Below the pieces are notes generated by a model. That model did no database searches, was not told the DNA's origin, and saw only the letters and a list, made by a program, of their open reading frames with translations. Shown one piece after another: positions 1-38,435 of a DNA stretch of 38,435 nt. Within the stretch, counting starts at the first letter, position 1; each line of letters opens with the position of its first letter. The stretch is from Abditibacteriales bacterium (GTDB lineage: Bacteria > Armatimonadota > Abditibacteriia > Abditibacteriales > JANWYM01). The stretch lies in contig JANWYM010000001.1 of the NCBI GenBank assembly GCA_025055355.1, positions 1 to 38,435 of the forward strand. Direction: 5' to 3'. The position numbers and the translations under genes are program-made.

Positions 1-882
1 CATTTCGTGGAGAACTGTCACGTTTACGACTTCTCCCGCTGGGACCGCACCTACACCCCCGCCGTATGGACGGACGGCGTCGGCACTCGCATCGCCCACA
101 ACCTCTTTCACGACTCGCCCGGTCACGCCCTGCGCCTGGAGGGCAACGACCACCTCGTGGAGTTCAACGAAATCCATGATGTAGTTTACGAAACCGACGA
201 CCAAGGGGCGCTGGACATGTTCTACAACCCGACCTATCGCGGTGTCATCATTCGTTACAATTTCTGGCATCACATCGGCGACGGCAGAGACCAGAAGATG
301 CGCGCGGGCGTCCGTCTGGATGACGCGATATGCGGTGTGCTGATTTACGGCAACGTGTTTTACAGGTGCGGGGAAGGCTACTTCGGCGGCGTGCAGATTC
401 ACGGCGGCAAGGACAACGTTGTGGACAACAACCTCTTCATTGATTGCAAATACGCCGTCAGTTTCTCCCCGTGGGGTGCGGAGCGCTGGCGGCAATACCT
501 GCAAAGCCCAGATGGCGTTAACGCCACGACGAAAACGGTAGACATTCACAGCCCGCCTTACAGCACCCGCTACCCCGCCTTAGCGAGGTTGGCGGAGAAC
601 CCCGACGTGAACATGATTGGGCGCAACGTGCTGATCAACGGGCGCGAGTTCCTCGCCCGCGACCGGGGCATTCAGATTTTGATAGACAACCTGACCCTCA
701 GCGAAGACCCCGGCTTCGTCAACGCGACAGAGCGCAACTTCGCGCTCAAACCCGACTCCCCCATTTACCGCCGCATCGGTTTTCGTCCGATTCCGTTCGG
801 CGAGATTGGGCTCTATGAACACCCATTGCGGGCGAGTTGGCCGGCGCGGCACGAGGTAGGAAAGCACTATGCGAAGCCTTGA
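1..882 (+). CDS. right-handed parallel beta-helix repeat protein, C-terminal part (5' end outside window)
   Basis: Frame 1 is open from nt 1 (HFVENCHVYDF...), stop TGA 880-882. Repeated segments NLFHDSPGHALRLEGNDHLVEFNEIHD, GNVFYRCG and NNLFIDC are typical of pectate-lyase-fold beta-helix proteins. Confidence 0.7.
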   Translation, partial: HFVENCHVYDFSRWDRTYTPAVWTDGVGTRIAHNLFHDSPGHALRLEGNDHLVEFNEIHDVVYETDDQGALDMFYNPTYRGVIIRYNFWHHIGDGRDQKMRAGVRLDDAICGVLIYGNVFYRCGEGYFGGVQIHGGKDNVVDNNLFIDCKYAVSFSPWGAERWRQYLQSPDGVNATTKTVDIHSPPYSTRYPALARLAENPDVNMIGRNVLINGREFLARDRGIQILIDNLTLSEDPGFVNATERNFALKPDSPIYRRIGFRPIPFGEIGLYEHPLRASWPARHEVGKHYAKP

Positions 883-961
883 CGCTAATAACCCGCGATG
901 GGTCGCCGCGCTTAGTCTGAGCCATGCTCCAGGGCTATCATAACCATCGGAGGTTATGACC

Positions 962-1240
962 ATGTTCAACCTGTTCCGGCGCAAAAAGCGCGTCGAGATT
1001 GAGACCGACTTTGGCAAGTTCCCAGATGACAGATGGCAATTCGTCGGGGAGTGGATTGCCACTTATGAGGATCGCATCATTGCCCATAGCAAAGACCTAC
1101 ACGAGTTGATGAAAGAACTTGATGCAAAGTATCCTGAAATTGCAGAGGACATCGCCTACGACCACGTGCTCAAAGAGGGAATGTCAGGAAGTCACAATTG
1201 GCCGCTGACCTTGCGTCGGCGGGGTGCGAGCCAATTGTGA
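962..1240 (+). CDS. small hypothetical protein (about 92 aa), no confident family
   Basis: ORF 956-1240. GGAGG at 949-953 favours ATG 962. A small stem (939-945/952-958) overlaps the SD and first ATG. The last 50 nt are a GTCACAATTGG hairpin, so the C-terminus is uncertain. Confidence 0.4.
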   Translation: MFNLFRRKKRVEIETDFGKFPDDRWQFVGEWIATYEDRIIAHSKDLHELMKELDAKYPEIAEDIAYDHVLKEGMSGSHNWPLTLRRRGASQL

Positions 1241-1241
1241 C
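1191..1241. repeat. hairpin, GTCACAATTGG family (11-bp perfect arms, 29-nt loop)
   Basis: gtcacaattgg (1191-1201) pairs with ccaattgtgac (1231-1241). The same arm motif recurs at 22946-22983 and 31538-31585. Confidence 0.7.
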
Positions 1242-1651
1242 TTACTGAATATGGGTGATTTGAACCGACTGTGGCTGCCGACAATAGACGAAGCCGCCGC
1301 ATGGGAGGCGACGCCTAATGCGGGCGCAGAAAGGTTCACAGGCAGAACGGTCGAGCTGTTGCAGACCTGGATGAAGCAAGTGCGGGAGACGGCGGTGGGG
1401 TTGGGGTGCAATCTGAATGAGGTATCCTACGGATAACACTAAAAGAATACATCCGTGGTAGTGTTTATCCGTGGGATACCTCGAAGAACTTTTATGACAC
1501 CACCGACCGTGCCGGGGCTGTGGTGGACGGCGCGAGACTGGGGCGGGATGGAAGGGTTGTGCCTGATGTGCGGCGAGCAGCCGCGACTCGTTCATGAGAT
1601 CATGGAATACTGGACAATGAGGCAAGATGACTCTGCCAACGGATGAAATGT

Positions 1652-1698
1652 CCCAACGGATATGACTTCTTTCAAATTCAAAGTCATCGTCCGTTGGG
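1652..1698. repeat. imperfect hairpin upstream of the oxidoreductase gene
   Basis: cccaacggatatgactt (1652-1668) pairs with aagtcatcgtccgttggg (1681-1698), as 9 + 7 bp around a small internal loop. Direct repeat ccaacggat at 1635 and 1653. Confidence 0.55.
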
Positions 1699-1759
1699 AT
1701 ATTTCGTCTGTTGTTAGAGATGATCTCAGACAGTTCCCATCGTTGGAGGGAAAAGGGAG

Positions 1760-2755
1760 ATGGCTAAAGTTCGAGTGGGTATTGTGGGTTGTGGAGGGAT
1801 GGCTGGGGCGCACGCGCGGCGGCTGAAGGGGAATCCTGATGCAAAGATTGTGGCGCTGTGCGATGTATCGGAGGAAATTTGTCAGCGGTTCATCGGGCAT
1901 CATCTGAGCGATGTCAAGGAGACGCCGAAGATTTACACCGACCCAGCGGTGATGTATAAGAAGGCGCGGTTGGATGCGGTGGTGATTGCCTCGCCGCACA
2001 CCTTGCACTTTGAACACGGCATGCAAGCGATTGAGGCGAAGTGTCATGTTCTCATGGAGAAGCCGATGGTGACGGACTCGCAGCAGGCGCGGGCGCTGGC
2101 AGCGGCGGCAGCGAAGTCGGGGAAGATTTTCACTGTCGGCTACAACACGCCTTGCACGCCGGAGTTTCGCTACCTGCGCGACCTCATTCGTCGCAAGGAG
2201 TTGGGACGGCTGGAACTGGTGACCGGCTGGCTGGCGCAGAACTGGAAGCGCGGGACGCGCGGGACGTGGCGGCAAGACCCCGCGTTGTCGGGCGGGGGGC
2301 AGATGTATGACAGCGGGGCGCACCTGCTCAACAGTCTGGTGTGGAGCGTGGAGCAACCAGTGAGCGAAGTCCACGCCTTCGTGGACAACCAGGACACGCC
2401 CGTGGACATCAACGGCACGGTCAACATCCGCTTTGCGGACGGCACGTTGGCAACTATCACCATTTCAGGGAACTGTCCCAACGACGGGGCGGGTATGGTG
2501 TTCTTGTTCGACGGCGGGCGGGTGGAGATTGACGGCTGGGGCGGCAGTTGGATTCGCGTGTTCAAAGGCGGTGTGGGGGCGGTGAAGTATCCACCCATCA
2601 CCTACAAACCGCAGTCGCCGGATGACAACTTCATTGACGCGATTCTGGGCAGAGCCGAGCCGCTGACCGGTCCGATGAATGGCGTCATTCAGAGCGCCCT
2701 CATGGACGCGATTTATGAATCAGCACGGACGGGGCAGGTGGTGAGAGTGAAGTGA
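1760..2755 (+). CDS. Gfo/Idh/MocA family NAD(P)-dependent oxidoreductase
   Basis: N-terminal Rossmann motif VRVGIVGCGGMAGAHA, then EKP motif (MEKPMV), 331 aa. SD GGAGGG upstream. Confidence 0.9.
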   Translation: MAKVRVGIVGCGGMAGAHARRLKGNPDAKIVALCDVSEEICQRFIGHHLSDVKETPKIYTDPAVMYKKARLDAVVIASPHTLHFEHGMQAIEAKCHVLMEKPMVTDSQQARALAAAAAKSGKIFTVGYNTPCTPEFRYLRDLIRRKELGRLELVTGWLAQNWKRGTRGTWRQDPALSGGGQMYDSGAHLLNSLVWSVEQPVSEVHAFVDNQDTPVDINGTVNIRFADGTLATITISGNCPNDGAGMVFLFDGGRVEIDGWGGSWIRVFKGGVGAVKYPPITYKPQSPDDNFIDAILGRAEPLTGPMNGVIQSALMDAIYESARTGQVVRVK

Positions 2756-2772
2756 GGTCCGTCGGACAATCT

Positions 2773-2967
2773 ATGACGAACCCCCAAACCATCCGCATCG
2801 CAGGCATCGTGCTCAAGTGGGTTCGCGCCGATAAGGAGGCGAACTATCGCCTCGTCCCGTTGATGCGTGAAGCGGCAGCGAACGGGGCGCAGATGGTTTG
2901 TTCCCTCCCGTTGTGGACATGCGCCCAGATTGTCATTCTCCCGCCGTATCGGTATAATCCGGGATGA
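2773..2967 (+). pseudogene. carbon-nitrogen hydrolase (nitrilase superfamily) N-terminal stub
   Basis: MTNPQTIRIAGI..., DKEANYRL and REAAANGAQMVC match the first ~45 aa of CN-hydrolases (IR[IV]A..Q, DK.ANL, A..GA.LV.[FL]PE). The frame then degenerates and stops at 2967, and the catalytic E-K-C core is absent. Confidence 0.4.
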
Positions 2968-3078
2968 GCCGAATGATACGGCAAGGCGAGGGTTCATGCG
3001 CCATGAGCGAACGGGCGAACGTTCCTGCTTCCTAATGGCGCAGGAATTCCGCCTTCAGTTTATCGCAGGAGGTCGGTC

Positions 3079-3573
3079 ATGTCAGTTCACCCTGAAGGCA
3101 AGAAGATGTTTTGTGAGGTTCAATACTTTCCCTGGTGGGCAACGATTCCGATGGCAGCGTCCGCGCCGTTTGTGCTGATTTTGGGGTTGACGCAGGCGGG
3201 CACGAAACCGGTGCCGCTGCCGTTAGCCCTGCTGATGTCGCTGTTTCTCGCGGGGATTTTTCTGCTGATGTTTCGGATGGTCACCACGGTCTACGAGGAT
3301 CGCATCGTCGTGAAGTTCGGCTGGCTGCCCCTGGTGCGGTTCACGATTCCGCTGTCGGAAATCCAGTCGGCGCGCGCCGTGACCTACAAGCCGCTTTTGG
3401 AGTTTGGTGGCTGGGGCATTCGCTTTGGACGCGCCAGAAAACTGGCTTACTCGACGCAGGGCAACAAAGCGGTGGAGGTCGTCACGACGAAGCGCACCAT
3501 TCTTATCGGCACCGCGTTGCCTGACCAATTGAATGAGGTTGTCAATAACTTGCTTGTGTTTTACCGCTCATAG
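3079..3573 (+). CDS. hypothetical membrane protein (2 predicted TM helices plus small soluble C-terminal domain)
   Basis: AGGAGG 3067-3072 lies 6 nt before ATG 3079. Hydrophobic stretches are IPMAASAPFVLILGL and LALLMSLFLAGIFLLMF. 164 aa. Confidence 0.6.
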   Translation: MSVHPEGKKMFCEVQYFPWWATIPMAASAPFVLILGLTQAGTKPVPLPLALLMSLFLAGIFLLMFRMVTTVYEDRIVVKFGWLPLVRFTIPLSEIQSARAVTYKPLLEFGGWGIRFGRARKLAYSTQGNKAVEVVTTKRTILIGTALPDQLNEVVNNLLVFYRS

Positions 3574-3593
3574 CCTGCCCCGATTTAAATTGA

Positions 3594-5248
3594 ATGAGCG
3601 GGTTGGCTCATAAGGAGAGACATCCCATGCGTCAATCCATCATCCCCCAAGGGCGCGGGCGCAGCGAGGGCGAGGAAGATCAGGGTGGACGAGTGCATCA
3701 GGAGGATTTGAGGGCGGTCATCGAGTTCACCAAGAAACTGCACGAAGTGTCGTCGCCGCGTCGGGTTGTCTGGCGCGGTATCCTGAGTTGGGTGTGAAGT
3801 TCCTGTTCGACGTTGAAGGACCGTCCAACGCCATCGTGCGCCGCGAGCCGCACCGCCCCAAGGGGGACGCTTATTGGGAGGAGCGCCACGCGGACAAGTT
3901 CGTGAGCCAACTCAAGTGCCGTTACTTCCGCGTGCAAGCCGAGATTGACCACGCGCAGGGGCGCGACCTGACCATCGCCTTTGACCTATTAGAAGCCGCG
4001 CGCGGGCGACCCTTACGCGTATGGCTACGTTCGCCTGCCGGTGCTGCTCAAGCCGGGAAGGAACGATTTTCTGTTTCACGTCAGCCGAGGGCGCCTGTCG
4101 GCGAAACTCACGACGCCGCCGTCACCCATCATGCTTGACACGCGCGACGCGACGTTGCCCGACCTCATCATCGGCGAGAACGCCGAACGCTGGGGCGCGG
4201 TGGTCGTTATCAACGCGACGCGCGAGCCGCTGAACGACTTGCAGATGCACGCCGCGCGAAAGGACGTCAAGCCGACCGTCACACCGCTGCCGACCGTTCC
4301 ACCGCTGACCGTTCGCAAGGTCGGGTTCCGTTTGAACGGCGAGCCGCCCCCTGTGGGCGACACGTGTGAAGTCACCCTGAAACTGGAACGCAAGCGCAGC
4401 CGCCGCGCGCAAACGCTGGACACGACGACGGTGACGCTTGGCGTCCGCCGCGCCGACCAGTTGCACAAGCGCACGTTCCGTAGCCGCATTGACGGCAGTG
4501 TGCAGTATTACGCCGTCAACCCCGCGCAACCACCCCCGACCCTTCACTCTCCTCCCTCAACCCGGGCTCTTTTCCTCACCCTGCACGGCGCGGGCGTGGA
4601 AGCCAGCGGGCAAGCCGCCGCGGACGACAACGTGCCTGTGGCTCAGGCGCGCACCATGAACCAACACCTCAGCGGTTTTCATCGCGACTTCGTGTATCAC
4701 GAACAACCCGGCGCGGGGCACTGGTGGGACGCTTCCGACGAGCCGGGCACGGATTGCGTGGACTGGCAGCCGATGTTCGACTTCTTCGCGCACCATGCCA
4801 TTCCCCCCGAGGACAGCGTCCGTCGAGTCGAGTTTATCACCGCCAGCTCCGGCGTTGCCGCCAAGTGTTACTGGTTCACCATATCCTCTACGGCAACGCT
4901 GACACCCATAGCGCGTGGAACGCCCTGCTCTCTGCCAGCCCCGTGCAAGTGCGACGCAGCGGCGTGTGCATCGGCGAGCGCGAAATCGCGGGCAACGACC
5001 TCGCTTGCCTTTTCGTTCGTCCGCGTCCGAACAGCGACACCGCTTGTGTGGGCGTCGTGTCTGGCACGGGCATCGTCGGCATGAGACTGACCGACCGTTT
5101 GCCTTACTTCGTCTCCGGCGTCGCTTATCCTGACTGCATCGTTCTCGGCTCAGAGATGCTCACGCAAGGTAGTGCGGGCGTCCGCGTTGCGGGTTACTTT
5201 GGACTGGATTGGAGCGTGATGAGGGGAGAGTTTGCGTGGCGGGAGTGA
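3594..5248 (+). pseudogene. decayed alpha/beta-hydrolase (prolyl-oligopeptidase-like esterase/peptidase) gene: at least 2 frameshifts plus an internal deletion
   Basis: The protein-like sequence runs through three overlapping ORFs in different frames (3788-4138, 4041-5084, 4724-5248). Junction 1 is near 4005 (...FDLLEAARG / DPYAYGYVRLPVLLKPGRNDFLF). Junction 2 is near 4884 (...KCYWFTI / LYGNADTHSAWN). LFLTLHGAGVEASGQAAA is joined directly to DDNVPVAQARTM...GAGHWWD, so the nucleophile-serine region appears deleted. Confidence 0.55.
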
Positions 5249-5258
5249 GCCGACGGGT

Positions 5259-5287
5259 TTGACGGGACCAGAGGGCTATGATATGAT
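5259..5287 (+). promoter_or_regulatory. sigma70-like promoter for the DUF4058 gene
   Basis: TTGACG (5259-5264), 17 nt spacer, TATGAT (5282-5287), about 48 nt upstream of ATG 5335. Confidence 0.4.
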
Positions 5288-5334
5288 GGGGACAACGAGT
5301 CAACCTTGGTGCCGGGCAAATGGAGGTGAAAGTC

Positions 5335-6120
5335 ATGCCATCGCCTTTTCCGGGCATGGACCCATTTATCGAGAGTCAAAGATGGGAAGATTTCCATCAT
5401 GCATTATCCGAGGTCATTCGGGAGTGGCTGATACCCCATGTGCGTCCCCGCTATGTGGTGCTGGTAGAGGAGCGCGTTTACGTCGAACGGCAGACCGATG
5501 GTCACCGGGGGCTGATTATTCCTGATGTCACGGTGCTGGAGCGGGAAGGACAGGAGATGCTCTCGCAGGGGGCTGCGGCGGCTACCGCCGTTGCCGTCGC
5601 GCCGGTGATCCTCACCTTGCCGATGCCCGAACGCAAGCGCGAAGCCTTCCTCACCATCCGCGAGCGTGAGACGATGGAGGTGGTCACCGTTATTGAAGTC
5701 CTCTCGCCTGACAACAAACGCCCCGGCGCAGAGGGGCGTCGCGAATACCTGAGAAAGCGGGAGACCGTCCTTGAGAGCGAGGCGCACTTAATTGAACTGG
5801 ACTTGCTGCGCGGCGGGGAGCGGCTGCCAACGGTCGAGCCTCTTCCTGCGGCGGATTACTATGCTTTTGTCAGCCGCGCCCCTCGTCGTCCGAAGGTAGC
5901 GGTTTATCCATGGACTTTACGGCAGGCACTGCCGACGATTCCCGTGCCATTAGCGGAGGGCGACCCCGAGGTAGGGCTTGATTTACAGTCGGTCTTCAAC
6001 ACGGTCTACGACCGGGCAGGTTACGACTACTCGCTGGACTACCGCCGTCCCCTTGAGCCGCCCTTACGGGAGGCGGATATAGCGTGGGTGAAGCAGGTGC
6101 TTGGTGCGGCGTGCTCGTAG
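5335..6120 (+). CDS. DUF4058 family protein (Uma2-like PD-(D/E)XK fold)
   Basis: Characteristic N-terminus MPSPFPGMDPFIE. GGAGG 5322-5326 lies 8 nt upstream. ...PDVTV..., EVLSPDNK and IELDLLR match the nuclease-like core. 261 aa. Confidence 0.85.
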   Translation: MPSPFPGMDPFIESQRWEDFHHALSEVIREWLIPHVRPRYVVLVEERVYVERQTDGHRGLIIPDVTVLEREGQEMLSQGAAAATAVAVAPVILTLPMPERKREAFLTIRERETMEVVTVIEVLSPDNKRPGAEGRREYLRKRETVLESEAHLIELDLLRGGERLPTVEPLPAADYYAFVSRAPRRPKVAVYPWTLRQALPTIPVPLAEGDPEVGLDLQSVFNTVYDRAGYDYSLDYRRPLEPPLREADIAWVKQVLGAACS

Positions 6121-6180
6121 GGGCGGCATATTCGTCGGGGCGGGCGTCCCCGTCCGCTCCGACGAACGCGCTGCCCCTAC
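6117..6180. repeat. nested hairpin, GTAGGGGC...GCCCCTAC type, overlapping the DUF4058 stop codon
   Basis: gtaggggc (6117-6124) pairs with gcccctac (6173-6180). The inner stem is ttcgtcgg (6131-6138) with ccgacgaa (6159-6166). Confidence 0.6.
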
Positions 6181-6335
6181 AACGCCTCCTTCTGTCTCAG
6201 CCTGACCTTTGAATCGAGTAATGCAATCGCCGACTTTTCCAGACAACGGATAGGCTCTTGGGGCAGATTCCTGAAACTCCCACCTTCTCTCGGTTGTAAT
6301 AGCCGACAGACCAATCAATGAAAGGAGCATCCATC

Positions 6336-6935
6336 ATGCGGAAACTGTCGGTCGTTTTGATGTTGAGCGCGTTCACATTGATGGGCGCGCACGTCACGTG
6401 GGCGCAGGGCACGACGGAGGAGGTCGTGAAGAAGGCGCAGGAGGCGGTGGACGCGAGCGGGAAGCAGTTGATTGAAGACGTGAAGGCGGCGATTGAGCAA
6501 CTCAAAGAAACAATTGCCAAGGTTGAACTATTGGGTGGTGTAGACCCCAGCGCGATGGGGGCAATCCAACGGAAGATTGAAGAGCAGGCGATGAAGGTAT
6601 TGGTGGATATCGAGGTGACCGCTGTGCTGACGATCTTGGGCGTGCTGGAAAAAACGATTGCTCAGTCGGGCGTTCTCGGTGAGGACTTCGCCACCAACCG
6701 TATCGCGGAGGTTTACAAACTCAAAGTGGACGACATCAAAGCCCTGCGCAGCAAAAACATGTCCTTCAGCGACATCGTGCTCGCCCACGCTATCACCAAA
6801 ATCACTAACCGCCCTTCCACCGAGTTCGTGCTGAAACTCAAAGCGGAGAAGAAATCATGGGCAGCCATCGCCCAGGAAGCGGGCGTGAAGTTCATGCAGT
6901 TGAGCGAGGAACTCAAAGCCTTGATCCCCGCATAG
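6336..6935 (+). CDS. secreted hypothetical protein (signal peptide, helical/coiled-coil rich)
   Basis: AAAGGAG 6321-6327 lies 8 nt before ATG 6336. Signal peptide MRKLSVVLMLSAFTLMGAHVTWA|QG. K/E/A-rich helical body. Confidence 0.65.
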   Translation: MRKLSVVLMLSAFTLMGAHVTWAQGTTEEVVKKAQEAVDASGKQLIEDVKAAIEQLKETIAKVELLGGVDPSAMGAIQRKIEEQAMKVLVDIEVTAVLTILGVLEKTIAQSGVLGEDFATNRIAEVYKLKVDDIKALRSKNMSFSDIVLAHAITKITNRPSTEFVLKLKAEKKSWAAIAQEAGVKFMQLSEELKALIPA

Positions 6936-7225
6936 AATGGTCGGTTCGCTCAGGAGATTAGGTTAGCAGGGGTTGGCTCGAATTGGTTAAAGGGGACCTG
7001 CAGCAGCCCCGTGCAATCCTCAGCGAACCTGAGCCAGCGCATCCAAGGGCAAACCGGTCTGCCCCCAGAGATGCACGAGCCACACCGCGCGGCCTCTCCT
7101 GGGCGACGATGAAAGCGGCTGGCCTCGGCGGCTTGTCGTTGGGGGCAGATAGCTCCGTGAGAGTCATAGCCAAGAACGTCCCTGACATGAACGACAACAT
7201 TCCCTCAAGCAAGCGCTGATGCGGC

Positions 7226-7255
7226 TTGACATTACAGTGTGGAAGATGCTAAACT
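7226..7255 (+). promoter_or_regulatory. sigma70-like promoter with extended -10
   Basis: TTGACA (7226-7231), 18 nt spacer, TGcTAAACT (TG 7247-7248, -10 at 7250-7255). The predicted start is about 7262-7263, coinciding with ATG 7263. Confidence 0.5.
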
Positions 7256-7262
7256 GAAGTCC

Positions 7263-7670
7263 ATGCAAAGACGGCGCACGCGAAAAATACTGCTCGGGGG
7301 ATGGCTGCTTTACCTTTGCACTTGGCACATCTGCATCAGCGAAGAGTCTTCAGCCCGCGCCGCGCAGATCTTAACCGGCACAAGCCATAGTTGCTCTCTG
7401 CCACTGAATATGCCTGTCTCAGGAGATGCGGAGTGCGTGGGCTGCTGCGAGTGCTGCGGCTTGGCAGTCGTTAAACCCAACGCCTCGGACGTGACCAGGC
7501 GTATCAACGTCATCACGTCTCTGGGCGAGGAGGTTATGCTGCCTGAGCCAACCCCTGATGCAGTCCTCAGAGCGCGACAGCAAAAATTCTCCTCTGTTTT
7601 TGTCCTCACTTCGTTCCTCTCGTCGGGTATCACACCTGCGCTGGCTCAACGTCCCCCACCTCTCGATTAA
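7263..7670 (+). CDS. Cys-rich small membrane-anchored protein, candidate metal-binding accessory of the RND locus (hypothetical)
   Basis: ATG 7263 sits at the predicted transcription start (leaderless). N-terminal anchor MQRRRTRKILLGGWLLYLCTWHICI, Cys cluster HSCS...ECVGCCECCG, hydrophobic C-terminus. It lies directly upstream of the OMF gene. No family recognised. Confidence 0.35.
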   Translation: MQRRRTRKILLGGWLLYLCTWHICISEESSARAAQILTGTSHSCSLPLNMPVSGDAECVGCCECCGLAVVKPNASDVTRRINVITSLGEEVMLPEPTPDAVLRARQQKFSSVFVLTSFLSSGITPALAQRPPPLD

Positions 7671-7678
7671 TTCCTAAC

Positions 7679-7814
7679 CCTAAACTTTTGCGTTTCGCGC
7701 TTCTCTCCTTCTCCGCTGCAGGAAGCGGAGGAGACGGCTACAGCGGAGGGGATGGCTTCGCTCCGCTCGCAATGACGGGCATTTTCGGAGAGAAGGGCAA
7801 AACGCAAAAGTTCA
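7679..7814. mobile_element. MITE-like 136-bp palindromic element with 8-bp direct (target-site-like) duplication
   Basis: Terminal inverted repeats ct[a/g]aacttttgcgttt[c/t]gc[g/c]cttctctcc (7679-7707 vs 7786-7814). The element is flanked immediately by tcctaacc at 7671-7678 and 7815-7822. Its interior carries cgtcattgcgagcggagcgaagc (minus strand, reads RHCERSEA), a motif I recall from spurious repeat-derived ORFs in many phyla. Confidence 0.55.
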
Positions 7815-7850
7815 GTCCTAACCACCCCACCACCGAAAGGAGGGAGCGAT

Positions 7851-9077
7851 TTGCTTCGCCTCATTTGCGGGATGGGATTGTGCTTGGGGTGGACGACGGC
7901 AGTCGCCGCACAAGAACGCCTTTCGCTGGAACAAGCCCTGCAGCTTGCCCTGCGTAACAACCCCCGTATCACGGCGGCGCGGCAACGCGTCGCCGCGGCG
8001 CAGGGCAGAGTCGACAGCGCACGGTCTCATCCCAACCCTGAATTGCAACTCATCCCCGCCGGGAAAATTGACGACGCGCAGTTGGTTCTCTTCCAACCGA
8101 CGGAGTTGCTGAGCGGCAGGCGGACGTTGCGCCACCGCGCCGCTCGCGCTGAGGCTGCTGCTGCCGAAGCCGACTTGCACGCGGAGATGTTGGCGCTGAC
8201 TTTTGACGTGACGACGGCTTACGTGGCGTGGCAGGAAGCCGTCAAGGTGCAGCAGTTGACGGAGAAATCCGTCGCATTGGCGCGGCGGCTGCACGAGACG
8301 GCGCAGAAGCAGTTTGACGCCGGGGACGTGCCACGCGCTCACGTTATCCGCACGCGCATCGAACTCGCCTCCGCCGAACAGGAGTTGACAGCAGCGCGGG
8401 CTATGACGGACATGCGCCGCGCCGCACTCAATACGCTTTTGGCGCGTGCACCCCATACACTCGCCGCCCCCGCTGACGATTTGACCTATACGCCCCGTGA
8501 GGTAGATGTTTCCGACTTAATCGGCATCGCTCTCGCGCAGCGGCCGGAGATTCAGGCGGCGCAGTTCAACGCGCAAAGCGGCGAGTTCATCGTGCAATTC
8601 GCCCGGGCGCAGAGGCGACCTGACCTCCTCTTCGAGTGGCGCAGCGTCCGCCTCACCCGCCACGAAGGCAGAGCCGTAGGCGTGGGGCTGTCGTTCCCCT
8701 TGTTGGACTTCGGGCGGATTCGTGGCGAGGTGCGAGCGGCTGCCGCCGAAGCCGCTGCACGTCGCGCCTTGTTGGTGCAAGTGCAGCAGACGGTCGCGCT
8801 GGAAGTCGAAGCCGCTTTGCGTCGTCTGCGCGCGGCGCGGGAGCAGGTGGAGATTTACACCAAACGTATCAGCCCCGACGTGGAAGAACTGATGAAGATG
8901 ATGCAGGCGGGCTACCCCGAAGGTGTGACATTACTGGAGGTTATTGATGCGCAGCGTACACTCACCACCACGGGCATCCAATTCGTGCGAGCCGTCGCCG
9001 AGCATCAGCGCGCCCTGACAGAATTGGAGCGCGCCATCGGCGGAACGTTGCCCGCGAGCGACGCGGCGAGGAGGTGA
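7851..9077 (+). CDS. TolC-family outer membrane efflux protein (CzcC-like OMF)
   Basis: AGGAGG 7838-7843 lies 7 nt before TTG 7851. Signal-like N-terminus, then LSLEQALQLALRNNPRI and repeated coiled-coil halves typical of OMFs. 408 aa. Confidence 0.85.
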   Translation: MLRLICGMGLCLGWTTAVAAQERLSLEQALQLALRNNPRITAARQRVAAAQGRVDSARSHPNPELQLIPAGKIDDAQLVLFQPTELLSGRRTLRHRAARAEAAAAEADLHAEMLALTFDVTTAYVAWQEAVKVQQLTEKSVALARRLHETAQKQFDAGDVPRAHVIRTRIELASAEQELTAARAMTDMRRAALNTLLARAPHTLAAPADDLTYTPREVDVSDLIGIALAQRPEIQAAQFNAQSGEFIVQFARAQRRPDLLFEWRSVRLTRHEGRAVGVGLSFPLLDFGRIRGEVRAAAAEAAARRALLVQVQQTVALEVEAALRRLRAAREQVEIYTKRISPDVEELMKMMQAGYPEGVTLLEVIDAQRTLTTTGIQFVRAVAEHQRALTELERAIGGTLPASDAARR

Positions 9078-9092
9078 GAGGTCATGCTGTCT

Positions 9093-9767
9093 TTACCATT
9101 GCAGCGTCGTTTCACATTGCGCGAAGTTCAATGTAACCGTCGGTTGCATTTGCAGGCACAAGTCGCGCCCGACCAGCGCGGTGCGCATCGGGTTGACGGC
9201 GACGAAGGGGCTCTACACGTCGGCATTTACACAAACATCGCAAGAACCCGTGTCGAAGTCAGCCACCACGTCTACGCTTCGATTGTTGCCTGTGAAGGTG
9301 ATGGGCAGCGTTGGGTAGGAGTCAGCGGCATAAATCGTTGGATGCCAGGGGGCCCTTTCTTCAATCAACAGAGGCGCTTCATGCAGAAGCAGCATCTTGC
9401 CTGTTTTCTCGCACATTTCACGCATTTCTTGTTGGGAGGGATAGTTCGCCAGCGTTGGTCCATATGCCAGCACCTCCCCGTCCACCACGATCATCCAACG
9501 GGCGCCCAGTTCGACCCGCTTCCGTTCCAGCCAGTCATGATTGAGGTCCGCCAGTTCATCCATGATGCGGATGCGTTCTTCTTCGGGCAGATTCGCCATC
9601 TCCGCAAACGGCGGGTTCTCCCCCTGAAACACCAGCGGCGGAACAGACGGCGCATCGTCGTCAGGCTGTCTGAGCAGTTCCAGCGCGGCTTCGACCGCCC
9701 GCTTGATGGGTTCATCCAGCGGTCCCAAGCGCCGTTCCAGTTCAGCGAAGATTTCTGTCTTGGTCAT
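9093..9767 (-). pseudogene. retropepsin-like aspartyl protease domain protein interrupted by an in-frame TAG (9213-9215)
   Basis: ORF 9213-9767 ends ...VVADFDTGSCDVCVNADV-TAG. The same frame continues SPFVAVNPMRTALVGRDLCLQMQPTVTLNFAQCETTLQW to TAA 9093-9095. The D[TS]G motif and the L.G.D.L...l.l.f tail are retropepsin-like. It has its own promoter at 9789-9817. Confidence 0.55.
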
Positions 9768-9788
9768 CCTGCTTCACCCCCACACCGC

Positions 9789-9817
9789 ATTATAGCAGGG
9801 TGGGGTGGCAGGGGCAA
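9789..9817 (-). promoter_or_regulatory. sigma70-like promoter for the minus-strand protease-like gene
   Basis: On the minus strand: TTGCCC (9817-9812), 17 nt spacer, TATAAT (9794-9789), about 22 nt upstream of ATG 9767. Confidence 0.5.
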
Positions 9818-9825
9818 ACCCCAAA

Positions 9826-9872
9826 GTAGCCCGTCGCGCCGCGACGGCATCCACGATGGCGTCGCGGGCTAC
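9826..9872. repeat. hairpin, GTAGCCCG...CGGGCTAC type
   Basis: gtagcccgtcgcg (9826-9838) pairs with gtcgcgggctac (9861-9872). The inner arms are cgcgacggcat / atggcgtcgcg. Confidence 0.55.
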
Positions 9873-9895
9873 CGTGGTGTAAAGGAGGGTTGACG

Positions 9896-11788
9896 TTGAG
9901 AAGAACATCTACCTTGTTGGTCATCCTTTTGCTCATCGCCGTCGGCTTGGGCGGCTATCATGCAGGCAGGCGCAGTCGTCCTGCCGTCGGTTCAGAGGAA
10001 GAGCCCGCAGCGCATAGTGACGAGCATAGCAAAGAAGGGGAGATCAAACTGGATACCGACAGCGAGCGTATCGGGGGCATCAAGACGGTGGCGGCGACCT
10101 ACGGCGATGTTGTGGCGACGCTGGAGGCGACGGGCGAAGTGGTGGCGCACAGCAACCGCGTTGTCCAGGTGAGTTCGTTCGTCGCCGGGCGCATCGCGCG
10201 ACTGAGCGTGAACATTGGGGATACCGTGAAAGCGGGGCAGACGCTTGCCGTCGTGGAGAGCACTGAAGTCGCGCAGGCGCGCGCCGCCTACCAGCAGGCG
10301 CAGGCGGAGTTGCGCGTCGCGGAGCAGAAGTTGGCAAACGTGAAACGCCTCGCGCAAGCGGGGGTGTTTACGCAGAAGTCGGTGGATGAGGTGCGTCAGG
10401 AGCGCGATGAGGTCGCCAGCCAGTTGGCGGCGATGCGGGTGGAGTATGACAGTGAGCTGGCGAACGCGGAGGCAAGCGTCAAAACGGCGCAAGCCACGCT
10501 GGACCGCGCGGAGAACGCCCGTCAGTTGGCGGAGCAGGAGTTGCAGCGGCGCAAGGCGCTGGTGGCGGCGGGGGCGGTGCAATACAAGCCGTTGGAGGAT
10601 GCGCGGCGGGAAATGGCGGAAGCCGAGAAGTCGGAGCGGCAGGCGCGCACAGCGTTGCGCTTTGCGGAAACCAACCTGACGCGCACGAGGAAACTGTTTG
10701 ACATCGGCGTTCGCTCACAACGCGAACTGGACGAGGCGCAAGCCGCCCGCGACGCGGCGGACGCTGATTTGAAGAAGGCGGAGGAGCAAGTCAAAATCGC
10801 CAGGCAGGTGCTGGAGCGCGAGCAGAAGATTTTCAGCGAGCGCATCTACGCCCACCGCGAGGTGCAACAAGCCGAAACGGATTTGGCGCAGGCGGAGAAG
10901 GTCAAGGCTGAAGCGGAAGCCGCCCTCCATCAAGCCCAACGACGCCTCGCCTTAGCGCAGTCCGCGCAGAAGAAGAAAGCGCTGGAGGAGATGGAGAACC
11001 GCCTCGCCGCATTGGAGTCGCTGCTCAGACGTGAGACCAGTGTGGCGCAGCAGAACCTCTACGCGCACAAGGAGGTGCAAGCCGCCGAAGCCGACGTCGC
11101 GCAGGCGAAGGTTAAACTCCTCGCCGCCCAGAACACATTGCGACTCTTCAGAGTCAATCCGCCATCCGCTATCCGCCATCCGCCATCGGTTGGCGTCCCC
11201 ATCATCGCTCCCATCAGCGGGCGCATTTTGGAACGTCCCATTAATCGCGGGCAGGTCATCCAACCAGAAGATATGCTGTTCACCATCCTCGACCTGACCA
11301 CCGTTTGGGTGGATGCTAAGGTGTTTGAGAAGGACATACGCCAGGTGCGCAAGGGGCAGCGCGTGGAGATTACCGCGACGGCGTATCCCGACCGCGTGTT
11401 CATAGGCAGGGTCAATTACCTGAGTGACACACTCAACCCCGAGGCGGGGCGGACGCTGACCGTGCGCTGCGAGGTGCCCAATCCCCAGGGCTTGCTGCGC
11501 CCTGAGATGTCCGTGCGCGTGAAGATCGTCATCGGTGAACGGCGGTCGCTGGTCGTGCCGCTGTCGGCGGTGCGCGAGGAGGAGGGACGCTGGATTGTTC
11601 ACGTCGCCGAGGGGGCAGGGCGCTTCACCGACCGGTTCATCGAGAAGGGCGTGACCTATCGCGGACAGGTGGAGATTCTCAAGGGGTTGCAAGCGGGCGA
11701 AAGGGTGGTCACCGAGGGAACGTTCCTGATCAAATCGGAGGAGAAGAAAGACGCGTTTGAGGCGCACGGAGAGGAGGAGGGACACTGA
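9896..11788 (+). CDS. efflux RND periplasmic adaptor (MFP, CzcB/HlyD-like) with unusually long coiled-coil hairpin
   Basis: AGGAGG 9883-9888 lies 7 nt before TTG 9896 (the ORF opens at TTG 9890). N-terminal TM, lipoyl-like GDTVKAGQTLAVVES, about 300 aa of A/E/Q/R coiled coil, and beta-barrel/MP domains at the C-terminus. The stop is 2 nt before the pump gene. Confidence 0.85.
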   Translation: MRRTSTLLVILLLIAVGLGGYHAGRRSRPAVGSEEEPAAHSDEHSKEGEIKLDTDSERIGGIKTVAATYGDVVATLEATGEVVAHSNRVVQVSSFVAGRIARLSVNIGDTVKAGQTLAVVESTEVAQARAAYQQAQAELRVAEQKLANVKRLAQAGVFTQKSVDEVRQERDEVASQLAAMRVEYDSELANAEASVKTAQATLDRAENARQLAEQELQRRKALVAAGAVQYKPLEDARREMAEAEKSERQARTALRFAETNLTRTRKLFDIGVRSQRELDEAQAARDAADADLKKAEEQVKIARQVLEREQKIFSERIYAHREVQQAETDLAQAEKVKAEAEAALHQAQRRLALAQSAQKKKALEEMENRLAALESLLRRETSVAQQNLYAHKEVQAAEADVAQAKVKLLAAQNTLRLFRVNPPSAIRHPPSVGVPIIAPISGRILERPINRGQVIQPEDMLFTILDLTTVWVDAKVFEKDIRQVRKGQRVEITATAYPDRVFIGRVNYLSDTLNPEAGRTLTVRCEVPNPQGLLRPEMSVRVKIVIGERRSLVVPLSAVREEEGRWIVHVAEGAGRFTDRFIEKGVTYRGQVEILKGLQAGERVVTEGTFLIKSEEKKDAFEAHGEEEGH

Positions 11789-11790
11789 CG

Positions 11791-14700
11791 ATGGTGGATC
11801 GTATCATCGAATTTAGCATCGCCAACCGCTTTCTCATGGTCTGCGCCGCGCTGCTGATTGGGGGGTTAGGGATTACCTCTGCGCTGCGCTTGCCGATTGA
11901 CGCCGTGCCGGACGTGACCACCAATCAGGTGCAAATCAACACCGTCGCGCCTGCGCTGGCGCCTGAGGAGATAGAACGACTCATCACCTTCCCGATTGAA
12001 GTGGCGATGAGCAGCCTGCCCCAAAAGGAGGAAATCCGCTCCCTCTCCAAGTTCGGTCTGTCGCAGGTGACGGTCGTCTTTGAAGACCGCGCTGACCTCT
12101 ACTGGGCGCGGCAGCAGGTGATGGAACGCTTGTTAGAGGCGAAAGAGGACCTGCCGCCGGGCGTGCAGCCGAAGATGGCGCCCATCAGCACGGGATTGGG
12201 CGAAGTGTTTCAATTTACCGTGGAGCCTGATAAGCACCCGCACGGGCCGACGACGGACGCGCTGCACCCGCTGCGCGAACTGACGGAGATGCGCACGCTT
12301 TTGGATTGGGTCATCAAGCCCGCCCTGCGCACCGTGCCCGGCGTGATTGAGGTCAACAGTTTCGGCGGGTTTGAGAAGCAGTATGAAGTGCAGGTGGATC
12401 CCGCCCTGCTGCAAACGCACAACCTCACACTCCATCAGGTGCTGGAAGCGCTGGCACGCAACAACGCGAACGTCGGGGGAGGTTACCTCGTGCACGGTGG
12501 CGAGCAGCACCTGCTGCGCGGCGTGGGTATGATTCGCTCGGCGGAGGACATCGGTCACATCGTCGTGGCGGCGCGGCACGGCGTGCCGCTTACCATCAAG
12601 GACATCGGGCGCGTCACGACGGGCGCGCAGATACGGCAGGGCGCAGTGACGAAGAACGGACAGGGCGAAGTCGTCGCCGGCGTGACCATGCTGCTCAAAG
12701 GGGCCAACGGGCGCGTCGTCGTGGAGGAGGTTAAAAAGCGCCTTGTCGAGGTGCAAAAGTCGCTGCCGCCCGGCGTGCGCATCAAACCGTTCTACGACCG
12801 CTCGCACCTCATCAACGCAACCGTTCACACCGCCACTAAGAACCTCTTAGAAGGCGGCGCGCTGGTCATCCTCGTCCTGTTTTTGTTCCTGCTGCAACTG
12901 CGGGCGGGGCTGATTGTGTCGTCGGCAATTCCGCTGTCCATGTTGATAGCCCTCATCGGCATGAATTACTTCGGCGTGTCGGCGAACCTGATGAGTTTGG
13001 GGGCGATTGACTTCGGGCTGATTGTGGACGCCGCCGTGATCATCGTGGAGAACTGCGTGCGGCGTTTGGCGGAACGGCGGCGCGCCTTGGGGCGCCCCTT
13101 GACCCGCGAGGAGCGGCTGCAAACCATCTGCGCTGCCAGCCTGGAGGTGCGCCGCGCCAGCCAGTTCGGCGAGATGATTATTATCGCTGCCTACCTGCCG
13201 ATTCTCTCGTTAGGCGGCCTCGAGGGCAAGATGTTCAAGCCGATGGGGTTGACCGTCGTGTTCGCGCTGGTCGGCGCGTTGGTGTTGAGCCTCACCGTCA
13301 TTCCTGCTCTGTGCGCCTTGTTCCTGCGCGAGCCACAGGAGGAGCGGGAGAATTCCATCGTCGCTTTTTTCCAACGCTCCTACGAGCCGCTGCTGCGCCG
13401 CGCCCTGCGGCAGCGCGTGGTTACAGTGGGCGGCGCGGCGGTGCTCTTCGCCGCTTGCGTTGCCCTCTTTCCGTTGTTGGGTTCGGAGTTCCTGCCCGAA
13501 CTGGACGAAGGTGATATCCTCATCAACACGGTGCGCCTGCCCAGCGCGTCGCTGGACGAGTCGGTGCGCGAAGCCCACCTGATTGAGCAGATACTTAAGA
13601 AGTTCCCCGAAGTGAAAGATGTCATCACCAAAACGGGTCGCCCCGAAATCGCCACCGACCCAATGGGCACGGAGATGGCGGACGTGTTCGTGATGCTCCA
13701 GCCGAAGTCCACGTGGAAAACCGCGCGCACGAAGGCGGAACTCGTCGAAAAGATGGAAGCCGCGTTGAGCAAATTCCCCGGCGTGGCTTTCTCGTTCTCG
13801 CAGCCTGTGAAGTTTCGCATGATGGAATTGATCGAAGGGATTGGCGTGCGCAGCGACGTTGGCATCAAAATCTTCGGCGAAGATATAGAGACGCTGAAAC
13901 GCACTGCAGAAGCGGTCGCCCGTGTCGTGCGCACCGTGCGCGGGGCAGCGGATGTGAAGGTGGAACAAATCACGGGGCTGCCCCTGTTGAGCGTGCACCT
14001 GCGGCGCAACGACATGGCGCGCTACGGCATCAACGTTGACGAGGCACAGCGGGTGATTCAAACCGCCATCGCAGGGACGACCGTCACCCGCGTCATCGAA
14101 GGCGACCGACGCTTTGACCTCACCGTGCGCCTGACGCCCGAAGCCCGCCGCGACGAGGCAGACATTGCTAACCTGCTCGTGGATGCCCCCAACGGCGAGC
14201 GCGTGCCGCTCAGTCAAATCGCCGACATTGTTCACGAAGAAGGTCCTGCGCAAATCTCCCGTGAGAACGCGCGCCGCCGCATCGTCGTGGAAGTGAACGT
14301 GCGCGGGCGCGACCTCGGCAGTTTCGTCGAGGAGGCACGCAAGAAAGTCGCCGCTCAGGTCAAGTTGCCGACGGGCTACGCGCTCGAATGGGGCGGCACG
14401 TTTGAGCATCTGGAAAGCGGACGCCAGCGCTTGATGCTGGTCGTGCCGGCCACCTTCCTCCTCGTCTTCCTGCTGCTGTTCACAACGTTCCACTCGTTCA
14501 AGCACGCCGCGCTGGTGTTCACGGGGATTCCGTTCGCGGTCACGGGCGGCATCCTCGCGTTGTGGACGCGGGGGATGCCCTTCTCCATGAGCGCGGGCGT
14601 GGGCTTCATCGCCGTTTCTGGCGTGGCGGTGCTTAACGGAGTGGTCATGGTCACGTTCATCAACCAACTCCGCGGCGATGGGATGGCGCTGGCGGATGCC

Positions 14701-14925
14701 GTGATCCAGGGATGCAAAGTGCGATTGCGCCCTGTGCTGATGACCGCGCTGGTGGCAAGTTTGGGGTTTATGCCCATGGCGCTGTCGCACGGGACGGGCG
14801 CGGAGGTGCAGCGCCCGCTCGCCACCGTCGTCATCGGCGGCTTGATGACCTCAACATTGCTGACGCTGTTTGTGCTACCCGCGCTTTACTGCTGGTTTGA
14901 GGAGCGGCGGGCGGAGGTGAGGTAG
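11791..14925 (+). CDS. czcA: heavy-metal efflux RND pump, CzcA/CusA family
   Basis: 1044 aa with 12-TM RND architecture and N-terminus MVDRIIEFSIANRFLM. The TM4 motif DFGLIVDAAVIIVEN is close to the divalent-cation HME-RND consensus DFG-x3-DGA-x3-VEN (recalled from memory). Confidence 0.9.
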   Translation: MVDRIIEFSIANRFLMVCAALLIGGLGITSALRLPIDAVPDVTTNQVQINTVAPALAPEEIERLITFPIEVAMSSLPQKEEIRSLSKFGLSQVTVVFEDRADLYWARQQVMERLLEAKEDLPPGVQPKMAPISTGLGEVFQFTVEPDKHPHGPTTDALHPLRELTEMRTLLDWVIKPALRTVPGVIEVNSFGGFEKQYEVQVDPALLQTHNLTLHQVLEALARNNANVGGGYLVHGGEQHLLRGVGMIRSAEDIGHIVVAARHGVPLTIKDIGRVTTGAQIRQGAVTKNGQGEVVAGVTMLLKGANGRVVVEEVKKRLVEVQKSLPPGVRIKPFYDRSHLINATVHTATKNLLEGGALVILVLFLFLLQLRAGLIVSSAIPLSMLIALIGMNYFGVSANLMSLGAIDFGLIVDAAVIIVENCVRRLAERRRALGRPLTREERLQTICAASLEVRRASQFGEMIIIAAYLPILSLGGLEGKMFKPMGLTVVFALVGALVLSLTVIPALCALFLREPQEERENSIVAFFQRSYEPLLRRALRQRVVTVGGAAVLFAACVALFPLLGSEFLPELDEGDILINTVRLPSASLDESVREAHLIEQILKKFPEVKDVITKTGRPEIATDPMGTEMADVFVMLQPKSTWKTARTKAELVEKMEAALSKFPGVAFSFSQPVKFRMMELIEGIGVRSDVGIKIFGEDIETLKRTAEAVARVVRTVRGAADVKVEQITGLPLLSVHLRRNDMARYGINVDEAQRVIQTAIAGTTVTRVIEGDRRFDLTVRLTPEARRDEADIANLLVDAPNGERVPLSQIADIVHEEGPAQISRENARRRIVVEVNVRGRDLGSFVEEARKKVAAQVKLPTGYALEWGGTFEHLESGRQRLMLVVPATFLLVFLLLFTTFHSFKHAALVFTGIPFAVTGGILALWTRGMPFSMSAGVGFIAVSGVAVLNGVVMVTFINQLRGDGMALADAVIQGCKVRLRPVLMTALVASLGFMPMALSHGTGAEVQRPLATVVIGGLMTSTLLTLFVLPALYCWFEERRAEVR

Positions 14926-15090
14926 TGAGAGGATGATTTTCGGCTGCAGCAACAAACAAACGTCTCGTCCCACCCAAGCGGTGCGGTTGGGGTTGATGGC
15001 GACAAAAGGGCTGGTAGGGCAGGCCCTTGGGGCGCGCCCCTACAAGTTGCAGATTCTGCATCATGCACATCTGTAAAGCATCTCGCTTTT

Positions 15091-15819
15091 TTAATCCAGG
15101 CGCCGGCGCAACGCCTCCAGTTCCGCGCGCAGGCGGGCTAACTCTGCCTCCACCTGCCGCCGCGCTGCCTCCGCTTGCTGCCGCGCCGCCTCTGCCTGCT
15201 GCCGCGCTGCCTCCGCCTGCCGTCGCGCTGCCGCCTGTTCCGCAGGAGTGAGTAGCCGTTGCCCCGTCCGCACGTCATATAGACGCAGCCGCCCCTCCTC
15301 TATCCCCAACTCTAAACCCAACTCCCGACTCCGCAGCCGCCCGTTCCGTAAAGCCATCGGTTGATATATTCCCCTCACCAACCGATACCCTTGTAACGGC
15401 GGCTGCAAATAGTCTTCCGTCGGGTCATACAGGAAATACTCCGACACCTGTAACACCTGCTCGTATAATATGCGCTTCCGTTGCTGGTCCTCCAACCGCG
15501 TCTTCTTCGAGGTCAGTTCTATCACCACGTCTGGTCCCTTGCCCTCGACCCAGACCAGATAGGTGCGCCGCTCCTGTTTGGACACCCCCTTGACCACGAA
15601 CACATCCGGCGCTACGCGCTTATGCTTGTTGCCTTCCTCGTAGTAGAGGAGCAGGTTGCCGGACACGTAAACGTCTGGCGCATCGCGGTAGAAGTCTTTG
15701 AGCGCTTCAATCAGGTCAGTCATCTGGTTGCGGTGGGTGTCGGTCTCTGCCATGGGTTTGCCGTCCGATGCGGGGTAATGAATCTGCTTCGGGCGCTCCA
15801 GGAGTTTCACCGTTGCCAT
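15091..15819 (-). CDS. Uma2 family (DUF820) PD-(D/E)XK endonuclease-like protein with repeat-encoded coiled-coil tail
   Basis: YPASDGKPMAETDTH, PDVFVV, PDVVIELTS and YF.YDP are hallmarks of Uma2. The C-terminus is AARRQAEAARQQAEAARQQAEAARRQVEAELARLRAELEALRRRLD. Confidence 0.85.
   Translation of the reverse strand: MATVKLLERPKQIHYPASDGKPMAETDTHRNQMTDLIEALKDFYRDAPDVYVSGNLLLYYEEGNKHKRVAPDVFVVKGVSKQERRTYLVWVEGKGPDVVIELTSKKTRLEDQQRKRILYEQVLQVSEYFLYDPTEDYLQPPLQGYRLVRGIYQPMALRNGRLRSRELGLELGIEEGRLRLYDVRTGQRLLTPAEQAAARRQAEAARQQAEAARQQAEAARRQVEAELARLRAELEALRRRLD
15144..15227. repeat. 4 tandem 21-nt repeats (7-aa AEAARQQ-type heptads) inside the Uma2 3' end
   Basis: Units at 15144-15164, 15165-15185, 15186-15206 and 15207-15227 (ctgcctccgcctgctgccgcg-like), plus a partial fifth unit. 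Confidence 0.8.
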
Positions 15820-15933
15820 GTCGCTTCACCGCCTTCATTTTACGCGTCGCCACCTTGACTGTCAAGGCGGGCGTCACCCTAACCGCTTAGAGCCTGTCCG
15901 ACAATCTCATGTCTGAATATTCTATCGCTTCCC

Positions 15934-15962
15934 TTGACGTTCTGAGGTTCTTCTGATAGAAT
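15934..15962 (+). promoter_or_regulatory. sigma70-like promoter of the str/ribosomal superoperon
   Basis: TTGACG (15934-15939), 17 nt spacer, TAGAAT (15957-15962), in an AT-richer patch about 250 nt upstream of rpsL. Confidence 0.6.
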
Positions 15963-15965
15963 ATC

Positions 15966-16209
15966 ACACCTGTATTGGGTTGCTGATGTCTCCCGGGCAC
16001 GGGGGCAGAATCCAACGACACAGGTGGGCGACGTGGAAGAGCGCAACAGAGTCCGTCGCCCAGAGAAAGGGGTTCGGCAAACTTTGGACTGAGTTCGATT
16101 TCAGAGTAGGCATCCTGATCGAAATCGTGCTACGCATCCTATCCGTTTGCCCCTCTGCGTGTCGGTTGGAGGGGCAAACGGCTGTTTATAGGAGTGGAAA
16201 GGACAGTTT
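15966..16209 (+). promoter_or_regulatory. structured about 240-nt 5' leader of rpsL
   Basis: Four local stems: cacctgt/acaggtg (15968-15974/16020-16026), gggcgacg/cgtcgccc (16026-16033/16054-16061), cgatttc/gaaatcg (about 16095-16127) and ccgtttgcccctc/gaggggcaaacgg (16143-16181). Confidence 0.4.
16143..16188 (+). terminator. terminator/attenuator-like hairpin in the rpsL leader
   Basis: 13-bp perfect GC-rich stem with a 13-nt loop, followed by cTGTTTAT (weak U tract), 22 nt before the rpsL ATG. Confidence 0.3.
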
Positions 16210-16644
16210 ATGCCGACGATTAGCCAACTCGTCCGCAAAGGGCGGAAGAAGGTGAGACACAAAACGCGCACCTCCGCGCTCAAAGAGGCGTTCAATGCGG
16301 TGAAAGGCAAGCCGACGCGCAACTATGCCGCCCCGCTGATGCGGGGGGTGTGCCTCGTGGTCAAGACCGCCGCACCGAAGAAGCCCAATTCCGCGTTGCG
16401 GAAAATCGCCCGCGTGCGGTTGAGCAACCGCAAGGAAGTCACCGCCTCCATTCCGGGCGAGGGGCACAACTTGCAGGAACACTCGGTCGTGCTGGTGCGT
16501 GGGGGTCGCGTGAAGGACATGCCGGGCATCAAATATAAAATCGTGCGCGGCAAGTTGGACTGCGCCGGCGTGGAGGGACGCCGCCGCAGCCGCTCGCTGT
16601 ATGGAGCAAAGAAACCGAAGGAACCAGCGACCAAGAAGCAGTGA
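16210..16644 (+). CDS. rpsL: 30S ribosomal protein S12
   Basis: [21 protein letters not shown] and [17 protein letters not shown]. It carries a roughly 10-17 aa extra segment ([17 protein letters not shown]) relative to E. coli/Thermus S12. Confidence 0.97.
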
Positions 16645-16686
16645 GCAGTGAAGACCATTGACGGGTCACTGGCTACTGGTCACTGG
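16639..16686. repeat. intergenic tandem-unit element, GTGACCA/TGGTCAC family (imperfect)
   Basis: cagtgagcagtgaagacc overlaps the rpsL stop, and ggtcactggctactggtcactgg lies at 16664-16686. Confidence 0.55.
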
Positions 16687-16712
16687 TTGCCGTTGTTGAA
16701 GAGGTGATTGTC

Positions 16713-17183
16713 ATGCCTCGCAAAGGACCTGCGCCGCGCCGCCGGCTGGAGGGCGATCCGGTGTTCGGAAGCGTGATGGCGCAGCGGTTCATTAACTGTT
16801 TAATGAGGAAGGGCAAAAAGAGCGTAGCGGAAAAGATCTTTTATGGCGCGCTGCAGCGCATCGCGGAGCGCACCCATCGCAACCCGCTGGAAGTGCTGGC
16901 GCAAGCCATCCGCAACGTGACGCCTCTGGTGGAAGTGCGCTCCCGCCGCGTTGGGGGAGCCACCTATCAGGTGCCGACCGAGGTGCGCGCTGAGCGCAAA
17001 ATCTCGCTGTCCATCCGCTGGATTCTGCAATACGCGCGCGAGCGGTCGGAAAGAGGCATGATAGAAAAACTGGCGAACGAGATTTTAGACGCCTCGCGTA
17101 ACACGGGCAACGCCATCAAAAAGAAAGAAGAGACGCATCGCATGGCGGAGGCGAATAAAGCCTTCGCCCATTATCGCTGGTAA
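16713..17183 (+). CDS. rpsG: 30S ribosomal protein S7
   Basis: MPRKGPAPRR..., EVRSRRVGGATYQVP, C-terminal AHYRW. 156 aa. Confidence 0.97.
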   Translation: MPRKGPAPRRRLEGDPVFGSVMAQRFINCLMRKGKKSVAEKIFYGALQRIAERTHRNPLEVLAQAIRNVTPLVEVRSRRVGGATYQVPTEVRAERKISLSIRWILQYARERSERGMIEKLANEILDASRNTGNAIKKKEETHRMAEANKAFAHYRW

Positions 17184-17203
17184 AAAAAAAACGTCGGTTC
17201 GAC

Positions 17204-17270
17204 GAGTTCAGGGGGTTCAGGGGGTTCAGGGGGTTGATGGACCCCCCTGAACTCGTGAACCCATGAACTC
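17204..17270. repeat. intergenic hairpin built from TTCAGGGGG x3 (9-mers)
   Basis: Units at 17207-17215, 17216-17224 and 17225-17233. The opposing arm is acccccctgaactcgtgaacccatgaactc (17241-17270). It is preceded by an A10 run (17182-17191) and the mini-stem cgtcg/cgacg. Confidence 0.75.
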
Positions 17271-17279
17271 TAATTGGTC

Positions 17280-19457
17280 GTGGCAAGCGCAAGGTTTCCG
17301 TTAGAAAAAGTCCGTAACATCGGGATTGCTGCGCATATTGACGCGGGTAAGACGACGACGACGGAGCGCATCCTGTTTTACACCGGGCGGGTGCACCGCA
17401 TCGGCGAAGTGGACGACGGCGCGGCAACGATGGACTGGATGCCCCAGGAGCAGGAGCGCGGCATTACCATTACGTCGGCGGCGACGACCTGCTACTGGCG
17501 CGAGCACCGCATCAACATTATTGACACGCCAGGGCACGTGGACTTCACCGTGGAGGTAGAGCGTTCGCTGCGCGTGCTGGATGGGGTGGTGGCGGTGTTT
17601 TGCGGCGTCGGTGGCGTGCAGCCGCAGACGGAAACCGTCTGGCGGCAAGCGAACAAATACGCCGTCCCGCGTATCGCCTACGTCAACAAAATGGACCGCG
17701 TGGGGGCAGACTTTCATAACGTCCTGCACCAGATGCGCGACCGGCTGGGTGCGAAAATCATCGCGCTGCAACTGCCCATCTTTCGAGGCGGCGCGATCGC
17801 CCGCGCCCAGTGGGAAATTACCGAGGGTGACGCCGAGGGTAAGCCGCTGTCGGGCGAAGAGTTCATCGGCGTCGTGGACCTCCTGCGCATGAAGGCGCGC
17901 ATTTACACCGACGACCTCGGCACGGTCAGCGAAGAAACCGACATCCCCGCCGAACTCCAGGAGGCAGCGACGGCGTTCCGTCAATACCTCCTTGAAACGC
18001 TGGCGGAGCGCGACGAGGCGCTCATGGAGAAATACTTCGAAATGGGCGATCTATCCGTCGCGGACCTCCAACAGGCGATTCGCCGCGCTACCATCGCTTG
18101 CGACCTCGTGCCGGTGCTGTGCGGGTCGTCCTTCAAAAACAAGGGGGTTCAACCCTTGTTGGATGCGATCGTTGACTATCTGCCATCGCCGCTGGACGTG
18201 CCGCCCGTCGAGGGGCTGGACCCCAAGAGCGGTCAGTTTATCACCCGCCAAGCCAGCCCTGATGAACCGTTCTCGGCGCTGGCATTTAAGATTCAGACCG
18301 ACCAGCACGTGGGACGATTGACCTACTTCCGCGTTTATTCTGGCACCGTTCGGGAAGGCTCTTATGTTTATAATCCCACCAAGCGCGTCCGCGAGCGCCT
18401 CAGCCGCCTCCTGCGGATGCACGCCAACCGCCGCGAGAAAATCGTCGAAGCCACAGCCGGTGACATCGTCGCCGCCGTCGGACTGAAGGACACCATCACG
18501 GGCAACACGCTCTGTGATGAGCAGCATCCCATCCTCCTCGAAGCCATCGAGTTCCCTGAGCCAGTCATCTTTGCAGCCATTGAGCCGAAGACCAAAGCCG
18601 ACAGCGATAAACTCATTGATACCTTGCAGCGGCTCTGCGACGAAGACCCCACCTTCAAGATGCGCGTCGACCCGGAAACGGGACAGACCATCATCGCCGG
18701 CATGGGGGAACTCCACCTCGAGATCATTGAGGACCGCTTGCGGCGCGAGTTCAACGTGCAGGCGAACGTCGGGCGTCCGCAGGTGGCTTACAAGGAAGCC
18801 ATCACTCAAGTCGCCGAAGCCGAGGGTAAGTTCATCAAGCAGACCGGTGGGCGCGGGCAATATGGTCATGTCATCCTGCGCGTCGAGCCGCTCCTGCCCG
18901 GCGGTGGCTTCCAGTTCGAGAGCCTGGTCGTCGGCGGCGAGGTGCCGCGCGAATACTGGTCCGCCGTCGAGAAGGGTGCGGAAGAAGCGATGGAGTCCGG
19001 CGTGGTGGCCGGCTATCCTCTCATGGACGTCAAAGTCACCCTGTTGGGCGGCTCCTCCCACCCGGTAGACTCGTCGGAAATCGCCTTCAAATTGGCGGCT
19101 CAGGAGGCGTTCCGCAAAGCGGTCCAAAAGGCGCGCCCCATCATCAAAGAGCCGATTATGTCTATGGAAGTCATCACCCCCGAAACGTATATGGGCGATG
19201 TGCTGGGGGACCTCAGCGCGCGGCGGGCGAAAATTGAAAGCATCACCCCTGTGGTCGGCGGGCAGGCGATTCGGGCGCATGTCCCGCTGGCAGAGGTCTT
19301 CGGTTATGCAACCGCGCTGCGCTCCCTGTCGCAGGGGCGGGCGACCTACTCCATGGAGCCCAGCCACTATGAGCAGGTGCCGCCGCCCATCGCCGAGGAC
19401 ATCATCGCCAAAGTACGGGGTCATTATCCTCGTCTCGTGGCGGGAGGGACTCACTGA
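17280..19457 (+). CDS. fusA: elongation factor G
   Basis: [27 protein letters not shown], domain [16 protein letters not shown] and [11 protein letters not shown] 17280 is preferred over TTG 17274 by N-terminal alignment. No clear SD. About 22-aa insertion [25 protein letters not shown]. Confidence 0.95.
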
Positions 19458-19465
19458 CGATTGAA

Positions 19466-19530
19466 GGTTAGCACGTTCGCATGTTCAACGTCTCAACGTG
19501 CCAACGTGCCAACGTTCGGATGTTCCAACC
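19466..19530. repeat. intergenic tandem-unit element, CAACGTG family (8-mers x4)
   Basis: Starts with ggttagcacgtt at 19466. The four 8-mers tcaacgtc/tcaacgtg/ccaacgtg/ccaacgtt lie at 19485-19516, flanked by the direct repeat acgttcg[c/g]atgttc. The ACGT cores allow many pairings. Confidence 0.7.
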
Positions 19531-19550
19531 GAATTAAAGGAGACCATAGC

Positions 19551-20753
19551 ATGGCACGCGCAAAATTTGAGCGGACGAAGCCGCACGTGAACGTCGGCAC
19601 CATCGGACACATTGACCACGGCAAAACCACCCTAACCGCCGCCATCACCCAAGTGCTGGCGACGAAGGGACTGGCGCAACCCAAAACCTACGACGAAGTC
19701 GCCAAAGCCGACGCGAAGATGTTCCGACGCGACGCCACCAAAATTCTGACCGTCGCCATTGCGCACGTGGAATACGAGACCGAGAAGCGGCACTACGCAC
19801 ACATTGACTGTCCGGGGCACCATGACTACATCAAAAACATGATTACGGGGGCGGCGCAGATGGATGGGGCGATTCTGGTGGTGGGCGCCGACGACGGACC
19901 GATGCCGCAGACGCGGGAGCATATTCTGCTGGCGCGGCAGGTGAACGTGCCCTACATCGTGGTGTTTTTGAACAAGATAGACAAAGTCGATGACCCGGAG
20001 TTGGTGGATTTGGTGGAGTTAGAGGTGCGGGAGTTGTTGAGCAAGTATGGGTTTCCGGGCGATGAGGTGCCGGTGGTGCGGGGGTCAGCGGCGGCGGCGT
20101 TGGCGGACCCGACGGGGGAGGGGGGCAGGGCGATATGGGAGTTAATGGAGGCGGTGGACACGCATGTGCCCGACCCGGTGCGGGAGGTGGACAAGCCGTT
20201 TCTGCTGAGCATCGAGGACGTGTTTTCGATTCAGGGGCGTGGGACGGTGGTGACGGGGCGCGTGGAGCGGGGGAAGTTGCGGTTGGGGGAAGAGGTGGAG
20301 GTGGTGGGGCTGCGGGAGACGCGGAAGACGGTGTGCACGGGGATCGAGATGTTCCACAAGAGCATGGACGAGTGTGAGGCGGGGGACAACGTGGGTTTAT
20401 TGCTGCGTGGGGTGGGGCGGGAGGATGTGGAGCGGGGGCAAGTGGTGGCGAAGCCGGGGAGCATCACGCCGCACACGCGGTTTGAGGCGGAGGTGTATGT
20501 GTTAAGCAAGGAGGAGGGGGGACGGCACACGCCGTTTTTCAACGGTTATCGGCCGCAGTTTTACTTTCGGACGACGGACGTGACGGGTGCGTTGACGTTG
20601 CCGGCGGGGGTGGAGATGGTGATGCCGGGGGACAACGTGACGATGAGCATTGGGTTGATTTCGCCGATTGCGATGGAGGAGGGTTTGCGGTTTGCGATTC
20701 GGGAGGGAGGACGGACGGTGGGCGCGGGGGTGGTCACCAAGGTGATTGAGTAA
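19551..20753 (+). CDS. tuf: elongation factor Tu (non-canonical switch-I segment)
   Basis: [36 protein letters not shown] and a canonical domain 2/3. AAAGGAG 19536-19542. 400 aa. Confidence 0.95.
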
Positions 20754-20777
20754 TTGAGTCGTGGAGGGGAGACACTT

Positions 20778-21086
20778 ATGGCAGGTGAAAAGATTCGCAT
20801 CCGTTTGAGAGCATTTGACCACAAGTTACTCGACCAATCCGCTGAGCAGATCGTGGACACGGCGAAGCGCACTGAGGCAAAGGTCGCCGGTCCCGTGCCG
20901 CTGCCGACGGAGCGCAACGTTTACTGCGTTATTCGTTCGCCGTTCGTGGACAAAGAGTCCATGGAGCATTTTGAAATCCGCACCCACAAACGGCTGATTG
21001 ACATCCTTGACCCCACCCCGCAGACGGTCAATGAACTCATGCGCCTTGACCTGCCCAGCGGCGTGGACATCGAAATCAAACTGTAG
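20778..21086 (+). CDS. rpsJ: 30S ribosomal protein S10
   Basis: [21 protein letters not shown]...GPVPLPT. GGAGGGGA upstream. Confidence 0.97.
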
Positions 21087-21183
21087 TTAAGGCTTAAGGG
21101 TTAGCACGTGGCCCCGGGGGCAGGTTGGCACGCTCAACCGGTCAACCCGCCAACGGGGCAACTCTCCACCCTTAGTCCTTAAC
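21086..21183. repeat. intergenic hairpin, GGTTAAGG family, with GGGTTAGCACGT motif inside
   Basis: gttaaggcttaagggt (21086-21101) pairs with acccttagtccttaac (21168-21183), 16 bp with a 2x2 internal loop. Interior motifs are gggttagcacgtg (21098) and the palindrome gccccgggggc. Confidence 0.75.
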
Positions 21184-21196
21184 CGTGTGACTTGTC

Positions 21197-21877
21197 ATGC
21201 CAGTCAGTGGACTTTTAGGGCGAAAAGTTGGGATGACCACCGTGTTCAGCGAGGAGGGGCAGGCGATTCCCGTGACGGTGATTGCGGCTGGTCCATGCAC
21301 GGTGACGCAACTGCGGACGATCGAGAGAGACGGCTACCGCGCCGTGCAGTTAGGGTTTGAGGACTACCCGACTCCGCGCCGTCGGGAAGGCGGTAACGTG
21401 CCGCGCGGGCGCGCCGGGCATCGGGCCAAGGGTCAGCCCAACCGCCCGACGCGGGTGCGCTTTGAAAAAATCGGTATCCCGCCTAAGCGGGTCCTCCAAG
21501 AGTTTGCTTTGACCGGTGAGAAGGACGTGGCGGTGAGGATGGAGATCAAAGTCGCCGACCTGTTCAAAGTGGGGGACAGGGTCAAGGTGCAAGGCACCTC
21601 CAAAGGGCGCGGGTTCGCGGGCGTCATTCGGCGTCACCACTTTCACGGCCAACCTGCGTCGCACGGCTCAAAAATTCACCGCAAACCGGCGTCTATCGGT
21701 GACACCAACCCGGCGCGCGTCATCAAGGGCAAGCGGATGCCCGGCCACATGGGCAATGAAAAGGTCACCGTGCGCAACCTGCAGGTGGTGGAGGTGGATG
21801 CCGAGCGCAACCTGCTGCTTGTGCGCGGCGCGGTGCCTGGGGCGCGGGGCGGACTGCTGCGGATTGAGCGGGATTGA
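21197..21877 (+). CDS. rplC: 50S ribosomal protein L3
   Basis: GLLGRKVGMTTVF...IPVTVI, FKGRGFAGVIRRHHF. An extra R/P-rich segment lies near residues 60-85. No visible SD. Confidence 0.95.
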   Translation: MPVSGLLGRKVGMTTVFSEEGQAIPVTVIAAGPCTVTQLRTIERDGYRAVQLGFEDYPTPRRREGGNVPRGRAGHRAKGQPNRPTRVRFEKIGIPPKRVLQEFALTGEKDVAVRMEIKVADLFKVGDRVKVQGTSKGRGFAGVIRRHHFHGQPASHGSKIHRKPASIGDTNPARVIKGKRMPGHMGNEKVTVRNLQVVEVDAERNLLLVRGAVPGARGGLLRIERD

Positions 21878-21888
21878 CCTTATAGAGG

Positions 21889-21946
21889 GAGGGTTAAGGG
21901 TGGATGGTGACAGGAGCGACTTTTAACCTTGCACCTCTTAACCCTC
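21889..21946. repeat. intergenic hairpin, GGTTAAGGG family
   Basis: gagggttaagggtg (21889-21902) pairs with cacctcttaaccctc (21932-21946). Confidence 0.7.
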
Positions 21947-21962
21947 AACTTCGGGTTTTATC

Positions 21963-22591
21963 ATGCCAGAACTGAACGTTTATAACTTGAGCCACGAGGT
22001 CGTCGGCACGGTTCACGTGAGTGACGCGGTGGCGGGCGCGCCGGTCAATGTGCCGCTGGTGCATCAGGTCGTCGTCGCCAACCAGGCGGGGCGGCGACAG
22101 GGCACGCGCAAGACCAAAGGGCGCGGCGAGGTGCGCGGCGGGGGGCGGAAACCCTTCCGCCAGAAGGGCTTGGGGCGCGCACGGCACGGGTCGCGGCGGG
22201 AACCCCAGTGGGTCGGGGGCGGCACGGTGCATGGACCGCAGCCGCAGGACTCCACCAGCGCACACCCCGCCAGATGCGGCAGGCGGCGTGGCTGGCGGCG
22301 TTTGCCTCCAAACTGTCCGCCGACGCTGTGTCCGTCGTGGACGGTTTGAACCTAACCGAATACGACACCAAACGGGTGGTGGAGATCCTCCGCACCTTTG
22401 ACGCGATAGACCAGAAGGTGTTGATTCTCACGTTATCGCCCAACGAGTTTCTCGTGAAATCCGCCGCCAATCTGCCCCGCGTGAGAGTGCAGGACCTTAA
22501 GTTCACGGACGTCGTAGACCTGCTGCACGCCGACCGCGTGTTGACGACGCGCGAGGTGCTGCAAGCGATCGAAAGGAAGGGGGCGGCATGA
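21963..22591 (+). CDS. rplD: 50S ribosomal protein L4, reading frame broken by a 1-nt frameshift near 22250
   Basis: Frame A (21963-) gives ...[43 protein letters not shown]. Frame B (to 22591) gives [21 protein letters not shown]... Together they form a normal L4. The stop overlaps the rplW start (ATGA). Confidence 0.85.
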
Positions 22592-22884
22592 AGAGCATTG
22601 ACAAAATTATTGACCGCCCGCTCATCACCGAGAAGACGATGGCGCTGGCGAAGCAAAACAAGTATACCTTTCGCGTGTTTCCCGACGCCAACAAGATCGA
22701 GATTCGGGACGCAATTCAGCAGGCGTTCAACGTCAAGGTGCTGAAGGTCAACGTCATCAACGTAAAGGGGAAAACCAAAGCGATGCGCTACCGTCGCTTC
22801 CGTGAGGGGCGCACAGCGGACTGGAAGAAAGCTATCGTCACCGTCGCACCCGGACAGCGCATCCCCATCTTCGAGGGACTGTGA
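22588..22884 (+). CDS. rplW: 50S ribosomal protein L23
   Basis: [14 protein letters not shown]...[18 protein letters not shown]. 98 aa. Confidence 0.95.
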
Positions 22885-22945
22885 TGGCGAGGCGAAGCGT
22901 CAATGGTTCATGGTCAATACTGAACGGTGTGTGAACGACGAGCAG

Positions 22946-22983
22946 GTCGCAACTGGCTGGAGGGCTGGTCAACCAATTGTGAC
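22946..22983. repeat. intergenic hairpin, GTCACAATTGG family (degenerate left arm)
   Basis: gtcgcaactgg (22946-22956) pairs with ccaattgtgac (22973-22983). The 13-mer ccaattgtgactt is shared with 1231-1243. Confidence 0.55.
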
Positions 22984-23000
22984 TTGCTAACCAAGCAGCC

Positions 23001-23834
23001 ATGCCGATTAAGACTTTCAAGCCCACCTCGCCCGCGCGGCGACACATGACGGGCTATACGTTTGAGGAACTGACGAAGAAGCGCCCAGAGAAATCTTTGA
23101 CCGAGCCGCTGAAGAAACACGCCGGGCGCAACAATCAGGGACGGATCACGACGCGGCACCGAGGGGGCGGACACAAGCGTCTGTATCGCCTCATTGACTT
23201 CAAGCGGCGCAAAGATGGCGTGCCGGCGAAGGTCATCGCGCTGGAGTATGACCCGAACCGTTCGGCGCGGATCGCGCTGCTGCAGTATGAGGATGGTGAG
23301 AAGCGTTACATCATCGCGCCCCTGGGGTTGAGCGTGGGGGACACGGTGGAGTCCGGCGCCGACGTCGACATCAAGCCGGGCAACGCCCTGCCGCTGGAGC
23401 GCATCCCCGTCGGGACGACGATTCACAACATCGAACTCACCCCGGGCAAGGGGGGACAGTTGGTGCGCTCTGCGGGTAGTTCGGCGCAACTGGTGGCAAA
23501 AGAGGGCAACTACGCGCATATCAAGTTGCCCTCCGGCGAGGTGCGGCTCGTGCTCCTCAGTTGCCGCGCGACCATCGGGCAGGTGGGTAACACCGAGCAC
23601 GAAAACATCGTCATCGGCAACGCGGGGCGCAAGCGGCACATGGGCATCCGCCCGACCGTGCGCGGCAAAGCCATGCCCCCAGACTCCCACCCGCACGGGG
23701 GCGGCGAGGGACGCAACCCCGTGGGACGGAGGAAAACCGGTCCCACCAGCGCCACCGGCGTTCCCGCTATCGGCTACAAGACGCGCAAAAAAAAGAAAAA
23801 GTCGGATCGGTTGATTGTGAAGAGGAGAAAGTGA
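23001..23834 (+). CDS. rplB: 50S ribosomal protein L2
   Basis: [23 protein letters not shown], the SAG..A segment, HPHGGGEG. 277 aa. Confidence 0.97.
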
Positions 23835-23901
23835 CCAGTGACCAGTGACCAGTGGGCTGATTACTGATGACTGGTTAATCATTACTGGTCACTGGTCACT
23901 G
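23831..23901. repeat. intergenic hairpin, GTGACCA x3 / TGGTCAC x2 (heptamers)
   Basis: gtgaccagtgaccagtgaccagtg (23831-23854, containing the rplB TGA) pairs with ctggtcactggtcac (23885-23899). It is a near-copy of 29071-29134. Confidence 0.85.
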
Positions 23902-23910
23902 AGGGTTGTC

Positions 23911-24195
23911 ATGGCTCGCTCGATCAAAAAAGGTCCTTACGCGGACCCGAAACTGCTGGCCAAGATTAACGAGATGAACGAGCGCAACGAGAAGCGCATC
24001 GTGCGCACCTGGTCGCGCCGTTCGACCATCTTCCCGGAGATGATTGGGCATACCATCGCCGTTTACGATGGGAGGAAGCATGTGCCAATTTACATCACCG
24101 AGGCGATGGTCGGACACAAGTTAGGTGAGTTCGCGCCGACGCGCATGTTCCGTCGGCATGGGGCGCATACGGAGCGGTCCACGGCGCTGACGTAA
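23911..24195 (+). CDS. rpsS: 30S ribosomal protein S19
   Basis: [37 protein letters not shown]. Confidence 0.97.
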
Positions 24196-24201
24196 TCAAT
24201 G

Positions 24202-24226
24202 GGTTGAACGTGTTGACGCGTTGACC
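24202..24226. repeat. short tandem GTTGA(N)CG units
   Basis: ggttgaacgtgttgacgcgttgacc. This is a direct repetition only; no convincing opposing arm. Confidence 0.4.
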
Positions 24227-24255
24227 GATGGAGCAGTGGATGGGAGGTGTTGAGG

Positions 24256-24597
24256 ATGGCAAGAGCAGTTCTACGCCATGTGCGGATGTCGCCCTTCAAG
24301 GTGCGGCGCGTCGCCAATCTGGTGCGGGGTAAATCGGTGGATGAGGCGCAGCGCATCCTCGCCGTCAGCCCGCAGCGGGCGAGCGGGGTGCTGGCGAAGG
24401 TCATCAAGTCGGCGGCGGCGAACGCGGAGACCAACGAACAACTCGACCGCGAATCGCTGTATATCACCGCAATCTATGTGGATGAAGGTCCGACGTGGAA
24501 GCGCTTTCTGCCACGGGCGCGGGGGCGCGCGGACCGCATCCTCAAGCGCACGAGTCATATCACCGTCGTGGTGGACGAAAGGGAAGGGAGCGTTTAA
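24256..24597 (+). CDS. rplV: 50S ribosomal protein L22
   Basis: [48 protein letters not shown] about 9 nt upstream. Confidence 0.95.
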
Positions 24598-25421
24598 TGG
24601 GACAGAAGGTGCATCCCTACGGACTCCGCCTCGGCATCAACAAACCGTGGCTGAGTCGTTGGTATCCGACGGCGCAGGGGCGCTCACGCTGGTCGAGTTA
24701 TCGGGACTTGCTGTTGGAGGACATGCGCATCCGCGATTACGTCATCTGGCACGTTAAGGAGCGCCCTAAAGCGCAGGCGCAGGTGGCTCGCGCCACGCAG
24801 GACCGCCGCCAGCGAACGGAACGCGCGATGGACCCCGCCCTGTCGCGCGTGGAGATCGAGCGGGCGGCGAACCGCGTCAACGTCATTCTGCACACCGCCA
24901 AGCCCGGTGTCGTCATCGGTCAGCGGGGGCGCGAGGTCGAAGAGTTGCAGAAGGCGCTACAAAACCTGACGAAAAAAGACGTGCGCATCAACGTGCAGGA
25001 GGTGCAGAACCCCGACCTGGACGCGCAGTTGGTGGCGGAGAACGTCGCGGCGCAGATCGAGCGGCGCATTCCCTTCCGCCGCGCCATGCGCCAGACGGTC
25101 AACCGCAGCATGGAGCGGGGCGCAAAGGGCGTGAAGATTATCGCCTCGGGGCGGCTGGGCGGTAATGAGATGTCCCGCCACGAGGAGGTCAAGGCGGGCA
25201 AAATTCCCCTGCACACCCTGCGGGCGGACATTGATTATGGCTTCGCGGAAGCCAAGACGACTTACGGGAACATCGGGATTAAGTGTTGGATTTATCGGGG
25301 TGATATTATCCCTGGCATGGAAGGCGGCGTGCAAGACACCGCGCGCGCCCGCGCCTCCGCGCGCGCCCGCGTGGTGGAGGATGAGGAGGGCGAGAGCGAT
25401 GTTGATGCCCCAAAAGGTTAA
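24597..25421 (+). CDS. rpsC: 30S ribosomal protein S3 (with internal insertion and acidic C-terminal tail)
   Basis: [20 protein letters not shown] domain [27 protein letters not shown], and the GRLGG..M region. The start overlaps the rplV stop (TAATG). About 25 extra aa ([28 protein letters not shown]). Confidence 0.95.
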
Positions 25422-25827
25422 GTATCGCAAGATGCATCGCGGGCGGCGACGGGGCAAGGCGGCGCGCGGCAATACCATCGCGTTCGGTGAGTATGCCCTG
25501 CAAGCCTTAGAGCCCTGCTGGCTGACCTCGCGGCAGATTGAGTCCGCCCGCGTGGCGATGACGTCCTACATCAAGCGCGGGGGGAAGGTGTGGATTCGGG
25601 TTTTCCCTGCCAAGTCGGTGTCGAAAAAGCCGGCGGAAACCCGCATGGGAGGGGGCAAGGGCGCCCCCGAATACTGGGTCGCCGTCGTCCAGCCCGGGCG
25701 CGTGTTGTTTGAAATGGCGGGCGTCAATGCGGCGGTTGCCCGCGAAGCCATGCGCCGCGCCGCCTACAAGTTGCCCATCAAAACTAAGTTCATCCAACGG
25801 GAGGAAACGACCGATGGCGCTGAATAA
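25399..25827 (+). CDS. rplP: 50S ribosomal protein L16
   Basis: [38 protein letters not shown]. Overlaps the rpsC end by 23 nt. Confidence 0.95.
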
Positions 25828-26038
25828 ACATACCCTCAACGAGGAACGCAAACGTCTGCGCACCGCCAGCACGGAAGAGTTGCGCGCCGAGTTGGCGGCG
25901 GCGCGGCGCGAACTGGTCACCCTGCGCTATCAGTTGGCGCAGGCGGGCGGGCAGTTGGAAAACCCCATGCGCATCCGTCACACGCGCAAGCGCATTGCCC
26001 GGATTCATACGGTGTTGAGGGAGAGGAATGAAGGCTAA
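25814..26038 (+). CDS. rpmC: 50S ribosomal protein L29
   Basis: The L29 consensus region reads [50 protein letters not shown]. Overlaps the rplP end. Confidence 0.9.
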
Positions 26039-26179
26039 TGGTTAATGGTTGAGAGCCTCTCCGAAAGTAACGCAGGTTTCCCGCCTGCCTCAAGTGCCGC
26101 CAAGATGTCGGCGCTACGCGGTCTTCGGAGAGGCTCTAAGAGGCCGGGAAGCCGTTGAGCCTCAACCATCAACCATGCC
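26033..26179. repeat. composite nested hairpin: TAATGGT-unit outer arms plus an inner 12-bp perfect stem element
   Basis: Outer arms ggctaatggttaatggttgag (26033-26053) and ctcaaccatcaaccatgcc (26161-26179). Inner arms agcctctccgaa (26054-26065) and ttcggagaggct (26124-26135). gttgag is repeated at 26048 and 26154. Confidence 0.75.
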
Positions 26180-26188
26180 GTTTTGCCG

Positions 26189-26449
26189 ATGACCAAAACA
26201 CGTCACGCACGCAAAGAACGCGAGGGCATCGTTGTCAGCGACAAGATGGACAAAACCGTCGTCGTCGCCGTGCAGCGACTCACCCGCCATCCGCTCTACG
26301 GGCGCGTCATTCGCATCACGAGAAAGTTCAAAGCGCACGACGAGAAGAACGAGTGCCGCGTGGGCGACCGCGTCCGCATCGTGGAAACGCGCCCCCTGAG
26401 TAAAGAGAAACGCTGGCGCGTGGCAGAGATCCTGGAAAAAGTAAAATAA
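26189..26449 (+). CDS. rpsQ: 30S ribosomal protein S17
   Basis: [46 protein letters not shown]. The ORF opens at TTG 26183; ATG 26189 is preferred. Confidence 0.93.
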
Positions 26450-26452
26450 TCT

Positions 26453-26542
26453 CTGACCACGTGGCTACTGACCACAGGACCGGCAACCCGCCAGGTCAGC
26501 GGTCAGGGTCAGTGGTCATGTCGTCAGGGGTCAGTGGTCACT
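26453..26542. repeat. intergenic tandem-unit element, TGACCAC/GTGGTCA and GGTCAG units
   Basis: ctgaccacgtggctactgaccac (26453-26475) opposes ggtcagcggtcagggtcagtggtcatgtcgtcaggggtcagtggtcact (26494-26542). It ends 1 nt before the EF-G2 ATG. Confidence 0.7.
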
Positions 26543-28621
26543 ATGAAAATCTACCCGTCCAAGTCGCTTAGAAACGTCGCCCTCATCGGGCACACGGGCG
26601 CGGGCAAGACGAGTCTGGCGGACGCCATGGTGTTCACGGCGGGCGGCACGAACCGTCTGGGGAAGGTAGCGGACGGCACCAGCCTGTTTGACACCGACCC
26701 CGAAGAGATTGCCCGCAAGAACAGCCTGACCTCCGCCGTCGCTTGCGCCGAGTGGCGTGACCATCGCATAACCATCATGGACACGCCCGGCTTGCCGGAT
26801 TTCTTCGGCGCGGTGTTTGGACCGGTTCACATTGCGGATGCCGTCATCGTCGTGGTATCGGCAGTGGACGGGGTCGAGGTGCAAACGGAGCGCGCTTGGG
26901 CGCTGGCGCGCGAGCGCCATCTGCCCGCGATCGTGTTCATCAACAAATTAGATGCCGAACGCGCCGAGTTCGACAAAGTGGTGCAGCAGGTGCGCGAGCG
27001 GTTGAACGTAACGCCTGCCGTTGTGCAGCGCCCGATCGGGCTGAGCGCAAACTTCCAGGGCGTTGTGGACGTGCTGCGCGGGAAAGCCTACACATGGGCG
27101 GCGGGGGCGACAGGCAAAGGACAAGAAGGCGCCATCCCCGCCGACCTGCAGGCGGAGGTGGACGCCGCCCGGGAGTCGCTGACCGAAGCGGCGGCGGAAG
27201 GCAACGATGAGTTGCTGGAAAAATATCTGGACAGCGGAGAACTGTCAGCGGACGAGGTGCGGCAGGGTCTGCGGCAAGCGATTGGGACGGGCAAGGTCGT
27301 GCCGGTGCTGGGCGGCGCCGCCGACAGAACGGCGGGTGTGGCGAACCTCCTCGATGCCATCATTGATTTCTTGCCCTCGCCGCTGGACATCCCACCCGTC
27401 CCAGCGAAAAAGGCGCGCTCAGGGGAAGAAATCACAGTTGCCCCCACCGAGGGGGGACCGTTAGCGGCGCAGGTGTTCAAAACGGTTGCCGACATTCACG
27501 TGGGGCGTTTGAGTTTCATCCGCGTGTTGGCGGGCGAACTGCGCTCCGACTCGACGGTGTTCAACAGCAGCGATGGACAGCGCGAGCGCATCGGCCAGTT
27601 GTTCATCCCGCAGGGCAAGGAGCGCACGCCCGTTGCCAGCGCGAGGGTGGGCGACATCGTGACGACGGCGAAGTTGGAACACACCAACACCGGACACACG
27701 TTGTGTGACGAAGCCAACGCGGTCGTCTTCCGAGCACCCCAGTTCCCCCCGCCGACGATGTGGCTGGCGATTCACGCCAAGTCGCGCGGCGACGAGGACA
27801 AACTCAGCCTCGGCTTGCGGCGGCTCATCGAAGAGGACCCTTCGCTGCAATGGTATCGCAACAACGATACAGGCGAGACCATCTTAGCGGGACTGGGCGA
27901 TCAGCATTTACAGATGGCTATCGAGCGGCTCAAGCGGCTGGGCGTTGAGGTCACCACCTCCATTCCCAAAGTGCCCTACCGCGAGACCATCCGCAAAAAA
28001 GCGACTTACGTTGAGGGGCGCCACAAGAAGCAAACCGGCGGGGCGGGACAGTTCGGCGTGGCGGTCATTGACGTGGAGCCCCTGCCGCGCGGGAGTGGGT
28101 TTGAGTTCATTGACGCCATCGTGGGCGGCGTCATTCCCAGCACCTTCATTCCGTCTGTGGAAAAGGGCGTGCGCGAGCGGCTGGAACAGGGCTTCCTCGC
28201 CGGGTATCCGATGGTGGATGTGCGGGTGACGTTGGTCGACGGCAAGACGCACCCGGTGGACTCCAACGCCATTTCCTTCCAGTTGGCGGGGCGGCTGGCG
28301 ATAGAGAACGCCGTGCCGCAGTGCTCTCCGTATTTGCTGGAACCGATTTACAACGTGGAAGTGACCGTGCCAGAGGAAAACATGGGCGACGTGCTGGGCG
28401 ACTTGAACGGCCGGCGCGGGCGACCGATGGGCATGGACACCATCGGCGGCTGGTCGGTCGTGAAGGCGCAAGTGCCGCTCGCTGAGATGCTCACCTATTC
28501 CGCGACCTTGCGCTCCCTGACGCGCGGGCGCGGCACGTTTACGATGGAACTGTCCCACTACGAAGAGGTCCCCGCGCACCTCGCGGGGAAAGTGATTGAG
28601 GAGGCGAAGAAGAAAGACTAA
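26543..28621 (+). CDS. EF-G paralogue (EF-G2-type translational GTPase) inserted between rpsQ and rplN
   Basis: NVALIGHTGAGKTS (G1), DTPG (G3), NKLD (G4). All five EF-G domains are present, with domain IV HKKQTGGAGQFG and KTHPVDSN. The N-terminal pattern is like Thermus EF-G-2 as I recall it. 692 aa. Confidence 0.85.
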   Translation: MKIYPSKSLRNVALIGHTGAGKTSLADAMVFTAGGTNRLGKVADGTSLFDTDPEEIARKNSLTSAVACAEWRDHRITIMDTPGLPDFFGAVFGPVHIADAVIVVVSAVDGVEVQTERAWALARERHLPAIVFINKLDAERAEFDKVVQQVRERLNVTPAVVQRPIGLSANFQGVVDVLRGKAYTWAAGATGKGQEGAIPADLQAEVDAARESLTEAAAEGNDELLEKYLDSGELSADEVRQGLRQAIGTGKVVPVLGGAADRTAGVANLLDAIIDFLPSPLDIPPVPAKKARSGEEITVAPTEGGPLAAQVFKTVADIHVGRLSFIRVLAGELRSDSTVFNSSDGQRERIGQLFIPQGKERTPVASARVGDIVTTAKLEHTNTGHTLCDEANAVVFRAPQFPPPTMWLAIHAKSRGDEDKLSLGLRRLIEEDPSLQWYRNNDTGETILAGLGDQHLQMAIERLKRLGVEVTTSIPKVPYRETIRKKATYVEGRHKKQTGGAGQFGVAVIDVEPLPRGSGFEFIDAIVGGVIPSTFIPSVEKGVRERLEQGFLAGYPMVDVRVTLVDGKTHPVDSNAISFQLAGRLAIENAVPQCSPYLLEPIYNVEVTVPEENMGDVLGDLNGRRGRPMGMDTIGGWSVVKAQVPLAEMLTYSATLRSLTRGRGTFTMELSHYEEVPAHLAGKVIEEAKKKD

Positions 28622-28625
28622 CGTC

Positions 28626-28666
28626 TTCGTGTGTTCAGTCGTTACCCGCATACCCGAACACGCGAA
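28626..28666. repeat. hairpin downstream of the EF-G paralogue
   Basis: ttcgtgtgttc (28626-28636) pairs with gaacacgcgaa (28656-28666), 11 bp including one G-U, with a 19-nt loop. No U tract. Confidence 0.55.
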
Positions 28667-28701
28667 TCCGTGAATACTTGACTTGTGGAGGTAGGTAGGC
28701 G

Positions 28702-29070
28702 ATGGTGGCTCCGCAGACGCGGTTGAAAGTGGCGGACAACTCGGGGGCGCGCGAATTGATGTGCATTCGCATCCTGAAAGGCTCGAATGCGAAGTTTGCC
28801 AACATCGGCGATGAGATTGTGGCGGCGGTCAAGGCGGCGATTCCCGGCGCGCCGGTGAAGAAGGGCGACACGGTGCGCGCCGTGATCGTGCGCACCAAAC
28901 AAGGGATTGCTCGCCCAGATGGTTCTTATATTCGGTTCGACGAAAACGCTGCCGTCATCATTGATGATGCCAAGAACCCCAAAGGCACGCGCGTTTTCGG
29001 ACCGGTGGCTCGCGAACTGCGCGATGCGCAATACATGAAGATTATCTCGCTGGCGCCGGAGGTTGTTTGA
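28702..29070 (+). CDS. rplN: 50S ribosomal protein L14
   Basis: [23 protein letters not shown], the GPV.REL region, [15 protein letters not shown] 28687-28691. Confidence 0.97.
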
Positions 29071-29134
29071 GTGACCGGTGACCAGTAGCCAGTGACCAGT
29101 AGCCAGGGGGCTGATTACTGGTCACTGGTCACTG
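29071..29134. repeat. intergenic hairpin, GTGACCA family (twin of 23831-23901)
   Basis: gtgaccggtgaccagtagccagtgaccagtagccag (29071-29106) pairs with ctggtcactggtcactg (29118-29134). It starts immediately after the rplN TGA. Confidence 0.85.
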
Positions 29135-29142
29135 AGGTTGTT

Positions 29143-29502
29143 ATGCCAGGCTTACACATTAAACAGAACGATACCGTCATCGTCATCAGCGGCAACGAGG
29201 GTCCGCACGGCGGGCAGCCGGGCAAGCGCGGGCGAGTGCTGCGCGTGCTGCCGAAGAAGCAGCAGGTCGTGGTGGAGGGCGTCCGCATACGCACCAAGCA
29301 TATCCGTCGTCCGAAGGTGGCGCGCGCCTCGGCGATGCAGCAGGAGGGACGCATTCAGATGCCCGCACCGATCCATCGTTCTAACGTGATGCTGATCTGT
29401 CCGCGCTGTGACCGACCGACGCGGGTGCGGATGCGCGTGACCGAAAACCGCAAGCGCGTGCGGGCGTGCCGCAAGTGCGGACAGGAGAGAGACGAGAGTT
29501 AG
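29143..29502 (+). CDS. rplX: 50S ribosomal protein L24 (Zn-ribbon type C-terminus)
   Basis: HIKQNDTVIVISGNEG, KRGRVLRVLPKKQQVVVEGV, CPRCDRPTRV...CRKCG. Confidence 0.93.
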   Translation: MPGLHIKQNDTVIVISGNEGPHGGQPGKRGRVLRVLPKKQQVVVEGVRIRTKHIRRPKVARASAMQQEGRIQMPAPIHRSNVMLICPRCDRPTRVRMRVTENRKRVRACRKCGQERDES

Positions 29503-29515
29503 AAGGTGATAGGGG

Positions 29516-30112
29516 ATGGCAGAGAAAAAGCAAGCCACCGCTCCGCCTAACGGGGCGGTGCCTTTGTTGAAACAGCGTTATCAGGAGCAGGTTGTCCCGG
29601 CGTTAATCAAGCGGTTCGGCTATAAGAACGCGATGCAGGTGCCGCGCATTGTGAAGGTCGCGGTCAACATGGGGGTGGGCGATGCGAAGGAGGATGCCAA
29701 GCGGTTAGACGCAGCGGTCAACGAGCTCAGCCTCATCACCGGGCAGCGCCCCTCCATCCGCCGAGCGAAGAAGTCCATCGCCAACTTCCGCGTGCGGCAG
29801 GGCAACCCGATCGGTTGCGCCGTGACGCTGCGGGGCAACCGCATGTGGGACTTTCTGCTGCGGCTCATCGTCGCCGCGCTGCCGCGCATCCGCGACTTTC
29901 AGGGGCTGTCCCCCGACGCCTTCGACGGGCGGGGGAATTACACGATTGGCGTGCGCGAGCAATTGATTTTTCCCGAGATTAACTACGATAAGATTATTGC
30001 CTCCGGCGGGCGGGTGCGCGGCATGGACATCACCATCGTCACGTCCGCGCAGACGGACGAGGAAGCCCGCGCCTTGCTGACGGAGATAGGGTTTCCGATG
30101 CGGGAATCGTAG
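29516..30112 (+). CDS. rplE: 50S ribosomal protein L5
   Basis: [65 protein letters not shown]. Confidence 0.97.
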
Positions 30113-30191
30113 GGGACGGCAGGCAGCGAAGCGACGGCAGAGGGGGGAGAGGAACCCCTGTCGTTGTCCGTCGCTGTCCGTCGTGTTCCCC
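30112..30191. repeat. intergenic hairpin built from GACGGCA / TGTCCGTCG-like units
   Basis: ggggacggcaggcagcgaagcgacggcagagggg opposes cccctgtcgttgtccgtcgctgtccgtcgtgttcccc (30155-30191). Imperfect. Confidence 0.65.
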
Positions 30192-30207
30192 TGAGTGGAG
30201 GGATACC

Positions 30208-30393
30208 GTGGCAAAGAAGGCACTCATAGCCAAAGCGCAAAGACCACCCAAATTCGCGGTGCGCAAATACTACCGCTGCCAGCGGTGTGGACGTCCGCGC
30301 GGCTACATACGACGGTTCGGCATCTGCCGGATCTGCTTCCGCGAGTTAGCCTATCGCGGTGTGTTGCCCGGGGTGACGAAGTCCAGTTGGTAA
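30208..30393 (+). CDS. rpsN: 30S ribosomal protein S14, type Z (zinc-binding, 61 aa)
   Basis: [41 protein letters not shown]-terminal KSSW. GTG start 5 nt after GGAGGG. Confidence 0.93.
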
Positions 30394-30407
30394 GAACGTA
30401 TGAAGAT

Positions 30408-30461
30408 GGGCACGTCAGCACGTTCTGACATGCTAACGTGCTAACGTGCCAACGTGCCAAC
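30408..30461. repeat. intergenic hairpin, CAACGTG family (8-mers x3.6)
   Basis: gggcacgtcagcacgtt (30408-30424) pairs with aacgtgctaacgtgcc (30435-30450). Tandem ctaacgtg/ctaacgtg/ccaacgtg/ccaac at 30433-30461, ending 3 nt before the rpsH ATG. Confidence 0.75.
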
Positions 30462-30464
30462 ACC

Positions 30465-30860
30465 ATGCAGACCGACCCGATTGCTGATTTTTTGACGCGG
30501 ATTCGTAATGCGAACGCGGCGGGGCATGACGAGGTGCGCATCCCCTCGTCGAGACTCAAGGTGGAGATAGCAAAGATTCTCCAGTCCGAGGGCTACATCC
30601 GCGGCTACCAGTTGATTGACGATAAGAAGCAGGGCATCTTGCGCGTGCTGCTGAAGTATGGGGAAGGCCACGAGCGTGTCATCAACGGCTTGAGGCGGGT
30701 CAGCAAGCCCGGTCGCCGCATTTACGTCGGCAAGGATGACATTCCCCGCGTGCTGGGTGGGTTGGGCATCGCTATCCTGTCCACGCCGCGCGGCATCGTC
30801 ACCGACCGCCGCGCCCGACGGTTGGGCGTCGGCGGCGAGGTGCTCTGTGAGGTTTGGTGA
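30465..30860 (+). CDS. rpsH: 30S ribosomal protein S8
   Basis: [45 protein letters not shown]. No SD visible. Confidence 0.95.
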
Positions 30861-30870
30861 GCCGAACGGT

Positions 30871-30932
30871 AGGTTTTAGGTTCTGGGCGCTGCGTTTCAG
30901 GTTTTGTCCCCAGAACCCAGAACCTAAAACCT
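30871..30932. repeat. intergenic hairpin, 17-bp perfect stem AGGTTTTAGGTTCTGGG
   Basis: 30871-30887 pairs perfectly with cccagaacctaaaacct (30916-30932). An extra cccagaa unit at 30908 allows a slipped register. Confidence 0.85.
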
Positions 30933-30950
30933 GACGGAGAGTGGTTGGTT

Positions 30951-31532
30951 ATGTCCCGTGTGGGCAAGTTGCCGATTCCTGTGCCACCGGAAGTAACGGT
31001 GGACATTCAAGATCACCATATCACGGTCCGAGGACCGAAGGGAACACTGGAGCGAGACATTCATCCCGACATCACCGTGCGCAAGAACAACGGCGCGCTC
31101 GTCGTGGAGCGTCCGACCGATTCCGGGCGGCACAAGGCGCTGCACGGTCTGACGCGCGCGCTGGTGGCAAACATGGTCAAGGGTGTGACCGAGGGGTTTC
31201 AAAAAGGGCTGGAAGTGCGGGGCGTCGGCTACCGCGCAGAAGTGCGCGGGAATAAACTTGTCATGCAGGTGGGTTACTCGCATCCCGTGGAGTTGGAGAT
31301 TCCACCTGGACTCTCCGTCGAGGTGCAGACGTTCACGCCGACGCAGGAGAACAAGTTCCTCTCGGCGCGTCTGACCGTGCGCGGCGCGGACAAGCAGCGG
31401 TTAGGTGACTGGTGCGCCGAGGTGCGCCGCGCGCGCCCAGCGGACCCTTACAAGGGCAAGGGCATCCGCTACACGACGGAGGTGATTCACCTCAAACCCG
31501 GCAAGACAGCCAAGTCGGGAGAGCGGAAGTGA
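30951..31532 (+). CDS. rplF: 50S ribosomal protein L6
   Basis: MSRVGKLPIPVP..V.V, G.KG.L, GYSHPVE, KGKGIRY. Confidence 0.95.
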   Translation: MSRVGKLPIPVPPEVTVDIQDHHITVRGPKGTLERDIHPDITVRKNNGALVVERPTDSGRHKALHGLTRALVANMVKGVTEGFQKGLEVRGVGYRAEVRGNKLVMQVGYSHPVELEIPPGLSVEVQTFTPTQENKFLSARLTVRGADKQRLGDWCAEVRRARPADPYKGKGIRYTTEVIHLKPGKTAKSGERK

Positions 31533-31537
31533 GCTCA

Positions 31538-31585
31538 GAAGGTCACAATCAAAAGTGACAAGGCTGACAAACCGATTGTGACTTC
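31538..31585. repeat. intergenic hairpin, GTCACAAT family
   Basis: gaaggtcacaatc (31538-31550) pairs with gattgtgacttc (31574-31585). A second small stem gtgaag/cttcac lies at 31586-31610. Confidence 0.7.
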
Positions 31586-31658
31586 GTGAAGTTCATTCTT
31601 GCATCTTCACAGCGCCTACGGTAAACTTATTGGGGCTGTAGGGAACGGTGAACAGCAT

Positions 31659-32030
31659 ATGAAGGTCAAAACCAGACGTGACCGCCGCGTGCGGCGGCAT
31701 CTTCGTCTACGACGCAAAATCAAAGGGACGCCGGAGCGTCCGCGCCTGTGTGTATATCGGAGTTTGAAACACATGCACGCGCAGGTGATTGACGATACAG
31801 GGGGGCATACGCTGGCGGCGGCGTCGAGCATGGAAGAGATCGTCAAATCGCAATTGGAGGGTAGCAGCACGGGCAGCATCCCGGCGGCGGCGCTCGTGGG
31901 CAAACTCATCGCTGAGCGGGCGCGGGCAAAAGGCATCACGAAGGTCTGCTTCGACCGTAACGGCAACCTGTATCACGGGCGCGTCAAGGCGCTGGCTGAA
32001 GCCGCGCGCGCGGGGGGGCTGGAGTTTTAG
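31659..32030 (+). CDS. rplR: 50S ribosomal protein L18
   Basis: [60 protein letters not shown]. Confidence 0.95.
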
Positions 32031-32040
32031 AAGGGGGTTT

Positions 32041-32748
32041 ATGCCACGCATCAATCCTGAAGATTTACAGCTGCAAGCCGGCAAACTCGTGCAACTCAAG
32101 CCGGTGTCGAAGACCGTCAAGGGCGGGCGCAAGCGTCGCTTCAGCGCGCTGGTGGTCGTGGGCGACGGTAAGGGGCATGTCGGCGTGGGGCTGGGCAAAG
32201 CCGCGGGGGTGCCAGATGCCATCCGCAAGGCGGAACAGACAGCGCGGCGCAACCTCATTCATGTCCCGCTGGCGGGTGGCACCCTGCCCCATCCCGTCAT
32301 GGGACGGCTGGGAGCCTCGCGCGTCCTGCTCAAACCCGCCGCTCCCGGTACGGGCGTTATTGCGGGAACGGCGGTGCGCGCGGTGCTGGAAGCCGCAGGG
32401 GTGCGCGACGTGCTGACGAAGTGCCTCGGCTCAACCAATCCGATCAACGTCGTCTACGCCACGATGGTAGGACTGCGCCAGGTGCGCCGCGCCACCCACG
32501 TGGCGAAATTGCGGGGGCGTTCTCTTGATGACCTGCCGATCCACCCGAAGATTAAGGAAGGGATTTTGGAGTATGAGTCAAACCTTGCCACAGTTGAAAG
32601 TCAAACTCGTCCGCAGTCCCATAGGGTCGCCGCAAGACCAGAAGGCAACGGTGAGAGCGCTGGGGTTGAAGCGGCTGAACCAGACGGTGATACACTCGAG
32701 CCATCCGACTATCTTAGGGATGGTGAGGAAGGTGAAGCATCTGATTGA
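32041..32748 (+). CDS. rpsE: 30S ribosomal protein S5 with about 60-aa C-terminal extension read through rpmD in another frame
   Basis: [40 protein letters not shown] and [12 protein letters not shown] form a normal S5 core. There is no stop until TGA 32746-32748. 235 aa versus the usual about 165. Confidence 0.85.
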
Positions 32749-32785
32749 CGTGGAAGTGGTTGAGGAGTCGAGGGTTGAGAGTTGA
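32573..32785 (+). CDS. rpmD: 50S ribosomal protein L30
   Basis: [47 protein letters not shown]. The last codons (EESRVES) come from the GAGGGTT repeat. Confidence 0.9.
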
Positions 32786-32842
32786 GGGTTAGCACGTTGG
32801 CACCTTGGAGCGTTAATGTGCTACCGTGCTACCCCTTAACTC
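32770..32842. repeat. intergenic hairpin: GAG[GA]GTT heptamers x3 plus GGGTTAGCACGT motif
   Basis: Tandem gagggtt/gagagtt/gagggtt at 32770-32790. gagttgagggttagcacg (32780-32797) pairs with cgtgctaccccttaactc (32825-32842). Confidence 0.7.
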
Positions 32843-32852
32843 TTCCGTCCTT

Positions 32853-33311
32853 ATGCTGCGCATAGACAACTTGCGTCCTGCCGTTGGGGCGCGTCGGAAA
32901 AAGAAGCGCGTCGGACGCGGCATCGGTTCGGGGCACGGTAAAACCAGCACGCGCGGACAGAAGGGGCAAAGAGCGCGTGACGGCATCGCGCCCGGCTTTG
33001 AGGGGGGGCAGACACCGCTGCACCGCCGCCTGCCCAAGCAACGCGGGTTGGCTCGCAAAGCCATGCCGGTCAGGATGTTCAAGAAGACCTACGCGATCGT
33101 CAATGTGGAACAGTTGGAGAAGTTAGAGGCTCATACGATGGTTACCCCAGAGTTGTTGAAAGAACGGGGAGTGATTAAGCAGGTGCGCGACGGGGTGCGG
33201 GTGCTGGGCAAGGGGGAACTGACCAAGCCGCTGACGGTGCGCGCGCACCACTTTAGCGCCTCCGCCCTCCAAAAAATTGAGGCAGCAGGGGGCACCGCTG
33301 AGGTGATTTAG
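32853..33311 (+). CDS. rplO: 50S ribosomal protein L15
   Basis: L.NLRPA.GA....KRVGRG.GSG.GKT..RG.KGQ.AR.G, FEGGQ.PL.RRLPK. No SD visible. Confidence 0.95.
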
Positions 33312-34646
33312 ATGGAGATGTTCAAATCGCTCCAAGCCGCCCTGAAGTTGCCCGACTTGCGCAACCGCATCCTCTTCGTGATGGGCATGTTGGCGGTGTA
33401 TGTGTTTGGGATCTGGATTCCGATTGACCGTGAACTGAGCAAAGCAGCGCAGTCGTTGGAGGGTGGCATCTTTGACATGATTGACATCTTCGGCGGCGGC
33501 TCGCTCAAGCGGTTCTCCATCTTTGCGTTGGGCATCATGCCCTACATCAGCGCCTCCATTGTGTTTCAGGTGTTGGCGATTGCGCTGCCCTCCATTCAGC
33601 GGTTGCAGAAAGAGGGGGAGTTCGGGCGGCGCAAGATATCCCAATACACACGCTGGCTGACGATGGGGCTGACCCTCGTTCAGGGGTTCATGGTCATCTA
33701 CGCCTTTAAGACGCAGGGGCTGATCCCCACCCTGTCGTTCTTTCACATTTTGAAAGCGGTCTTGACGCTGATGGCAGGGACGGCTTTTCTGATGTGGTTG
33801 GGCGAGCAGATCACGGAAAAGGGCATCGGCAACGGCATTTCCTTCATCATCTTTGCGGGCATCGTGGCGCGGCTGCCCAGCGAGTTGTGGCAGATTGTAG
33901 AGTTAGCGCGACAAGGGAGTGTGGCGTGGTTCAACGTCTTTGTCCTCTTCGCCTTTGCCATCGGCACGGTCGTCGCCATCGTCACGGTGACGCAGGGGGA
34001 GCGGCGCATTCCTGTGCGCTACGCCGACCGGGTGGCAGGGCGGCGGGTGATCCGTGGCGTGCGCACGCACCTGCCGCTGCGGATGGCGCAGGCGGGCGTC
34101 ATGCCCATCATCTTCGCGGTGACCGTGGTGATGCTGCCCGCGCAAATCCTGCAGTTCGTCCAACCCGTGATGCAGGGGCGCGAGATGTTGGGCATGGACC
34201 TGACGTTGATGGCTGCTAAGGTTGTCAACTTCTTCACGCCCGGGCAGAGCCACATTGCGGCACTGCTCTACGCCGCCCTGGTCATGGCGTTTACTTACTT
34301 TTACACGGCGGTTGTGATGGACGTGCGCGAATTAGCGGACAACCTCAAAAAGTCGGGCGGACAGATTCAGGGGTTTGCGCCGGGGCTGCCGACCGCGCAG
34401 TATATTGACCGCGTGCTGACGCGCATCACCTTCGCCGGGGGGCTGTTTTTAGCCCTGGTGGCTCTGTCGCAGTATTACGTGCCCGGCTGGGCGGGCTTTA
34501 GCGCAGTGCGCTTCAGTCTGATCGGGGGAACGTCGGTGCTCATTGTGGTCGGCGTGGCGTTGGAAACGATGAACCAGTTGGAACAACAGTTGAAGTTGCG
34601 GCAGTATGAGGGGTTCCACATCGGCGGGGGACGCAAAGCGGCATAG
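33312..34646 (+). CDS. secY: preprotein translocase subunit SecY
   Basis: 10-TM profile with LRNRILFV, IFALGIMPYISASI, WLGEQITEKGIGNGIS.IIFAGI. Starts right after the rplO TAG. Confidence 0.97.
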   Translation: MEMFKSLQAALKLPDLRNRILFVMGMLAVYVFGIWIPIDRELSKAAQSLEGGIFDMIDIFGGGSLKRFSIFALGIMPYISASIVFQVLAIALPSIQRLQKEGEFGRRKISQYTRWLTMGLTLVQGFMVIYAFKTQGLIPTLSFFHILKAVLTLMAGTAFLMWLGEQITEKGIGNGISFIIFAGIVARLPSELWQIVELARQGSVAWFNVFVLFAFAIGTVVAIVTVTQGERRIPVRYADRVAGRRVIRGVRTHLPLRMAQAGVMPIIFAVTVVMLPAQILQFVQPVMQGREMLGMDLTLMAAKVVNFFTPGQSHIAALLYAALVMAFTYFYTAVVMDVRELADNLKKSGGQIQGFAPGLPTAQYIDRVLTRITFAGGLFLALVALSQYYVPGWAGFSAVRFSLIGGTSVLIVVGVALETMNQLEQQLKLRQYEGFHIGGGRKAA

Positions 34647-34650
34647 AAAC

Positions 34651-34706
34651 GTATTCGGGGGTTCGGGTGGGTAAGCCGTCACCCGAACCCCCGAACAACC
34701 GAATAC
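34651..34706. repeat. intergenic hairpin, 16-bp perfect stem TTCGGGGGTTCGGGTG
   Basis: 34654-34669 pairs with cacccgaacccccgaa (34680-34695) around a 10-nt loop. The outer gtattcgg/ccgaatac extension gives alternative registers. Confidence 0.85.
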
Positions 34707-34721
34707 CCGGACACCCCTTCC

Positions 34722-35393
34722 ATGCGCAGGCGCATCGTTTTTTTGGGTCCGCCGGGGGCGGGCAAAGGCACGCAAGCCCAGATGCTTGCCGAGTTCTTGG
34801 GCGTGCCGGTCATTGCCACAGGCGACTTGCTGCGGGCGGAGGTCGCCGCGGACACACCTTTGGGACGACAAGCGCGAGAGTTCATGGAGCAGGGTGCCTT
34901 GGTGCCTGACCCCCTGGTCATGGAGATCCTGAAGCGTCGCCTTGCCCAGCCCGATTGTGAGCAGGGGTTCATTTTAGACGGCTTTCCGCGCACGCTCGCG
35001 CAAGCGCAAGCGTTGGAAGAGCTACTGGGTCCGCAGGGGAGAGCGATCGAAGCCGTTCTGGAGTTGGAAGTGCCAGAAGCCGTTCTCGTCGAGCGCTTCA
35101 GCGGACGACGGGTGTGCCGTCATTGCGGTCACGTTTACCACTTACACACGCACCCGCCGCGCTGCGCGGGGACGTGTGACCGCTGCGGGGATGCGCTTAT
35201 CCAGCGCGCGGACGACACGCCGGCAACGGTGCGGACGCGGCTGCAGATTTATCATCAGGCGACAGAGCCGCTGATTCATTTTTACCGAGAGCGCGGGCTG
35301 TTGCATCGCATTGATGGGTCGGGGGACATTGACCGGATTCAGCACGCCACTCGTGAGGTCGTCGTAGCCCAAGACGACACACAGGGCGCATAG
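34722..35393 (+). CDS. adk: adenylate kinase (Zn-lid type)
   Basis: FLGPPGAGKGTQA, ATGDLLR, GFILDGFPRT..QA, lid CRHCGHVYH...CDRCG. No SD visible. Confidence 0.95.
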   Translation: MRRRIVFLGPPGAGKGTQAQMLAEFLGVPVIATGDLLRAEVAADTPLGRQAREFMEQGALVPDPLVMEILKRRLAQPDCEQGFILDGFPRTLAQAQALEELLGPQGRAIEAVLELEVPEAVLVERFSGRRVCRHCGHVYHLHTHPPRCAGTCDRCGDALIQRADDTPATVRTRLQIYHQATEPLIHFYRERGLLHRIDGSGDIDRIQHATREVVVAQDDTQGA

Positions 35394-35411
35394 TCCGGGG
35401 AGTGCAGAGTT

Positions 35412-35630
35412 ATGCCGAAGGAAAAAGGGGTCGAGGTCGAAGGAGTCGTCAAGGAGACGCTGCCCAACGCGACATTTCGGGTGGAAATTGAGGGCGGGCA
35501 CGAGGTGCTTGCCCACGTCTCCGGCAAGATCCGTCTGAACTTCATCCGCATCTTGCCAGGGGACCGGGTGCGCCTTGAACTGTCTCCCTACGACCTCACA
35601 CGCGGGCGCATTCTATACCGCTACAAATAA
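35412..35630 (+). CDS. infA: translation initiation factor IF-1
   Basis: VE.EG.V.E.LPNA.FRVE...GHEVLAH.SGK.R...IRILPGD.V..ELSPYDL.RGRI.YR.K. Confidence 0.97.
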
Positions 35631-35651
35631 CAGAGAGAGGAGCCACCACCG

Positions 35652-35765
35652 ATGAAGGTGCGCGCGTCCATTCGCAAGCGCTGTGACACCTGCAAGATCA
35701 TCCGGCGCAAGGGGAAGGTTTACGTCATCTGTGAGACCAAAAAACATAAGCAACGGCAAGGGTAG
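35652..35765 (+). CDS. rpmJ: 50S ribosomal protein L36 (not in the supplied ORF track)
   Basis: Translates to [37 protein letters not shown], stop TAG 35763-35765. GAGGAG upstream. Confidence 0.93.
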
Positions 35766-35771
35766 AAGGCT

Positions 35772-35808
35772 ATGGTCAATGGTCCAGGGGACGTTGACCA
35801 TTGACCAT
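35772..35808. repeat. intergenic hairpin, 13-bp perfect stem ATGGTCAATGGTC
   Basis: 35772-35784 pairs with gaccattgaccat (35796-35808) around an 11-nt loop. A related gtcaatggttcatggtcaat lies at 22898-22917. Confidence 0.85.
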
Positions 35809-35824
35809 TCACCATGACGAGAGT

Positions 35825-36196
35825 ATGGCACGTATAGCCGGTGTGGACCTGCCGCGCGATAAACGGGTTGAAATAGCGCTGACCTATATTTACGGGATCG
35901 GCTTGACGACGAGTCAGCGCATCTTAGCCTCGGTAGGGATCAACCCTGACACGCGCATGAAGGACTTGACGGAACAGGAGATTGCGCGACTGCGGGAGGA
36001 AATCGAACGCAACTACCGCGTGGAGGGCGACTTGCGCCGCGAGGTGACCAGCAACATCAAGCGGTTGATTGAGATCGGCTCTTATCGCGGCTTGCGCCAC
36101 CGCCGTGGGTTGCCCGTGCGCGGTCAGCGGACAAAAACCAACGCCCGCACGCGCAAGGGTCCGCGCAAGACCGTCGGCGTGAAGCGGAAAAAGTAG
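35825..36196 (+). CDS. rpsM: 30S ribosomal protein S13
   Basis: [49 protein letters not shown]. Confidence 0.97.
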
Positions 36197-36272
36197 GGCG
36201 TAAAGCGTGAAACGTGGGGCGTAATGCGTAAGGCGCCATACGTATCCCGTATTACGCATTACGCCTCACGCC
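36197..36272. repeat. intergenic hairpin built from GGCGTAA[AT]GCGT units
   Basis: ggcgtaatgcgtaa (36218-36231) pairs with ttacgcattacgcc (36252-36265), 14 bp perfect. Further units gggcgtaaagcgtgaaacgtg and tcacgcc flank it. Confidence 0.8.
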
Positions 36273-36283
36273 TGAGAATTTGT

Positions 36284-36712
36284 ATGGCAACTGAGGGACA
36301 TAGAGAGACCCCCCAGCCCCCACCGCCGCGCCCCGTTCCGGGCGGGCGGCGGGGGCAGAAGCGCGTCTCCGCGAAGGGGATGGCGTTTATTCAGTCCACG
36401 TTCAACAACACCATCGTCACCATCACCGATGCGGAGGGCAACGTCGTCGGGTGGGCGAGCGCGGGGACGGAAGGATTTAAGGGCACGAAGAAAGGCACGC
36501 CCTTTGCGGCGCAAATTGCGGCGCAGAAGATCGCGCGCAAAGTCTACGACATGGGCATGCGCCGCGTGGATGTGTTTGTCAAGGGACCTGGCCCGGGTCG
36601 GGAGACGGCGCTGCGCGCGCTGCAAGCCAGCGGGCTGGAAATTGGGACGATCAAGGACAAAACCCCGCTTCCACACAACGGCTGCCGCCCGCGCAAGCGG
36701 CGCAGGGTGTAA
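36284..36712 (+). CDS. rpsK: 30S ribosomal protein S11 (Pro/Arg-rich N-terminal extension)
   Basis: [17 protein letters not shown]...W.SAG..GFKG.KK.TPFAAQ.AA, D.TP.PHNGCRP.K.RRV. Confidence 0.95.
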
Positions 36713-36714
36713 GA

Positions 36715-36790
36715 TGACCCCTGACCCCTGACCCCTGACCCCTGACCTTGCAGGTCGGGTGGTCCGGCGGTCAGTGGTTCTGCGGTCACT
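36715..36790. repeat. intergenic element: TGACCCC x4.7 (heptamers) opposed by GGTC-rich arm
   Basis: TGA of the unit at 36715, 36722, 36729, 36736 and 36743, so all three frames are covered. The right side is ggtcgggtggtccggcggtcagtggttctgcggtcactg. Confidence 0.75.
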
Positions 36791-36809
36791 GCGAGAGGGA
36801 CGATTTCAT

Positions 36810-37439
36810 TTGGCTCGTTATATTGACGCAAAGTGTCGGTTGTGTCGCCGCGAGGGGATGAAGCTTTTCCTCAAGGGCGAAAAGTGTATATCCAAGTGCG
36901 TGCTGGAGAGGCGCAAGAACCCTCCGGGGATGCACGGCAACAAGCCGCGCAAGAAGTTGATGGACTACGGCGTGCGGCTGCGCGAAAAGCAAAAGGCGCG
37001 CCGGATTTACGGCATCCTCGAGAAGCAGTTTAAGAACTACTTCGCCAAGGCGGCGCGGATGCCCGGCGTGACGGGCGAGAACCTGCTGCAACTGCTGGAG
37101 CGCCGCCTGGACAACGTCGTGTTCCGTCTGGGGTGGGGCGCCTCCCGCAATCAGGCGCGGCAGATTGTGCGTCACGGGCACGTGATGGTCAACGGGCGCG
37201 TGGTCAACATCCCGTCCTTTGAGGTGCGGGTGGGCGACACCGTCTCGCTCAAGGAGTCCAGTCGCACCAAGGGCGTCATCGCCGAGAACCTCGAACGCGG
37301 CGGGCGCAACCGCAGCCGCATTGACTGGTTACAAAAGTCTCCCGATCAACTCAGCGCGTCCGTCGTGGCTTTGCCCACCCGCGATCAAATTGATACAGAG
37401 GTCAATGAGCAACTCATCGTCGAGTATTATTCACGATAG
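36810..37439 (+). CDS. rpsD: 30S ribosomal protein S4 (Zn-finger type)
   Basis: TTG start gives (M)[33 protein letters not shown] lies about 9 nt upstream. [10 protein letters not shown].., the SR.QARQ region, HGH..VNGR.V.IPS. Confidence 0.93.
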
Positions 37440-37472
37440 GACCCACAAGGGACGCGAGGCAGGAAAAGGGAA

Positions 37473-37529
37473 AATGGAGAATCGAAAAAGGACGTCACCG
37501 TTGCGATGCGCTGTGGACTATTCTCCATT
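37473..37529. repeat. hairpin in the rpsD-rpoA spacer
   Basis: aatggagaat (37473-37482) pairs with attctccatt (37520-37529), 10 bp with a 37-nt loop. Confidence 0.55.
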
Positions 37530-37577
37530 AGCCCAGAGCCTCCGTCCCGTGCTACTTACAGGAGGCGTGACCGACTG

Positions 37578-38435
37578 ATGCTCACTATTCTCAAACCGCG
37601 CATCCGTCAGTTGCAGCAACTCGACCGCTACGCCAAGTTTTCCGTCGAGCCGCTGGAGAAGGGTTATGGGCATACCCTCGGCAACGCGCTGCGGCGCGTC
37701 CTGCTGTCGTCTATCGAAGGGACGGCGATTACGTCTATCCAAATTGACGGTGTATTGCACGAGTTCTCTACCATACCGGGCGTGATTGAGGATACGACGG
37801 AGATCATTCTCAATCTGAAGGAGTTGGCGATTCGTTCCATCAACGGCACGCTGGACGGCGCGCGCACCGGGCGCATTGAAGCCAGAGGTGAGGGCGAAGT
37901 CACCGGCGCGGACATCATTTTGCCGCCGATGCTGGAGGTGGTCAACAAGGAGCAGCGCATCGCGACGTTGACCTCCCGCCAAGCGACGCTCAACATGACC
38001 CTGTATATCGAATCGGGCAAGGGGTATCAACCGGCGAAAAGTCAGGACAAAACGCACAAGCCCATCGGCACCATCCCCATTGACGCGGTGTTCACGCCCG
38101 TGCGCCGCGTGAACTACTATGTGGAGCCGACCCGCGTGGGGCAGAAAACCGACTACGACCGCCTCGTGTTAGAGGTGTGGACGAACGGCACCATCGCCCC
38201 CGCCGATGCCATCAGCCAAGCGGCGAAGATTTTAGACACCTACCTGCAACTGTTCTTCGACTTCGCCGAGCGCGAGGAGCAGGAGCGGAGGATGGAGGAG
38301 GTCGAGGTGCGCGAGCGGGACCGCGTGTTGGACTACCGCATTGACGACCTCGACTTTTCGGTGCGCACTTACAACTGTCTCAAGCGCGAGGGCATCGAGA
38401 CGCTCGAGGACCTCGTGCGCCGCACGGAGCAGGAC
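37578..38435 (+). CDS. rpoA: DNA-directed RNA polymerase alpha subunit (3' end outside window)
   Basis: Open to the window end, so absent from the ORF track. EPLEKGYGHTLGNALRRVLLSSI.G.A, PVRRVNY.VE.TRVGQ.TDYD.L.LEVWTNG, CTD start DDLDFSVRTYNCLKREGI. Confidence 0.95.
   Translation, partial: MLTILKPRIRQLQQLDRYAKFSVEPLEKGYGHTLGNALRRVLLSSIEGTAITSIQIDGVLHEFSTIPGVIEDTTEIILNLKELAIRSINGTLDGARTGRIEARGEGEVTGADIILPPMLEVVNKEQRIATLTSRQATLNMTLYIESGKGYQPAKSQDKTHKPIGTIPIDAVFTPVRRVNYYVEPTRVGQKTDYDRLVLEVWTNGTIAPADAISQAAKILDTYLQLFFDFAEREEQERRMEEVEVRERDRVLDYRIDDLDFSVRTYNCLKREGIETLEDLVRRTEQD

Follow-up and report, generated by a model that had tools for sequence, protein, structure and literature searches.

What are the hairpins that separate the ribosomal genes of this Abditibacteriales bacterium, and are they peculiar to the operon in which they lie? 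In the window (the whole stretch of 38,435 nt that we analysed), the rpsL-rpoA superoperon lies entirely on the + strand, from rpsL at 16210 to rpoA at 37578 onward, and 22 of its 33 junctions have spacers of 40 nt or more, with lengths of 59 to 150 nt. A preliminary description had placed hairpins with tandemly repeated arms in 22 ribosomal spacers, and these proved to be real. Against 100 dinucleotide shuffles, a control proposed in that description, the sense strand of the long spacers folded with a mean RNAfold z of -3.65 (n = 22), well beyond the shuffles, and z was below -3 in 15 of them. Tandem arrays of 7- to 10-nt units, most with a period of 7 to 8 nt, were found in 17 of the 22 spacers, compared with 18 arrays in 1,100 shuffled spacers (1.6%), and the enrichment over coding sequence held as well, with 10.5 arrays per kb of spacer in the operon versus 0.74 per kb of its coding sequence (binomial p = 6e-14). 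In the predicted mRNA fold the stems pair 12 to 47 bases, with a median of about 25. The elements are as follows (SD, Shine-Dalgarno sequence).

16645-16696, +: rpsL-rpsG hairpin, partly decayed, with weak (GGTCACT)n arms; TRF arrays at 16637 and 16664; z -1.7
17204-17270, +: rpsG-fusA hairpin, (GTTCAGGGG)x3.3 (17206) pairing with CCCCCTGAAC; fusA without SD; z -5.3
19462-19518, +: fusA-tuf hairpin, head GGTTAGCACGT, 3' arm (CAACGTGC)x3.8, 8-mer array at 19486; z -2.3
21087-21182, +: rpsJ-rplC hairpin starting from the stop codon, outer arms GTTAAGG/GGTTAGCACGT; rplC without SD; z -4.1
21878-21955, +: rplC-rplD hairpin, GAGGGAGGGTTAAGGG/CTCTTAACCCTC; without SD; z -4.4
22886-23000, +: rplW-rplB composite structure, weak as a whole, with a GTCACAATTGG-family member in it; z -1.0
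23830-23901, +: rplB-rpsS hairpin, (GTGACCA)x3.6 (23830) pairing with (TGGTCAC)x2; 18-bp perfect stem 23836/23884 with the stop codon TGA inside it; z -5.9
24199-24229, +: rpsS-rplV remnant, decayed, from a GTCAAT/GTTGAC-family element; SD kept; z -0.2
26036-26179, +: rpmC-rpsQ nested element, outer arms (TAATGGT)2/(TCAACCA)2 flanking a second long hairpin unrelated to them; without SD; z -5.8
26450-26530, +: rpsQ-EFG2 hairpin, (GGTCAGT)x6.7 forming the 3' arm; z -6.4
28622-28670, +: EFG2-rplN weak hairpin, GTGTGTTC/GAACACGC; SD kept; z -0.5
29071-29132, +: rplN-rplX hairpin, (GTGACCAGTAGCCA)x2.1 pairing with (ACTGGTC)x2.6; z -6.7
30115-30182, +: rplE-rpsN hairpin, (ACGGCAGG...) family; z -3.6
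30409-30458, +: rpsN-rpsH hairpin, (ACGTGCTA)x5.2, 8-mer array at 30420; rpsH without SD; z -2.5
30861-30945, +: rpsH-rplF hairpin of the clade-wide GGTTYTRGG/CCYARAACC family, 17-bp perfect core; z -3.8
31535-31589, +: rplF-rplR hairpin of the GTCACAAT family; the segment 3' of it is conserved and lies outside the repeat element; z -4.3 for the whole spacer
32786-32835, +: rpmD-rplO hairpin, head GGTTAGCACGT; rplO without SD; z -5.9
34654-34695, +: secY-adk hairpin, 16-bp perfect stem (TTCGGGGG units), then extra (CACCCGAA)-type units; without SD; z -3.7
35768-35813, +: rpmJ-rpsM hairpin, (ATGGTCA)2 pairing with (TTGACCA)x3.1; z -2.6
36197-36270, +: rpsM-rpsK hairpin, stop-codon-phased 7-nt array TAGGGCG TAAAGCG TGAAACG ...; z -2.9
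36715-36788, +: rpsK-rpsD hairpin, (TGACCCC)x4.7 (36715) against a 3' arm rich in GGTC; among the few whose C-rich arm is the 5' one; z -4.0
37444-37551, +: rpsD-rpoA long imperfect hairpin, arms not tandem; z -2.9
1184-1248, +: GTCACAATTGG-family hairpin, not in the operon; a small ORF overlaps it with its 3' end
6117-6180, +: GTAG...CTAC REP-like palindrome beginning within the DUF4058 stop codon

The last of these is related to the tandem-arm hairpins but is another kind of element. Most of the specific observations made earlier could be reproduced, including the arrays of GTGACCA, TGACCCC and GTTCAGGGG and the two of 8-mers, the perfect stems of 17, 16, 14 and 13 bp at the positions given for them, and the stop triplets in all three frames (23832/23839/23846, 26036/26043/26050 and 36715/36722/36729). 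The units do fall into recurring families: the 11-mer GGTTAGCACGT occurs three times, in spacers only (19466, 21099 and 32787), where about 0.02 occurrences would be expected by chance, and the loop GGGCTGATTACTG is common to the rplN-rplX and rplB-rpsS elements. Some family members needed correction. The GTCACAATTGG family is present, but the site given as 22946 is a minus-strand copy at 22973, and the member given as 31538 lacks the full unit and has only the 8-mer GTCACAAT, at 31542; GGTTAAGGG, reported from two loci, has an exact copy at 21892 but no other. Similarly, it is the tandem and inverted arrangement that is special to the spacers, while the single 7-mers GTGACCA (23 hits) and CAACGTG (15 hits) are common in coding sequence too. 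The rpsS-rplV, EFG2-rplN and rplW-rplB hairpins fold weakly and are decayed; therefore, the structure is not kept up at every junction.

The same architecture was found in six other assemblies, in which the EF-G2 gene is 82 to 87% identical to that of the window. Median spacer z ranged from -3.8 to -7.6 across these six clade genomes, and tandem arrays were present in 72 of their 84 long spacers. Two more distant relatives share the gene order without the hairpin architecture; in outgroup L165, 17 long spacers had a median z of 0.0 and no arrays, and the spacers of outgroup L001 had a median length of 15.5 nt. Among the 174 loci examined, the family motifs were confined to those of the clade. 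The elements are specific to one genus-level clade in an uncultured Armatimonadota lineage of hot-spring-type bacteria.

Their position is as stereotyped as had been described: same-strand intercistronic gaps, directly 3' of stop codons. The hairpins typically begin 0 to 2 nt past the stop codon or take it in, and across 95 spacers the median distance from stop to stem was 2 nt (6 nt or less in 84%), that from stem to start was 11 nt, and the effective spacer had a median of 14 nt. They are therefore self-contained; with the stem discounted, the stop and the next start are about 14 nt apart. The G-rich, stop-rich arm lies on the 5' side: G exceeded C in the 5' arm of 73 of 81 hairpins (p = 3e-14), a polarity that follows transcription. 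Relatives in the clade, of which about 52 kb of non-ribosomal sequence was analysed, have the same families at junctions 18957-19026 of L172, 7616-7701 and 11263-11354 of L174, and 7524-7604 of L173, among them an ABC-transporter operon and an htrA-rph junction, so the elements do not belong to the ribosomal superoperon alone but occupy same-strand gene junctions, ribosomal and non-ribosomal alike. Some of these operons are on the minus strand; four non-ribosomal hairpins, three of them from minus-strand operons, had the same G-over-C 5' arm, and on contig L172 the GTCAAT motif was in sense orientation in both a + and a - operon. G-U pairs were more numerous on the sense strand (170 versus 114; p = 0.005). 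Like the polarity and the SD loss described below, this excess is a signature at the level of RNA; it could also stem from sense-strand C-to-T deamination tied to transcription.

The six other clade assemblies have the architecture in common with the window, but the hairpins of the window share no sequence with their orthologues. These are not conserved RNA elements; even among close relatives, the turnover of their sequences is complete. Window spacers aligned to their orthologues with scores of 5 to 18 (null maximum, 13.5), the sole exception to this dissimilarity being the conserved 3' half of the rplF-rplR spacer, and even at 87% gene identity the window hairpins had nothing in common with those at the orthologous sites. 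The same families recur instead at different junctions, both within one genome and across genomes: the best match was a non-orthologous junction for 52 of the 84 spacers, with cross-junction scores of 51.5 for rplV-rpsC versus rpsM-rpsK in L164 and 28.5 for rplB-rpsS versus rplN-rplX in the window. Between the near-identical strains L163 and L169, which differ at 0.16% of coding sites, there were just two indels in 10.3 kb, both in tandem arms, one of 10 nt (one unit) and one of 21 nt (three 7-nt units). The rplB-rpsS site is empty or nearly so in L081, as is the rplE-rpsN site in L164, and the latter site in L170 holds a hairpin of a single unit. Besides the nested rpmC-rpsQ element of the window, hairpins lie within hairpins at rpsH-rplF of L163 and rpmJ-rpsM of L167. 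The elements thus evolve by gain and loss of whole units, insertion of hairpins into older ones and replacement of whole cassettes, and this mode of change is that of repetitive or mobile DNA. Arms are sometimes homogenised independently, which breaks pairing (in L081 rpmC-rpsQ, all three left-arm units carry A-to-C), and the ATGACCA/TGGACAT family has a fixed A-A mismatch in each unit; both argue that repeat dynamics at the DNA level outrun selection on RNA structure.

The architecture had been thought undescribed, but cyanobacterial STRR arrays of 7-bp units also form hairpins between cistrons, for example in hupS-hupL, and the two functions suggested for the window elements, transcript stability and translational coupling, were put forward for these arrays before (PMC2670836). 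The window elements resemble these long-unexplained STRR in architecture and REP/MITE elements in behaviour; they are best read as STRR/REP-like hairpin cassettes and not as a new class. We consider it most probable, at roughly 60%, that they are lineage-specific small palindromic DNA cassettes, prone to slippage, with tandem arms of 7- to 10-nt units, on which filtering, and possibly co-option, has acted at the level of RNA. A quite possible but less probable account is that they are purely selfish or neutral, REPIN/MITE-like cassettes subject to slippage with no role in the cell, whose place, polarity and form would mark only those insertions that do no harm. The complete turnover and cassette swapping, the whole-unit indels, the empty sites and decayed copies, the homogenisation that weakens pairing and the families shared with unrelated operons all agree with this account, as do the GTAG-tagged REP-like palindromes in the same spacers (GTAG at the stem end of 13 of 84 hairpins versus 3.4 expected). 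The strict polarity and the sense-strand G-U excess speak against it, as does the finding that a given junction keeps a hairpin far more stably than it keeps the sequence of that hairpin.

Further evidence against neutrality came from the SD, which we scored as present when the anti-SD duplex energy was -5 kcal/mol or stronger. The five genes reported to have no visible SD indeed had none (rpsH, +0.6; rplO, +1.2; adk, -3.2; rplC, +0.6; fusA, -0.9 kcal/mol). An SD preceded 46% of the genes at hairpin junctions (p = 0.0007), compared with 91 to 100% at short or overlapping junctions of the same genomes and 93 to 100% in outgroups; paired tests against L001 gave p of about 0.01 to 0.02 for five clade genomes and 0.06 for the sixth, L081 (6 junctions). 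A junction without an SD stays without one though the hairpin sequence changes, and at seven junctions no clade genome has an SD and all have a hairpin, while the outgroups have the SD and no hairpin. Because these genes are essential and highly expressed, a lost SD needs some compensation. This loss fits the earlier proposal that the downstream gene may need ribosomes terminating beside the hairpin in order to be initiated. Alternatively, it could be an insertion scar, with initiation relying on U/C-rich unstructured leaders and not on the hairpin; SD-less tails are U/C-rich. Hairpin z was linked to SD absence, but spacers with an SD have longer unstructured tails, which confounds the link, and absolute dG did not differ.

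The interpretation first offered, a dedicated class of RNA elements of the ribosomal superoperon that cut or stabilise its 22-kb transcript and gate downstream initiation, was supported in part but as a whole is unlikely. Consistent with it, SD loss is specific to long-spacer junctions, such spacers are frequent in the operon, and the arrays of the window are concentrated there, with no intergenic tandem-arm array in its first 16 kb. Against it stand the non-ribosomal copies, the empty ribosomal sites of individual genomes, orthologous sites without sequence or covariation-type conservation, and an Rfam search of the elements that gave no family match. It is more doubtful still that the 7-nt units are bound by a protein with affinity for single-stranded RNA or DNA (for example, cold-shock or S1-type OB-fold), one per heptamer, with the hairpin secondary; such binding has been suggested for the TAACTGA repeats in Beggiatoaceae. 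Heptamer repeats have been reported directly 5' of start codons, including those of fusA, L3 and S4, where they apparently replace the SD, and CspB is noted to bind heptamer repeats (PMC4679880); the predominant 7-nt period and the U/C-rich SD-less tails would suit such a protein, but the units differ wholly across junctions and species and thus offer no common recognition sequence, and the arrays are nearly always complementary pairs that would sequester one another. Least probable is a grading of operon transcription by hairpins that act as intrinsic terminators or attenuators, since despite strong GC-rich stems and some T-rich tails (TTTTATC before rplD, TGTTGTTTT in relatives) most hairpins have no U-tract, + strand terminator-like hits miss the spacer hairpins bar one weak hit at 30852, and a terminator behind nearly each essential superoperon gene is implausible.

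If the elements are palindromic cassettes filtered at the RNA level, as we favour, they would be generated by replication slippage and by copying between loci, and selection on the transcript would keep only those that fold on themselves, have the right polarity and are placed past the stop codon but short of the ribosome-binding region. Their stems in polycistronic mRNA would most likely serve as barriers to 3' exonucleases or as substrates of RNase III. With the stop and start held close, terminating ribosomes may re-initiate on the next gene, and the SD would therefore be dispensable.

Positions 16210-38435 of the window's + strand hold a single contiguous str-S10-spc-alpha ribosomal superoperon from rpsL to rpoA, while the first 16 kb carry unrelated genes (a Gfo/Idh/MocA oxidoreductase, a DUF4058 protein, an RND efflux system, and a Uma2 nuclease). 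The 33 junctions of the superoperon comprised 6 overlaps, 5 short gaps of 10 to 24 nt, and 22 spacers of 59 to 150 nt. As the preliminary description had proposed, all 22 long spacers were folded against dinucleotide-preserving shuffles (100 each), which gave a mean z of -3.65 for the sense strand and -3.30 for the antisense strand, with z < -3 in 15 of the 22. Shuffle-normalized scores were needed because raw sliding-window folding energies were uninformative: at 60% GC, the coding sequence equals the spacers in absolute stability. Tandem Repeats Finder located 10.5 arrays/kb in operon spacers versus 0.74/kb in operon coding sequence (p = 6e-14); 17 of the 22 long spacers contained arrays, and the shuffled control yielded 18 arrays per 1100 spacers. 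Array periods were mostly 7 to 8 nt (period 7 in 11 of 22 window arrays), and five other clade genomes showed the same pattern. The 11-mer GGTTAGCACGT occurred three times in the window, each time at the head of a spacer hairpin, with about 0.02 occurrences expected. Single 7-mers such as GTGACCA are also common in coding sequence; it is the arrangement that is special, not the words. Thus, the original observation of tandem-arm hairpins in these spacers was confirmed and extended. The examples, perfect-stem lengths, and three-frame stop positions quoted for it were correct, and a few coordinates were slightly off.

Relatives were sought among species-representative genomes with EFG2, the EF-G paralogue gene between rpsQ and rplN, as the query, and further ones were obtained through metagenome and protein-based look-ups. 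Among named genomes, the closest one to share the operon's synteny, EFG2 included, was that of Ca. Thermosaccharophagus gerlachensis (Armatimonadota; locus L001), with ribosomal proteins ~42-78% identical to those of the window and nearly all spacers short (median, 15.5 nt). Locus L165, with 60% amino-acid identity, represents an intermediate outgroup, and JAVQXT010000045.1 (GCA_033577985.1) is the window's own genome at 99.98% identity. Six additional close relatives (L163, L169, L167, L081, L170, and L164) had EFG2 nucleotide identities of 82-87% to the window and of 83%-99.8% among themselves. L169 was excluded as redundant, its EFG2 being 99.8% identical to that of L163 and its spacers being those of L163 except for two unit indels; the clade statistics cover six non-redundant genomes (the window, L163, L167, L081, L170, and L164). 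The architecture was common to all six, with median spacer z values of -3.8 to -7.6 and arrays in 72 of 84 long spacers. The 17 long spacers of L165 had a median z of 0.0 and no arrays, and L001 was likewise without arrays. The trait is therefore restricted to one genus-level clade. An assembly artefact was ruled out, since independent JGI, ENA, NCBI, and Logan assemblies show the same architecture.

Several genes of the superoperon showed features of their own. EFG2 (26543-28621) is a second EF-G-like gene, of 692 aa, inside the ribosomal operon, and its placement is shared by L001, L165, and all clade loci, so that it is an old feature of the lineage. In the window, rplD (21963-22591) measured 629 nt and was split into two frames by a 1-nt deletion near 22251 (GGAC-TCC versus GGACTTCC in L163), which could be a genuine frameshift or an error of sequencing or assembly; the gene is intact in the relatives, at 630 nt. 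The rpsE (S5) frame extends 176 nt into rpmD (L30) in another frame (32573-32748). This overlap was identical in L163 and L164 and measured 107-122 nt in the outgroups, and public gene calls retain only one of the two genes. A Pro-rich N-terminal extension of rpsK (S11; 36284-36385) varied in length among the relatives, and in the window this region forms a very GC-rich hairpin within the coding sequence. Directly 3' of rpsG, positions 17184-17206 contain an A10 run and a small CGTC-tagged palindrome (CGTCGGTTCGACG); judged by its sequence, this segment resembles a minus-strand intrinsic terminator and could block antisense transcription into the operon. The presumed leader of the operon contains a perfect 11-bp hairpin (GTTTGCCCCTC...GAGGGGCAAAC) at ~16130-16200, immediately 5' of the rpsL ribosome-binding site.

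Orthologous spacers were compared side by side and by local alignment against a shuffled null. Conservation of structure across orthologues, which the preliminary description had suggested checking, was found for the presence of a hairpin and not for its sequence: alignment of the window spacers to their orthologues gave scores of 5-18, and the shuffled null reached 13.5 at most. At rplC-rplD, for example, the window has GAGGGAGGGTTAAGGG.../...CTCTTAACCCTC, while the arms are (GTGAGGG)n/(CCCTCAC)n in L081, (CAGTGAG)n/(CTCACTG)n in L170, and (GGATGAG)n/(CTCATCC)n in L164. The sole exception was the rplF-rplR spacer, in which the 3' half is conserved. This segment (~31596-31655; CTTGCATCTTCACAGCGCCTACGGTAAACTTATTGGGGCTGTAGGGAACGGTGAA) was retained in four species beside a hairpin cassette that had been replaced; it had no Rfam match and could be a candidate regulatory leader for rplR. 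The best-matching partner of a spacer lay at a different junction in 52 of 84 cases, and loops were shared as well as arms (GGGCTGATTACTG is common to rplB-rpsS and rplN-rplX of the window); in L164, the rplV-rpsC and rpsM-rpsK spacers were near-identical (score, 51.5). Families such as GGTTYTRGG/CCYARAACC, GTCAATKR, and ATGACCA/TGGACAT recurred across species at differing junctions and, among 174 loci, were confined to those of the clade.

The comparison also caught individual steps of this turnover. L163 and L169 differed at 15 of 9105 coding positions and by just two indels in 10.3 kb, both of which were whole units in tandem arms (10 nt and 3 x 7 nt). Empty sites were present at rplB-rpsS of L081 (7 nt) and rplE-rpsN of L164 (15 nt), a one-unit 'proto' hairpin at rplE-rpsN of L170, and nested insertions at rpmC-rpsQ of the window, rpsH-rplF of L163 (276 nt), and rpmJ-rpsM of L167. 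Between L163 and L167, whose genes are 95.6% identical, the rplF-rplR cassette had been precisely swapped between fixed flanks. Changes within an arm could be concerted, as at rpmC-rpsQ of L081, where A had become C in all three left-arm units and the right arm was unchanged, and in two species each unit of the ATGACCA/TGGACAT family retained one A-A mismatch. Slippage-prone repetitive DNA that is copied and replaced behaves in this way, and a conserved structured RNA does not.

A reading of the elements as dedicated to the ribosomal operon was not upheld by a survey of ~52 kb of non-ribosomal sequence from clade relatives, for which orthologues of the RND pump in the window served as the entry point. 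The same families of tandem-arm hairpin occupied same-strand gaps on three non-ribosomal loci (L172, L173, and L174), including an htrA/rph gap and an ABC-transporter operon:

Tandem-arm hairpins in non-ribosomal same-strand gaps of clade relatives
L172, 18957-19026: hairpin in the htrA/rph gap, GAGTCAAT family, z = -5.2
L173, 7524-7604: hairpin in a non-ribosomal same-strand gap
L174, 7616-7701: hairpin in the ABC-transporter operon (minus-strand operon), TTTTGAG family, z = -7.2
L174, 11263-11354: hairpin in the ABC-transporter operon (minus-strand operon), GTCAATGA family, z = -7.1

L172 and L173 together had six convergent or divergent gaps of 40 nt or more, and no such hairpin lay in any of them. 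Within the window and the ~20-kb pieces of relatives, unit families recurred across both ribosomal junctions and non-ribosomal loci. The window's own hairpins beyond the operon were palindromes without tandem arms, some of them of the REP-like form GTAG...CTAC. Three strong ones (1184-1248, 1419-1482, and 1631-1719) lie in the region 956-1720, 3' of a small DUF5678-like open reading frame whose final ~19 codons run into the first, so that this hairpin appears to have provided a new C terminus and stop codon. A fourth lies at 6117-6180. GTAG...CTAC palindromes of the REP type thus coexist with the tandem-arm hairpins; they lie at 6117-6180 and ~15013-15046 of the window and at 8350-8500 of L163 (rplN-rplX), where a duplicated 60-nt segment contains two copies of GTAGTTCCGCCTTAAGGCGGAACTAC; one such palindrome begins within the TAG stop codon of the DUF4058 gene. 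Arrays were also seen inside two genes of the window, namely, a heptamer array, (ATCCGCC)x4.4, in the RND adaptor gene (11157-11187) and a 21-nt x4.2 array in the Uma2 nuclease gene (15144-15232, minus strand).

The position of the hairpins was stereotyped across 95 long spacers from seven genomes. The main stem began a median of 2 nt after the stop codon (within 6 nt in 84%), with the stop codon itself paired in many cases, and ended a median of 11 nt before the following start. Spacer length minus stem span was 14 nt, equal to the entire spacer of L001; each element is therefore inserted compactly into an otherwise ordinary gap. Many arrays had the stop codon of the gene as their first unit (TAGGGCG TAAAGCG TGAAACG... 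in the window; TGAGTGC TGAGTTC TGAGTGC... in L164), and 23 of 84 spacers closed all three frames within 35 nt, versus 3.1 in shuffles. Stop triplets were more numerous in the left half of the spacers than in the right (213 versus 147) and were enriched over shuffles (294), but a strand asymmetry was rejected, with 364 on the sense and 347 on the antisense strand. The 5' arm had more G than C in 73 of 81 hairpins (p = 3e-14) and was purine rich in 60 of 77. In minus-strand operons the G-rich arm was again 5' along the direction of transcription, and on the single contig L172 the GTCAAT motif lay in the sense orientation in both a + and a - operon. Because both orientations track transcription, the polarity follows the gene and not the replication fork.

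Additionally, there were signals at the RNA level. The predicted structures contained 170 G-U pairs on the sense strand versus 114 on the antisense strand (p = 0.005), an excess that could stem partly from transcription-linked deamination, and the sense strand was the more stable in 36 of 59 spacers (p = 0.026). We scored a Shine-Dalgarno (SD) sequence as present if its duplex with ACCUCCUUU reached -5 kcal/mol or lower. By this measure, only 46% of the genes behind hairpin-bearing clade spacers had an SD (median, -3.2), compared, within the same genomes, with 91% where the spacer was short and 100% where genes overlapped, and with 93-100% in the outgroups, including 20 of 20 outgroup long spacers. 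The deficit at hairpin junctions was significant (p = 0.0007), and paired tests against L001 gave p values of ~0.01-0.02 in five of the six clade genomes and 0.06 in L081, for which only 6 junctions entered the test. Six junctions were SD-less in every sampled clade genome despite their differing hairpins (rpsJ-rplC, rplC-rplD, rplW-rplB, rpmC-rpsQ, rpmD-rplO, and secY-adk), and rpsQ-EFG2 was a seventh, in five of six genomes. SD-less leaders were U/C-rich and short (median stem-to-start distance, 9 nt). A 'split SD' located just 5' of the stem and folded toward the start found no support, since pre-stem anti-SD pairing was no stronger at SD-less junctions than at others (-2.7 versus -4.1 kcal/mol; p = 0.15). 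Hairpin z correlated significantly with SD absence (rho = -0.36), but absolute dG did not differ; we discounted the correlation, given that the unstructured tails of SD-bearing spacers are longer.

STRR-type heptamer repeats date back to about 1990. The TGACCAA unit found in L164 and L167 is the reverse complement of what we take to be the STRR2 unit, TTGGTCA; a literature text search with STRR unit sequences matched only unrelated sequence listings. The tandem units of cyanobacterial STRR are usually 7 bp, and in four cyanobacteria those lying between hupS and hupL can fold into hairpins (PMC2670836), so the suggestion that the present elements form an undescribed class could not be upheld. 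The function of STRR was given as unknown, with transcript stability or translational coupling as proposals (PMC2670836), and Nostoc intergenic arrays such as (ttgtcag)n have also been listed (PMC2408588). This is the nearest described architecture: both systems have tandem units of ~7 bp in intergenic positions and paired arrays that can fold between the cistrons of one operon. STRR loci are dispersed, with many per genome; in the sequence covered here, families recurred across junctions and in three non-ribosomal loci. Unlike STRR, which belong to filamentous or heterocystous cyanobacteria, the present elements reside in Armatimonadota of ~60% GC, for which we found no description of such repeats in the literature. 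They have 7-10-nt units in many families, nearly saturate the superoperon, and place paired arrays directly on the stop codon; the polarity, cassette turnover, and SD loss documented here were not found reported for STRR. These same features, from host phylum to SD loss, separate them from the other known systems.

REP/BIME/REPIN elements, mobilized by RAYT (TnpA_REP) transposases, are also close; no transposase was found in the window or the ~20-kb pieces of relatives. A REP is a 20-40-bp palindromic unit with a GTAG or CGTC tag at one end (PMC3733652), and REP/REPIN sequences are extragenic palindromes 3' of coding regions, mainly between unidirectional ORFs, that form several families per genome, inverted doublets giving larger hairpins, and within-genome sequence populations; they are plausibly transcribed and act as RNA hairpins (PMC3733652, PMC3116915). 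The spacer hairpins share the location 3' of coding regions between unidirectional ORFs, are accompanied by true GTAG...CTAC palindromes (6117-6180 of the window; rplN-rplX of L163), and resemble REP/REPIN populations in genome behaviour (PMC3116915). Their arms, however, are tandem direct repeats that change length by unit slippage, and membership of the REP superfamily by tag was rejected: 13 of 84 hairpins had GTAG at the end of a stem (3.4 expected) and 4 of 84 had CGTC there (6.6 expected), leaving 71 and 80, respectively, without the tag. TAACTGA heptamer repeats of marine Beggiatoaceae, cyanobacteria, and Bacteroidetes are likewise intergenic and rich in stop triplets; within ribosomal-protein operons (before fusA, L3, and S4) they abut start codons and apparently replace the SD (PMC4679880). 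The likeness lies in stop-rich heptamer arrays, ribosomal-operon gaps, and apparent SD replacement, but TAACTGA repeats are one fixed, direct sequence essentially without an inverted partner, whereas the units here differ at every junction, form complementary pairs, and abut the stop codon.

Long intercistronic stems are also known from the RNase III hairpins of phage T7 early mRNA and the REP stabilizers of Escherichia coli operons, where cleavage by RNase III or a block to 3' exonucleases leaves hairpin-protected upstream messages. The predicted stems (median, 24.5 pairs in the window and 23-31 in the relatives) would be adequate for RNase III, which takes about two helical turns; T7 sites, though, are conserved, specific sequences with internal loops, and the stems here are variable in sequence and known from predicted folds. 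With regard to MITEs, inverted ends are trivially present. For a target-site duplication, filled and empty sites were compared at rplB-rpsS (filled, TGA-element-TGAGG; empty in L081, TGAGG) and at rplE-rpsN (filled, TAG-element-TGAG; empty in L164, TAGTGAG), and none was seen at rplE-rpsN. Intrinsic terminators, which have a GC-rich stem with a U-tract directly behind it, were rejected because + strand terminator-like matches do not coincide with the spacer hairpins, integron attC sites because R'' (RYYYAAC) and R' (GTTRRRY) cores occurred together in 0 of 84 spacers, and a permissive Rfam cmscan of the whole window returned one chance miRNA match (E = 0.31).

Our preferred view of the elements is that they are STRR/REP-like hairpin cassettes subject to a filter at the RNA level. 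This identity is well supported; as for function, we infer that they may have been co-opted for mRNA segmentation and SD-independent re-initiation. A more specific model, which we regard as rather improbable, is that the hairpin has replaced the job of the SD at about half of the clade's ribosomal-gene junctions through a stop-to-start hand-over of ribosomes. The base of the stem would bury the stop codon, with the next start ~10 nt from its other side, and the terminating ribosome would be passed straight to the following start codon, which would make the process a bacterial equivalent of hairpin 'shunting' or 70S re-initiation. Under such a hand-over only the fold would matter, so that any cassette could substitute for any other, and this interchangeability would account for conservation of hairpin presence without conservation of sequence. 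After decay of the SD, the hairpin could no longer be lost, and its irreversible retention would amount to a constructive-neutral-evolution ratchet driven by selfish repeats.

The cassette account, in which hairpins are filtered and possibly co-opted as RNA, addresses an old question, as the function of STRR is still termed unknown (PMC2670836). The clade is a cleaner natural experiment, with seven genomes at graded EFG2 nucleotide identities of 82-99.8%, the same essential operon with differing cassettes per junction, and empty sites, one-unit proto-hairpins, and nested insertions all caught. In genomes of this kind, starts will be miscalled by gene-calling and operon-prediction software that presumes short ribosomal spacers and an SD, and the public records of these contigs contain several inconsistent start and gene calls. 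Overall, the association between hairpins and SD loss connects selfish repeat DNA with the translation of essential genes, and, if re-initiation or transcript segmentation proves true, mobile, slippage-prone DNA would be rewiring how translation is coupled across the operon that bacteria conserve most.

Follow-up and report, generated by a model that had tools for sequence, protein, structure and literature searches.

EFG II is a subfamily of elongation factor G (EF-G) paralogues of bacteria, recognised by the signature positions described by Margus, Remm & Tenson 2011 (PMC3150367). The only conserved genomic context in that survey was the str operon, and it applied to EFG I only (PMC3150367). 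Few translation-factor paralogues are as widespread as EFG II, and there is as yet no agreement on its role; the roles reported are those of an active translocase (Thermus), a slow, GTP-free starvation translocase (Bacteroides) and a stress factor that traps ribosomes (Mycobacterium). The solved EFG II proteins, T. thermophilus EF-G-2 (1WDT), B. thetaiotaomicron EF-G2 (7UVP/8DMF) and M. smegmatis EF-G2 (9K0Z/9K10), are without the catalytic histidine, with DAPGY, DCPGS and DTPGY, respectively, at this place. Bacteroides EF-G2 (718 aa, reportedly with a unique extra segment, and with a gene outside the ribosomal-protein cluster) is reportedly induced by starvation and is a proposed slow translocase that works without GTP hydrolysis. 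The mycobacterial EF-G2 shows minimal ribosome-dependent GTPase activity in M. smegmatis, traps post-translocation ribosomes and cannot recycle them (bioRxiv 10.64898/2026.05.25.727771). For T. thermophilus EF-G-2, ribosome-dependent GTPase and poly(Phe) activity are given in summaries of Connell 2007 (PMC3150367, bioRxiv 10.64898/2026.05.25.727771). Two EF-G genes in one genome are also seen with the division-of-labour pairs, Borrelia EF-G1/EF-G2, mitochondrial EF-G1/EF-G2 and Pseudomonas EF-G1A/1B, but the subfamilies of these are spd/mitochondrial or EFG I; mitochondrial EF-G2 retains the catalytic histidine (bioRxiv 10.64898/2026.05.25.727771).

The window, by which we mean the whole stretch of 38,435 nucleotides analysed here, is part of a 92%-complete metagenome-assembled genome of Armatimonadota in which just two EF-G genes were found, a canonical fusA and a paralogue. 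Both are on the + strand, as are the ribosomal-protein genes next to the paralogue. The paralogue (26543–28621) is free of stops, encodes 692 residues and matches the NCBIfam model for 'elongation factor G', NF009381, along the full length (873 bits). An alternative GTG at 26534, inside a repeat, is also in the open frame; the ATG at 26543 is preferred as the start, since MK is also how the homologues begin. Directly upstream is rpsQ (S17; 26183–26449; NF004123, 119.9 bits), the last gene of the S10 block, followed by a spacer of 93 nt (26450–26542), and directly downstream is rplN (L14; 28702–29070; TIGR01067, 179.4 bits), the first gene of the spc block, after a spacer of 80 nt (28622–28701). 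The genes rplX, rplE and rpsN (L24, L5, S14) were placed at 29092–30393 by tblastn synteny maps. The L5|S14 junction, which is the alternative EFG II site of another Armatimonadota lineage, is empty in the window. The canonical fusA (EFG I; 17280–19457; TIGR00484, 1036 bits) is in the str operon S12-S7-fusA-tuf (16210–20753), 7 kb upstream of the paralogue. It scores 887 bits against T. thermophilus EF-G, keeps DTPGH and ERGITI and is 40% identical to the paralogue. The initial annotation had placed both genes in this way, with the 692-aa paralogue between rpsQ and rplN, and the open reading frames and the S17, L14 and EF-G models agree with it.

The signature residues were read from a HMMER alignment to T. 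thermophilus EF-G and compared with Tables 1 and 2 of PMC3150367. Type-I positions are those that differ from EFG I, with Gly, Leu, Ser, Thr, Gly and Lys/Arg at residues 19, 28, 64, 316, 360 and 379 of T. thermophilus EF-G. The paralogue carries the EFG II residue at all six (Gly16, Leu25, Ser61, Thr314, Gly358 and Lys377 in its own numbering), and the same holds across 96 relatives. At the type-II positions (D224, V258, L272, K498, K499, E543 and G633 in T. thermophilus EF-G) it agrees in six out of seven (V255, L269, K495, K496, E540 and G630), the exception being N221 in place of Asp. The G2 element is relaxed from RGITI to xxxSx, reading RKNSL in the paralogue and ERGITI in fusA. The gene coexists with a str-operon EFG I copy and lies outside the str operon, as expected of EFG II. 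In a tree built without named EFG II references, the paralogue splits from the canonical copies with a branch support of 100% and groups with histidine-less paralogues from many phyla. By its signature positions, the paralogue is a member of the published EFG II subfamily.

With T. thermophilus EF-G-2 the protein shares the type-I positions, the relaxed G2, the KK of domain IV, the fast evolution relative to EFG I and the partnership with a str-operon fusA. Its divergence from EFG I is smaller than that of 1WDT: in full-length phmmer comparisons it scores 596 bits to canonical Thermus EF-G and 473 bits to Thermus EF-G-2, a ranking that speaks against the EFG II assignment. The structures 1WDT, 7UVP and 9K0Z rank at the top of the PDB for an Armatimonadota EFG II G-domain query. 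The AF2 model of the paralogue (pLDDT 90.8) is a confident five-domain EF-G fold, with a TM of 0.94 to ribosome-bound EF-G (7n2v) and of 0.86 to B. thetaiotaomicron EF-G2. Assignment to canonical EF-G failed, as the protein has DTPGL, GHTGAGKT and RKNSL in place of DTPGH, AHIDAGKT and RGITI, and its score against the canonical model TIGR00484 (677.7 bits) is barely above the cut-off of 659.4. It scores below the cut-offs of the Bacteroidota EF-G2 model NF058620 (591 bits; cut-off 1000) and the actinobacterial EF-G2 model NF009377 (621 bits; cut-off 890). NCBI-style models call both window genes 'elongation factor G', though one of them is without the catalytic histidine.

The paralogue shares homology with ribosomal protection proteins of the Tet(M)/Tet(O) type, and a tet_protect match of 286 bits reflects this, but it is far under the cut-off of 775 (NF012153); the Tet(M), Tet(O) and Tet(Q) models give 145–198 bits against cut-offs of at least 1100. 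Neither this reading nor that of a decaying fusA duplicate fits a protein of full EF-G length with EF-G-like domain IV loops, intact in more than 45 genomes and conserved at its family-specific positions. We regard both as effectively refuted by scores and conservation and give them almost no weight. The initial annotation had likewise set the paralogue in the EF-G-2 class and apart from Tet(M)/Tet(O), and the six type-I positions and the tet_protect score bear this out.

All motifs singled out in the initial annotation (GHTGAGKTS, DTPG, NKLD, HKKQTGGAGQFG and THPVDSN) are present. Those for nucleotide binding, the P-loop GKT, DxPG and NKxD, are kept, so that the claim of retained GTPase motifs stands for GKT, DTPG and NKLD; it does not stand for the residues around them. 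In switch II the catalytic histidine, the residue after DTPG, is replaced by Leu84; the P-loop aspartate, a contact of the sarcin–ricin loop, is replaced by Gly19; G2 is RKNSL; and G5 reads GAA instead of GSA. EFG II proteins usually have Tyr at the histidine position. Across the 96 EFG II sequences the catalytic column contains no histidine (Y 66, D 13, F 10, L 3, G 2, E 1, S 1), and all six canonical copies have it. M. smegmatis EF-G2 similarly has an altered P-loop and no RGITI, and its histidine is replaced by Tyr, where the paralogue has Leu. The equivalent change H88Y abolishes the ribosome-dependent GTPase of M. smegmatis EF-G1 (bioRxiv 10.64898/2026.05.25.727771). As the switch-II histidine and P-loop aspartate that trigger hydrolysis via the sarcin–ricin loop are both absent, the ribosome-stimulated GTPase activity of the paralogue is probably weak or absent. 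The proposal that it is an active ribosome-dependent GTPase finds no support, given the same two replacements. However, T. thermophilus EF-G-2 is reportedly active although it has no histidine, and therefore the loss of this residue is no proof of lost hydrolysis.

The tip of domain IV, as the initial annotation had noted, is retained with HKKQTGGAGQFG and THPVDSN. The positively charged tip (RHKKQTGG) and the HPVDS loop are those that reach into the decoding centre, and the window protein keeps EF-G-like loops here, whereas those of M. smegmatis EF-G2 are reported to be displaced. From these tips, the retained GTP-binding elements and the AF2 model, the paralogue is expected to bind GTP and to sit in the ribosomal factor site.

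The conserved domain IV loops and G1, G3 and G4 elements could also be taken to mean that the paralogue is fully active as a ribosome-dependent GTPase and divides translocation and RRF-dependent recycling with fusA, both being made constitutively. The operon position favours constitutive expression, and both GTP hydrolysis on the ribosome and translocation have been reported for T. thermophilus EF-G-2. This reading has to accommodate the loss of the catalytic histidine, the P-loop aspartate and RGITI. The split of translocation and recycling put forward in the initial annotation is known from spd/mitochondrial pairs and from the Pseudomonas EFG I pair and not from EFG II; the recycling specialists, mitochondrial EF-G2 and Borrelia EF-G2, lie outside EFG II, and recycling is beyond M. 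smegmatis EF-G2. Assignment of the paralogue to spdEFG2/mitochondrial EF-G2 failed, as it scores 308 bits to mitochondrial EF-G2 (7l20), with fusA at 501, and has no histidine. We consider such sharing of work quite improbable.

The address of the gene differs from that of the EFG II genes examined in other phyla. The initial annotation had remarked that rpsQ is followed directly by rplN in known bacteria; this is so outside the lineage and in the sister family of the window, where the EFG II site is empty, but the insertion is an old lineage trait. Synteny of the rpsQ–rplN junction, which the initial annotation had proposed to survey in related genomes, was mapped with tblastn, and the residence of EFG II in the ribosomal cluster is conserved across the phylum. 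In 45 Armatimonadota loci EFG II has one of two positions within the spc cluster, S17|L14 (site A; 19 loci, the window included) or L5|S14 (site B; 26 loci). In a tree of seven neighbouring ribosomal proteins, sites A and B are on opposite sides of one branch (SH-aLRT 91), and the data do not reject a monophyletic EFG II of Armatimonadota (AU p 0.46). The EFG II address is one kept since the deepest split in the sampled phylum. Relocated copies in two families (f5 and f12) have unrelated neighbours, lpxC-fabZ-lpxA and genes without a Pfam match. Linkage of EFG II to ribosomal-protein genes was seen in none of the 78 close loci examined from other phyla. The arrangement also occurs on several complete single-contig genomes, which rules out an assembly artefact. 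All eight genomes checked have an intact canonical fusA. EFG II is always of full length and has the faster evolution of the two (mean pairwise identity of 50%, versus 66% for fusA). In the literature we found no description of an EFG II gene inside the ribosomal-protein cluster of Armatimonadota.

The spacers around EFG II are short in the relatives, with medians of 35/33 nt at site A and of 57/25 nt at site B, and many are just 0–30 nt. Terminator-like structures flank EFG II in one of the 19 site-A loci and two of the 26 site-B loci; in the window there is no terminator-like site on the + strand between 26000 and 29500. Short spacers and the near-absence of such sites make it likely that EFG II is co-transcribed with the flanking ribosomal-protein genes, a prediction from spacing and conservation. 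The view of the initial annotation that the paralogue is wired into the ribosomal cluster agrees with the spacers, the scarcity of flanking terminator-like sites and the phylum-wide synteny. The codon adaptation index of EFG II (CAI 0.70) is within the range of the ribosomal proteins, but other genes reach 0.52–0.70, so that the index barely discriminates as a proxy for expression.

The upstream spacer carries an inverted array of the heptamers GGTCAGN/CTGACCA, with a TRF array at 26494–26540. The repeat at 26453–26542 folds into a strong hairpin (−52.1 kcal/mol, z −4.72) whose end lies 2 nt short of the ATG; the spacer has no well-placed Shine–Dalgarno sequence for EFG II and no U-tract. The repeat had been described as a GTGACCA-family element by the start codon; it is real, but it is not specific to this gene. 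The (GGTCAGN)n family has 31 matches genome-wide and 4 in the control, other spacers of the window carry copies, and a role as an EFG II-specific element was rejected. Rfam gave no family match in the window; a sub-threshold miRNA match at 29072–29131 is a repeat hairpin. The separate hairpin reported after the gene (28626–28666) exists as a weak 10-bp stem (28627–28665), but it folds no better than shuffled sequence does (z 0.09), and as it also lacks a U-tract it was rejected as a terminator. The downstream spacer carries a GGAGG ribosome-binding site for rplN.

A hairpin of −52 kcal/mol could attenuate or uncouple EFG II expression. On this view the paralogue would be a stress or starvation factor, regulated independently through an internal promoter, through the hairpin or at the post-transcriptional level, and would accumulate only when growth slows. 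The hairpin directly before an ATG that has no good Shine–Dalgarno sequence, a promoter-like sequence at 26420–26447 that is a weak match (9 of 12) and the ties of the characterised EFG II proteins of Bacteroides and mycobacteria to stress or starvation are in keeping with this. We nevertheless think it unlikely: the hairpin is a genome-wide repeat present in many spacers of the cluster, spacers of 0–30 nt in many relatives leave no space for a promoter or terminator of their own, and the address has been preserved since the deepest split in the sampled phylum. The M. smegmatis fusA2 is a dispensable and separately located gene, unlike the window gene in its ribosomal-protein cluster.

With a probability of roughly 0.6, we favour a typical EFG II paralogue, vertically inherited in the S10–spc cluster of Armatimonadota, here in the rpsQ/rplN lineage, and auxiliary to fusA. 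The EFG II gene would most likely be on one mRNA with the flanking ribosomal-protein genes, and its synthesis would then track ribosome synthesis. The str-operon fusA would remain the main translocase and recycling factor because its catalytic residues are intact. By analogy with the characterised EFG II proteins, the paralogue would serve as a slow, low-energy auxiliary translocase or hold ribosomes in a particular state.

Its position inside the ribosomal-protein cluster throughout the phylum, with the residues for fast GTP hydrolysis lost and the ribosome-contacting tips kept, might also fit a factor for ribosome biogenesis or quality control that tests or licenses new subunits, which would explain co-expression with ribosomal proteins. 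In eukaryotes, the EF-2 paralogue Efl1 licenses new subunits. The case is one of analogy, there is no linked gene for an assembly-factor partner, and we know of no EFG II protein shown to act in ribosome assembly; we judge it very improbable.

The auxiliary EFG II of our preferred reading would have expression coupled to ribosome synthesis instead of stress, as the gene position suggests. A stronger form, which we regard as speculative and rather doubtful, is that the Armatimonadota EFG II is a GTPase-impaired, constitutive partner of the ribosome, made in step with it and fixed in the ribosomal-protein operon before the deepest split of the sampled phylum, and not a spare for stress. Such a partner could license new ribosomes or act on particular ribosome states as an obligate second translocase. 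For annotation, caution is needed, as the shared name 'elongation factor G' masks a histidine-less paralogue. A whole phylum that keeps EFG II at two fixed sites in the core ribosomal-protein cluster is a natural experiment, and in Armatimonadota the role of a permanently present EFG II could be studied; the cultured members Fervidibacter, Chthonomonas and Fimbriimonas are candidates for such study. If true, the constitutive partnership would mean a housekeeping role for EFG II, a family that has long lacked an explanation.

The plus strand of the window carries a complete str-S10-spc-alpha ribosomal supercluster. Canonical fusA (17280-19457, +; TIGR00484, 1036 bits) lies between rpsG and tuf. 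A second EF-G gene, the ORF at 26543-28621 (+), is flanked upstream by rpsQ (26183-26449, +) and downstream by rplN (28702-29070, +), confirming the position proposed in the initial annotation. Its 692-aa product matches the NCBIfam subfamily model NF009381 ('elongation factor G') end to end with 873 bits. The two EF-G proteins share 40% identity, and the MAG (5.1 Mb, 1060 contigs, 92% complete) yielded no further EF-G gene.

Compared with Thermus and E. coli EF-G, canonical fusA has ~22 inserted amino acids (residues about 165-190) at the G' subdomain entry, where its HMMER match breaks into two stretches. The only tuf found in the MAG (19551-20753) has a non-canonical switch I, especially at 19689-19775; in two relatives (genomes G167 and G125) this stretch reads APEERERGVTIN. 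The gene coincides with a jump in GC skew at about 19.5-21 kb. A chimeric assembly could account for this, as could a divergent second copy of tuf with its canonical twin missing from the assembly. Several stops interrupt the single-frame translation of rplD (L4, 21963-22591), fitting a frameshift noted from the sequence alone near 22248, which may be a MAG consensus error.

The paralogue belongs to EFG II, the EF-G subfamily of Margus, Remm and Tenson (PMC3150367). When the published signature positions are read from an alignment to T. thermophilus EF-G, all six type-I positions (G16, L25, S61, T314, G358 and K377) and six of the seven type-II positions (V255, L269, K495, K496, E540 and G630) are matched; the seventh is N221 instead of the expected Asp, and a relaxed RKNSL stands in for RGITI. 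This signature recurs in 96 relatives, with EFG I residues in six canonical copies, and in trees built without named EFG II references a branch with 100% support separates paralogues from canonical copies. The earlier assignment to an EF-G2 type rather than to Tet(M)/Tet(O)-type protection proteins thus holds: the Tet-type model scores 286 bits against a curated cut-off of 775. The EF-G2 models of Bacteroidota (591 bits, cut-off 1000) and actinobacteria (621 bits, cut-off 890) are likewise rejected. As a caveat to the subfamily assignment, in full-length phmmer comparisons the protein scores higher with canonical Thermus EF-G (596 bits) than with Thermus EF-G-2 (473 bits), and given these scores it would read as a slowly diverging EFG II. 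The AlphaFold2 model is confident (pLDDT 90.8) and superposes on ribosome-bound EF-G (7n2v) with a TM score of 0.94, as compared to 0.81 for Thermus EF-G-2 (1WDT) and 0.86 for B. thetaiotaomicron EF-G2 (8dmf). The gene is a real, ordinary member of a known family.

Its distinctive feature is its address. Of the named relatives, the best is Candidatus Thermosaccharophagus gerlachensis, of the phylum Armatimonadota, and most of 201 Armatimonadota genomes have two EF-G genes. We retrieved 57 loci with EFG II and charted the r-protein genes around each. The survey of the rpsQ-rplN junction suggested by the initial annotation places EFG II between S17 and L14 (site A) in 19 loci, window included; in a further 26 it lies between L5 and S14 (site B). 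Several of these loci are on complete, single-contig genomes, which rules out an assembly artefact. Copies outside both sites occur in families f2, f5, f12 and f30; in f30, 2.5 kb separate L5 from the EFG II gene, and in f5 and f12 the neighbours are unrelated genes. At locus L140 (G076:C67:6407-16458), about 2.5 kb between rplE and EFG II indicates that something is inserted at site B, and loci L144 and L145 (family f34) have two tandem S8-like matches downstream of S14. Throughout Armatimonadota, EFG II is housed within the core r-protein cluster, and which of two sites it occupies depends on the lineage; literature searches found no published description of EFG II in such a cluster. In other phyla (Thermodesulfobacteriota, Chloroflexota, Actinomycetota, Acidobacteriota and others), 78 close EFG II loci were compared, and neither S17 nor L14 lies within 4 kb of any of them.

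Seven neighbouring r-proteins (873 columns) give a tree in which a single branch divides site A from site B (SH-aLRT 91). One event thus separates the two arrangements, and each has been passed on vertically from then on. The EFG II tree shows broadly the same division, and an AU test does not reject a single clade of all Armatimonadota EFG II (p 0.46). At L129 (G095:C3:2232-12241, site B), both trees place EFG II with that of Synergistota (support 87-97), yet the r-proteins lie at the base of the B lineage; replacement by transfer without a change of site is possible, as is a long-branch effect. In the window's sister family (f2, same order), L14 directly follows S17 and S14 directly follows L5. 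Most f2 members have canonical EF-G alone; a minority (L096-L100 and L153) carry elsewhere a fast-evolving EFG II (branch about 0.7), which still clusters with the site-A copies. This suggests that the gene moved out of the operon and then came under relaxed constraint or was lost. Over the same eight genomes, mean identity is 66% for fusA and 50% for EFG II orthologues; AHIDAGKT and DTPGH are intact in all the fusA copies, and all the EFG II copies are full length. In line with what is described for EFG II, such a pattern marks a paralogue that evolves faster yet stays under selection.

Short spacers separate the gene from its neighbours (medians of 35 and 33 nt for site A, 57 and 25 nt for site B), and many measure 0-30 nt. 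Terminator-like structures flank the gene in 1 of 19 site-A and 2 of 26 site-B loci, and none was found on the plus strand beside the window's copy. A weak promoter-like match (9/12) lies at 26420-26447, and no Rfam family matches in the window. Codon usage is native and r-protein-like, a measure that discriminates poorly. The separate downstream hairpin of the initial annotation is no more stable than expected by chance. The repeat it placed directly before the ATG is present: the 93-nt spacer upstream consists of GGTCAGN heptamers in an inverted array, whose fold reaches -52 kcal/mol (z -4.7) and stops 2 nt short of the ATG. As a device of this gene the hairpin is rejected, the family being genome-wide; (GGTCAGN)3 occurs 31 times (reversed control, 4) on at least 20 contigs, and the family recurs in other window spacers. 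The hairpin may damp translation of the window's EFG II. Short tandem repeats of 7-9 nt, often inverted arrays forming hairpins, occupy many ribosomal-cluster spacers (16664-16687, 17206-17235, 23830-23902, 26036-26050, 26162-26176, 26494-26540, 29078-29134, 30420-30461, 34680-34716, 35794-35815 and 36715-36747); the heptamers resemble cyanobacterial STRR repeats.

The motifs from which an active GTPase had been proposed (GHTGAGKTS, DTPG and NKLD) are in place, but the catalytic residues around them speak against that activity. Leu84 replaces the switch-II His after DTPG (His87 of Thermus EF-G), Gly19 replaces the P-loop Asp (Asp22) and the switch-I RGITI motif is lost. His is absent from this column in all 96 EFG II sequences (Y 66, D 13, F 10, L 3, G 2, E 1, S 1) and present in all canonical copies. 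PDB alignments show three studied EFG II proteins without it: Thermus EF-G-2 (DAPGY), B. thetaiotaomicron EF-G2 (DCPGS) and M. smegmatis EF-G2 (DTPGY). According to a 2026 preprint on M. smegmatis (10.64898/2026.05.25.727771), H88Y nearly abolishes the ribosome-dependent GTPase of EF-G1, and EF-G2 has minimal activity, cannot recycle ribosomes and traps post-translocation ribosomes under stress. Hydrolysis by the window protein is likely weak or absent, but this is not certain because GTP hydrolysis and translocation are reported for Thermus EF-G-2 (PMC3150367 and 10.64898/2026.05.25.727771). The domain-IV tips, correctly noted as kept, are conserved (RHKKQTGGAGQ and HPVDS), an indication that the protein truly engages the decoding centre. 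Neither stoichiometric use of two EF-Gs nor a split of translocation and recycling finds support in the sequence evidence; canonical fusA is more like mitochondrial EF-G2 than the paralogue is. The protein is most likely an auxiliary factor that binds GTP, hydrolyses it poorly and is produced together with ribosomes.
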